A DNA stretch of 64,000 bases from Amoebophrya sp. A120 (taxonomy: Eukaryota > Protista > Dinoflagellata): contig CAJINV010000013.1 of assembly GCA_905178155.1 (NCBI GenBank), positions 238,344 through 302,343 of the forward strand, in the 5' to 3' direction. Every line of letters starts with the position of its first letter. Position 1 is the first letter of the stretch. The notes beneath the pieces were generated by a model. That model had not been told where the DNA came from and ran no database searches. It worked only from the letters and a program-made list of their open reading frames with translations. The position numbers were made by a program, and so were the translations under genes. Of the stretch, positions 1 through 64,000 are shown piece after piece.

Positions 1-3000
1 ACACTTTCGCTGTGCTTTGCCGTTTTTTGCAAGTGATTTGTGATCTGGTCCTCTGGACAAAAAGCGAATAAGTGAGCGACTTTTATGTGTGCCGAAAAGG
101 TGCAAATTGGAAGAGGTGCTTCTGTGTGATTTATTTGCGCATATCTTTATCTCGTCGCTCTCGCTTCTACATCCCAATAATATTTGCCAACAGGCGTGCC
201 TCCACTACTCTATCTTTGTTCCAAATGTGCTTCATTGCAATGAACGAAATGAAGAAAAGGAGCCTCGACATCAAGAAAAAGGGAATTCGTATGCTTCCGC
301 CAAAAACGAAAAAGAAAACTTGTATTGCAGGAACAAAGAAAGAGTGGCCGAAGATTGTTCTTGCACCAGCACAACAAAAAAAAACACAGATGTCTAGTCA
401 TTTCCTGTACCGATCTGCTCAGTTGGTGCTAGAGTAAAAAGAACGACAGCAATGTCTGCACTAGTGTTACTACATTTTTACGCAAAGTAGTTTAATGCTC
501 CTATCGCATGCACGGCAGGGGCAAAGCTACTAGACTTTGTGCTGGAGATGAGGAAGCAAGGAAACATCGAAACTCTTCAATTCAAAAGTTTCTTTTCCAG
601 CAGCCAGTCCGCAAGGCAACTCAAGAAAAAAATACGGCCCAGTAGTTTGATGATGAGTAACTGACCATGAGGTTTTCACCCAAAGGTCCGTACTCCTTCG
701 CGCCTTCATTTGATCTATGTGCTCTAGCACCTCTCTCCCTCTATCTCTCATCCCAGCAGGCCGCTAAAGCGACGCAGAAAAAGCGTTCGTTCCCATGAAT
801 CCTTGGTCGCAAGTAGTGCAAAAGTTGTCTCTTAGCTTTACTCGATTTAGCCCCTTCCTGGGTAATCTATCTACTTTACCTGGAAGGGACAGGGAGCGAC
901 CGAAAACACTACTCCTAATATTAAGCCCGCGTATGATCAAGGGCTCTTGTTTCGCTGCGTGTGCCATTCTCTATCGAACCACACGGGAAGAAGCCTTTGC
1001 CGTTCACTACACGTCCTCTGGGCGCGACAACGGAATAACTGAAATTGAAAATCTGCGAAGTTGATTTTCGGCGCTGATGTGAAGCGCTCTTTTGGGAAAT
1101 TTCTAGCCTAATCGGATTTCACTAGCCTCATTGTTTGTGCAATGGCAGGCTCACATTGTACAGCTGAGGGTCTGAAGATGACAGAAGGGAGAGATGCCAA
1201 GCTGTTCCTTCATTACTTGAAATTGTCATAATCTTCGATCGGGACGAACAAGGAAGCCAAACCAAAAATGAGCTGGACCTTGTGGATATGGCTTCTCTAC
1301 GTTTTATTCGAGGATAGCTTCGTTTGCCCTTGCGTAAGTAGGAACAAGATGAAAATACTTCTACACTTGTGAAACTAACTCAGTCAATTGCAGCTAGATG
1401 TGGTCTTTACATTGTAAACTGGTTCTGGAGATACATAGGGAAATACTTGAAATAAAGCCAGCTTTCGAGATAGGGAGATAAGTAGGTAGTAAAGTGAAAG
1501 TAGAGACGCACTTCAAACAAAGCCGAAGTCGAGGAGAAAATCGGTTCTGCGTCACGTCGCATGGGTGATCTACGCGGCACTCTTTGAGGCCGAGAGCATC
1601 TCCCTCCGGATCGCGTGTCCCTCCGCCACCAGGCGCGCACAAATACGGGCTTCCTCATTCCGGAGCCGCGCAAAACAGGAGTCCGCTTCAGACCGCAGGG
1701 ATTTCCGTTCTTGCTTCACCTGCTTCTGTGCAGCATAGATTGCCTCGACAACCTGAGTCAATTTATTTGCAATTGTCGTGACTTTTCTGTATGGAATGTA
1801 AAGAAAATGGACTTCATCTCGCACAAGCTGCCTCCACATTTCTCACTTACACACACAAATCCACCACAGAAAAGATCTTCTGTACCTCCTCACCCCGTCT
1901 CAGATGCTCTGTGTAGGTCTTCGCACGATCCTCCATTGCAGCAGTCATTTTTTCCCGCTATTGACAGTCAAAGCGGTTTCCTTGTCCGCTGGAAGACTTA
2001 GTTTTTCCGGGCAAAAAACGTGAGGAGACGACAGTGGCGCAATTACGTAGCCAGCATACGCGGAGCCGCAGCAAAAAATCTGTAATGAAGTGCTCATGAC
2101 ATAAAGCCTCGAAAAAAAAAATCGTCTTGACACCGGAGGCAGAAACCGGTTTGAAAGTGATATAGGCCCCGACTTCTCCATGAGAATGTAGTCGGACTCC
2201 AAATGGATTTCGTATGCCAGCGGTGCGCAACGTCCCCTTGCTATATTGCAATACTCACGACATGGGTAACCACGTTGCTACTTTGTCACTTCTCAGATTC
2301 AAAGCGCACCAGACATCGATCTGCACTGTGTGTGTGTGCGCGCTTTTCAATGACACAGATCTGATCACTCAACGACCATGTTTTCTTGTGCATGACAAAA
2401 GACGTCGCATTCGAGTGCCGACATTGTAAGCAGGCAGCTGCGCTTACTGATCGATAAACTTTCACTCTTCACGAGAACGAAACCCGGCGGCGGTTCGTAG
2501 CTGGAGGAGAATAGGAGTCCCATTCTTTTGATTCCGCAGTATTATCTGTATGCGGAGTTTTCGCAGAAGCTCAATGCGACCACTGTACTTTTCGTAGACT
2601 AGCTTTCCTGTGGCACGAGAACAAAAGAGAAGATATGGCTCCACTAATCGGCTTCCCTAGGTGAAGGTGCCTACTAGTGCATGTGGACAGTTTCTACTCA
2701 GTAGCTGTCACCGTGGTGAAGACTCAACTTAAGGATGAGCTGTATGCGATCTCGTAGTTCAAGACAAGCCGAAATAGACACACCTCCTCGCTTCTCCTTC
2801 CAAGGACGAGCACAAACTTTCATACTTATACAGACCCCCAAGGTGGCAGAGCACCAGCAAAATCATGAATCCGCACGCGATCTCGACTCGCTCTCGGCGT
2901 TGCGTAAAGGCTTCGCGATCACTCACGTCGATCAATTTGATCAAGCTCCTAGACGCTACGTAGTATGAAACTTATCTTTAGTCATGGAACAGAAGCCATC

Positions 3001-4459
3001 ACACATAGGTTGCCGAAAAGCCACCTAACGTCCGCACGCCTTGCAAATAAAATTGCTCGCAGAATAAACTGCATACTCATGACAGAAAAAAGCTCGCTTC
3101 TTTTGCTTCTCAAGGATTTAGAAGAATACTTTGCTGCAAAATTGTACTGCTGCTGAGCTTCAAACTCAGTTGATTTTGGTCAGAGCGCCTGGTAAGTTTT
3201 GTTCGTTAGAAACTTATCTTCCGTTCCTCGTCTGTGGAACTGTAACCAGCTCAATACCAATAGTAAGGACATTGTCCACAAGACGAGACCAAAACTTCAA
3301 ATAACAAAGGTCATCAGAAACGTCGATCAGTGCACTGGCGCAATCAATCTCCGATTGAAATATAGCACTATACGAGGGTAGTTTTAGGCCTTCAGCCTCA
3401 AAATCATTATTTTTATTTCAGCTCGTTGATGCATTACTTCTAGTCCATTGATTGTTTCATTCCTGTGTAGCTAAGAATCAAAAGAGAAAAAAGCTCGGAG
3501 AGTTAAGTTCTGGGGCTGTCATTCTCACTCAATATTGGACAGCCGTAAGCAGGCCACGGACGAGTCCTCGGCTTCCTGCTCAGACAATAACATAAAGGAC
3601 TTGGCTAAAAAATTATGTTCGTAATTCGTTTGACTTTTCCGTATCTCATGAGTAAGCACTTCGATAAAAACCTAGCACAGGAATGTGCTCGGCATCGGCT
3701 CGTCTCTTCTGAGCGTAGAAGAAGAAGGAAACGAAAAAAGAAGGAAACTGAAAAAGTGAGTTCTAGTAACTACTGCAGGGCTGAAGTAGGACGTGCGGGA
3801 CAAAAGAAACGCAAGTTCTACAGGGAGCGTTGCGCCTTCTTCTTGTCGCGCACGTCTTTCAGCCATGCAGCCATCTCCTCAATTTCGTGGCTCGGAGGCT
3901 GGGACTCCGGTCCCCTGGGCGAGGATGCCGCCGTACTGGATGCCGAAGCTCCATTATCCAACGAAAAAAGCGCTGCAGTTGTTACACACGGTGTTGCAAA
4001 ACACGCAACACAGACCACCTCTGACATGCAGGGTGTGCATAGGAGCCTTTTTTCATGCGTGGTTTACAACCTGATGATCTCTTTATTTTTGTAAGTTTTC
4101 TTTCTCATGCAGTGCAGATTTGCGTATGCGTTGCTGAATTGACAACAAAGACAAACAAATGTGCAACTGTAACACATTTTTCGTGGGATATGCATCGGTG
4201 ACGGAAGCATACCCAGATTGCCGGAAACTCACCCTCTGGTCGAATTGTTCTACTGGTGCCGGAGCCAGAGCCTGCAGGTTTAGTGTTTTTCTTTTACTTT
4301 ATGTGCTTGCAATAGACGATACGGCGCTGCATGCTCGCGATCGAGTTTTATCATACTGGGCGGCGCTCTCGTCTACGAAGTACCATGCTCACAGTAAATG
4401 CGGCCAAATATTGCAGTTGCGCAAGCTGTAAGAAGAAGTGACGCATACAAGAAATCCAA

Positions 4460-7400
4460 AGCACACGCTGGGCCGCTTGCTTCTCTCTTGGTTGCGCCAC
4501 AGGGGGCACAGCCAAGAACCCGGGGCGCTTCTGAATTTTTGCAGAGCTTCAACAACTTGCCGGCGCGCCAAGCCATGCCCGCGCGCGAGCATGTTGGCGC
4601 AGGCGCGACTGCCTGCACATCGGACGGGCTGCCCGCGCCCCCTTGCCGCGCTGCGCTAGCGGCGGGCGTGTCTTGGTAGGGCCGCCAAGGGCCCGCCACA
4701 ACCTAGAACACGAGGCGGCTCTGAAATTTTGCAGAGCTTGCTAGCTTGCTTCGGCAACTTGGCGGCGCACCAACGGACGCGCGCGAGCAGGCGAACTCAT
4801 AAACACTCACCGGCCCGCCTGGCGGGGCGGCCGCTTGCTCTTCTCTTGGTTTCGCCACAGGGAGCCACAACCAAGAATCCGAGCCGCTTCTGAATTTTTG
4901 CGGAGCTTCAACAGCTTGCCGGCGCGCCCAAGCGCGCGCGGGAGCATGCTGGCCCAAACAAAGAAGCCCGCCCTCCCACCGGACGGGCTGGCCGCCTCGT
5001 CCCGCTACGCGGCGGGCGTGTTTTGGTGGAGCCGCCAAGGGCCGCAACCAAGAACCCGAGGCGGTTCTAAGATTTTATAGAACCAGCCTCGGCAAATTGG
5101 CGGCGAGCAGGCGAACATCTGAGCACTCGCCCCCCCCGCCTGGCGGGCCGGCCGCCTGCCTCTCTTGTTTGCGCCACAGGGGGCACAACCAAGAACCCGG
5201 GCCGCTTCTGAATTTTTGCAGAGCTTCAACAACTTGCCGGCGCGCCCAGCCACGCCCGCGCGCGGGCATGTTGGCGCGGGCGCGACTGCCTGCCCATCGG
5301 GCGGGCTGTCCGCCTCCCCTTGCCGCGCTGCGCGGCGGGCGTGTCTCGGTAGGGCCGCCAAGGGCCCGCCACAACCATACCAAGAACCCGGGGCGGTTCT
5401 GAAGTTTTGTAGTGCTTGCCAGCTTCCTTCCTTGCTTCGGCAACTTGGCGACGCCCCAAGGGACGCGCGCGAGCAGGCGAACTCATAAACATTCGCGGGC
5501 CCGCCTGGCGGACCGGCCGCTTGCTTTTCTTTTGGTTTCGCAACCAGGGGGCCGCAACCAAGAATCCGAGCCGCTTCTGAATTTTTGCGGAGCTTCAACA
5601 GCTTGCCGGCGCGTCCAAGCGCGCGAGGGAGCAGATTGCTCCAAGCAAAGAAGCCTGCCCACCGGACGGGCTGGCCGCCTCGCCGCGCTACGCGGCGGGC
5701 GTGTTTAGGTGAGGCCGCCAAGGGCCGCAACCAAGGGCCCGAGGCTGTTCTAAAATTTTGTAGCGGGGGCTTCGGCAAATTGGCGGCGCCCCAAAGAACG
5801 CGCGCGAGCAGGCGAACTCCTAAGCAATCGCCCCCCGCCCCGCCTGGCGGGCCGGCCGCTTGCTTCTCTTTTGGTTGCGCCACGGGGGGCGCAACCAAGA
5901 ACCCGAGGCGCTTTTGAATTTTTGCAGAGCTTCAACAACTTGCCGGCGCGCCGCGCAATGCCCGCGCGGGCGCGAACATGTTGGCGCAGGCGCGACTGCC
6001 TGCCCATCGGACGCGCTGTCCGCCTCCCCTTGCCGCGCTGCGCGGCGGGCGTGTCTTGGCTGACAGGGCCGCCAAGGGCCCGCCGCAACCAAGAACCCGA
6101 GGCGGTTGTGAAATTTCGTAGAGCTTGCCAGCTTGCTGCGTCAACAAACTTGGCGGCGCCCCGGCGGACACGCGCGAGCAGGCGAACTCATAAACATTCG
6201 CCGGCCCGCCTGGCGTGCCGGCCGCTTGTTTTTCTCTTGGTTTCGCCACAGGGGGCCACGACCATGAATCCGAGCCACTTCTGAATTTTTGCGGAGCAAG
6301 CTGCAACAACTTGCCGGCGCGCCCAAGCGCGCGACGGAGCAGGTTGGCCCAAGCAAAGAAGCACACCCACCGGACGCACGGGCTGGCCGCCTGGCCGCGC
6401 TACGCGGCGGGCGTGTTTTGGTGGAGGCGCCAAGGGCCCGCCGCAACCAAGACCCCGAGGCGGTTCGGAATTTTGGAGAGCTTCGGCAAATTGGCGGCGC
6501 CCCAGCGAACGCGCGCGAGCAGGCGAACCCCTAAGCATTCGCCCCCCCGCCTCGCGGGCCGGCCGCTTGCTTCTCTCTTGGTTGCGCCGCAGGGGGCACA
6601 ACCAAGGACCCACACGCTTCGGCTTCTGAGTTTTTGCATAGCCTGCCTCAACAACTTGCCGGCGCGCCCAGCCGCGCCCGCGCGCGAGCATCATGTTGGC
6701 GCAGGCGCGACTGCCTGCCCATCGGACGGGCTGCCCGCCTCCCCTTGCCGCGCTGCGCAGCGGGCGTGTCTTGATAGGGCCGCCAAGGGCCCGCCGCAAC
6801 CAAGAACCCGAGGCGGTTCTGAAATTTTGTAGCGCTTGCCAGCATGCTTCGGCAACTTGGCGGCGCCCCAGCCCGCGGGCGCGCGCGAGCAGGCGAGCCC
6901 ATAGACATCCACACACTCGCCGGCCCGCCTGGCGCGCCGGCCGCTTGCTTTTCTCTTGGTTTCGCCACAGGGGGCCACAACCAAGAACCCGAGCCGCTTC
7001 GGAATTTTTGCGGAGCTTCAACAGCTTGCCGGCGCGCCCAAGCGCGCGAGGGAGCAGGTTGGCCCAAGCAAAGAAGCCCGCCCGGCGGGCGGGCTGGCCG
7101 CCGGCCTGGCCGCGCTACGCGGCGGGCGTTTTTTGGTGGAGCCGCCAAGGGCCGCAACCAAGAACCCGAAGCGGCTCCAGAATTTTGCAGAGCTAGCGTC
7201 GGCAAATTGGCGGCGCCCCAGCGAACGCGCGCGAGCAGAAGGGCCCCCAAGCATTCGCCCCCCCGCCTGGCAGGCCGGCCGCTTGCTTGTATCTTGGTTG
7301 CGCCACAGGGGGCACAACCAAGAACCCGAGGCGCTTCTGAATTTTTGCAGGGCTAGCAAGCTTGCTTCAACAACTTGCCGGCGCGCCCAGCCAGGCGCAC

Positions 7401-8300
7401 GCGCGAGCATGTTGGCGCAGGCGCGAACGCCTGCCCATCGGACGGGCTGCCCGCCTCCCCGTGCCGCGCTGCGCAAGCAGCGGGCGTGTCTTGGTAGGGC
7501 CGCCAAGGGCCCGCCACAACCAAGAGCCCGCGGCGGTTCTGAAATTTCGTAAAGCTTGCGAGCTTGCCTCGGCAACTTGGCGGCGCCCCAACGTACGGAC
7601 GCGCGCGAGCAGGCGAATTTCTAAACATTCGCCGGCCCGCCTGGCGGGCCGGCCGCTTTTTTTTCTCTTGGTTCCGCCACAGGGGGCCACAGCCAAGAAT
7701 CCGAGCCGCTTCTGAATTTTTGCGGAGCTTCAACAGCCTGCCGGCGCGCCCAAGCGCGCGAGGGAGCAGGTTGGCCCAAGCAAAGAAACCTGCCAGCCCA
7801 CCGGACGGGCTGGCCGCCTGGCCTGGCCGCGCTACGCGGCGGGCGTGTTTTGGTGGAGCCGCCAAGGGCCGCAACCAAGGACCCGAGGCGGTTCTGCAAT
7901 CTTGTAGGAAGAGCCTCGGCAAATTGGCGGCACCCCGGCGAACGCGCGCGAGCAGGCGAACTCCGAAGCGCTCGCCCCCCGCCCCGCCTGGCGGGCCGGC
8001 CACTTGCTTCCCTCCTGGTTGCGCCACAGGTGGCACAACCAAGAACCTGAGGCGCTTCTGAATTTTGGCGGAGCTTGAACAACTTGCCGGCGCGCCCAGC
8101 CAAGCCTGCGCGCGAGCATGTTGGCGCAGGCGCGACTGCCTGCCCATCGGACGGGCTGTCCGCCTCCCCTTGCCGCGCTGCGCATGCAGCGGGCGTGTCT
8201 TGGTAGGGCCACCAAGGGCCCGCCGCAACCAAGAACCCGAGGCGGTTCTGAAATGTTGTATAGCTTGCGTGCTTGCCTCGGCAACTTGGCGGCCAACTCA
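4460..8300. repeat. GC-rich higher-order tandem satellite (~175-bp monomer, ~350-bp dimer, ~710-bp tetramer; ~5.4 tetramer units)
   Basis: The core CCAAGAAYCCGAG..TTCTGAA..TTTG recurs at ~4512, 4871, 5048, 5190, 5381, 5558, 5731, 5896, 6090 ... 8039, 8229. The variant (CGGC)AACTTGGCGGC recurs every ~700-720 bp (4753, 5438, 6147, 6850, 7570, 8279) and CGGCAAATTGGCGG is offset by ~350 bp (5090, 5773, 6484, 7200, 7917). Confidence 0.95.
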
Positions 8301-11300
8301 TACATCAATAAGCATATTTGTATAGCGAAACATAAATACACGGGTGCCGCTGCAGAAAGTACAAGAGTGTCTATGAGATACCAGGATAGCACGACAAGCT
8401 GGACTCCCCATTATCGAAGTATCAAGTTGCGAATGAAATCCACCAACACTAGCGGGGTATCGTATTAGCTTTAGCTTTGCAAGGACGATGAAATGATATA
8501 ACGATAATAGCGCTAGTTGCATTTCCATCTTCGTACCCGTCCTTTTTCTTCTCGTCAGAAAAACTTTGGTCTAGTTTGTAGACCCTGATGAATTCTAAAG
8601 TAAGTTGCGCTTTTTGCATTTCCATCTCTCTCCGTCGCCGTATCAAAAATTTTAGTCTATCGCTTCCCTTATTTGATCCTATTTGAGTGCAAACGAGTCC
8701 AAGGTCCATCTAAATACCACAATAGCTCGAACTCCGATGGAGTCCGCTTCTACATCCAGTTTTGGTAGCTTGGCATTTCTTTCGCTGCATCTACTAATCT
8801 CATTAGAATCAGAATCAGAAAGTTTGGCTTGGCTTGGCTGCGGGGCGGCGTTCCAGAACTTTAAGAGTGCAGCTGGAGCTATTCATGAGCTATATCTTGA
8901 CCACGCATACTAAGTTTCAAAAAATGCGCGAACCACCTGCGAAGGTATGGCCGCGAAGTCAGCAATGGCAGTGGCGAGATAGCAATGGCAATGGAAAAGA
9001 AGGAAAAAAGCTTAATAAATAGCAACAAAAAACCTACCGGTTAGAACTAAACTGTAGAGCAGGCATAACAATAACTATACGCGCTAAGAACCAAAGTACC
9101 TGTAGTAAACCTAGGAAAAAAGATCTCATGAAGCAACTGTAAACAAAGTAAGTTAAACTTAAAAGCACTTCGACTAGCAAGTAAAATAATTCAAATCAAG
9201 AATCTACGTTTAGGAGGGGACAAGGCGAGCTGTTAAAGTAGCAGAAAAATGGCAGTTCTGAGACAAATTTCATACCCTCTTCAAGTTAAAAAATCCATCA
9301 TAGCATGCGAGCCAGGCGTTACGTACGGTCTAACAAAGATCCAGAAAAATGGAGCAACAGCTCCTGGTAGCCTCCTGGACAAGATAGCCTGAAAGTTGTA
9401 GAGTCAATTTGTTGAATTTTAGATCCTGTTGCGAGAGATGGAGTTAATAGAGAGATCGCGCTATCTAACAATTAATCGATCAGACCGGTGGGAGAGAAAA
9501 AGGAAGGAAAAAAAGGCAAGCAGAAGAAAGCTTGACTTTTAACTGCACTAAACCATAGCTAAGAGAAACTCGGACATTCAAAAAAAAACACCTTACTTCA
9601 CCTACACCTCGCCACAATCATCCTCCGTAGCTCCTAAACCTCCCGCACGTGCAGCACTGCTCACGGGCACCAGCCCCGCAACCACGCCGCAGCTTCCTCC
9701 AGCAAAGGCCAAAAGGACAGGATACCATCCAGCTTTCCCGACCCGAAGTCCATTTTAGAAGGTTTTTTAACGTTTTCGACTCCAGAATCAAGCTGAATAA
9801 CATCCCGTACGCCGGCAATTGTATCGGAGAATATCAGCAGCAGCACATACAGAACGAGGTGCTCGTACCCACCGCAGGAGTCAGAGCACAGCCGACCCAT
9901 GGCCAGAGGGGCAAAAAGACCATTTCCGCGAATGCTCCCAATGCGAATCAGGTTGACAAGGACGAGCTAGAAGATACACAGCAGGACAAAAGGCGAGACT
10001 CAAAATGCATCATAGCCGCAGGAGCATTCGCACATTGGTGGAGGAGAAAAGTATCTACATCCACAGAACTCCATTTTTTTTGTCCCGCCCCACGTGGTCG
10101 ATGCTCAGACCCCTGTATCCCAATAACCGCCGGCTCTGACAACCGTGTCCGCGCAGAGAACATTAAGCCCCGTGCTCCAATCGGAATCTGTTGACTCAGA
10201 CCCTGATCCGCCACGGTGATATCCACCTTTCTTGTTCCTCACCGATCACTATTTCGCTCCGGATCATGACATCTTGTGGCAGTAGCACAGTGCTTTTGGA
10301 CGACAACGAGAACGAAAGAAGCTTCCATGACGGATTCACCTAGTTGAGCTTCTACTTTTACTTTACGACAAAGGCACGGATGCCGCTGCAGGGCTGAACA
10401 CACAAACGAAACATTTCTCGCGTTTCCGATCGAAGCTAGACCAGCGTACGTGGTCAGCCAGCGATTTGTCTTTTGTTAGATGTGAGTACTTTGATTTTTT
10501 TTCCGCCATGGCGGCCCGTGCTATTGTATGTTCGTTTTCCTTCAAAATCATACAAACCTTTGAACTTGTGGCCTACGTTGACACTTCAAAGAGGCAAATG
10601 CTATTTGGTGTCCCAAACTGAAACTGGTGAATGTTACTGGTGTCCTTGACGTTCATGTTACTTTACTCGACGTGCTGTAACTAATAGTCATCCTGGTTGT
10701 ACTTCTACCCAACACATACTCTTCCCTGCATCCTACTCAGCTTTTACTTTTCCAAAAAGAAACTCTTTATGACTTCACCACCAGGTTGCTCAAACCGTAC
10801 TCTTATGGTAACGCAATTATCTTACAAAACATCTAGTGTGGATTTGTTGATCTTAACACAGGCCTCGAAATAAACTGCTAAAACTCGATATGCGCAAATT
10901 CGTCTTTGATGCGGTTGTGAGTGGGTGTCTAAAAGTTGTTGCGCCGCAATCCAATACTATTACTTTTACTAGCGCTACACTACAAAGATATAAGGTCACT
11001 GCAGCCTGTAAAAGAAAAAACTTCCGGTCTCAGGTCTTTCTGCTCAGCCTCACAAAAGCTGACACAGGACTGGTTCCGGTCTTATATTTTCGTGCTTCGT
11101 AAAGTTCAATGTAGCATACTCGCTCCTTGGAAATTTCAATAAACAATCATGAATCACTTGCAAGAAATCAATGCAATCGTGACAAATCTTCCAAGTTGCA
11201 GATGCCCCTCTCGTCTTCTTCTTGGTCTTCCATGGAGAAAGTATAAAAAATTCGACATTATGTGATCTAGGTTATGAAGGATAATGATAATGAAGGCGGT

Positions 11301-11574
11301 ACTCTACTAACTTGTCCAAACCACTCCAAACAACTCAAGCCGAATGTCCCAATCTAAGGACGAGACCTCTGAGTACTGTCTAAATTGGTTCAGCACGGCG
11401 CTAGGGGCGAGTAAGGAATTACTCAATTGTCTTCTCAAAAGCGAGGCTCGCCTTCATTTTCATCTCGCACTTCAAAGCCTGATTATCTTTTACAAACAAT
11501 CCTTTTCCCAGCCAGTCTTGTGAATTTCCTTCCGGACCTGCTTCAGCCCTTCAGTGATAGGCGGTTTTATTTAC

Positions 11575-14500
11575 TTACTTCCGAAATTTGTGTTCTTGAT
11601 GTGGCTTCTGAACTGGTGCTGAGGCAGGTTTACTACTTTTCGCGTTCGTCCGTCTTGCCGGTTTCGACGCTGCTGGTGCTTCTTCACCTGCTTTATTCTC
11701 AAGTGGTGCAGCTCCTTGCTGCTGGAACTTCTTATCCTGTTTCGGCTTCTTCTGTTTTTTGCTCTTACTTTTCCCATGATGCTTCTTTACCTTGCGGGTT
11801 CTCCTGCCGCTGGCCTTCTTCCCGGTGCGTGAGTGCAACTTGAAGTACGGTTTTCCGCGATCGGAGGCTGCCGCTGTGTCTTCAGCGGAAACCACGACCT
11901 CCTCGCAAACAGCCGCGTCGCCTTCCTCGTCCCCAAGATGACCCTCGCTTTCCGACTGGTGCAGCTCCACCCCTGCGAACTGTGCCTTCAGGGTCTTCAT
12001 CCGGGGCGAGACCCAGTCCCACACGTCGGAAACCACCGTATGGAACCTCCGGGTCAAGTCGCGGCGTAACCTCTCCTCGGGTTCAAAGAACTTGAGGAAA
12101 CCGACACTATTCGCGATCGGCTTGCTGTTTCTGTCGAGCTGCCGCGCGGGCCCGAGCCCCCTCGAACACGCCGTGGGCGTATTGCCCTCGTTCGCGTGGA
12201 AGTCAGCAAACATCTGTCCCCGCGTGTGAAAGTGAAACCGACCCCCCTCTCAAAAATCCGCAGAAAGAATTAACACTAGCATCATCATCATCTGTACGAT
12301 GCGGAAAAAACTTACAATATTCTGTCTCGCGAGTTAGAAACTACGATCATGCGGGGCCTGATCGACGCACCTCCACTGCCCCGTTCGAACTCAGCGAAAA
12401 GCCCAAGCATGACAAAGTCAAAGAGAAAATGAATGACGCGCGCGCTTCTCAAGGTGAGTGGAAAGCCTCAAAGAGAAATATGAAAAACAACAGTCTGCGT
12501 GCTCAGAAAATAACTTAGGCTCGGATCTCTTGCGGTTGAGTAAGGGGGGTCGTGGGATTTCATTTTGATACAGTGCCTGGTCATACATCTCCGTGCAGCC
12601 GTTTGACAAGCGCGTATCCATTTTCCAAATTCCGTCCCAACACACGCCTTGGTCGTTCCCGTCGTCGGTGCACTCCAGTTGCAAGACGCAGGCGAGACCC
12701 TCGTCTCCGGGCTTGGGGCACAGGGCCAGGCGGCGTCCATTGGCGCCGGACCCGACGCAGAACTCCCCCGCTCGGTAAACGTACTTTTCCCCGGGTCCAT
12801 TCTGCACTGCTGCGCAGGGCGCAGCGGGGTTCATCAGTGGCGCGACGCCGTCGTACGTGCCTTCCGCACCGAGGAGCTGTTTCTTTTCTTCGTGCAAAGC
12901 TTCGAGCCCCGTGACTTTTTCTTGGAGGTCCGTCGCGTGTGCTGTCAACGACCTCAGCTTCCCGTCCCGCTCTGCTACTTCCCTTGTCCACTCGCGCTCT
13001 TTCTGCTGGTGTTGCGTCTCTCTCTTCTGCAGCTGCGTCTGTTCCCGCTGCAGCTGCGTCTGTTCCCGCTGCAGCTGCGTCTCTTTCTGTCGGAGCACGC
13101 CCGCTTTCTGCTGAAGCTCGCTCGCTTTCTGCTGAAGCTCGCCCGTTTTCTGTCGGAGCTCGCTCGTTTTCTGCTGGAGCTCGCCCTCTTTCTGTCGGAG
13201 AACATCCCTCTGAGCGGCCACCTCGCGTGTTTGGTTGTCCAAGCTTTCGGCCTCCAACGACATGTTTTTTTTGAGTTCGTTGGTCAAGCGGTCAACCACT
13301 AACTCGGCCTCCAACGATGCGTTTTTCTTGAGTTCGTTGTTCAAGCGGTCAGCCTCTAGTTGTAGGTCTCTCATAGCTTCGGCGGCAAGGACATGCTCGA
13401 TGCCCTTATCTCTGGCGAGATAGATTCTGTTCCGCGTTTTTTTTTCGTGCGCCTGAAATCCGGTGCGCAATTGCTCCAAGCTGTCAAACATTTTGGCTCT
13501 TCGCACCCCATCGCACGGGGGCGCCTCACCATCCTCAATCGCTTCCAACTCCCGGTTTTCCCAGGGCCGAGTCTCCATGTTGGGGTACAAAGTGAATGGG
13601 CCTCCTTTCACGGCCAAAGTTTTCATCTCCCGAGCGGAAAGCGTGCAGCAGGTGTTCGCCCACGAATGGACTTCCCTCTCTACAGCAGTGTCACTCCTCA
13701 GCCCCGAAATTCCTTTAAAACAGATCGCCACCATGGGCTGGTCCAGCAGTCCCGGGGTGGAGAAACCGTTCTGGTCCGGAGAAACGAAGACCACCCATAC
13801 CCCGAAGAGCACAAAGGCAACCCTGGAGAGGATCATTGCGTACGCCCGGAGCGCGATGCCAAGTCGTTGCGCTCGATCCTGCACTTCCGGAAAGTGTTCG
13901 TCGGTTCTGTCCCGAGTGTTCTGCCACCAGCGTCGCGACTCCTCGCTTTGCCATAGTCTGCGGAGGGCCGCGGGCAAAGGCGGTGCGAGAGCGCCGACAG
14001 CCCGCCGCGCCCTGTCGCCAATTGCAAGTACCGGCGGAGAGTCTTCTTCTTGTGCAAGGCTGAGCTCCAAGTGAAGGTGGCATCCTTGCCGCGGTACTGC
14101 GGGACTTGTGGGAGTGGGGGCAACGGGACTGTCGGTCCATATCTCCAAATCCTTACTTCGATACCGCTCTGAGCCGCGCTGGGAGCGAACTTGGGAACCT
14201 CGGCTTCCGCTTCGACCTGAAACTGCCGCACGACGTGCTCGCGCACTCGAGGGGCGAACATTCGCACTGCCTCCAGCCCGGATCAAGTTTGCACCGGTTG
14301 CCGCGTTCTCGTCGTTCGCGACGGCAGCCGTCGGTTTCACAAAATCCTTGAGGCCGAAGACTGAACGGAACTCCGCATCCGCACGGGACAGTGCCAATTC
14401 AGACCGAAGACCGAAGAGCTTTTGTTTCGATGCAGGTGCATCCAGCAACGGCCTCGTTGGCTCCGGAGCGTCGGAACCAGGCTGGGTTCTAAGCGCACTA

Positions 14501-15574
14501 ACCGCCGTGTCTTTGCGCAAGATTTCCTGCAAGAAGTCCCAAGGTTCGTTACCATCCTCTATGACATCGTCGTCGGCGCCCGGTGGCGATGGCTCCCAAG
14601 TCAGGACCCCCTTGAGCGAGGTGGCAATATAATCTAACGCGTCCGGGGTATACGGTTCAGAACTCGGGTCACGACTTGCAACTTCAGTCGCAAGAACCTG
14701 AAGCAAGGCCCCTGCCAGGAACAGTCGTTGCTTCGAAACCTCGTGTGCTCCATGCCCGATGTTCCACGACGCGACTGAAAGCACGACGTCGCCGGTAGGG
14801 CTCTCCTGCTGCCGCCGGCTGGTGTCACTCCGTGCGACTAGCACGACCTGTGTAGAATGGTAATTTTGTTGGCAAATCATCCGCATGCAATGCTACGCTC
14901 CTCTACCCACCAGCTATTATTGGAAAAGTCATCCGCTCTGTTTTGATTGTTGCGGCTTTCTTGTCGAAGAAGAAAACAATTCGGCGACTTGTTTAATATT
15001 TGGCAGTAACATGAAAAGTAATTACGTCTTCCCGCTCCTTTTTCTCCCGCTTCGTGCCAAGAAGACCTAACAGACCAGGCGACGTAGTATCCGCTGCTGC
15101 CCACTCCATGCGGTTTATCTGCAAAACTTTTGTCGCGCCTGCCAGCAGTCCGACGTCAAGTGCCACGCTGATTTTCCTTTCCAAGTGTTTCTTGAACCCT
15201 GCGCGCTCAGCATCGCCAGCAAACCTGCGATTGTTCCACCATGACAGGGTTTGGCCACTCCTGTCCGCATCATCGGAACTAATTACGACTACCCCGAGAA
15301 AATTGAGCGACGCCACACTCTCACGACTTTCGCGCTTGCCGCGGGTCGTGTCCTTGGATTTACCCGAGTCCCGATCTCTATCTTTCTTCTCCTTCTTTTC
15401 TTTCTTGTCCTTCTTGTCCGCATTTTTGTCTTCGGCTTCCTTGTCGTCCCGCTTCTTTCGGGGATCGTCATTGTCATCTCCGTCCCCAGGCCCATCGTTG
15501 CCTCCACTACCTGTGAACGCACACATCAAAAATTTTCTCTGGTCACTTACCCAGTGTTGCAAAAAATTCAACAT
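11575..15574 (-). CDS. Large multi-exon hypothetical protein with acidic/basic low-complexity region, a hydrophobic (TM-like) segment and a heptad coiled coil
   Basis: ORF 14993-15574 joins ORF 12418-14886 through a canonical phase-0 GT-AG intron 14848-15025 (..EREDV|VLVARS..). Hydrophobic run ILSRVAFVLFGVWVVFVS and LRQKEGE/LQQKTSE heptads. Further exons near 12320-12422 and 11575-12213 are plausible. No recognisable family. Confidence 0.55.
13015..13200 (-). repeat. 21-bp coding minisatellite encoding 7-aa heptads
   Basis: Plus-strand units such as CTGCAGCTGCGTCTGTTCCCG and TTTCTGCTGAAGCTCGCCCG; protein LRQKEGE LQQKTSE LRQKTGE LQQKASE LQQKAGV LRQKETQ LQREQTQ LQREQTQ. Confidence 0.9.
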
Positions 15575-15607
15575 CGAACAGGATCAAGACTTCAAACTCA
15601 AAGATTT

Positions 15608-17618
15608 TCATTTTTCCGTTGTTTCCGCACGTATATTCATATGACAAAAAATAGACTCAGAGAGGTATATTCTGTAGCACGACAAAATCGCACCTCTGAA
15701 TCGCCTCCGAGTAGTTGCACCGTCGTCCAAAAGCACACCCGCTCGCATGAAATATGCATCAGCGCCAGCGGCTGCCGGAGGTACGACTGCTGTAGCCCGA
15801 GGTGGAGGTAGCAAACCTCTCAGCAGTCCGCCAAGGTGTTCATGCACAACGCGCGCAAGGCTGGTCGCGCCGCTGCAAATGATACCCGCGAGTCTCATTC
15901 TTCCATCAGCTGCCTTGCGCGGCTGAAAGAAATGCGACACAGGCGGCGTAACATGCAGTGAATCGGACCCGCCCTGCCTCTGGCGCAATTCGAACTCCAG
16001 TCCTGTCAACTGCCCAGCCGGAAGCGCCCTACCACCGACCCTATCGCGATGCTCCATGTACGCGCTCATTGCAGCTTGAACTGGTGTTCGAAGGTCGCGG
16101 TATAGGACATCCGGGTGAGCCGGAAAGTCCTTGGCGAACACATACGGGCTCTGCCGAGCATCAGGTAGTGTCGCCGCAAGTTCAATGTAAACAACCTTCG
16201 CCTCCTGGTCCCGTTGAGCATCATGCCGCTCTCCTGTAGTAATCAATGTTTGTTCAGCATGGTGAAAATCCAATATTCGAACGCGAAGGACGGCAGTGTC
16301 GTGGTCGTCGACAACGGCATCCGGAGCAGCAGCAAGATAAGAAGCACACTGTCAGCAGAAGTTGCCACTGCGATTCTTCTTCTGACCAGCAGGAGCATTT
16401 GCTTCCGAAGCGATCGCTCTTCTCATTTCGTCAAAGTATCGAAGATATCGCTTTTGTTAATGTTTGTAGATAATAACACACCATCAATCGTCGACACATC
16501 ATTACGTTCTAGAAATACTTCTTGTGGGTTTGCTGCTGGGAGGACGACAGGCGCGCTGTGCAAGGGAATAGTGCTCCTTAATGGCATCTCTATCGCGGAA
16601 ATCTCTTCCACGACCCCTCTGGCCAAGTTCATCCCGCCGCCCATCAAAGTCTTCATTTGAGGTAGAACCACGAGTGCTGACGTACATGACATGCATTGAG
16701 CGACAGTACCGCTCCCGTTTTTTCTCGTACACCTTTTCTTCGTTATCACCAGGCAATATTTCGAGCAACGCCTCCGTCTTCCACTCCGCGAAGTCACCAC
16801 TTGAACTTTTCAAGCCACGATCTGAGATGAAGTGATGGGAATGCCGCGATGGGTTCGAAGAGCTATACGTTGATCGCCTCAAAGAGAAAAAGCGCGACTC
16901 TCGATAATTATGTTCTTATCGACTGAAAAATCCAGGGGGCCTCGAAACTTCGGCTTTTGAAGCTCGCCAAAAAAAATAAGAAAAATCAGAAGGAAAATAA
17001 GTAAAGAAGACTTAATTGCATTGCAAATAGAATAAATATTGACTTACGCAGGCAGTCTTCCACCAGTAGCAGCTGTTGATGTTCGACGTATACTCCGTCC
17101 TTGGGATCGTAGTCCGAAAATATTATTTGATGGCACTTCTGAAGTACACCCCGCCACTGCATGTTCCGGTCGAACGTGCCGTCGCTGTGTCTCGAAATTG
17201 AGCTATCGAGGATAGACGTCACCACATTCAGTGGATCCAGATCGAGCGAATTTTTCCACTGACGTAATTTGCTATTTTCGACTCTTAGCGCTGCCAACTG
17301 GTCTCCCACGAGCTGTGATGCGTCGTACATAATTTCCTCCGCAACTCGTTGACCCACAAGCGAACTCAGCGAGTCGCTCTTCACGGAATCCAAGATTTCC
17401 AAAAAAGCCTCACAGTCTGCGCAGCCACACTTCCGCTTGCCCGCGAGAAGGTTTTGCCATGTTGATTGGTTACCGAAACAAACCCCAGCGCCACTGGAAC
17501 TGGACCCTGACGCACCATAGACAGGCTGCGCCACCAACGCGGCCAATGTGATGACAAGCATACGGCGCACGCCTCCAAACGTACCCCGTACGTGCCTCCC
17601 AAAGTTGAAAGCAGGCAT
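15608..17618 (-). CDS. Probable 5' exons of a secreted or membrane protein (may continue into the 11575-15574 gene)
   Basis: ATG at 17618 gives MPAFNF..RRMLVITLAALVAQPVYGA (signal-peptide-like). ORFs 16502-16882 and 15608-16273 look coding, but their junctions could not be resolved. Confidence 0.4.
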
Positions 17619-19309
17619 TATGCGGATGCGACGTGGTCTTGCTTCGTTATACAGGAAACCGTTTCCCCGACCGATTGATATTCGAATTCGACAAATCGTG
17701 AAAAGCAATAATAAATGAAAAGGATGGCTTTACGGGCAACACGTAAGTTCAAGTTGGTTCGTTTTCAGCTGAAAAATAAAACTATGTATCAATGACAAAG
17801 TGGGAAATGAAAACCATGGAAGAATGCCGACTTGTCGTAGCTGCGTCTGCCAAGACAAAAAACGACAAGAGCTACATCGAAAATCCTGGCTCATTCATTG
17901 CATGTCAATTAAATGCCAAACAAGAAGTTATCTTTATTGATCGCGTGCCGCTTCATTTTCAATGCAAGCCTATACCAAAGCCAAAAACTCTTGCGAATAA
18001 TACGCGTTTCAACAACAATTTTCATACATTGAGTTCGATTAAAATTCACATAATTATAAGATTCTTATTCTTATGTGATGTTCCATTTTCATTTTTGCCA
18101 GAAGAGTGGACCAACCATTTTCTTACCGAGAACGAAAATACCACGGAATCGAGCAGAGAGGCAAACAAATTTGAGCTCACAATGGCAACACGACGGGCAC
18201 GATTTTCAGTTGTTGATCTTGTTCTTGATCCACATTTTCTGATTATCATCTTGAGGCGCACTTTTTCGCGGTTTGCACTAGATTCAGATCAAGTAGATGA
18301 TTCTTATTTATCTCGTCCCAATAAGCTTTGCCTTTGTCGCATTACTCATGAGCAAGCAAAAGAAACTTAGACGGACAAGCTCTCTCGTAAAGTAGTTTTT
18401 CTTCTAACGCTCACTGATCTTTATCGTGGGCCGTCAGCCGCGATATTTCATTTACGAGCTGCCTCGTTGGCTCCGCTGTGCGACTCTGCTGGCCGGCTTC
18501 ATGGAAACTCGACGCGTATTCAACAGATGAACGCGTCTCCAATTTTTTTTTTTTGAATCGGGAATAGAGCTGAATATGTCGTCCACGGTCCGCAATAGTA
18601 CACAGTAATGCTGAAGCAATGTTCTCTTGGCAATTGTCGTGCCCCTGGTCGTAATTTCTCATCCTCCTTTCTTGTAGCAACACACTACAATAACATAAAA
18701 AGATCAGATAGGTCTGCCTTCGACGTCTTCGCCGGACCTGCTGCGGCTGTTGCCCACAACCACAAGCATGAGCTTGCTACCGCCAGATCCAGATGTTACG
18801 ATCATACAATCAAATTATGGAATGAATATTTTGTCTCTGCATTTTTATTTTACAAATAGAAATATAGCATACGTCTGAAAATCATAAAAATATATCAACA
18901 ACAAAACAACACGTCACACAAAGTGTATTTCTGCTTAAAGGTCAAGTAGCCATCATACATACAGCACATTCGTACTCAAAGTTGTAACTAAGTGGATGAC
19001 GAAGACATGTTTATTAGAAGCACTTTCTTTGCTTAGAGGCACATCCACGACGACGTGCACGTACAGAAAAAGGATTGCGGAAAATACTTGATTCCTGTTG
19101 TTCGACACTTGGCTCGGGCACATCAGAACGATAAGCCTAACGAATTACGTGCGCGACAACGTGATAATGGTATGAGAATCATCTCAATTCCGTACAACCT
19201 TATCATATAAAGTGTGCTTCATCATGTGGTCTGGTGGCGTTGATGATTAAATCAGTCCGCTACTTTTTCCGCAAAAGGTCTTCAGGATAAGACTTACATA
19301 CATAATCCG

Positions 19310-21085
19310 CTACACGGCATCCTGGATTTTTGTTGGAACCTGGACGAGAAACTCTGAAGGCCTGTCGGCTAACATCACCGGCACGGGCAGGCTTGGATGC
19401 TTTCCCCGATACTCACGCGTGTGTTTCAACCGTTTCCCATGAAAGCTCCGCCAGTCCCACTGCAGCTGATCGTACGACCAGCGAAGGTCCGAGCCATCAG
19501 AATCGGTCCGCCACTTCTGCGCTATCTTCCGGAACATCTTCCGAAACGCAGTGTAATATTGCGCGTCAAGCGGTAAAGGATCACGATGAAAAAAGTTGAT
19601 CCATGGCCTCGCACCATTGTCATCTGACAGATCCGCGGATGTGTTCAAGCAATAACCCAATCGAACCGGGAAATAGCGTCCGTATACTTGGCTGGGTTTT
19701 TGGAAAAGAAATTCGGTCGCCATCCCGAGCCGACACCTCTCATCCAAGGCCTTTTGATTCGGGTTCAGAGACATGTCCACTAGCCGTACAGGTGGACCGC
19801 CGCCGGCACGCTGCCGAGAAAAAGAATTGGTTTTAGGCGGATTCCAGATCACTACCTTTGACTGCGTGTCTCGTTTGAGAAGCCTCGTCATAAAAGACCT
19901 TCTCTGCTCCGGCACATCCTCGTGAAAAAAATCTAGGACTTCGCGGAAGAAAGCTCGATCGTTTCTGTGACAACCCGTGGCCAGAGCTTTTGAGTTGTAC
20001 AGGAGCCACTTGTTGGTGCTATCCGCGCGCTGATGTGGTGCTGCGAGCCCACATGTTTCTGACGCCATCGTCATCAACAGGTAAACCTAGTAGTGCGAAA
20101 AAATGACTGATCTTTTTCAACATCAGAGTTTGTCAAATCTTCTAACCAGTAGCTAGTCATCGGGCAAGACTTTTCGAGTAAGATACCGCTGGCGTTGCCA
20201 AGAACGAAAACACAGCCACACGGCAAATCAAATGCGATTAAATGCTGACAAAAAGAGGCACTACAGAACAAGGAAGTTTATGAAGTATATATTATAAAGT
20301 ACGGTCCAATCATGCTCTGGTTTTTCCCCTGGCGACGTGATTCTCTGCGGTGGATGAAGTTTCCATGCATTTCGGTCGCGATGCATCTGGGAGAGAAAAT
20401 GTTCAAGGTAATCGACCCCCATGTCTATCTGCCTATTCCAATAATCCTCGGGTCGCTTTGCTCCAATCCGTTCGCGCAAGACCTCAAGAAAGAGATCCTC
20501 ACAGCTTTCTGTACGGCTCTCCATGGCAGTGTCACTGTGGTGCTGCGCATGGGCTGCAACAGCAACTTTTCCACCGAAGCCGGCCTTAGTGGACTGCAAC
20601 AGCTTTCCGACGTCTTGGGCGGAAAGGAAACTCAAAACCCCTTGGTTTTCGTTGAGCAGTTTTTTCTCACCGGAGAACATGAGGCCCGCTTCCGCGCCCA
20701 TGATTTTGCTGAGCAAGTCTTCGTCTGCTTGGTCACCGACCGGCAGAGCTGGAGCAATGGCTTCTTGAGGAGCTGGCGCTAATTGTTCTCGCGGCAAATT
20801 TTGTCTTCCCGCTGGTGGAGCTCGGGTACTCCGCCCTGATCTCGCGTCCGGACTTGTCTGGCTACCAGCGGCCTTGCGCCCTGTCGGATTCTTTTCGGCA
20901 GTCGTGAAGTCACGCATGGCCCCATCAACAGAGGATTGGGTTTTATCCAACCTAACCTGCCGCTCCGTTCCAGTACGCCAATCCCGTAGCGCTGCCGCGA
21001 AGAACGGAAAACACGAACCTGAATTATTTTCATTGAGAGGAAGTCCTACAACTTTTCTCACGTGCGGCACTTTCATGATGCACAC
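19310..21085 (-). CDS. Hypothetical protein; paralog of the C-terminal domain of the adjacent kinase gene
   Basis: ORFs 20261-21085 and 19310-20077 join through GT-AG intron 20087-20302 (HDWT|VYLLMTM). Shared motifs with the kinase tail: SCEDLFLEVL/SCESLFLKVL, YWNRQIDMGVDYL/FWNPEIDDGRDYL, ERCRLGMATEFLFQ/ERCRIGMATEYLFQ, GYCLNT/GYCLDT. True start uncertain. Confidence 0.75.
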
Positions 21086-22466
21086 GCGTGATTCGATTGT
21101 CTATGATTGTCACGTGTAGAGTCGCGCTCGAGCTCGGGATCTAGAACCCAAAAATCGTACCGTACTTAAAGTAGATATACCTCCTGTACATAGGCGACTT
21201 TCAGGTACAGTTTTGCTTTTCACAGCGCTCTGGCATCTCTGGCTTGACATCACAGCTTCGCATTCACCTACCGCTGCAGCTGGGATGGCTCCATCGCAAG
21301 TCTGTTGAGAATTATTGCTGCCGCAATGCCAGTCGTCCTTTTCCTTGGAATGTTTATGTTTCTTGCCACAAATACTATCTTGTTCTCCGGTGCCTGCCTG
21401 CTGCTCTTGTGCCTGTACTTTTCCGACGAGATCACGGTGATCCTGCACTTTTCCATGACCAACAATGCTGTTCACCGTCCAGCCGACATCGAAGAAGCTG
21501 TTCGCGAAAAGAAAGCGAAGCACAATGCCCGACCTTCGCAGTCGCCTTAGCACCATCCTGCTTTGATTCTCTGCCACTAATAGGCTCTGCACTCGCGAAA
21601 GATCATGAATGACATAAGAAGAAACGTCGTCCTTCCAATAAAAAATTAAATACCGAAATACAATTTTGCTTTCGTGATGCACAACATGACTTCACAATGC
21701 CGTCAATCCGCAGTCATATGACAGGAAGAGAATGAAAATCAAAATATCCGTATCTTACAAATTCTAGAAATGAGGGGATTTGCTACGGGGCAATGAAATA
21801 GTTGACACATTTCAAATTCCAAAACTACATATCAAAAAGCTTACAACAGTAACCAAGTGAACAAAAAAATTACACCAACGGTTAGCCCATGCCTGCCTGT
21901 AAAAATTGAAGTAAAGTGTTTGCGTTGTAGCTGGCCGTCATAAACATAAGCAAAGGAGCAAAACAACAAATACATCAAAATGATAATGACTAGAAGATAC
22001 TGGCTTTAATGAATAGATAGTCGAACCCAGAATAGTAGCCGGTGGGGGAGCAGAGAAGCCAATCCAGCCAGAAACCCAATTTCATCATCTTCAAATCAAT
22101 ATTCTCGCTAACACAGCAGAAAATGATCAACCGCAAAAAACCAGCGCTCTTTCCTTGGTTACGGTACTTAACCGGACAGCTGACTCGATGCTCTGGTACA
22201 AATTAATGGATCCATCTCAAGTCGAAAATGAAACTAAATCTTTCTTCTTGCTGGTTCTTTCTAGAACTAGATGTAGATCCGCGTATCGAAAATGCACATC
22301 GCTGCATCATTTTTAGCTCCGAATCGCCATGCAATCAAAAAAGGAACTCGATGGCAAAACGGGCGACTAAGTTGTGGGCTGCGCCACGAGACCTATCTTC
22401 AAGTTCTTATCACGAATCAGTGGTCTGCTCATCGATTGCGATGGTCTGCGCACAGTGTATAAACCC

Positions 22467-25400
22467 CTAGGCGAAGGGAATCTTTTGTTGAAGGGATGCA
22501 AACTCCGCCCGCACTGATTCATCTGTTGGACAGAAGGAGTCCGTCTTGTAGACAAACGAATCGGTAGCAAATTTCCAATCTATTCTGTTGTTATTTTGAT
22601 CCCGGTGAGACTTTAATCGAGCCTTGATCCAATTCCACCGAAAATGTATGTAGCTCCACTTTGCCCCCGATCCTGTCGATCCACGTCTCCAAAAGGATGC
22701 CCGCCGATAAAACTCTGCGCGAAACGTCTCGTGCCACTTCGGGTGCACCAAAGGTTCAGTGCTGCCTTTGCTGTGCCGCGTCTGCTCTTCGGCAATCGCC
22801 TTCTCTGGCCAGTGTTCAGGCTTCTCATCTAGATTCAGTTTCTCTCGAGGACCCGTATCAAGGCAATAACCTGAGGATGTTAAATGCCACGTAACTTTTC
22901 CTCGCTAGATATACGCCATATCATCAATGAATGTGAAACAGAACCATGTTTGAGTGAAATGCGAGATGATCACAAGTACCATATGGTAGGTCGTCAAAAT
23001 TCGTGGGTCCAAATTCGTGAACGCAATTTTGAGCTTGGAAAAGATATTCCGTAGCCATTCCGATGCGGCATCGCTCCTCATGAATCACACGACCAGACTC
23101 GGAGACGTTGGCAGAAATGGGAGTCCACCCGCCTCGCCCGTCCGGTTCAAGACGCTCCGGAACCAAAATCAAAGGGTGTTCCCAGACTACGAGAGATGTG
23201 GACGCAGAGTTCGTGGTGCTTGGAATTCGTTCGTGAAAAAAGTTTAACACGTGTTTGAAAAAGGGCTCGTCTTCTGCAGGCAGGCACTGGGTCGTCTGCA
23301 ACCGGTTTGTTTCGTAAACATCAATCTCCAACCATGGCCAACTATTCATGGCTCGCAAATCGAAGGCACGAAAATTTCCATAACAGTGTGGCATCATGGT
23401 CATAATCGTTGCAACCTGGAAGTGCAAAGGAAAGGAAGTGTGTCTAGGAAGCAAAGCGAAATAAACATGATCTCCAAGTACTATGACACCAAAAAATGCC
23501 CGCTCCGAAGTTGATGGAGCATCGACTACAAAGAAACATAGCTGGGGATCAATACGAGCCGTCTTGCTTGCTTTGTCGACTTTCACTGCATTGTCCTTTT
23601 TTTTGTAAACCGGTGACAAAACAAAATGAACAAAAATTACAAATTTGCGAATAAAAGAATAAGAGACCAAGAATAAGTACCGTCCAAATGTCCGGATCAA
23701 GTGCAGTTGTCTGCCCTAGGTGTCCGCCGGCTGCTGCGAATTGATCTCTTGCTTCTTGCAGGTAGTCCCTGCCGTCATCTATTTCTGGGTTCCAGAAATC
23801 CTTTGGCTTCTTGTCGCCCATCTGTAGTTCAGCCAAAAATTCAGCCAAAACCTTCAAAAACAGGCTTTCGCAGCTTTGCCCCTCCTCCTGCCTGGTTTTC
23901 AGCGCTGCGAGGTCTGCCTCCGAAACTGGTTCTGGGGCCACCTCCGGGACAAGTGGCTCTGCTGCAGCTGCTTTGCCTCTCGGCCGCCATACTGCAGTGC
24001 TGGACGAACTCCCGCCGGGCCTCGGAGTCGGCGGCGGCGAGCCACCTCCTGGGCCTGTTGGTCGCCTTTCCGTGCTGTCGGAATCGGATTCTGAGTCTGA
24101 ATCGCTGTCAGATGATTTCGAACTAGTAGAACCAACCGAGCTAGATCGCCCCCTCCGTCCCCTTCCGCGAGCGGACCGACCGCTCGATCCAGCGTCCGAA
24201 CTACCCCCACGACGGACACTTCCGGGCGGCGAGCGCGAGCTCGGGCGGAGCGGGCAACTTGGATCAGCAGACGTCCGCAAAGCCTCTGCATCTTCTCGCC
24301 CTCCCGGGGGACAGCCGCTGGCTGCATCTCCCACAGCCACCGGGGGAGCATGAGATTCGCCAGTATCTAATGATCCGCTTCCAGCGGCAGCACCCATAGG
24401 CAGAGTTTCGCCTGCGGACAGTGCGTCCGCACGCCGTAAATCATGATTTGTGCCGTCGGCTTCGGTGGAAAAGAAAGTTGAAGAGGCGCTGCCTCCACCG
24501 GAAGCAGTACTTCCGGAAGTTGGAGTGCTGTGGCCCTGCGCAAATGTCGTCTTATTTGTCCGATCGGTGTCTGCCGTTCCCGTACTTGTTGTAAAATGCT
24601 GCGGTTGCTGGTTTTCGCCAGTCGGTTCTGTCCCAGAACTTCTTCCTGGTGAATTCAGATCTGAGGCGACACCGGAAGTGGAAGATCCACGAGTTTCAAT
24701 ACCGTCGCCGTTTGGTTCCGGCGTCCGTTCTCGCTCGACGTCTCCTGTGCCTGAAGCAGCTGGTGGCTGACGTCCCACACCGCTGTCGTGACTCGGATTC
24801 GACGTTGCATGATCAGGATCGCTGTTGCCGGTATTCCCCGCTGAAGCTGCAGCACTTGTTCCCAAACCGATATCTCCAGTGGAGGAAGAGTGGTCAGTAC
24901 TATTACCACCGTCTGCTTGCGTTCCACTTCGCGGTCCTTCGCCTTGCTGTTCCTCCTGTTGGGCTGCTTGTGCTTCTTCTACTTCTTGCGCCTGACGATC
25001 ATTAGTTCCAGTCTGTATTCCTTCTTGGCTTTCTTGGTGTGCCTGTTCCTGCGCCGACTGGTTTTCATCTTCACTGATCGTCGTTTCTTGTGCTGCTGGA
25101 GCACTTGCGACTTCATCTGCACGATCACTTTCATCCAGAGGAGATGACGACGGAGACGGGGCGGCCGATACTGAATCTGCATGAGCTTCTGCTTGACCTT
25201 CTTGCGCCTCCGGGTCAAAAGTTGCAGTTGATGGAATTGCCGCATTCGGTTGAACAGCAACTGCCGGCTGAGCCGGCACCGTCGCAGCGGGAAGCACTGT
25301 TGGTGGGCTGGCGGAAGCAGCAGCTGCAACCTGTGCAGCAGAAGCTGCAACCGGTGTAGCAGAAGCGGAAGCGACCGGTGCCGGTTTTGGCGCTGCCGCA

Positions 25401-28400
25401 CCACCCGTCGGTGCTGCAGGTTTTGGCTTTGGTTTCGCCGGTGCTAGAAACTCTGGTCGGGAAACAGGTCCCGGGGGGAAGAGGCTCAACAAGCCCGATG
25501 AAGAACTCGCAGGAGGAACTGGTTGCTGCAAAGGAGCTGTTGTTCCAGCGTTCCCGCCCTGACCATCATTTCCTCGACCTGTTGGTGGACGACCGCTGGA
25601 GGTCCCTTTAGGTGAACCGCCGCCACCACCACCACCGCCTCCATCCCCGTTGAAGATTCTCGTCGGGACTAAAATGTTCGGCTTGTGCCCGCCGCCGAAG
25701 CCGCCAAACGGATAAGCATCACCGTCTCCTGAAGATCCCAGCTCTGCTTTCTGTTTGCTCCCCTCGCTCACGTTGCCCATATGAACTGCCAAGCCAGTAG
25801 CGCCCGCGAGGAGACAAACAGCGATGATGGTGATGATGATGGTTGAGAGCGATGAGGCCAGGAAAGCGGCGCAAGGAGATGATGCGGAAGATGTCGATGA
25901 TGAGGAGGGATCTGCTGTCATGGAATGAAATTTGTCTTCTTGAAACGGGTCCTCATTTTCGTCACGTGCAACACTTGGTGTCGTGTTTCGCTGCTCGTCC
26001 TCGTTGTCGAAAGTTTGTGTTGCAGAAGTTAGCGATGCTGTTGTGTTGTTTTCCGAAGCAAAACCTTCGGCAGCGGCTCCTTGCGCGACCTGCTGCTGTT
26101 GCGACATCAATGCCGCAGCTTTCTCAGCCTTTTCATCCATCTTCTCTTGCTCTTCCTCTGAGGATGATGCCAACTCTGGCTCGTGTTCTTCTGCTGCTTC
26201 ATTTCCAAGTCCAACCTCTCGGACGTTGACGCTTCTCATTTTCTTTTCTTCACTACCCGTCTCAAGCATTCCCTTCTCGATTTGCCCCGCCGTAGCGCCG
26301 CCGCGACCATCCTGGAAGTGTTCAAGTCCGTCCTGTCGTCGTGCCAATAGCTCCGCTTTCTCCGCGTCCGTAGCACCGAATGTCGAGTTGTAGGAATAGT
26401 TCATTTCTTGTTTCGCTAGCAGCGGTAACGACGTCTGCTCGATAAATTCTTCTTCGTGAATGTCCGACAGCCGATGGCCTTCCCATTTCGTCGCTTTTCC
26501 CTTCATGTCCTCTTCATTGACCAGATTTTTCGGCATTTTCAGCAGCTTTTGACTCTTCCGGGTCTTGGTGGTCCCTTGGCAGGGCTGCAAACTCGCATCA
26601 TTCTGCTCATTTCCCATTTCCAAATACTTCAACACCGTCTGCGCGTCCCACCGTCTTTCCCAACGCCACCGCAGTGTGACCTGCAGTAAAGACACCAGAT
26701 GGCCGAACAACTGCGCGTCTTGCTGCTCCCACCGCCGGGATTTCGAGTACAGAATCCGGACCCGGGAATCCGCCACGGCGAACTGCGCCCGCATCCCGCA
26801 CCCCTCTAAATGCTCGCACGGCGCTCGACCGTACAATAACTGGTAGAGGATGATCCCCAACGCCCAAACATCGGCAGCCGGTCGCATCTTCAAACTCGCC
26901 GATCCCTCATCCGGCTGGTAGAACGCCTCGGGCGGCATGTAGCGCGGCGTGCCGCACTGGCGATCCCGGGAGACGTGGGTGATTCCTTCATCTTTATTGA
27001 TGCCTCTCGCGAGGCCGAAATCAGAGACCTTCACGATGTTGTCCACGATGAGGAAATTCGCGGGTTTGAGATCAAAGTGGATCAACCCGAGGCTGTGAAT
27101 CGCCGCGACGCCCGCGACCATGTCGCGCCAGAGGTTGCGGATGTCGTAAATGGAGAAAATTTCGTAGTTTTTCCGGAGGAAGGAATGAAGATTGGGTATG
27201 GGAGGGGAAAGAAAGTGCTTCAGTTGCTGAACCAGTTCGAGTTGTAGTGCAGATGCGGTACAAAAATTGATAATTGAAAATTACATCCAGTTCCGCCTGC
27301 GGGTTCACTCGCATGAGAAATTAGGAGTAAGCTTCCCCCACTGCGTTTCATTCCGCATCACAAAAATACATATGATTCAAACAAACCAACACAAACAATT
27401 ACAATTCCCTCTCATACCACAGTCCGCGAATTCCAGCAAAATGTGGATCACCAGGTCTTTCGGAAAAAATTTCGCTTCCCCGATCATCTTCACTACCCGC
27501 AGCTCGTCTGCGTTGTGGCCAGCATTGCCATTGCGATTTTTATCCCGTAAAGCCCGCAGCCAGTTTACCTCCATGGCAAACGAACGCATTTGCCGCGCGT
27601 CCCGTGCGTACACGACTTTCAACGCGTATCGGGTGGCGAATAACTGAGAAGCGTTCATCTCCCTGTCGCGACCGTTGCCGCTGCTTCCAATGCCACCACT
27701 TCGCGACGCGTCACGATTGCAGCTATAATTGTTGCCACGACCACTTCCCGACGCCGTAGTACTTGAGCCTCCGTCTACCACACAAGTTCGCAAATCCACG
27801 CACTCAAACACTTCCGCGGATCCGCCCTTGCCGATCCGCTGCACAACTTCGAGCAATAAAGTCGGCTTGTTGAAGTCCACGTGATGGTTGTCAACCACCT
27901 CTTCGCCCATGCAGATGACCATGCCTGGGCCAACGCGGGCGGTGGCGGTCACGTTGATGTTTTTGCGCTGAATGAAGGCAAACGTGGAGAGTAGCGAATC
28001 GTTTTCTTGGTACGAAGTCCGGCAGTCCTCGTCGTTGAAATACTCGGGCAGGTCGCTTGGGGAGTTGAGAAAAGGGGCGCTGTGGCGCCCGTAGACGGGG
28101 ATGCTGGCCACGGAGGTGGAAAGAAGAGGCTCCGGAGATGAAAGATTCGCCACTTTATTTATTCCAGGACACACATCAGGGAGATTGTCGCTGGGTCCAC
28201 AATCATGATCCCGGGGGTCGTTGCCCATGTGGAGCTTGCCATTAGGCGAGGGAGAAGCGTCAATCTTTTCTGCGCGCCGGGGTGCAATCGGTGTGGAGTC
28301 CGGAACGACGGGGGCGTGGAGGGTTTCGGCCTTGTCGCTGCACCTCAATCCAGAGCTAGTAGTGTCGCGGGGATTTTTTCTCTTTGTTTGAAGACCATGC

Positions 28401-29575
28401 TGACCATACGCTTCTTTCTGGTGTCCGTCTTGGGCAACGGGCTCTCCTTGGGCTTCTTGCTGATTCTGGTGGAGCATTGGCTTCGCACCTCGCTGTTCTC
28501 GGTTGTATTCAGGGTCCTCAATCGTGAAACCCACTCCCTGCTTGCGGTCACCGTTTGATGTATCCACAACAGCCACCTTTGGCAGGTCCGCCTGGTAGAC
28601 AAAATCTTGGAGTCCTTGACGCTGGTCGTTCTCGACAGCATTTCGCTGATATCGTTCTTGCGGTGCCGGCGCTCCCGCTGTGCCATTTTCGCAGTCGGCA
28701 TTGCTATCGAAACTGGTTTCTCTGTTTTCCAGCCGCCCTCTGACACTGACTGTGCTGGAGTTGCGTTTTTTTTCGCGATAGGCGTCAGTAAGGCCTGCAA
28801 GGTCATTTCTCACCCTCGGAGCCGAGGAATAACAGCTCTCGGTTTCTCTGTTCGGATTGTAGCCCGTCGACGAAAAGTCGTCTCGTGTCGACGGCCGGAT
28901 ATCAACATGGCCGCGGCCGGGCCGCGCAGCGGCAGCCGCGTTCCTGCTTATCACATCGTCCTCAATCGTACTCGTCGCCGCCGGCCTCCTGGCGTCGTTT
29001 TGCTCCTGATAGTAGGAGCTTCCATGATTGCCGGCGGACAAGGTGGTGCTCACTTCTACGCCGTCGTAGGAGAAGGTCGCGTTTCGTTCACGACCGCGAG
29101 GGTCGCGTGGCACAAGAACATTTCCCCGTTCTTGTGGCAGATCGTCCTGCTCCTCCCGTGCACCTTGCCACTCGACGTAGGCAGCCTGTTCATCTCGAAC
29201 ACCTTCTCCTTGTCCTTGTTGTCCCACGCCGGCTCCTGCATGTGCATTTCTATTTCCGGTCTGTGCATGAAAAACTTTAGCCTCGAAGTCGAACGTGGTC
29301 GCAGTATGCAACGCCGACGTTGCTTGGGTGGGAACTGGGGCGACGGGTACGGGGTAGCTTGGGACATCGTGCTCTTCTTGGACGAAGCGCGCATTGTTCT
29401 TTTCGAAGCGTCTAATATTATTGCCTGGCTCTGCTAAGTCGCGGCCGGCGGCATTAGTAGCCCTACCCTGATCTGGATGGTCGTGAGGGTGAAAATTACG
29501 TCGGCCAGATGGAATCACGGGTCGTGGGGGATTGTCTTTGTGCTCAAAATGGTAGCTGTGCCGGTCGCCGCCCAT
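22467..29575 (-). CDS. Mps1/TTK-like protein kinase fused to a single TM helix, low-complexity stalk and C-terminal Cys/Trp domain (~2180 aa, 4 exons)
   Basis: Motifs IGKGGSAEVF, YALKVV, HFDLKPANFLIVD, DFGLA, QCGTPRYMPPEA, DVWALGIILYQLLYGRAP, which resemble TTK (IGSGGSSKVF, DLKPANFLIVD, YMPPEA). Introns: ~27193-27417 (non-canonical), 23416-23680 and 22901-22979 (GT-AG). TM segment LSTIIITIIAVCLLAGATGLAV. Confidence 0.85.
27193..27417 (-). other. Non-canonical 225-nt intron with terminal inverted repeats, splitting the kinase hinge
   Basis: Removal gives LLEFADC-D-LHSFLRKN (compare TTK ECG..DL); retention hits a stop. Minus-strand ends GTATGAGAGGGAA ... TTCCCCTCCCATACCCA are imperfectly complementary and there is no 3' AG. 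Confidence 0.8.
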
Positions 29576-29759
29576 AGGGTAAATTATCTAGAGGTCGTCG
29601 CACCACAGGAGGAGCAGTCACAGTCACTGGTTCGAGGTAATAAACAGGTGATACTGCTCCGCCTGTCGATATAGTAGTTGTCGCGCCGATATTTATTTAC
29701 AACTTGTTTTACTCGAAACAATGTAGTACCAAGAAACTCTTTATTCCGGGGAACAAGGG

Positions 29760-31760
29760 CCAATAATGCATGCGGCACAATCTGGACCTCATTCAGAAAG
29801 CTGCTCGTCCCTGATGCACTCTCCCACTTTTATTTGTGTCCTTCGGACCTCCACCAGGGATTACGAGCTTCTGAGGCTTTCAGAAACGTCGATAAACTTG
29901 CCCGTGCGAAAATCTTCTCTCGGGTTTGGCAGAAAAATGTCCATCCGTGTGCGTTCCACTGTGCAAAACTCCTGTCTAAAGATTAAAACTAGTCGCAGAA
30001 TTGTGTATAAAGTTCTAGTCGTGTGAAACTGAAACCGGTCGAAAGTGCTGTTACTTAGTTATCTACAAAAATATTCTTTTGCGACTCATGAAACTGGGAT
30101 ATGATAGTAACGTGCTGCCTTTGTGATTGACAATTCTCAGGAGCACTACATATGTTGACAGAAAAACTTCCAAGTGCCACCAGTCATCATACACTATACC
30201 AGAAACGTTGCCGTTCAAAGGCAGTTCCATAGAATCATCTAGGGGTATATCTATGTACTGAAAAAATGGTCGCCATATTACCGCGACTACAACTGCCCGT
30301 GCCTGAAGCGATGAAAAACGAATTTTTATCAAACGAGGAAATAAAGCGCATCACCAACAGCAGTGAGACGATGCCACGACGAGCGGCGATCTGAGACTGA
30401 CAAAACGACTTTGTCACGATTAGATTTTTATATGAGAGCGATTTCAATTTGAGTTTCGTTTGCGACAAGGAGCAGAGCATTACACCATCAAGCACTATTG
30501 AGTCGAACTGGCTTGTTCATGTGTAGTCGGTGAAAAGCAATGAATTTATTTCGATTTGCATCTACTGTGTTGAAGAAAGCCTCGCAGTAGTGCCATTTCT
30601 CTATTGTCTCAAGCGGCATTTCTACGACAGGATGAGCTGCCTCCAGCCGGTACTGCTGCACCATCTTAAAAATACTCAAGACCTTGGCTCTGATGGAATC
30701 GCACTGCCAGGTTAGCAGCCAGTTGCAATTCAGTGACACTTCTCAGTATAGCAAATGCAAGCCACAGACATAAGGTCCATTGCCCTGCATGCTGCAGAAT
30801 CGATTTTGAGGCTTGGTCAGCGAGTGCAGGGACGATATGATCGTTGGAGAACAGAAAAATCATTTATGAGCACAATGGATGATAATTATTTCTCTACCTG
30901 AAACCACCTGGGAGGGTAGTAAACAAGACCTCTAGAAGGGAGTTTTGGCATACACCAGAAGCCTCCGAATCGTATTTCCCGTCGTCTCCGCCTCTTGCGT
31001 ATTTTTCGCCAAACTAACTGCACGAGCCTCGGCTACTAGAAGTGCAACGCAACTTTCTCACTTTCGACAAAAGCGAGGTAGTCGCTCTGGAAGTTGCAAC
31101 TTTAACTCGTCAAACAGGTGCGACGCTGATAGTGCCTTGGTCGTGCTCCTCGTTCTCGTTGTTCTGGCTCTCGCACCATAAAATACCACAGTTGCTTTTC
31201 TGAAATCTCTTCCCGCTGCACTAAGGAATACTTTACTGGTGCATTTTTTTGTCATCGTGAAGGAGCGGTGAGGGAACCAAAAGTAGCGGTCCTTAGTCGA
31301 GCATCTTCCCAAGAGGACAGAGATCCTACCATAGCTAACATCCGGTGCCGCCAGATGCCTTGCAGCGTTGCAGAACAGCCAAAACAAGTCAAGCAGCATA
31401 TATTCATAAATATCTGGTGGTGCACCAACATCAACAAATCGATAAATTACAAAGATACAGTGAGTAAGAGTTGTACATTGTGTTGGATAGAAAAAACTTT
31501 CTGGGAATAATTTTTCCGGCAGTGTCGCAGGTAAAAATGTCGTCGTTACAAGGTGAGACGATGAAAACGAAGACTACTTCTTCTTCGTGAAGATAGTTGT
31601 AAGTGTTTCGGTTTCTGTTTTTGGATAAACTACTATCCGATCGTCCTTCTGCTGGTCGTGTGAAAAAGTACAGACTTCCGTTTCGCTTTCGATGCAAGTG
31701 CAACATACAATGCTTTGGTTGGACAGCTGATGACCTAACTACAACTTTTATTAGGTTCAA
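29760..31760 (-). CDS. Possible fragmented multi-exon hypothetical gene
   Basis: Several short minus-strand, protein-like ORFs (30063-30332, 30488-30739, 30666-30863, 31058-31399, 31431-31760) separated by AT-rich spacers. No domain recognised and junctions unresolved. Confidence 0.3.
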
Positions 31761-32008
31761 AATACTAAAAAAACTCCGCTTTCACGTCGTGATAAACTCA
31801 AATTGCAAATCCGTCGAAAAATGCATTTCCGGTCGTGTGAAACTAACAGGTAAAAGCTACGCCTCATATTTTTTGCTCGAACCAGATACAAGCACGGTGC
31901 TGGCATCCACCTCTTGTCGTGTGTCTACCGCTTGAGTAGTACCTTCCGTTTGGTTGTTCGCTTTATTCAATTTCTAGGTGTTTTGCTTCCGCCCGACGCT
32001 GACACCTT

Positions 32009-34135
32009 TCAGTCCCAAGAGTGGTCTCCCATCTTGACCCGCAGACGCTGTGCTATCGAGGTGTAAAGGAACTTCGAGTGGTCAAAGAAAATGTTTTTTT
32101 TGTAATTGCAAAATCAGAATTATAATGGTGCAGAAAGAACCTCGACCAAATACCGGTTTGCAGAACAATCTTCCAGCTGATCCTGCTAATCTGCATACTT
32201 CTTACAATTCCTTGTGATGCAAAGTTAATAGATGAAACTGTTCATCGCCGATATCATGCAAAATTTTGCAATACAAACTACCCCCATGACAACTTGACTC
32301 GAACTGGTCCCCGCAAAATTCCGGATAGCATCCCAGCCCTTAATCTTTCGGTCATCCAACTTGTCCACCAAATCCTGAGCCATAGACCTGAAAAGATAAA
32401 GAAGTACGTCTTGCATGTGTAGCATGACACACACTTCTGCGATCCATTTTATTCTGCATCACAAGTTTACAGTGAAACAGTTTTTTCTTGCGATAAAACT
32501 CCGAAATTATATCAAGTCGAATTCATCTCTATACCTGCTCTTGAACTCCAAAATGCCGCAGGCCGTGCCCTGGCGGTTGCGAAAGGTGCGGGCAAACGTC
32601 ACATCCATGTATCTGTCCCCGCCCACATGCTGCCTTCCCATTTCCTTCAACTAGAGTATGGAAATGAGAAATTTCTTGCTTCTCGAGCGCAGAATTTGTG
32701 AATTTGTGTTGCATAAAACCACAGTTGTAGAGAGTGAAGCTAGCGGTAGTGCCAATGTGGTTCTGCATCACAAACTCTCATTGATTCTACGATCAAGAGC
32801 TGGAAGTGTTCTTGAATCCCATATCGGTCCAGGTCATGTCGTTCGGAATTCCTTCCAACGTGATCTTGTAAGCGCCCTCCGACAACTCACCTAGAATTTC
32901 AATTTGTAATTATGCGGAGGGAAGCATAGTGGTTTAAATTTGTCCTCCTCGGAACAAACAAATTCGCGATTATCCCTCGTCATACAGATGAAAAACCTCA
33001 AGAACAATAAAAAGCACATTCGTACATAGTACCTTTGGCCCTCGAGATGCCCTTGCGGTCGCGGTCCTTCCCCCCGCTGTGCCGGCGGCCGCGGTCACGA
33101 GAGTCGTAGCGGCCCTTGCCCCTGCCGCGGTCCCGGGAGTCGTACCGGCGCTTGCCCTTGCCCTTGGAGCCCTTCTCTGCAGTGAACTGCACGGTGATCT
33201 TGTCGTCCTTGCGGAAGGGACGAGATTGATCCAGATCTTTGATAGCGTCCTGCGCACGGGTATGGAAAGGTTGAGAAAGACCAAAGTCGTTGTACTGAAC
33301 TCGCACTACAAAAAAATCAAGTCAGTCTTTTTGAAGAAAGGAATACACAATTTTTAGACTGAATACCAATACACTCTATTCCATACAAGTTGCTCCCCTG
33401 CAACACAAGTCTTTTCTATCAAAGGCTGATGAACCGCACTACTCTAGTAGTTGCAAAAATCATTCAACTTGTTGCCGTGCGAGTTCTAGTTCAGCATGAC
33501 TGTGACTCAATTTCTGTTTCGTAATCTCCACGATCGGTAAACTCGACGAAGCAAAACGGGGGGCCCTTGCGAACGTCGCTGTTCTTCATGCGCACGTCGA
33601 CGATCTGTGATATGGAGTTTTTGATATGGAAAGGAACCATGCATCTGAAATACAGTTTATCATGCACGGACTGCAATCACAGATTTTTTCCTGTTCTTGC
33701 ACCCACCATGATTTGTCTTTCGCATATTAGATGAGTTGTGAAAGTCCCAGACAAGTATCCCGCACTTCAACTTTGTCATGCGGCAGCGGGATAGCGGGCT
33801 CCTCCTTTTCTATTGCTAAAAAAGCCTTGTGTAGTCCAAAATACATCACTATACCTTTCCGAACTTGCTGAAAACGTCGCGCACGTCGTCCTCCCGCACG
33901 GATTCGGGCAAACCACCGACCCACAAAGTGGTGCCACCTATGGAATGCAAAAGCATCGCACTCGTATAAATGCATGACAAATTCCCTCAGCATGAGAAAT
34001 TAAATTTGTAGTGCGGATTTACATTGAGAACAGAATTTGTAATGCATGCCTGCGATTAGTACGAGTACGATAGTTTTGCACAGGATACCACCGTCGCCGC
34101 CACCATTGCCACCACGGGGGCGCTCGCGGGAGATA
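32009..34135 (-). CDS. SRSF1/SF2-ASF-like SR splicing factor (RRM + pseudo-RRM), at least 8 exons
   Basis: Spliced reading: GGDGG|TTLWVGGLPESVREDDVRDVFSKFGK|IVDVRMK..GPPFCFVEFTDRGD|AQDAIKDLD..ITVQF..RYDSRDRGRGKGRYDSRD..|..YKITLEGIPNDMTWT(E/D)|LKEMGR..DVTFA..GILEFKS|RSMAQDLVDKLD..|RLRVKMGDHSWD*. RNP2 and RNP1 and an SWQDLKD-like motif are present. Start codon unresolved. Confidence 0.85.
33939..34087. mobile_element. MITE-like introner, copy 1 (149 bp, TIRs, 5-bp TSD CCACC)
   Basis: TATGGAATGCAAAAGCATCGCACT...AGTACGATAGTTTTGCACAGGATA flanked by CCACC at 33934-33938 and 34088-34092. Removing it with one TSD restores the RRM frame. Homologous to 35779-35932. Confidence 0.9.
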
Positions 34136-34236
34136 GAGCAGCGTATCAACTGCAAAAATGTCTGGGTCTGGAAGATGTCATGCAGTTTTTGCATGACACA
34201 AAATGTCCTTAGATTGTCACTGTTAATGTGTGTCTG

Positions 34237-35345
34237 CCCGAAGTACTTGTCCCCATCCGCAAAAGTGTGCACCCCCTCGCCGTTGAACAGATCGTCCTGG
34301 AACTGTCCCTCGAAGGTGTCTCCGTTCGCACGGGTCTCGGTCCCGTGGCCGTTCTTATTACCCGCCTTCCACTCTCCTACGTATTTCGTACCGTCCGATA
34401 AAATCTCGGCTCCTTCTCCGTCTTTCTTATCGAACGACCACTGACCTTCGTACTCCAACCTGGTGGTGTGTTGGGTTTCATCGTTCTCGAGGAAAGTCCC
34501 TACTCCGTGCTGCTTGCCGGATTGCCATTCGCCGATGTATTGCGTGTTATTCCACCGGTAGAGAATTCCCGTACCGTGTCGCAGTCCATCGAGAAACTGT
34601 CCGGTCATACCGAGAGCCGGAATCCGTTCTCTCGGTCCCTTCGTTTGGACTGACATCCATTTTTTCGGTAGTTCAAGTTTTGGAAAGGAACAAAAGTCGG
34701 TGGTGCGATCTATACACTTGTTGAAGAACAATCTTTTGTATTTCAATAGTAGTGCAGCGGTGCAACCTGTTCTTGAACAAAACTCGTTGAACGAGAATAG
34801 ATAAGTACAACACTAGGCAGGGGTATACTTGTAATTCAACACATTTTTTCAAAGAAGATGCCAACAAATTTGCCTCTCTTGGAAAAAAAGGGAATATCTT
34901 GTTGTGCACCTTGACCTTTTCTATGTCTTTGTAAGCAAGATAGATTTGTATGCAGGGGAGAAAGTCTAAATCTAAATCGCCTCTACTTACTTGTTCCTGT
35001 TGTTTCGCGGAAAACCTCAAAAAACAATCGCTCAAATCACAATTCACAAATAGATACAATACTTGTTGATGTTACCGTATGCGCCGTAACTTCCTCGTTC
35101 GTTTGCTGCTGGCCTTACGGAAAAAAAAAAACGCTCTTATGGAAATTATGAAAACGCCTGCCCCTGCAGAAAAAAAATGGCAATGTGTCTGTTCGACTCT
35201 AAGCCTGAAAAAAACTACCGACGAGATTGCGACACGCACGATGCCAGGAAGACGAAGGGGACCTGATCGCCTATATTCTCGCGATAAATAATATAACATG
35301 ACACCGATGGACCGAAACCCTGCCCGATCCAGGGAGATAAGGCAT
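34237..35345 (-). CDS. MORN-repeat protein (4 exons; 3' end unresolved)
   Basis: Repeats YIGEWQSGKQHGVG, YEGQWSFDKKDGEG, YVGEWKAGNKNGHG, FEGQFQDDLFNGEG. Upstream exons 35345-35295, 35073-35058 and 34944-34898 join in frame only through non-canonical introns. Confidence 0.8.
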
Positions 35346-35551
35346 GAACATCGCGTGAACAACTGCAATGCTCTGACGCCGACACGGAATACGTGCTGTA
35401 TAGTAAGAATGCGAGTTGAAAGATGTCCGATTTCGACTTGTTGGAATCAAAAATGCAATCAACGCCAAACACGTTGACAAACACAAACAACCAGCTTATT
35501 AATTATTCGTGCGTCCACTGCTTCGAAGTTCATCAGAAACTTCGAAAAAAA

Positions 35552-38146
35552 TCATGTCCACGAGTGTGCTCGGATAAGTTTTTCCGCTCTCAAGCGATAG
35601 AATTTCCTGTAGGAATCAGTGATGTTTTCTTTTGATTTTCGGCCCGTCTCGAGCCAGTACCGGTTCATCATGTAGCTGTTCACGTGGTGTTCCCACAGCA
35701 GCTCCTGCGCTAGCACCGGCGTGGCTGGTTGACCCTCCGCGAGCGGATCGTGGTCCAAAATCGCGTCTATTACCGCATTATGAAATGCAAAAGCATCGCA
35801 CTACTTAGTATAAATCGCATGACAAATTTCCTCAGCATGAGAAATGAAATTTGTAATGCGGATTTGCCTTGGGAACAAGATTTGTAATGCAAGATTTGCA
35901 TTTATACGAGTACGATACTTTTGCACAGGATACGCATTCTCCACTTCAGTCGCGTCCACATCGAGTTTCAGGAGCGTGTACGAGGCCCGACTAGAGCTCG
36001 ACGGGCCGCCACGCAGTTGCCAAGTCTCTAGCCCAGCAGAGGAGTCTTGCCTTCTGCCTCCTCCCCGGTAGGGATGCTGCTGCCCTCTGGCTTGCAACAG
36101 GGAAGGGAGCCACTGATGTCTGCGCTCGGGAAACTGCGCAATCGGGTACTGGTGTAGCACAACCGAAGTGAGGCCGATGTCCATCCGATCGCGGAGGTGC
36201 GGTGGCAGACTTGAGAGAAAATCGTCTCGAAAGAGTTCTTTCATCTTTCCCCCAAGCAACCAAGGTTTTTTGTCGGATTTCTTATCGTTTTTCTTTTCCA
36301 CGCCTTCTCCGCCCCGCTGCGTTTTTATTCTGCCGATTTCGTGCGATTCTGGAAGAACAGAAGGAGTCGATGAGGCGAGAGGTGCTCTTTCGCGGTCAGA
36401 ATGCAACTCCGGCTCTATAATTTTCGCCGCTGCGGCATACGTGGCGTCGTGGTCACCGCAGCCGGGCTCCCAACCTTCCATGGCGTCAAATTCAAAATTC
36501 CCGCTCCGTTCCCAGGTGCTCGCCAGCGAGGCGAAAGTGCGAGAAACGTTGCCGGAGTACTGCCCAGCACCAAAGTCGAAATACAGTTTCAAACCAGCGG
36601 CCGCTGACGAGTTTTTTCGCGGGAGCAGGACGGAATCTGCAGTAACTGGCAAGACAAAACTCGGATCCTGGACGAAAAACGCCTCGGGGAACGAGGCGCT
36701 AGTAGGGTCCCCTTTTGTAGAAGAAATGTCAGTGTGTTTGGCAGCGGGTTCGACCATGCCGGCTGCTCCGCCTTTCTGGTAACTACTAGTCTCCGCATCT
36801 ATGCCTGCTTCTGTTTCACTCCCATCTTCGAAATTTGGCAAAAGACTTTCGCAGCCTGCCAATGGATGCCGCAAGTGGCCGATCAGCGGCTCGATGGGCT
36901 CTTTCCGGACAAAAGTGTATGAACCGACGGGCTGGCTCGAACCCGCTTTGCCCCAGCTCCGGTACGTGTACTCGAAGTGCGAAAAGACGGCGTTGTCATA
37001 GTGCATGTGATGGACAGTGCGGCGAGCCGCAGGACGTTGTCGCCGTGCCACATGTGTTTTCAATTCTCGAGGAAGATTCCGTCGAAGCCGAAACCTGAAG
37101 GGATTGAAGTAGTAGCCGGGCCGTGGGACGACTTCTTCTTGGCCATTTTTATCACTATCCGGCGCAGTAGATGCGACTACAGAATCCGTAGCCGTGGTGC
37201 CTCGATTGATCTTCTTTTCCTCAGCAGGCGCTCCTTCGATGAAGCACCACCCGTCGACTAATGTGCTGCTCTTGATCAACTTGGTCTCGCTCCCGCCAGG
37301 AGTTTTGCCAGCTGCCGAAAGAACTGTGAGGGCATTGTGTGCATAATGGGGCCCTGCACTTTTAACAGGCTCGGATGCTGCGGCTTCCCCATTTTCCTCC
37401 GCATTCTCGTGGTAGAACGCAACTTCTTTTGCGGCATTCGCCACAACTGCGGCGGCATCTGTACCCAGGAGCTGCTGGCTCTCACGCGAAAGGGATGACA
37501 GCACTGCAGCTGCCTCAACAAGCTCGTCTTCGCTCGTCGTGATGAAAAAAGTGTCCTCACGGTGCCGCTCATACTCGCAGCCCGTCATCACAAGAAAATG
37601 CGCAAGCTCATGCCGGTGCTCGGGTGCAAGGACGGCATCGCAAATTCCCCGACTTCTTTCCAGCTCTGCGATTTCTCGCAGCCACTTGTCCTCCCATGCA
37701 GAACTCGTATACTTTGCGTTGTGGAGGAAAAAAGTTAAACTTTCCTTCGTTGCGTCCGAGACTGGCGCGCTGGTGGTGCTGAAATCTGTAGTGCCCCATC
37801 TCGTACTTTCACGCTTCCCATGCCGCGAAAATAGACTCGCAGGAACACGTAACTCGTGCTGCGGAAGCCGCTGCCGGTAGCAGTCCGGTAAAGCGAGGTC
37901 GGAATGCATCTGCGCGGCTTGTTTTATCGATTTCCGACTGGCTTTCTTGCTATGCAGGAGCTCCTCGCGAACTCGTTTTAGGCGATCTCGGCCTGTCTGA
38001 TGTCCGTAGTGCCACCGCACTCGCTCGGGGTGGTTCTCGCTCGGGCATAGGTCTGCAACTACGCCAGATTCTGGATCATGCGGGAATTTCAGCGCTGCTG
38101 CAGTGCCACTCGTCGCGCTTCGAGGAAGCTGCTTCATGTGCCGCAT
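35552..38146 (-). CDS. FkbM-like class I SAM-dependent methyltransferase domain protein
   Basis: Motifs IEPLIGHLRHP, LYFDFGAG, MEGWEP, LLKLDVDATEVENA|VIDAIL, ELLWEHHV, SYRKFYRLRAEKLIRAHSW. The last exon 35552-35774 is joined by removing introner copy 2. Confidence 0.65.
35779..35932. mobile_element. MITE-like introner, copy 2 (154 bp, TIRs, 5-bp TSD CGCAT)
   Basis: TATGAAATGCAAAAGCATCGCACT...AGTACGATACTTTTGCACAGGATA flanked by CGCAT at 35774-35778 and 35933-35937. Contains an in-frame stop; removing 159 nt restores EVENA|VIDAIL. Confidence 0.9.
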
Positions 38147-38421
38147 CGCTTGCGCTCGACGGCAAAAGTCCGAGCTCCGTGAACTACACCACTTGCGAGA
38201 CTATCCTTGATTCCATACCACATCGCGCGCACAAGTTCCGATCGATTGAGATCTTTGCTGCATGAACAAAAAAATCCAAAATCAATGGCACAAACTCAAT
38301 ATACCCCAACGAAAATTCATCAGAAACCGTAGAAGCAAAAACCCGCACGAGCGTAGCCTGTTTCTTACAGAAATCACACGCAAACCATCACTCGTCCACG
38401 GAGCCCGTCCCTACAGCAGTT

Positions 38422-39567
38422 TCATAATGCAAAGTCCAGGATGAAGACTCGCCGGGTTTTGCGGATTTTTCGCGGAAACACGTGCATGTGCGCACCGTGC
38501 AGCATGTTGGTGTCGAAAATGAATCCTCCGTACTTTTTTCCCGTCATCAGCACAGTGTCTTCCTTTCCCAAAGCGGCTTCCACTTCCCCGTCCGCAAGGT
38601 TTTTCAGATAGCCCGCGTTGCCGAAAGTGTGAGTCGCGGGAAACCAGTCCAGCCGGTGTGATCCCCGCAACAGCTTCGTCGGCCGACTGGTGAGCGGGAC
38701 ATCCTCCAGGTAGATGAAGGCCTTCAGCCGGCGGCCGCACCCGTCGTGGTGCCAGACCCCGTTGTTGTAGTCGGAGGGCTCCCAATCCTCTTTCAGCTCG
38801 TGGCACTGGATTCCGTGGTAGGAAACATCCACATCGCCGACATACCCGTGCACCAGCTTGCGCAGCAGGGACGTGGGCTGCGCCAACAACTGGTTTACCA
38901 GGTAGCGGTGCGGCAGGATGCCGGAAATGTGCCGGGCCGTGGCGTTCGAAGTAGAAGAAGGGGCGGACGAACTTGGTGTTTTCCTCCGCACACCTGCAGC
39001 GTCCTGCCCGTGCGAAGACCTGTCTGCCCCATCGTCCCTGCATTTCGAGTTTTCTTTTCGGCTTGACGTTCTCAGAATGGAAAATGTGCAAACTTTGCTC
39101 ATCCACTGACGATGCTGACATTGCCAGATTAACAACAAACCGAAAATAAACATGTAGTGCTCACACGGCGATGGAATGCTTATTCTACAGAAAACCGCGC
39201 TTGGATCATGCATTATGCTACTTGATAAAATTTCCCGACAGCAAAGCGATTCCTTTATACACCGATAAGGGGCCGCAGTTTCAGCCGTGGCACTGCTCAG
39301 GTCACCCGATCGCCCGGAAGAGTCCTCGCGTCCTGGGGGTGGCTCTGCCAACAAAGAGGCTGCGTCTACTCCGTCCGGCCACGGCAGGGAGTCCCAGTGC
39401 TCGATTTGTAGGAAGCCCTCCCGGCGAAACTGGCGAATCATGGACTGCTCCGTTGGGGATACACTGGCCCAGAAACCGCTGTCGTGCGCAAAGCCCGGAA
39501 ACCAGGCGAGCTGGTCAACTGCGAAGGTGAAACGGTTGATGCGACTCCGAAAGAAAACATCCTGCAC
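38422..39567 (-). CDS. Phytanoyl-CoA dioxygenase (PhyH)-like Fe(II)/2-oxoglutarate oxygenase
   Basis: QFRREGFLQI, WHHD (HxD), AFIYLEDV, PTKLLRGSH, FIFDTNMLHGA (distal His), RRVFIL. The ORF probably contains in-frame introns around 39070-39260. Confidence 0.8.
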   Translation of the reverse strand: MQDVFFRSRINRFTFAVDQLAWFPGFAHDSGFWASVSPTEQSMIRQFRREGFLQIEHWDSLPWPDGVDAASLLAEPPPGREDSSGRSGDLSSATAETAAPYRCIKESLCCREILSSSIMHDPSAVFCRISIPSPCEHYMFIFGLLLIWQCQHRQWMSKVCTFSILRTSSRKENSKCRDDGADRSSHGQDAAGVRRKTPSSSAPSSTSNATARHISGILPHRYLVNQLLAQPTSLLRKLVHGYVGDVDVSYHGIQCHELKEDWEPSDYNNGVWHHDGCGRRLKAFIYLEDVPLTSRPTKLLRGSHRLDWFPATHTFGNAGYLKNLADGEVEAALGKEDTVLMTGKKYGGFIFDTNMLHGAHMHVFPRKIRKTRRVFILDFAL

Positions 39568-39731
39568 GTGCCGGAACAGGGCCTGTGCCTGCAGGAAGAG
39601 CGAAGTGGTATTTCTTTGAGGTACTCCTGTAGCTGCTGGCTACACCAAGATCGGGCGACCTTATTGACTCGGCTGGAAGGCGGCTGGAGGCTGAGTTTTG
39701 CTCCACTTCTTGGTCCTGCAGGTTGCTTCCG

Positions 39732-42341
39732 ACGTCGAAAATTCTTGTTTCATCCGGTTCGTCAAGACAGGAAGATCGAAAAACATCAGTATTGCATTTT
39801 GAAGTAAACAAAACTAACTACTACTTGTACTTGACTGCTAAAGCTATAACGGAACTCATTTTTGCCTTGCGATCTTGAATTTTGGAACCTGCAAACGGTT
39901 TTAGAGACAGGAGATTGAAAGTAGGAACGCAGCATAGAAAGCGAGCAGGAGAGAGAAGAAATCAGAACAAGAAGAAGAGGGGAGAGCAAAGATTTCGTTG
40001 TTAGTTTCTTGCGGTCTGCTGGTAGTGAACGTCTTCACCAACGCCTTAAGCACCGGCCTAAACCTACACCCCGTTTGCCGACAGGGTGCAGATCGATCAT
40101 GATCCGCGGCTCCAGCCATGCATAAATCTTCGCTGAGAGATCAAGAGCCTAAAGATGCTAATGCTTGCGCAAGCACCTATCTCTCAGAAGTGGAGCACTC
40201 TCTCATGCATATCTCTCATGCGTACTATCTCTCATGGATGAATGCGCATCGTCATTGTCTCTCAGAGCTAGAATCGCACTGCTCTTTGAGCAGAAAGCAT
40301 GGGAAAATCTCTCAAAAATGAAAAATGAAATGGAAGTGAAATAAGTGACACACTCAGATGTAGAAACGAATGCACCGCTCAAATGGGATGCACTTCGTGC
40401 ACGAACAGACTTTTTACTTTGCATTCCATAAAATGTCTATTAAGAGAGCTGCCTCTATCTTGTAGCCATGAGTCAGCCCTGGGATGGAGGACAGGGCTGG
40501 CGGCGTATGGAATTAGGAGCGAAAGGAAGCATCTTGCCCGCCTTTGGCGTGACCCTCCCAGATACCAGAAACACTAGCCCGCCTTTGGCGTGACCGTGTG
40601 AAGGAGAGAGGTAGCATCTTGCCCGCCTTTGGCGTGACCCGGTTCTTCAAACGTCGAAAATTCTTGTTTCATCCGGTTCGTCAAGACAGGAAGATGATAA
40701 CAACGCTTACAACAGTGAAAAACGCTTTCGCTTTCAAAATTTAAATTTTTTTGAGGCCCCTTTGCAGCATCCGGCCCGACTGTCCTCATCCGCGTCGCCC
40801 GACTTAGCGGCCCCACAAGCGGCTCCGGATTCTCCGACCTATTAGCTCCTTCTTTTTGAGATGTAGCTTGATAGTGACGAATGAGAATGCGAGTGAAAGT
40901 ATGTAGCTTGTCGCGGTGATCGCTAGCGCAAAGTAGATAGCATGTGAGACGTTTTGTGACAGATGTGCTCTTCCGCGGGCGATGTGCTTTTCCGCAAAGC
41001 GCTCTCCGTCAATGACGGCGCAGCTGAAATGCCGCGCGTGTTCGTCTTGTCGTCGGACCAGGCCGATTGCGAGATGCGCTCTGCCTGGTCGATCGCACAT
41101 GAACTAGCAGCGGCTCCACAATTTGGAATGCACCACAGGGACAGTGGGCACGCCAACAAGGGCCGCAAGTGGTCCCAACTCGCACAAGATCTGCGGATTT
41201 TGACCGGGGGCAAAATAAGCCGCAAATCCTTGCGGGGCGGACTGGATCGCGCTGCCAAGCGCCTGGCAGCCGCAAAGCAGGACAGCAAGCCCTTCAAATA
41301 CGAAGACAGATGCGACCGCGAGACGGGCTGCAAAACGCAGAACATGTTGGAGCAAGGTACTGGGGCGCGGCTTAGTGAGTGCTTTTCACTAGTGTGAGGA
41401 GCGGGGGCGTTGGGTCTCCGACAGTGATCATCTCGACCTTCCGGAGGCCCAAATAATCTCTGCTCTGGGTGTGCCCTTGACCCTAGTTTATGCCCCCCCC
41501 CTTGAATGCATTTTTTTGAGGCCCAAAAATCGCGAAAGCATTTTGTACAGGAACTAAAAAACGCTTTCACTCGATTTCTATACCCCTTCTTATGTTTGGC
41601 CAAAGCCTTTCATATGACCGTCACAAATCGTCACGGGTTTGAGCCTTCTGATGGTCAAGGTTTGGCCATGTCCTCGACTCAGGTTATCACAATGCTGAAA
41701 AATTTCTCTCCAGGTACAAAGATAGTGAACCTCGGTTCCCATTTTGGCCCAAGTAACAGTGGGTAGGCCGCCTGCGCCCTCAAACCCAGGGCGCCGGGGC
41801 CAGGAGTCTTCTTGGCAATGTCTGTGGCCTCGGGCCCGGTGCTTATTTATTTAGGGGGCTAGTGGAGGGGTTGTCGTGGTATTTTGAGCTGGGGGCCTGT
41901 TTGGGCGAAGTGCTTGCATCTGGGTGATATTTCTACACAATTATGGCAAAAACAGACGTGCTCTGGCCCACTCGGATCAACCGAAGGACAAGCATACTAC
42001 TTGCCGTCGTTCCAGTGGGAGAACCGAGGGCGGGGCTGGACGTGACCGATCGCCAGCCGTGGCGTTTCGGACTGGCGCCCAAAATGCCGCTCAAGGCGAT
42101 ACACAGCTCCGGACCCGCAGCACTCCGGGCAATGGATTATGCAAAAAACGTCCTCAAATGCGGGCACAAATTTACGCTACCTATCACCGCGACAAGCTAG
42201 CTTAATAATATTACTACTTAAGTGACATCATCAACATACTCCAGTAATTCAGGTAGCGAAAAAAGGTCCCGCGACTCACCTGCCCGGCACCTTGTTTCGT
42301 CCGGTTCCGGTTCGTCAAGACAGGAAGACGATAACAACGCT
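39732..42341. repeat. Three dispersed copies of a ~45-bp coding segment (39732-39776, 40651-40707, 42291-42341)
   Basis: CTTGTTTCRTCCGGTTCGTCAAGACAGGAAGA is seen three times (the third copy carries a 6-nt duplication) and encodes SSCLDEPDETR on the minus strand. Confidence 0.85.
41739..41753 (+). other. Dinoflagellate spliced-leader relic-like 15-mer
   Basis: CCATTTTGGCCCAAG matches the 3' 15 nt of DinoSL (CCATTTTGGCTCAAG) at 14 of 15 positions. Confidence 0.45.
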
Positions 42342-42703
42342 ACGCCCACCTCTGCCAAGGCCGACGCTGCGGGTCTACTAGTAGCGCTCCTGCAACTAGC
42401 TCTCCACCCGGAGAACAAGTCCATGCCAAGTCGTCCACGCCGTACGATGCCCAATTTCTGCAGAGTGCGCTTCTGTGCGTACTCGGGTCCAAATTTGCGA
42501 AGAACGTTCTGGCTGAGCAAGTGCTGCTCCCGTGAAGCGTGCTCCCTCGCACCTTTCGATGCGAACGCCGGGTTGTAAAAGTCGTCGTTTCCAGCACGAG
42601 AAAGCTCCAGCTGCACGTCGCCACGGTTTCCGCTCGTTAGCGTGGCCAGAACGAGTAGAGAAACAACCACGAGGCCTTTCGAAATGCGCAGAGTCGCGTG
42701 CAT
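42218..42703 (-). CDS. Signal-peptide-bearing exon, possibly the 5' part of the PhyH-like gene
   Basis: MHATLRISKGLVVVSLLVLATLTSG (signal-like); shares the SSCLDEPDETR segment with ORF 39515-39811. Confidence 0.5.
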   Translation of the reverse strand: MHATLRISKGLVVVSLLVLATLTSGNRGDVQLELSRAGNDDFYNPAFASKGAREHASREQHLLSQNVLRKFGPEYAQKRTLQKLGIVRRGRLGMDLFSGWRASCRSATSRPAASALAEVGVALLSSSCLDEPEPDETRCRAGESRDLFSLPELLEYVDDVT

Positions 42704-44470
42704 TTTCTTGCAGTATGTGTATGTCTCCGCTGACCGCCGTGCAGAGCGTTCCAAAAGCGGGAAGTAGCTTCGCGTGCTTTCCCTGCCGAACGAAATTCCG
42801 TAGCGCGAAGAGTCGCCTCCTGCACTCTCGGAAAAGAAATGACTTTACTTCGGGATTGCGACAAAACTGTCTCTGCGTCTCCACATGCCGCAAGAGAACT
42901 CAACTCTGATCTTGCAGTCCCCGCGAAAAGGTTTTAGTATCAACAAAATGTGATAAATTATCGATCTTCATCACTTTGTCTATCTTTGTATTGTTTGCTG
43001 GAACGAACACCATTACGAGCTGCGGGCTCCTCAAAGATCCTAAGTACCTGTGTCTGACGAGGCATTTCTTACGGTTGGCTGGCAAAGGCCTAGCGACGTA
43101 CTTCGAATGAAATTTGGAATGAGTAGTTCGTCTTCTTGTGCTACCGCAACTACGACATTGCTTGGTGTATTGCGAGGCACGACAAAAATGGTAGCTGCTG
43201 CAAGAAGCAATTAGACACTTGTTCTTTCCACCACGAGACAATGTTGATTGTGCGTCTAGGAGAATGGGAGATGCTACACAAGGTTTTCTCTACTTCTATC
43301 TAGACAATTGCTTCGTAATCCGATCCAAGGAAGGAAAACTCGAAGCGACTGAGTCCCCGACAACCGCGCGCAGCGCGTTGGAGGATTTTTGGAACCTTTT
43401 CATGCATCTTTATCTTTCGATCGAAGGTTTCCTTTCCCATTAGTCCCTTCGCTTCCAGGACGACGGCGGCACTTCTGCCATTTGTGTTCTTCCCTCATCT
43501 GCCCTGCGGCTTCGCATCCCGTGCCTGTCAGCATCTCTGTCTTTGCGCCAATCGTGGTCATCGTCAGCATGCGTTTCGAAATTGTATTGGTGCATCGACC
43601 TGTATCGGTGTATGTTTTTTTATTTAATAGAGCGCACAAGGATAGTACCCATGAAATCTGCGCTGGTTCTATACTGATCACGAACCCGCACCAGTGTCTC
43701 TTCCACATTTACGCTTTGCATTCTAGTCGTGACGAATGCATAGCAAAAGTCTTCATCAATGTGGTCGCGATAGCAGAGAAAGTACTACCTCGCCTCGATT
43801 TCCCACAGGAGCACAATAAAACATTACGTGTTCATCATCCTTCCACTTTCGCTGCTGTCGTCGCTTTTTTTCCTCCGACCGCGGTTCTGTACAATTCTCC
43901 GCATATTATACTGCTGCTCGTGGTTGCCGGAGACTGCACGGCCCTCCGTCTTTTCCCTCCTTCCGAGGTCGTTTCTTTTCGCTCTTCTATCAGAGAGTTT
44001 GCGGGCCTTCGCCGGAGACCGGGAAGTGCGTTCTGGAGACCTGCGTGTCAGTTACAGTATGGCAAATCTCCAGGCGGGCAACTTATGTATGCTATTTTTA
44101 GTTGTTTTTACTCATGCCTATTCGTACATTCTTCGGCGTGAGGTGGAGCAAGACGCTGCCCGACTAGAAAACGCAAGTACTGCGTTCTTGACGAATTATC
44201 GTCGTCGGAGCTACTTGAGTCGGCCGAGGAAGAAGAGGAGGAGGAGCTGCTGGACTCGGAGCCTGCTGATCCCAGCGAGCCGCCAAACGGCCTCGGGGGC
44301 AGTCCAGATGAGCAAACGGAAGCTGAGGCTGAACTCTCTTCGTCGGAGCTGTTTTTTATTTTTGAGAAACAAATGACTTTCCACGATCATTGTCTTCGCA
44401 GATGCACCCTGGCATCGTGTTTGCACTGCAAGGCAGATCAGCAGAAGAAGGACGTGCTTCGACACAGGGA

Positions 44471-46069
44471 CTACCTGCTGCTCTCGTGGGCTGTCTGTTT
44501 TGTGGCAAAAGCTTGACCCCATTGCGGGCGGTGTCCTCCCTTATTCATCTCGGGATTTGCCTTGCGGTCGTTACTTGTGGTTGGCTCGTTTGGTGATTGG
44601 AAGCTAGACGTCGTGGCAGCTCCCTGATACCTGTCTTGGGCGACCGGTGCGGGACCACGATAATTGGCAGAACTACAAGAGGGGGGACAAATCTCCGATG
44701 CGCGACCCTGGCGATTCGCATCCTGCTGAGCCGGCTCCTCACTTGCCACTGCTGTAGCAGAAGACGAGGCGTTCTCTCCCGTAGAATTTCCGGCTCCTCT
44801 TCGGCCACTGACAGCCCCCGTCGACGGTCCCCAACACTGCAGGCCCCGCGTAAGCCGTGGGTCCAGGCCCGGTTTCTTTGGTTCCGTGCGGACCCGAGGG
44901 TGCTCCTCGTCCCACTGCTCTGTGATCTGGTAGCACTGGCGCCAGGTGAAGTTTGAAGTTGCCAACGCGGCGCGCAGTTCGCGGCTGCTCTTGTCCCGGA
45001 AAAACCCGGCCCACTCTGCCACTACCCTGTCGGGAGTCGATTCCTTCCATTTCTTGGCGTTTTTCGTCGGCGCTGCACTTGGCTGCCACAAGTGCGACCA
45101 CGATTGTTCATTTACCTCGCAGTTATCAGAATGATCGTCAGTCTTCTTGGAGGACGCACCCAAGGCCACTGGAGCTTCACCCGAAGCGCGCGCTTCTTGC
45201 AAATCGATGCGATTTTGCTCCGCAGTCGAATTTGCGGGACAAGTGCGGGGAGCTTCAGATACTTCGTAGCTGCTCGGCTTGCTGTAGTAGTAACTCCAAT
45301 TTTTATCATCTGCTTCGGCCGAAGAAAACCTGTCTTCCTGCGCCGGCGGGATCGCGCTGCCGCTCACGGAGACCGGTTGCTCTGGAGGGCTTTGCTCTAT
45401 TCCCTGATTTCTCGAAGCTGCATGTTTTTTTCTGCTGTCCGCGTTGCGAAGCACTTGCGCCAAGGTGTCGGCAGTCACAAGCTGCGAAAATTTTTCGATA
45501 TCAAGACCGGCGCAGGCGAGGAAGGTCATAAAGTGCCGCCCGATGACCTCACGAATAGTCTCGTCGAGCGCCGGGTCGCCTTCGGCAACGCAGTACCGTT
45601 ATCACATAGGAAAAAGCAAGCGCGTCACAAGAATAGTACGCAATATGCAAAGGCCAACATGCCTGATACTAAAACTGCAGGAGATCATCCTCTACATACT
45701 ATATAGCACTTGTGTCGTGCTGGTCGACCTTGTTTTCCTCGAGGGCCTTCATGTGGATACTACTTATTAGTTCTGCATGTCCAAACAGGCTGTGGCTGTT
45801 GCTTTCTCTTTTTGCCACAGGATAAGAGCATGTGAAAAACTCGGCGAGCGAAGGACCCCCTCTCCGCCGCGTTGCTTAAAACCATCCGAAATTCGATCGG
45901 ACTGGTAGCCGCCGAGGGCTTGGTGGGCAGTTGAAACAACCAGATTGACGGGTAGGCCACGTCCGCTGCACGAGATTGTTGATTCCTGTGGGTGAGAAAG
46001 TTGATCAGTGCAACAAGAACAAGATCGAGCGAGGCAAAATATTTTGTGCCAAAGTTGGGTTGCTCTCAC
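44471..46069 (-). CDS. Multi-exon hypothetical protein (probably extends further in both directions)
   Basis: ORF 44471-45529 extends upstream through introns 45596-45704 and 45761-45825, giving ..SFSHA-R-IHMKALEENKVDQHDTSA|YCVAEGDPALDETIREVIGRHFMTF.. Confidence 0.55.
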
Positions 46070-46261
46070 TCCTGATCCCGGAAGGGACCTTCAGAAAGCA
46101 GTGCGTGCTCTAAGGAAGTAACCAATATTAAATGTTTGCATGTTCTTCTGTGTTGTTCACAGAGCAAAAGTAACGACCTTAATTACCCTGAAGAGGAGGA
46201 AGACAATTTCCACTGGTCGCTGCCACCAAGCTCGTCACAGAGCTCACACAGGGTTTGAAAC

Positions 46262-46815
46262 CCACCATTTGGTCCACCAGCGTCAGGTCGCAACACCCCG
46301 CTGCAATTGTTCGGAGCCGGAGGCTCGAACTGCGACATATGATATAGAAAGCTTCACCGCTGGAGGTGGAAAATTTCAAAACACATCAAGAGAACGAACT
46401 CATTGGTTGAATACGGGAACTTATCGTGAAAAACAAAAAATACTGAGGCTGTGGCGCCTTCGTCCATGACATTTTCTACTGCTCCGGGGCAAGAAAATCA
46501 CCTAACAACTTGGTCTGTTTGCGATCAGTCATGTTCTTGCCCGCTTAAACAGTACGAGAACGGTCAGACAACGAATGAGCTTGGATCTTGGATATCTGCG
46601 ATCAGTTTTTTATGCATCGAGCAGCAGCAATGTGAATTCTTCTCTACTTGCAACAGGATCATGAGATCAATCAGCGGTCCGTCTCTGAAAACCACCAGGC
46701 TGCGACACTTTTCTTTGTTCCACGACCACCTTCTGACGATGATAAACCAGAAACCGTCTGTTGAACAAACGATTTCCACAAGACAACTAATCTCACAAAA
46801 TTTTGTTTGTTTTTA
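46262..46815 (+). repeat. ~550-bp dispersed direct repeat, copy A
   Basis: CCACCAGCGTCAGGTCGCAACACCCCGCTGC...CACCAGGCTGCGACACTTT..CAAGACAA aligns with 49948-50530 and 55075-55613, with substitutions and short indels. Confidence 0.9.
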
Positions 46816-47321
46816 TTCACGAAAAAATAGAAAAGCTCATATAGTTTCTGCTATTTTGATTCATCAGAGCGCCGGCATTAGCTCGGCTAAGTGTCTCTCT
46901 TCAGATAAGTTCAGAGATGAGATGTGAGACAGCTGCCGCAAGATCAGGTCGAGGACCTTGACGCTACGTCAAGGACTTTTTCCATGCTAGCTGACCCATC
47001 GTCGTGGTCCATTGGCTCTAGGTACAGGGTCCTGTCTATCCACATTCAACAAAAAAAGTTCGCAGAATCAATTTTAATTAAGTTCTAGCTTACAAGTTTT
47101 CAGGGGTCTTCGTGAATAGCGTAAAAGATGATGGATTGAAACCGAAACAAGAACAGGCTTTGAACGGTTGTGATTTTGCACATACACTCATCAATTAGTC
47201 TGGGGGGCGCCATTCTTTCAAATAGCTGTCGCTCGTTAACTGAATACAAATCAATTTATAGCTCAGCAAAAGTTACTTACAAAATCAACTACAGCTACTT
47301 CGGTGCGACAGAAGTCGGCGA

Positions 47322-49151
47322 TCAAGCATTCAGTTTCCGCTTTTTCGCTTGCCTGTCTTCTGCAGATGTTTCGGCCGAACCTGTGGTGCGCAGGGGCGTG
47401 CTCTCGATGAATCCTGGCTCCAAGTCTGACGCTCGAGAAGTAAATAAGGCCAACCGTCCCCAGAGGGAAACCGAGGCACACAACGGCAGGAAGCGATGCT
47501 GGGTGAGGAAGCTCTCGAATTTGTCACATTCATCAAGAGTCCCGAGTCGATCCCGCGCTAAGTTGATTTGATGCTGCAGGGTTTGCGGTAGAAAATCGTA
47601 GAGGCGGCGGAGAAATTGGACATCGGACAAAGTCAGCTTGTTTCCGTCGTCGACAATCGGGAAGCCATACCTTTCGAGGTCGACTTCGGCAATCGGGCAC
47701 CATAAGAACGCCTTCCGAGCAGCGTGTGCAAACACATACTGCATAATCGCGAAGCTTACCTTTCGTGTCACAGAGCCGGCCTTCTTGTCCTGAAAGAGAG
47801 CAGCCGGATTGGCCAACGCCTGCTGGATCATTCTCATCTTGTCCAGAACTGCAGACCGGCTGCGTGTGCGTTCGGCGTCTAGTTCGTTCTCCTGGGGGAA
47901 CTCGTAAAAGCTTTCGGCGATGCTCTTTTTGTAATCCGACAGCGGTTCTAGACGACGGAATTGGCTTGCAAGCGCCTGCAGTAGCAAATTTCGGCGCTGG
48001 GTGGTGCTCTCCAAAGATGTCTGCAGAGCGATCAGTGTCTCGCAGACGACCGGAACCTTCTTTGCCGCGACGGGAAAATCACTGGGAGAGACAACAAAGC
48101 ACCGCAATGCGTGCGCATAGAGCGACCGGCAGAGATCCTTTGCGACTTTCGGCAGCAAGCCACAGGCTGCGGCGATTCTGCAGACATGCTCCAACTCCCA
48201 TTTCTCGAACAACGCAGGAGCGCAGAGGCCTCGGAAGGGCTGCAGCAGCAAAATCATGACCTTGTCAAGCAGGGACATTTCGGGATCAAAGACCTTTTCA
48301 AGCATACCATAAGCCTTGAAAAGACCAGAGAATTTTGGTGGTCTTGCCCCTGCTTCTTGAACAGGAATATCGAGCCCTCGGTGACTTGTGTTGTTCTTAC
48401 AACCGTCCGGCTTGCGATCCAAGAGATGGCCCACCTCCTCTTTAGACTTCGCGTCTTGACCATGTACAGCCAGAGCCACAAGCTGGTCTGCTTCCTCTTG
48501 CAGCAGGAGGACCTCCATCGCTTTCGCCTCAAAAAAGAGACTGACCGGGGCCAGCGTTGGAAAGTTCGGACCGGCTGGGGAAGTAGTCCGCAACAAAGCC
48601 TCGAGCTTACTGATCTTTTGTGTGTGGCTGGCGTCTGCCTTGGCAATTTGCTCGGCCTTACGCATCGCAGCGCGATCCGTGAACTCGCACGCCTCCTGCA
48701 GATGTGCTCCCACAGCGTCGCGTCTTCCGTGCCAAGTGCAGCCTCGACTTTTGTGCTCACACTCCACGAGAACGGCCGGGCAGTGAGTGAAATGCTCGAG
48801 GCTGTCATCGTGTTTGAAGGTAGCGAAGCAGCCACCGCACTTTGCTTCCGCCTGCCCCAGGACCAAGCGCAGCTCTCGGCTGGGATTCCACTTCAGACCA
48901 CGAGTGCGGCACCATGGACACTTTGCCTTGGCCCCGGGATTGTCCCTTTTCGCTCGCTCCTCGAGATTTTCTAGTCATGCCTGGCAAAAGCTCGCCCCGC
49001 AACACGTCGCTGCAGCGGCGTTGATCACATGATCTAGGCAAATTCCGCACTTGATGCCATTGCGCACTTCGCTGACAAAAGTCAGCTCTGGCGTCTCACC
49101 CGGCTTTCCGGGCGAATTTTGCGAGTTTTGGTTCCCCTCTTCCGCCGGCAT
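47322..49151 (-). CDS. Intronless RING + TRAF-type zinc-finger protein (putative E3 ligase) with in-frame TGA at 48975-48977; pseudogene or recoded
   Basis: From ATG 49151: ..KCGICLDHV..TCCGASFCQA[TGA]LENL..KCPWCR.. then CGGC..LEHFTHCP..VECEHKSRGCTWHGRRDAVGAHLQEACEF, in frame with ORF 47322-48866. Confidence 0.75.
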
Positions 49152-49947
49152 AATTTATAAATCTTTGCCAAGATATTGTTGCAATCGCTTTGACTTTTAG
49201 GAAGCAAATGAAAAAACAAACGCAGCACGAGGAATCGAATCGAAAAAAAGTAGGGAATTCTTTACGCTGACTCGTGAACTACATGTCAGATTCAGACTCA
49301 AATGGTGTTCTGTGGTCTATCGCTGCTTACTCCATGAAAGCCATGGCATATGTCATAAGAGTCTGCTCCTTTGTGTTTCTCTATTTCGACACATGTGGCA
49401 TTTTTCACTGAAGCGGACTAAGCACTTTGAAAGAGACTCTGTCGCTCTTTGTCGTATAAATTTTGCACCGTGTCAGCAAACGACTTCGAGACAGATGATG
49501 GGAAGCAGGAGCAGCTCAAAAGTCGCGTGGGCATTATCGTAGTCTTCGTTGCTACACGCAGCTGCGATTTTCAGGCTTTATACTCTTTTTTGCTTTTGTT
49601 ACAACTTCCGCATTGCCATTTTTGCAGTTTCTGCAGTGCCACTTTCTTCCCTTCAGTGGTGTTTTAAATCGAAACGAAACCACTCTCACTCAGACCTACG
49701 ATCGAAAAAAGTGACTCGGTTCAACACATTCGCACGAAAGTACTCTTGTGCGTCGACCTCGATCACGACCACTGAAAAACGAAAAAAAAAACCGACGAGG
49801 CAAAAACCTCTGACGACCACACAACGCGTTGCAATTCAAATAAAGAAAACAGGAATAGAACCCGTGAAGGATGTCCAAAAACACATGGTGGAGTCGGCAC
49901 GCTCATGGGTCACGCAACATCAAGCAAGGCGGATACGATTCACAGGA

Positions 49948-50530
49948 CACCACTTGGCCCACCAGCGTCAGGTCGCAACACCCCGCTGCAATTGTTCGGA
50001 GGCTCGAACTGCGACATATGATATAGAAAGCAAAGCTTCACCGCTGGAGGTGGAAAATTTCAAAACACATCAAGAGAACGAACTCAATCTCAATGGTTGA
50101 ATGCGGCAACTTATCGCGAAAATAAAACAAAAAGCACTGAGGTGGTTGCGCACCATTATGCGGTAGCCTTCCATGACATTTTCTACTGCTATAGGGCAAG
50201 AAAATCACTTAGCAACTTGGTCTGCTCGCGATCAATCATGCTCGTGCCCGCTTAAACAATACGAGAACGGTCAAACAACGGATGAGCTTGGATCTTGGCT
50301 ATCTGCGATCAATTTTTTAGTATGCATCGAGCAGCAGCAGTGTGAGTTCTTCTCTACTTGCAACAGGATCACGAGATCAATCAGCGGCCCGTCTCTGAAA
50401 ACCACCAGGCTGCGACACTTTTGCTCCACACCGACAGCCACCTGCTGACGAAGATAAAACAGAAGCCGTCGCTTGAACGAACGATGTCCGCAAGACAATT
50501 TCACAAATAAACTTTGATTGTTTATTTTAT
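49948..50530 (+). repeat. ~580-bp dispersed direct repeat, copy B (flank of copia insertion)
   Basis: Homologous to 46262-46815; homology ends just before TGTTGG at 50535. Confidence 0.9.
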
Positions 50531-51117
50531 TAACTGTTGGCCATGGAAATCGATCCCGCACACACGTAACACGATCGCCCCAAATGACGCCTGCTCCCAA
50601 TGAAATGGCAGTTCTGAATGACCTGAACCAGCTAGATCCTTAGGGAAATGGTCAGAATCTATCGAGATCCTAAAGGAAACTCTTCACCATGTTCCGCGAA
50701 TCCCCCAAATACTACGAAGGCAAAGCCATCAGGATCGTAGTGAAATGAATGGACTCAGCTCGGTCCAGACGTTCAGAATGGTCGCCCTGGGGGACTTGAC
50801 TCCCGCCAGGGTCGAGCACCAAACCGAGAGGGTTGAGGGATGGAGTCCCATGCTGTTTGACCACTTGACTCTGACTCGATTGGTCCATATGAATCTGATG
50901 AATTTGGATGAGTTGAACCTTCAGGATGTAACGCAGCAAGAGACTTGCGTCACTTGCTTGCTTACTTGCAATTGAGAGAATTCATCGAATTGCTGTTGAT
51001 AACGAGCTCAGTGGAGCACGCGTGTGTAAGTGTGTGCGAGTGTTCTCAAGTCCACTAGCACTACGCTACGCCTTGAGACTCAAACTGGCTCTTCTAGTCA
51101 GATAAGTTAGATTGAAG

Positions 51118-52299
51118 ATGGGCCAAGAGGCGAAATTGACGGAGAAGCTGCCCAGCGCGCAGGACTGGCGTGTCTGGCATCGCGGGGTCACGAACGAGGT
51201 TTCTCACCTCGGGCTCCAGGAGTATTGGGATAATCGTCTTGCTGGTAACCCTCCGGGGATTCCGCAGGCGGCCAATGCTGCCAACAACGCGATCCGGGAG
51301 AAGTGGCGCGACCTGAAGGATGCCATCTACAAGTCGCGCACCGGGTCCGTGTCCACGTGGGTCAACAGTCAGCACTACATCAACGACGACGCTGCGCAGT
51401 TGTTCGCGCGTATTCGTGATGTCGGTCGCTTCAATGTTGCCTCCCGTGATCAGCAGCACATCAAGACGTCCTCGATCGACGCCATGCACTTCGACAACCG
51501 CGACGCGCCGAAGGATGCTCCGACGTTCCTGGCTCAGATCCACGAGTTGATGGAGATGGCGCCGAGTGTCTACGTCCCGGAGCCCGGGCGTCCGGTCGAA
51601 GATCATCATGTGAAGAACATCCTGGACAAGTTGCCCAAGATGTTTGCGTCGGCCTTCCGCCAGACCATCGACCGCTGCGTGGACGAGTCCGATCATATCA
51701 CCTTGCAGGAGATCGGGAACCGTCTCGAGAAGAAGCTCGCGCAGCTGGTCAAGGAAGGTTCCTACAAGATCGAGAGCCCATCCTTCGGCAAGGCTTTCCC
51801 GGTCGTTGAGGACAAGGGGCCGAAGAGGAAGGGAAACAAACGTCAGAAAAATGATGACGATGAGGAGCCGGACTCCGCTGATGATGGTCAAAATGCTGCT
51901 TCTGGCAAGGTGTTCTCGGCGAAAGCCTTGAAACGCATGAAAGCCAAACTACGCAAGCAGACCGAAGCGAGTGTCCTGGCTGCCCATGGCCTGCCCCCGA
52001 AGGCTAACGCTAAGGGCGGAAGTGGCCAGAAAGGTGGTGGCAAGACTGGTCGGAGCCAGAGCACCCCCTACAACACTGTGACCAAACCCAAATGCTGGAT
52101 CTGTGGCAAGGAAAACCATAAGGCGGACCGTTGCCGCTGGAATCCTAACAATCAAGGGAAAGGTCAGTGGGGTGGTGCCTGGGGAAACCAGCAGCCGCAG
52201 TGGTGTCCGCCGGTGAACCAGAACCAAATGAACAACCAGAATCAAGGGCAGGGAGCCGGTGGAAAGCAGGGTGGTTGGGTCTGGCAAGGACCAGCCTGA
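51118..52299 (+). CDS. gag: Copia Gag with CCHC zinc knuckle
   Basis: ATG at 51118; CWICGKENHKADRC knuckle; ILDKLP motif; Q/N/G-rich tail; ends in TGA. Confidence 0.9.
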   Translation: MGQEAKLTEKLPSAQDWRVWHRGVTNEVSHLGLQEYWDNRLAGNPPGIPQAANAANNAIREKWRDLKDAIYKSRTGSVSTWVNSQHYINDDAAQLFARIRDVGRFNVASRDQQHIKTSSIDAMHFDNRDAPKDAPTFLAQIHELMEMAPSVYVPEPGRPVEDHHVKNILDKLPKMFASAFRQTIDRCVDESDHITLQEIGNRLEKKLAQLVKEGSYKIESPSFGKAFPVVEDKGPKRKGNKRQKNDDDEEPDSADDGQNAASGKVFSAKALKRMKAKLRKQTEASVLAAHGLPPKANAKGGSGQKGGGKTGRSQSTPYNTVTKPKCWICGKENHKADRCRWNPNNQGKGQWGGAWGNQQPQWCPPVNQNQMNNQNQGQGAGGKQGGWVWQGPA

Positions 52300-55071
52300 C
52301 AAGATGAAGGAGGTGCTTACATCTCGGAATATGGTAGCTGTATGCTGAATTTCGAGAATTTAGAGGAGTTTGATGTAGATTCTTCTAGCTGTTTTACTGC
52401 ACAGACCAAGGACGAAGTGAGCTCGGTCGATTCATGTGCAAGCAAGTATTTATCTAGACACAAATCGGATGCTATTGACATCTCGAGCAACGTCTGTCGC
52501 ATCAACGGCACGGCCGGGGCTCGTGATGGTTTTGTCGGAAAACTGAAGGAAAACGCTCTAGGATTGCCCTATGGCGTCTACTTTAAACATCTACCAAGAG
52601 ACATTGATCGCATTCTTCCGCGGCTCGGTGAGGACAATCTCAGTGATCGTGGGTGGGATCTGAACTACAACAGCTCTGGCGGTTCCTTAGTCAATAGGGA
52701 ATCCGGTCAGATGCTACCAATCAAGAACCACGAGAGGCTGACCCTCCCAGTCCTTGGGTGTGATCTTTTCGCGATGGGCCTCCGGGGTCAGGCGACTAGA
52801 GACACCGCGGAAGATATTGCACGCATTACAATCGAAGAAAGTATTGCTAGCTGTCACCTTACGCGTCTAGAACAACATAGAAGATTCGGGCGCTTTCACG
52901 TAGATGGTCTTAATGTCCAGTGCCCTGAATGCGACAAAGCGAAAGGCGCGAGAAGCTCTCACGCAAAGGAGCGAGACACTAGTAATTACAAACCTGAACC
53001 ATTGAAACTACTAGCGATGGACTTCGCGGCAGGTATTGAACCTGTATCGATTCGGTCACACACCTGCGTGCTTGTGGTCATCTGTGATGCCATCAAGAAG
53101 TGTTTCTGTGTCCCTCTTAAGCTGAAAAGTGACTGCGTTGAGGTTTTGGAAGAGTTGATAAAGGGCATTCGCCAGCACTACGCTTTGACCCTCGAGGACA
53201 AAGCGGTATGGTTCGTCCGTAGGGACAATGAGCCAGCTCTGGGCAGTGACAGTGACTCCATGACCAAGGTCATGCAATCGCTGCGGGTCGGTGATGCTCC
53301 TACGGTTCCCTACAACCCAGAGCAGAACGGAACCTGCGAACGCTTTACGCGGACCATATTCGGCGCTGTGCGTGCGATGTTGGTGAACGTGGACAAGCGT
53401 CTGTGGTGCTACTCGGTCGAGTACGCTGCAGCATGCTGGGACCGCCTTCCGCATAAGTATAGCAAAGTGCCTGAGTACGACGGAAAGACTCCTGCAGAGA
53501 TTCTAGATGAGAGAACTGGAAGAAACAGTTCGAAAGTTGGCACAAGGATGCTGAGGCGTTTTGGTTGTCTCGTTTATTTTCGTGAACAAGTCAAGAAAGG
53601 CGAAGCTCATGAAGCTCCTGCGGGGGGAGTAAATGTGGCAGCTCCAAAGCTGGCCGCGCCCTTTCGTCGTGGTGTATTTCTCGGCCTTTGTCCAAAGTCT
53701 TCGGGCTGGCGGGTTGGGACGTATGTCACGGACGGCCGGTCCGCCGCGGGACATCGTTGGATGGAGTATTCTACCATCGACGTCAAGTTCCGTGAGGAGT
53801 ACCTCGTGAAAAATACTGAAGACCTAGTTCCTAACTCCAAAGGTATCTATGTCGAGTGTGACGCAATCGAGGCCCTACCTAGTGGAGCGTCGTGCGCGCC
53901 ATCTCTCCCGTGTGTCGGTCTGATCAAAAGGGCTGAGCACCGGCTGGGGGTGGATGTCTCGGAGCACACTGGTAGGCAGCCTGACGGTCCTGAAGAGACG
54001 TTGGCGATTGAGAGTTTGGATAGGGAAGATGATCCGGGCCAGATACATCCCGAGCCTGAAGGTGTTAAACCTGAGGAGGGGAATCTGGACGATCACCCCA
54101 CTCACAGCAGCTTATCTAGTCCAAGAAAGGCGAGCCCGTCTCCGGCAAGGATTGTGGCTGGCAACCGCAACTCCAAGCCGCGCGGTCGTGGTCGTCCCAA
54201 AGGGAGAAAGGACAAGAAGAAGCGCGCGAGACGTACTAAGAAAGAGCTCGCAGAATTGAGAAAGGACGCCAGTGCCTTTGCCGCAGCAATAGCAGCACAG
54301 GACGATCGAGAGGAAGGTGAGGAATTCCTTGACGTCCAGTGCTACTTGACTACATCGGCCAAGTTGGATCCCGCTCGTTGCAAAGACTCAGTCGAGTGGA
54401 ACGCTGCAACCAACAAGGAAGATTGTAGACTTGAAGCCTATAAAGTGTGGGAGCCAGCTACTGACGAGGAGCTAGCGACCGCAAAGCAGGTTTTGCCTAT
54501 TGCTATCCTTCTTACCGAAAAGCGTGACGGTACGAAGAAAGCGCGAGCAGTTGTTCTCGGTAATCTAGATCGTTCGGGCGAGCTGGACACTTTCGCTCCT
54601 GTTGTGTCCCATGCCGCTAACAGGTTACTTCTAGCCGCTGCAGCCGCAGACGGCGACGATGTGATCCCGTTCGACCTTGATAGTGCGTTTCTCAATGCCT
54701 TACTTGATCGCGACGCCTTCTGCCGCTTGCCACCCATCTGGGCGAAGAAGCACGGCGGGGAGATTGTCAAGCTCAAGAAATCGCTTTACGGCTTGAAAGA
54801 CGCCCCCAGGCTCTGGCATAAGAAGTATGAGGAAGTACTGACCAAGCTAGGTTGGGAAGCCTGTCCCTCTGCGCCAGGTCCGTGGAAGAAACCGAGCCTG
54901 GAACACCCTGGGAAGTTTCTGAAGTTGGCAGTGTATGTCGACGATAATCTTATCACAGGTCCTCCGACTGGGTCCGAGTTGGCTGGAGAACTTGCGGAGA
55001 TCTTGCACCACGTCAAGGGGCGCATGATCGACGTCGAGCTTGTTCCGGAGTTTAACTCTGTGCCCAAGTAG
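52300..55071 (+). CDS. pol: Copia Pol (protease, integrase, partial RT), in frame with gag
   Basis: VDSCAS (protease), HRRFG..H..CPEC (HHCC), MDF..RRDN..PYNPEQNGTCER (DDE integrase), KARAV, TFAPV, FDLDSAFLNA, KSLYGLKDAPRLW, YVDD. Confidence 0.92.
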   Translation, partial: QDEGGAYISEYGSCMLNFENLEEFDVDSSSCFTAQTKDEVSSVDSCASKYLSRHKSDAIDISSNVCRINGTAGARDGFVGKLKENALGLPYGVYFKHLPRDIDRILPRLGEDNLSDRGWDLNYNSSGGSLVNRESGQMLPIKNHERLTLPVLGCDLFAMGLRGQATRDTAEDIARITIEESIASCHLTRLEQHRRFGRFHVDGLNVQCPECDKAKGARSSHAKERDTSNYKPEPLKLLAMDFAAGIEPVSIRSHTCVLVVICDAIKKCFCVPLKLKSDCVEVLEELIKGIRQHYALTLEDKAVWFVRRDNEPALGSDSDSMTKVMQSLRVGDAPTVPYNPEQNGTCERFTRTIFGAVRAMLVNVDKRLWCYSVEYAAACWDRLPHKYSKVPEYDGKTPAEILDERTGRNSSKVGTRMLRRFGCLVYFREQVKKGEAHEAPAGGVNVAAPKLAAPFRRGVFLGLCPKSSGWRVGTYVTDGRSAAGHRWMEYSTIDVKFREEYLVKNTEDLVPNSKGIYVECDAIEALPSGASCAPSLPCVGLIKRAEHRLGVDVSEHTGRQPDGPEETLAIESLDREDDPGQIHPEPEGVKPEEGNLDDHPTHSSLSSPRKASPSPARIVAGNRNSKPRGRGRPKGRKDKKKRARRTKKELAELRKDASAFAAAIAAQDDREEGEEFLDVQCYLTTSAKLDPARCKDSVEWNAATNKEDCRLEAYKVWEPATDEELATAKQVLPIAILLTEKRDGTKKARAVVLGNLDRSGELDTFAPVVSHAANRLLLAAAAADGDDVIPFDLDSAFLNALLDRDAFCRLPPIWAKKHGGEIVKLKKSLYGLKDAPRLWHKKYEEVLTKLGWEACPSAPGPWKKPSLEHPGKFLKLAVYVDDNLITGPPTGSELAGELAEILHHVKGRMIDVELVPEFNSVPK

Positions 55072-55073
55072 TT

Positions 55074-55074
55074 N
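55074..55074. other. Single-N assembly gap / contig join
   Basis: n at 55074; the sequence after it restarts at the equivalent of ~49992. Confidence 0.95.
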
Positions 55075-55617
55075 TTGTTCGGAGGCTCGAACTGCGACAT
55101 ATGATATAGAAAGCAAAGCTTCACCGCTGGAGGTGGAAAATTTCAAAACACATCAAGAGAACGAACTCAATCTCAATGGTTGAATGCGGCAACTTATCGC
55201 GAAAATAAAACAAAAAGCACTGAGGTGGTTGCGCACCATTATGCGGTAGCCTTCCATGACATTTTCTACTGCTATAGGGCAAGAAAATCACTTAGCAACT
55301 TGGTCTGCTCGCGATCAATCATGCTCGTGCCCGCTTAAACAATACGAGAACGGTCAAACAACGGATGAGCTTGGATCTTGGCTATCTGCGATCAATTTTT
55401 TAGTATGCATCGAGCAGCAGCAGTGTGAGTTCTTCTCTACTTGCAACAGGATCACGAGATCAATCAGCGGCCCGTCTCTGAAAACCACCAGGCTGCGACA
55501 CTTTTGCTCCACACCGACAGCCACCTGCTGACGAAGATAAAACAGAAGCCGTCGCTTGAACGAACGATGTCCGCAAGACAATTTCACAAATAAACTTTGA
55601 TTGTTTATTTTATTAAC

Positions 55618-58600
55618 TGTTGGCCATGGAAATCGATCCCGCACACACGTAACACGATCGCCCCAAATGACGCCTGCTCCCAATGAAATGGCAGTTCTGA
55701 ATGACCTGAACCAGCTAGATCCTTAGGGAAATGGTCAGAATCTATCTAGATCCTAAAGGAAACTCTTCACCATGTTCCGCGAATCCCCCAAATACTACGA
55801 AGGCAAAGCCATCAGGATCGTAGTGAAATGAATGGACTCAGCTCGGTCCAGACGTTCAGAATGGTCGCCCTGGGGGACTTGACTCCCGCCAGGGTTGAGC
55901 ATTATGCCGACAGCCTTGAGGGATGGACTCCCATGCTGTTTTGCCACTTGACTCTGACCCGATTGGTCCATATGAATCTGATGAATTTGGATGATTTGAA
56001 CCTACAGGATGTAACGCAGCAAGAGACTTGCGTCACTTGCTTGCTTACTTGCAATTGAGAGAATTCATTGAACTGCTATTGATAACGAGCTCAGTGGAGC
56101 AAACTTGTGTAAGTGTGTGCGAGTGTTCTCAAGTCCACTAACACCACGCTACGCCTTGAGACTCAAGCTGGCTCTTCTAGTCAGATAAGTGATTGAAATA
56201 ATGGGCCAAGAGGCAAAGCTGGTTGAGAAGTTGCTTGCCCAGCGCGCAGGACTGGCGCGTCTGGCATCGCGGAGTCACGAACGAGGTTTCTCGCCTCGGA
56301 CTCCAGGAGTATTGGGATAATCGTCTTGCTGGTAACCCTCCGGGGATTCCGCAGGCGGCCAATGCTGCCAACAACGGGATCCGGGAGAAGTGGCGCGACC
56401 TGAAGGATGCCATCTACAAGTCGCGTACCGGGTCCGTGTCCACGTGGGTCAACAGTCAGCACTACATCAACGACGACGCTGCGCAGCTGTTCATGCGTAT
56501 TCGTGATGTTGGTCGCTTCAATGTTGCCTCCCGTGACCAGCAGCACATCAAGACGTCCTCGATCGACGCCATGCATTTCGACAACCGCGACGCGCCGAAG
56601 GATGCTCCGACGTTCCTGGCCCAGATCCACGAGTTAATGGCGATGGCGCCGAGTGTCTACGTCCCGGAGCCCGGGCGTCCGGTTGAAGATCAGCACGTCA
56701 AGAACATTCTGGACAAGTTGCCCAAGATGTTCGCGTCGGCCTTCCGCCAGACCATCGACCGCTGCGCGGACGAGTCCGATCACATCACCCTCCAGCAGAT
56801 CGGCGACCGTCTCGAGAAGAAGCTCGCGCAGCTGCCTGGTCAAGGAGGGTTCGTACAAGATCGAGAATCAATCCGTCCTTTGGCAAGGCCTTCCCGGTCG
56901 TCGAGGAGAAGACGAAGAAGAAGAAGGGAAACAAACGTCAGAAAGATGATGACGATGAGGAGCCGGACTCCGCTGATGATGGTCAAAATGCTGCTTCTGG
57001 CAAGGTGTTCTCGGCGAAAGCCTTGAAACGCTTGAAAGCCAAACTACGCAAGCAGACCGAAGCGAGTGTCTTGGCTGCCCATGGCCTGCCCCCGAAAGCT
57101 AACGCCAAGGGCGGAAGTGGCCAGAAAGGCGGTAAGACTGGTCGGAACCAGAGCACTCCCTACAACACTGTGACCAAACCCAAACGCTGGATCTGTGGCA
57201 AGGAAAACCATAAGGCGGACCGTTGCCGCTGGAATCCTAACAATCAAGGGAAAGGTCAGTGGGGTGGTGCCTGGGGAAACCAGCAGCCGCAGTGGTGTCC
57301 GCCGGTGAACCAGAATCAGACGAACAACCAGAATCAAGGGCCGGGAGCCGGTGGAAACAAGGGTGGTTGGGTCTGGCAAGGACCAGCCTGACCAGATGAA
57401 GGAGGAGTATTTATCTCGGAGTATGGTAGCTGTATGCTAAATTTCGAGAATTTAGAAGATTTCGATGTAGATTCTTCTAGCTGTTTTATTGCACAGACCA
57501 AGGACGAAGTGAGCTTGGTCGATTCATGTGCAAACAAATATCTATCACGTCAGAAGTCAGATTTTATTGACATCTCGAGCAACGTCTGTCGCATCAATGG
57601 CACGGCCGGGGCTCGTGATGGTTTTGTCGGAAAACTGAAGGAAAACGCTTTAGGTTTAGGCTTACCCTACGGCGTCTACTTTAAGCATCTTCCTAGAGAT
57701 ATTGATCGCATTCTTCCGTGGCTCGGTGAGGACAATCTCAGTGATCGTGGGTGGGATCTGAACTGCAACAGCTCTGGCGGTTCCTTAGTCAACAGGGAAT
57801 CCGGTCAGATGCTACCAATCAAGAACCACGAGAGGTTGAACCTCCCAGTCCTTGGGTGTGATCTTTTCGTGATGGGCCTCCGGGGTCAGGCGACTAGTGA
57901 CACCGCGGAAGACATTGCATGCATTACAATCGAAGAAAGTATTGCTAGTTGTCACCTTACGCGTTTAGAACAACATAGAAGATTCGGACACTTTCACGTA
58001 GATGGTCTTAATGTCCAGTGTCCTGAATGCGATAAAGCGAAAGCCGCAAGAAGCTCTCACGCAAAGGAGCGAGACACTAGTAATTACAAACCTGAACCAT
58101 TGAAACTACTTGCGATGGACTTCGCGGTAGGTATTAAACCTGTATCGATTCGGTCACGCACCTGCGTGCTAGTGGTCATCTGTGACGCCATCAAGAAGTG
58201 TTTCTGTGTCCCTCTTAAGCTGAAAAGTGACTGCGTTGAGGTTTTGGAAGAAGTAATAAAAGGCATTCGCCAGAGCTACGCTTTGACCCTCGAGGACAAA
58301 GCGGCGTGGTTCGTCCGTCGGGACAATGAGCCAGTTCTGGGCAGTGACTCCATGACCAAGGTCATGCAATCGCTGCGGGTCGGTGATGCTCCTACGGTTC
58401 CCTACAACCCAGAGCAGAACGGAACCTGCGAGCGCTTTATGCGGACCATATTCGGCGCTGTGCGTGCGATGTTGGTGAACGTGGACAAGCGTCTGTGGTG
58501 CTACTCGGTCGAGTACGCTGCAGCATGCTGGGACCGCCTTCCGCATAAGTATAGCAAGATGCCTGAGTACGACGGAAAGACTCCTGCAGAAATTCTAGAT

Positions 58601-61007
58601 GAGAGAACTGGAAGAAACAGTTCGAAAGTTGGCGCAAGGATGCTGAGGCGTTTTGGTTGTCTCGTTTATTTTCGTGAACAAGTCAAGAAAGGCGAAGCTC
58701 ATGAAGCTCCTGAGGGGGGAGTAAATGTGGTAGCTCCAAAGCTGGCCGCGCCATTTCGTCGTGGTGTATTTCTCGGCCTTTGTCCAAAGTCTTCGGGCTG
58801 ATGTCACGGATGGCCGGTCCGCCGCGGGACATCGTTGGATGGAATATTCTACCATCGACGTCAAGTTCCGTGAGGAGTACCTCGCGAGGAATATTTATTG
58901 AAGACCTAGTTGGTTCCTAACTCTAAAGGTATCTATGTCGAGTGTGACGCAATCGAGGCCCTACCTAGTGGAGCGTCGTGCGCGCCATCTCTCCCGTGTG
59001 TCGGTCTGTCTGATAAAAAGGGCTGAGCACCGGCTGGGGGTGGATGTCTCGGAGCACACTGGTAGGCAGCCTGACGGTCCTGCAGAGACGCTGGTGGCTG
59101 AAAGTTTGGATAGGGAAGATGATCCGGACCAGATACATCCCGAGCCTGAAGGTGTTAAACCTGAGGAGGGGAATCTGGACGATCACCCCACTCACAGCAG
59201 CTTATCGAGTCCAAGAAAGGCGAGCCCGTCTCCGGCAAGGATTGTGGCCGGCAACCGCAACTCCAAGCCGCGAGGTCGTGGCCGTCCCAAAGGGAGAAAG
59301 GACAAGAAAAAGCGCGCGAGACGTACTAAGAAAGAGCTCGCAGAATTGAGAGAGGACGCTAGTGCCTTTGCCGCAGCAATAGCAGCGCAGGATGATCGAG
59401 AGGAAGGCGAGGAATTCCTTGGCGTCCAGTGTTACTTGACTACATCGGCCAAGTTGGACCCAGCTCGTTGCAAAGACTCAGTCGAATGGAACGCAGCAAC
59501 CAACAAGGAAGATTGTAGACTTGAAGCCTATAAAGTGCGGGAGCCAGCTACTGAAGAGGAGCTAGCGACCGCAAAGCAGGTTTTGCCTATTGCTGTCCTT
59601 CTTACCGAGAAGCGTGACGGTACGAAGAAAGCGCGAGCAGTAGTTCTCGGCAATCTAGATCGTTCGGGCGAGCTGGACACTTTCGCTCCTGTTGTGTCCC
59701 ATGCCGCTAACAGGTTACTTCTAGCCGCTGCAGCCGCAGACGGTGATGATGTAATCCCGTTCGACCTTGATAGTGCGTTTCTCAATGCCTTACTTGATCG
59801 CGACGCCTTCTGCCGCTTGCCACCCATCTGGGCGAAGAAGCACGGCGTGGAGATTGTCAAGCTCAAGAAAGCGCTTTACGGCTTGAAAGACGCCCCCAGG
59901 CTCTGGCATAAGAAGTATGAGGAAGCACTGACCAAGCTAGGTTGGGAACCCTGTCCCCCTGCGCCAGGTCTGTGGAAGAAACCGAGCATGGAATTCCCTG
60001 GGAAGTTTCTGAAGTTGGCAGTGTATGTCGACGATAATCTTATCACAGGTCCTCCGACTGGGTCCGAGTTGGCTGGAGAACTTGCGGAGATCTTGCACCA
60101 CGTCAAGGGGCGCATGATCGACGTCGAGCTTGTTCCGGAGTTTAACTCCGTGTCCAAGAAGTTCGACTTCCTAGGGTCAATAGTGTGCTACAACTGGAAT
60201 CTACGAACCGTTAGGATCGTGATGACAGAGTACATATCCAAGATTTGTAAGAAATTCCACGTCTCAGAAGCGGGCAAGCCGGTCCACTCGCCAAACTTCG
60301 ATGAGTCTGAACTCGCTAAAGAAGTTGAAGGAGCTAAAGTTATTGAAGGTTTTCCCCTTCGAGAGGTCGTTGGCTCTCTGCAGTGGGCTGCAACCACTTG
60401 CAGGGTAGACATTGTTGTCCCGGTTGCCACTGTCGCCAGATATGTGGGCAAGCCGGCGACTCGACCTGTCGCAAACGCCTGTAAGAAGATTTTGAAGTAT
60501 CTAAGGACAACGAAAGAGCAGGGTCTGTCGTATAGTCCGGAAATTGAGGAGGAATTCAACAGAATCTACAGCAAGCTACTGCCCGAAGGGAGAGACTTGC
60601 CTGATGTGAATCTGTTTTCGGATGCTAGTTTTGCGAACTGTTGCAAGACCATGCGAAGCACTAGTGGTAGCATTATGTACTTCCGCGGCTTCCCGATCTG
60701 TTGGCGTAGCAACCGGCAGACCGTGAGGGCGTACTCCACGGCGGAGGCGGAGTATATAGCTGCTTCCGACACTATTGTGCTGAGCGAGCAGAATGACTTT
60801 ACAGAGTTCTTCAAACCTCTGCCCACTGTCATGGTGGAAAAGCAGAATGGCTTATCTCCCTCCCTGGATGATGCCATATTGTGGATCGACAACCAGTCCG
60901 CGATAACTACAGCTAAGAGCACAGACAACAAACCGGAATCGAGGCACTACGCACTGCGATATCTCCGCGTGAGAGACGCAGCGAGCCAGATTATGTTCTG
61001 CCCGACC
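55618..61007 (+). mobile_element. Ty1/copia copy 2, frameshifted, with RT-RNase H; no 3' LTR
   Basis: Same TGTTGG start and flank. Frameshifts in gag (~56232, ~56835) and pol (~58800-59010). RNase H motifs FSDASFA, RSTSG, STAEAEY, WIDNQSAI. Breaks after FCPT at 61007, lacking the usual ADxxTK. Confidence 0.9.
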
Positions 61008-61559
61008 TATGAGATTTCTGACTCCTTTGACCAAATGAGTCAGTACACGAATAGGATTCCAGTAATGCTATCTTGATTCCCTTGATTGATCCAGATCTTC
61101 TTGTAATCGTACTTCCGGAACACAAAAACGCAATCAGGCGTAAAGAAATTCTAGCCTGCACGGCAAAGTCGTGCAGGGATTCGCTCTTTCAATTGATTCC
61201 AGAATTCACGCGCAAGCGTAGCATATTTATCGTGCAATATTGTGGCAAAAGCCTTACAGCCGCTGGTGATTTCAATCCCAGCAGCAGAGTAGCGCCCGGA
61301 GCTCCCTGGATCTCAGATCCAGGGACGGGCTTTCGAGGGCTCCCCCTCTTTCTTCACTGCCCCGGCCATCGCAGTGAAGCGTCTCGAACTTCCTTTCTCA
61401 ATCATCGAGCCCGATGGGAGGTTTGGCACAGTAGCATGCGCATCTCTTAGCTACGCTCTTTTCTAGCAGCGGGTGCTCCTGTCTCGCCCATCGCCGGGCG
61501 CCACCAGGAGGAAAGCCGTCCAGTGGATCTTACGAACTGGCAGGGCCTGTGAGGTGCCG

Positions 61560-62350
61560 GCTTTCGGGAACTCCGTCGGGCACGAACTGAATCGGCTGGG
61601 CTTGTCAGCGAAGCGGACCACCCACAGGATGCACAGAGCAACCGCCTTTCAGCTAGCCTAGGACTAAAGTAACCGATCGCCCACGACCCTGAGCAGCTTA
61701 CCCTAGAAGCTTAAGCCTACAGGCACTGCTCCCGCACTTCGCTTTCCTGCGCGACAGCTACGGGCTCCTTGGCGTAGTCCCTCGTTGGGGAACTCGACAT
61801 CGCGAAGCCCCGATGTCGAGCCGAATGCGATAGATGCTTGCAGCACAGCAAGGAACCAGGCGCACACGGAATGAGGGAGCTGGTCTCCCCAACGGGAGCC
61901 AGTACTCCAGAGCAACGTGTCCCCTATCGAAGAACGACCGGAGAGCGCGTTCCCGGCTCTCACGTTTGTGACCTGTTGCTGTATGCGCATGCGCCAGTAA
62001 ACTAACGCACGCTATTGCCGCGGAGCATCTCCGTGCCTCCTCTGTTCATCATAGCCCCGTCCTCGCTATGATGCGTCTCGAGCGTCCGTTCTCACATCCT
62101 CGAGCCCGATTAAAAGACAAATGCTGCTTGCTGTCTTGTCAGCAACGATGCTTGAGGAACAGTCTTCACAAGCACCGCACAACACACACGTGCGCACAGC
62201 ACGAATGAACAGAAGCCAGCGAGATTGTAGTGGGACTACACCTCGCTGCAGTTATGTACTCTACGGTGGCCCCGCTGTATCACCGTACGATCCGGAGGAA
62301 TAGTTTTCTTGGGGATACCCGGGGTATAAGCATGATACATTCCAGGGCGG
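61560..62350 (-). pseudogene. Decayed non-LTR (LINE-like) reverse transcriptase fragment
   Basis: Degenerate RT motifs in the expected order on the minus strand: CIMLIPR (~62325), LLIGLEDVR (~62100), EGLRQGA (~61775), VVRFADK (~61610), with many stops. Confidence 0.45.
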
Positions 62351-62371
62351 ATTGACGCTTAAGCCGCACCG

Positions 62372-63994
62372 TTACCCCTGAGCCGTAGAACCCGAACGGC
62401 AGAATCCCTGCCTTGTCCTCTTCTGTTCGGGTCCACGAACTCCGTTCGTTCGTGCCGCCGAATGGTATCTTTTACTGCTTGTGTTTGGGTTTGCGTCAGC
62501 AGGGTTCGATGGCGCGCGTGCTGTTGCGTCGTCCTCTTGCATGTTGTTCTTCATTGCTGGATCGCTAGCTCTAGCATGGATCTTCTGTTGGCTTGTTGAG
62601 CCTTCCGCGCGCCCTCGCTCCACCGCGGCTTCACCAAGAAACTCCTGAATGATGTCGGTACTCTGCTCCGCATCCTCGCTGCGCGCGCTCTCCGCCTGCA
62701 CATGATGAGTGATTGTGCCCTGTTCTCGCGCTGAAGTTGGTGGCACTCTCAGTGTCGAGCGCAGAATTATGTTTTCGATGTAAAGCTTTGGGTCCAGGAG
62801 CGGCGACCGTGGCGCTTTTGTCGTTCTGCTATTAATGTGGTCGTGGTCATAATCGCCGAGCATGTGAGTCCTCTTAGCGTTGCTGGAGAACAAGGGCTTC
62901 CTGCTGATAGCCATACTACCGGGCGCAACACTCCCAGCGAGCTCACAACCCGGACCATCCATTGTTCCAAGTGTTCCACACGAAACTTGCGGTCCGGGTG
63001 GAGCGACATTTTCGAGATATGGTTCCAGGTCATTTTCATGCCTCTTTAGCTCTCTCATCAGGGACTCCCAACCGCCCTGCGCGCCTGCGCCTGCGTTTGC
63101 TGCGGAGACCTGGCGCAGCCCTTGTTGTTGGGGGCAAGCCTTCTTGAAGCAGGTATTCGTCCGTGACGCGTTGTCACCTACTACATGACTTTCAACGGGC
63201 GACGCCGAAGGTGGTTCGCGGGAGGCGTTTCTCGTGTGATCGGTTTGGTCTTCCTCGCGATACTCGTTCCGTGCTGCAAGTGCTAGCCGCCCCGGAGATG
63301 GAGGAAAAAGTGTTGTTTGCGGAATTATTGTGTCCTCACGACCGGCTGGAAGATTTTGCGCCAGCGATCCTTCAAGTTGTACCGAGACCGTACCCGCAGG
63401 TTGGACGCAGCTACCAGACGAGCCAGAAGGACAAATACCTGCTCCTGTTGCCCTAGTGTTCGTCTTCGACGAAGCGTTTGAAGGTGGGTACTCGATCGTG
63501 TCTGAGCCATCCGCTGCAGCTGCTTCTTCCTGTTCCTCTAGTGCACAGGCTGAGACGGGGGGCTGCGGCTGCTCTCTCTCTAGTCCCGCTTGTTGCGAGC
63601 AGTTCCGTGTTGTACGCGATTCGCTACTAGATGGAGGCGCATCTTCCAGCGAACCAGAAGCATGCCGCTCCGCCTGCTTCCGGTGCTTCATCTCCACCGC
63701 CGGTTGCTCTTTGCTATGTTTCCTCGACGTGACGCCAGTCACGTTTTCGTTTCTATTTTCTTCGACTGAAAAATTTGTTGTCTGTCCAGGATCAACAGCA
63801 GCACACACAGCACCAGGAGCAGGCACCTCGCTGTTGTTTTCGTTGGCGTCAACATTATCTTCATGAACAGAGACCGTTCTCGCGACGCAGATTTCGCCTG
63901 GTGCCGTCGGTGCGGGTGCCGCGCATTGCTCTTTTACAACCACGTCTCCTGCGCCTTGCAAGTTGGAAGCCCCATCTTGAGCCACGATCTCCAC
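62372..63994 (-). CDS. Low-complexity/disordered hypothetical protein exon (continues beyond the window)
   Basis: 540-codon open frame rich in S/A/E/Q/P, open to the window edge; no domain recognised. Confidence 0.55.
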   Translation of the reverse strand: MEIVAQDGASNLQGAGDVVVKEQCAAPAPTAPGEICVARTVSVHEDNVDANENNSEVPAPGAVCAAVDPGQTTNFSVEENRNENVTGVTSRKHSKEQPAVEMKHRKQAERHASGSLEDAPPSSSESRTTRNCSQQAGLEREQPQPPVSACALEEQEEAAAADGSDTIEYPPSNASSKTNTRATGAGICPSGSSGSCVQPAGTVSVQLEGSLAQNLPAGREDTIIPQTTLFPPSPGRLALAARNEYREEDQTDHTRNASREPPSASPVESHVVGDNASRTNTCFKKACPQQQGLRQVSAANAGAGAQGGWESLMRELKRHENDLEPYLENVAPPGPQVSCGTLGTMDGPGCELAGSVAPGSMAISRKPLFSSNAKRTHMLGDYDHDHINSRTTKAPRSPLLDPKLYIENIILRSTLRVPPTSAREQGTITHHVQAESARSEDAEQSTDIIQEFLGEAAVERGRAEGSTSQQKIHARASDPAMKNNMQEDDATARAPSNPADANPNTSSKRYHSAARTNGVRGPEQKRTRQGFCRSGSTAQG

Positions 63995-64000
63995 CTCTGC

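Follow-up and report, generated by a model that had tools for sequence, protein, structure and literature searches.

Transposon-derived non-GT-AG introns of Amoebophrya sp. A120 are cut at fixed distances from TAT and ATA wherever the cut can be pinned down

In Amoebophrya sp. A120, a marine parasite of algae, introns of transposon origin that lack GT-AG ends are cut one base before TAT and four bases after ATA in every case where the cut could be located. Written as N-TAY...ATA-NNNN (register +1/-4), this fixed cut is likely an exact splicing code for introns whose borders are described in print as unknown. It was studied in a window of 64,000 nucleotides (the whole stretch of DNA analysed) and in a further locus, L008, that belongs to a sister lineage (amino-acid identity about 96%, from one protein). 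The spliced chain of the window encodes P0003, a public A120 gene model, so the host is A120. A protein search bounded at 2,000 aa did not find the own public model of the window's kinase gene, and Rfam gave no matches within the window. The +1/-4 register was not found in print in the sources covered, which include the text of Farhat 2021 and 21 of the 58 A120 rows in Dataset S2 of PMC12130899; it could be present in Fig. 3 and S19-S25 of Farhat 2021, in Roy 2023 or in the other 37 rows.

The non-canonical introns of the window consist of elements that have terminal inverted repeats, run from TAT to ATA and carry a 5-bp target duplication; they are the introners of Farhat 2021. The first-pass annotation had already proposed that they stem from transposons and are connected with the Amoebophrya introners, and both points are supported. 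It had also equated overhangs of 1 nt plus 4 nt with a 5-bp duplication, which agrees with the perfect 5-bp repeat in 299 of 553 inverted-repeat candidates (lengths of 3, 4 and 6 occur 11, 6 and 2 times). Both ends could be located in 116 family copies, of which 98 carry a 5-bp duplication without mismatch and 113 have ATA as their end, and a scan blind to the ends returned TAT..ATA in 221 of the 277 cases with a 5-bp repeat. The pattern of TAT, seven variable bases and AAA is present 20 times in the window (6.1 expected), including the elements 33939-34087 and 35779-35932. The introns that contain them, 33935-34088 and 35775-35933, form one family (85% identity over 117 nt). Two copies lie in the window and at least 130 stretches in the sister-lineage assembly; family orientation is 42 one way and 21 the other. 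The duplication is intact in young copies and decayed in five window introns, and across 176 coding-like elements no base is favoured at +1 or at -4..-1. When drift of the duplicates was tested by AT bias, base 5 behaved as predicted in 6 of 7 cases and bases 1-4 gave no signal (13 vs 11). A stop-codon test of element orientation gave 37 vs 30 of 105, with controls of 28 and 28.

Removal of introner elements from mRNA is seen as joints in contigs from runs guessed to be RNA, in the window and in L008. Fifteen of the 21 intron joints listed for these transcript-like contigs fit N-TAY...ATA-NNNN, and the remaining six are plain GT-AG, in keeping with the earlier claim that such introns coexist. 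This is a small sample of contigs, not reads, and derives from one sample or mostly one; four more, each linking two repeat copies (33987>35830, 35868>34035, L008 2586>4649 and 7332>8930), were excluded as repeat artefacts before the count. The count also leaves out 62 other L008 joints, among them the one at 1934-2091 that bears on base 4. Raw 2026 runs (X9, X10) match the window only at the repeat 34144-34176. In 14 of the 15 rule-fitting joints a GT/GC-AG register is absent, so their ends are not of the U2 type. By chance a random skip of 100-400 nt in 26.9-46.8 kb would fit the rule with a probability of 1.7e-4 if no slide is allowed, rising to 6.7e-4 if two are. In the decayed duplications base 4 of the left copy is retained in the message in 5 of 5 informative introns (four by RNA, one by kinase homology) and base 5 of the right copy in 4 of 4 (three by RNA, one by kinase homology). 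Since both are always retained, the +1/-4 cut alone fits. Two of the base-5 cases were stated in advance of the read comparison, and L008 792-1045 surfaced from the reads unpredicted; among topoisomerase II homologues no junction with a decayed duplication was found. The SR and kinase introns had served to derive the rule, so that independent tests come from L008. There, an A120 empty site would look like a skip, and calls that hang on one letter could reflect variation between strains. Among 139 predicted gaps that lack inverted repeats TAY/ATA was not enriched (74 vs 50-73 in controls), the intervals searched being too wide.

The fixed non-GT-AG geometry had been claimed for eleven minus-strand intervals, all of which carry TAY at +2..+4 and ATA at -7..-5. 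Its core rule stands, but the chain of MORN introns and the pair at 45.6-45.8 kb are not supported. Five of the eleven (32050-32328, 32653-32824, 33257-33524, 33935-34088 and 35775-35933) are skipped in transcript-like contigs in a compatible register. The features are collected in Table 1.

Table 1. Coding span, introns and element remnants in the window (positions of the window)
Feature	Position	Strand	Remarks
Non-canonical intron GT..CA, protein kinase gene	27193..27417	-	TAT at +2..+4, ATA at -7..-5; duplication fully decayed; residual inverted ends
P0003 coding span	32009..34656	-	Spliced chain matches exactly; Pfam MORN and RRM_1
Non-canonical intron CT..AC	32050..32328	-	Joint 32049>32329, both=0; sole unslidable joint; fixes +1/-4 alone
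Canonical GT-AG intron, donor GTAT	32388..32534	-	RNA joint; contains 5' half of another TAT...ATA element
Non-canonical intron AT..CT	32653..32824	-	Joint 32651>32824, both=1; registers +1/-4 or 0/-5 equivalent
Canonical GT-AG intron, donor GTAC	32891..33032	-	RNA joint
Non-canonical intron TT..CG, TAC replacing TAT	33257..33524	-	Joint 33255>33524, both=1; two equivalent registers
Canonical GT-AG intron, donor GTAT	33605..33854	-	RNA joint
Young introner	33935..34088	-	Element 33939-34087 (TAT...ATA), intact 5-bp duplication GGTGG; joint both=5
Orphan 3' end, other element family	34140..34207	-	ATA ends at 34144; loose contig ends 34137, 34144; copies in other loci
Young introner	35775..35933	-	Element 35779-35932, duplication ATGCG; joint both=6, seven registers fit
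Predicted single non-canonical intron TT..GG, 230 nt	45596..45825	-	Obeys rule; inverted ends; duplication decayed; basis: reading frame
Predicted canonical GT-AG intron, donor GTAA, same gene as 45596-45825	45986..46186	-	No RNA cover

P0003 consists of MORN repeats that read through into an SR-type, two-RRM-like protein and is a duplicate of the SR gene P0001 that is truncated at the 5' side. It is encoded exactly when the four SR junctions of the first-pass annotation are used; for intron 32050-32328, 17 registers were compared and register 0 was the only one to yield P0003. Two other readings of this intron were rejected: a GC-AG alternative of 277 nt mismatches the 279-nt skip, and an antisense GT-AG reading conflicts with the minus-strand gene and with all other non-canonical joints, none of which shows such a pattern. 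The SR joints rest on a paralogue contig (5-8% other letters) whose intron sequences are not part of the evidence. The skip at 33935-34088 fits six registers, one being GT-AG at 33938-34091. The TAC intron 33257-33524 has its junction in RNA and in P0003 although its end pairing is predicted at 0.003; tolerance of TAC is not strictly established, as the RNA joint belongs to the paralogue. An exon in the transcript of P0001 starts at 34139, 4 nt past the ATA of the orphan 3' end. The joint of 35775-35933 lies in a contig identical to the window, and the one exon examined of the “methyltransferase” gene had no Pfam match. The MORN introns 35074-35294, 34945-35057 and 34735-34897 are not supported: an identical contig of 1,276 nt (X3 record 3) spans 34147-35422 unspliced, with 0 differences and no gap, P0003 starts at 34656 downstream of all three, and a closing stem is predicted for none of them.

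The kinase intron has an RNA depth of about 1 and no joint among those listed, and its register rests on homology. Just one of 13 registers, the register 0 proposed before, yields the Asp in LEFADCDL as in the homologue P0004 (LEYAECDF); a Pfam Pkinase match follows downstream. Its predicted end pairing of 0.997 is reached by 0 of 40 shuffles. The two introns 45761-45825 and 45596-45704 are better replaced by a single one made of their outer donor and outer acceptor, which from the ATG at 46338 gives 478 aa instead of a 107-aa frame and has an end duplex of -16.7 kcal/mol; transcript-like contigs cover none of 42.2-46.8 kb.

As to the machinery, we lean towards the view that the TAT...ATA copies are cut at +1/-4 by the ordinary U2-type spliceosome, tolerant at the terminal bases. 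It is favoured because N-TAY equals the local canonical donor: GTAT or GTAC is found in 6 of 6 RNA-supported canonical donors (background 113 of 1,058 GT), so that TAY at +2..+4 is common to both intron classes and N-TAY is the local GTAY without a fixed G. This equivalence had gone unremarked in the first-pass annotation. At the other end ATA at -7..-5 is absent from 6 of 6 canonical acceptors and therefore the 3' signal is not common to both classes. A shared T-6/A-5 between canonical acceptors and ATA-N4 was ruled out as well, since these letters are not enriched in 84 predicted acceptors. The 3' pyrimidine run was not taken for a U2AF tract, since both in the kinase intron and in 32653-32824 it is the partner of a purine-rich 5' arm. 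U12-type introns have an RTATCCTT donor, an AC/AG acceptor and U11/U12 snRNAs. The elements differ from them, with sequences that vary among families from +5 onward and with free ends, though one family starts N-TATCCTG.

The positions relaxed for such a spliceosome would be +1, -2 and -1. The 5' site would be read as N-U-A-Y, i.e., canonical G-U-A-Y with +1 freed, and the terminal hairpin may assist by joining both ends early, thus replacing the U1 snRNA undetected in A120. The 3' site might be placed by its distance from ATA rather than by AG, and an ATA adenosine could serve as branch point. Before catalysis, any stem over +2..+4 would need unwinding, which counts against a hairpin-aided spliceosome. 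After insertion the intronic duplicate bases (+1, -4..-1) would drift freely and so produce the “random” terminal dinucleotides; because 1+4=5, the cut gives back the pre-insertion message exactly at any target and, as a codon model indicates, for both orientations. A conserved U2 spliceosome that processes non-canonical transposon-derived introns is described for Fritillaria borealis (PMC13326754, PMC11282704), again with inverted repeats and target duplications. There the ends AG-AC/AG-AT are preferred, U1 is conserved and U2AF is duplicated, whereas A120 has no preferred terminal dinucleotide. For Amoebophrya, Farhat 2021 (PMC7789003) gives 83 of 89 spliceosomal proteins as found, U1 snRNA as not found and no minor snRNAs.

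The same register could instead be set by a second machinery, non-spliceosomal or dedicated, that measures from the TAT/ATA hairpin in a Euglena-like manner, which we regard as possible and distinctly less probable. For 132 of 171 elements the terminal triplets are predicted to pair with P>0.5, and TAT/ATA closure is predicted in four of the five introns with decayed duplications, three of which exceed all 40 shuffles. TAC occurs together with GTA in 12 of 16 TAC cases (395 elements), the signal is symmetric and independent of orientation, and ATA is not shared with canonical acceptors. The stem closure postulated earlier is thus supported in part; the TAC intron 33257-33524, a junction without a predicted stem, does not conform, nor do the mismatches at element positions 1-15 (71 G-U vs 59 A-C), where without a G-U excess selection on RNA pairing is not demonstrated. 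At positions 16-25 the ratio is 94 vs 60, mostly from one position and related copies. Only about half of the pairing is present at element positions 4-7, and either end has C or G at position 4 without correlation (45 CG, 42 GC, 43 CC, 32 GG). The TAC/GTA covariation may reflect a single transposon family at the DNA level. Against a separate machinery stands also the donor itself, identical to canonical GTAY, and T is kept at +2 in both A120 and A25 despite unlike repeat starts: in Table S4 of Farhat 2021 each of the nine leading non-canonical pairs of A120 combines a T at +2 with any of the four bases at +1, and for A25, where the repeats start with TTA, the nine pairs all start with TT.

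The Euglena nonconventional introns (Nomura et al. 2025, PMC12501133; PMC11282704) offer a comparable code, N3CDG...CH'GN5-6|R. Like the introns described here they show paired triplets at fixed distances inside free ends and slidable direct repeats that mask the code, coexist with GT-AG introns and have a proposed MITE-like origin. The A120 elements do not carry this signature, since motif and spacing differ: CDG/CH'G lie at 3 and 5-6 nt before a purine-starting exon, TAY/ATA at 1 and 4 nt without such bias. Moreover, the Euglena motif is unlike the canonical donor of Euglena, and circular excision is reported there. A second A120 splicing code that is blind to terminal bases, is measured from a hairpin by 1 nt and 4 nt and erases 5-bp-duplicating insertions at any target and in any orientation is put forward tentatively.

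That the cut varies within the duplication and the single register is a small-sample effect appears improbable. It accords with a figure legend of Farhat 2021, which reports 3-5 nt direct repeats without a clear end signature and with “variable” or “unknown” borders, and with the mixed ends per family and duplication lengths of 2-5 in 21 of the 58 A120 rows of Dataset S2 (PMC12130899); we attribute the latter to putative sliding in the annotations. Ten of the 15 rule-fitting joints indeed slide across 4-7 bases or depend on a single letter. However, nine of nine informative comparisons give one cut, the listed joints hold no exception, and in 40 mismatched elements a cut after base 0 or 1 creates stops in two, the +1/-4 cut in none. 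The A120 introners of Farhat 2021 agree with ours in inverted repeats of TAT, seven variable bases and AAA, in border direct repeats and in GT-AG coexistence; here, in contrast, the duplication measures 5 bp, cutting takes place at +1/-4 throughout and the donor is GTAY minus G. The introners of Gozashti et al. 2025 (PMC12130899) are likewise non-autonomous TIR elements with intron ends inside the duplication. They normally need GT/GC or AG in target or element; A120 elements need neither and thus tolerate any 5-bp target. Finally, it is very improbable that the skips are DNA-level differences (empty alleles, paralogues, strain differences): the runs are labelled “RNA?”, the SR contig is paralogous and L008 belongs to a sister lineage, but GT-AG introns are skipped precisely in the same contigs, the 35775 joint lies in a window-identical contig, conserved RRM and kinase motifs are interrupted by the introns, and Farhat 2021 counts 66,565 read-supported A120 introns, 65% of them non-canonical.

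How these non-canonical A120 introns (~65%) are recognized was left open in Farhat 2021, which reports no boundary signature. The N-TAY...ATA-N4 code opens direct tests of that question and provides a usable rule for gene finders. As the offsets 1+4 equal the 5-bp duplication, such transposons would be harmless at any target. If the spliceosome makes the cut, it works without G+1, A-2 and G-1, which to our knowledge are otherwise nearly universal; if not, there is a second splicing system. A hairpin-measuring code, if true, would mean an independent alveolate origin of Euglena-like non-lariat splicing and would account for the origin of about two thirds of the introns of this genome.

The intron geometry proposed in the first-pass annotation, TAY at intron positions +2 to +4 and ATA at -7 to -5 without GT-AG ends, is present in all 11 minus-strand intervals for which it was claimed. 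The observation is real and mostly correct, and it concerns a known intron class, since the introns of the window are members of the TAT-N7-AAA introners of A120 (Farhat 2021, PMC7789003, in its accessible part). Five of the 11 proposed introns are borne out by RNA and one by homology, three are contradicted and two should be merged. Aligning transcript-like contigs (two sets) and two raw public runs to window 26.9-46.8 kb yielded 10 listed joints (skips between exons in transcript-like contigs): five fit the rule, three are GT-AG only, and two connect the two repeat copies and were excluded from the window count. A random skip would fit the rule by chance in 2-7 of 10,000 cases. The joints in the SR gene come from a deep contig differing from the window in 5-8% of letters, because it represents the paralogue P0001. 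Its junction residues are identical to those of the window's own public gene model P0003, which is the exact translation of the SR junction chain; for the one joint that cannot slide, only the proposed register out of 17 tried yields P0003. The methyltransferase-gene intron is skipped in a transcript-like contig, with the proposed register among the equivalent ones. For the kinase intron, placed by homology rather than by a listed joint, the proposed register alone gives the Asp found in the homologue P0004.

Introns and other features of the window (slides are equivalent register shifts)
Position	Strand	Feature	Remark
27193-27417	-	Kinase intron	homology
32050-32328	-	Rule-fitting joint, SR gene	slide impossible
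32653-32824	-	Rule-fitting joint, SR gene	1 slide
33257-33524	-	Rule-fitting joint, SR gene	1 slide
33935-34088	-	Rule-fitting joint, SR gene	5 slides; one register also GT-AG
35775-35933	-	Rule-fitting joint, methyltransferase gene	6 slides
45596-45825	-	Single predicted intron	inverted ends, rule obeyed
3955-4190		Another complete TAT...ATA element	duplication 4/5
32408-32495	-	5' half of TAT...ATA element	within canonical intron 32388-32534
~4480-8260		Tandem array	GC-rich (~68%), units of several hundred bases
~50500-60700	+	Two tandem LTR-retrotransposon-like copies	frames resembling gag, integrase and RT (by eye)
46270-46790		Copy of upstream region and first codons of 44-46 kb gene
49960-50500		Copy of upstream region and first codons of 44-46 kb gene
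55080-55620		Copy of upstream region and first codons of 44-46 kb gene

A 1,276-nt contig with the same sequence as the window reads without splicing through all three introns proposed for the MORN gene. All three precede the P0003 start, and their predicted end pairing is at most 0.09. The zero contig cover over 38.2-39.5 kb and over 42.2-46.8 kb speaks against heavy DNA carry-over. The two introns proposed at 45.6-45.8 kb leave a frame of 107 aa from the ATG at 46338; merged into one, as a reading-frame prediction in a stretch of zero cover, they give 478 aa.

Where a 5-bp duplication X1-X5 stands on both sides of an element, a cut one base before TAT and four bases after ATA (+1/-4) would retain X1-X4 on the left and X5 on the right. 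Intact duplications hide the cut, so the register is readable from decayed ones alone. Predictions for three mismatched elements in L008, a locus of the A120 sister lineage, were written down before four runs were aligned to it. Among the 15 joints listed out of 77, 10 fit the rule (nine by script, one by hand owing to a substituted letter), three are GT-AG and two are repeat artefacts. Both advance predictions for base 5 came true (L008 7908-8062 and 8885-9152); the element predicted for base 4 lies outside the listed joints, and L008 792-1045, an intron outside the predictions that has a decayed duplication, also fits the rule. Taking window, L008 and kinase together, the left X4 is retained in 5/5 and the right X5 in 4/4 informative introns, hence +1/-4 is the sole cut that fits all of them. 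A loose end of the paralogue at 34137, assessed by hand and uncounted, starts its exon 4 nt past an orphan ATA at 34144. With RNA evidence from contigs of one sample, we consider the +1/-4 register very probably fixed.

The introns 33935-34088 and 35775-35933 each hold a copy of the same element, whose 5' end, used as a query, matched at least 130 stretches in a single metagenome assembly, that of the sister lineage (26 mismatches over a 799-column alignment of one protein). Both ends were located in 116 copies; the 5-bp target duplication is perfect in 98 of these, and 113 terminate in ATA. A wider scan, in which TAY and RTA ends were required, gave 553 inverted-repeat candidates, 299 of them with a perfect 5-bp repeat; repeats of 3, 4 and 6 bp numbered 11, 6 and 2. 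The 395 candidates with at most two mismatches divide into 375 TAT..ATA, 12 TAC..GTA, 4 TAT..GTA and 4 TAC..ATA, and a scan blind to the end letters found TAT..ATA in 221 of the 277 cases having a 5-bp repeat. When a codon model was used to orient 176 coding-like elements, intron positions +1 and -4 to -1 showed no bias, and the family lay 42 times in one and 21 times in the opposite orientation. An 820-nt L008 intron of the same type (6180-6999) is skipped in 4/4 runs, thus the rule extends beyond short elements. In 40 L-locus elements with mismatched duplications, about 7 of 11 base-4 mismatches appear synonymous, above the other bases (predicted frames, by eye), which possibly reflects constraint on intron base -1.

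While anatomy, duplication length, skipping and register are observed, the cutting machinery is what we infer, with a slight preference for a relaxed U2 spliceosome aided by the terminal hairpin. Canonical donors with RNA support read GTAT or GTAC in 6/6 cases versus 113 of 1,058 background GT, so that N-TAY equals the local donor minus its G. The G at +1 and the G at -1 touch each other during the second splicing step, and because of this contact their joint loss is coherent. A 3' signal common to both classes was not found, ATA being missing from canonical acceptors. According to the accessible part of Farhat 2021 (PMC7789003), T occupies +2 in 9/9 leading pairs of Table S4 in A120 and A25 alike, +1 is free in A120 and T in A25, A25 repeats start with TTA, and nearly all spliceosomal proteins were found in A120 with U1 snRNA undetected; the end pairs of Table S4 may be partly shaped by aligner sliding. 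A separate, Euglena-like machinery is rather unlikely. A hairpin is supported by terminal triplets that are predicted to pair in 132 of 171 elements and in four of five introns with decayed duplications, but a pure hairpin gauge is at odds with element positions 4-7 being half unpaired, a C/G position 4 uncorrelated between the ends, the lack of G-U excess at positions 1-15 and a TAC intron that has no predicted stem. Variable cutting, to be weighed against the one register common to all informative introns, is improbable. The junctions stem in one case from the paralogue and in the other from the sister lineage, in which an empty site would be indistinguishable from a skip; a DNA-level artefact is nonetheless highly improbable.

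The SR gene (32009-34656, minus strand) lacks the 5' exon(s) of P0001 and is fused in frame to MORN repeats via an orphaned 3' element half (34140-34207), P0003 being an uninterrupted read-through from MORN into the SR gene. This looks like a duplication with its break inside an introner. Near 34605 (34600-34660, minus strand) the frame from an upstream ATG (MDVSPNEG...SRYD) is shifted by one base relative to GQFLDG..., and identical contigs have the same letters, therefore this MORN copy may be degenerate. The joint at the canonical intron 32388-32534 has GT-AG ends and leaves the lone TAT end within it unused. The tandem array has no Rfam match. Two of the three upstream-region copies of the 44-46 kb gene adjoin the retroelement copies. 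The accessible part of PMC12130899 describes Copia-like ORFs within the inverted repeats of one A120 introner family, a possible source of 5-bp duplications.

Farhat 2021 (PMC7789003), as far as accessible, found no clear end signature, borders variable or unknown relative to the hairpin and direct repeats of 3-5 nt, and left the mechanism open; the 21 A120 rows seen in Dataset S2 of PMC12130899 show mixed ends and duplication lengths. The closest working analogue, from the available part of Nomura 2025 (PMC12501133), is the Euglena code, also found by dropping slidable introns; since motif and spacing differ, the A120 introns stand outside that class. For Fritillaria, the accessible parts of PMC11282704 and PMC13326754 show that a U2 spliceosome is able to adapt. 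In Amoebophrya ex Karlodinium, most introns are GT-AG and a U1 is present (PMC12005148, accessible part), hence the trait is restricted within the genus. The available portion of PMC12621601 does not mention Amoebophrya, and the text of the literature searched (figures, Roy 2023 and Henriet 2019 aside) contains no statement of a fixed register. The precise cut code is thus probably previously unreported, and with it the open mechanism of these introns becomes testable.
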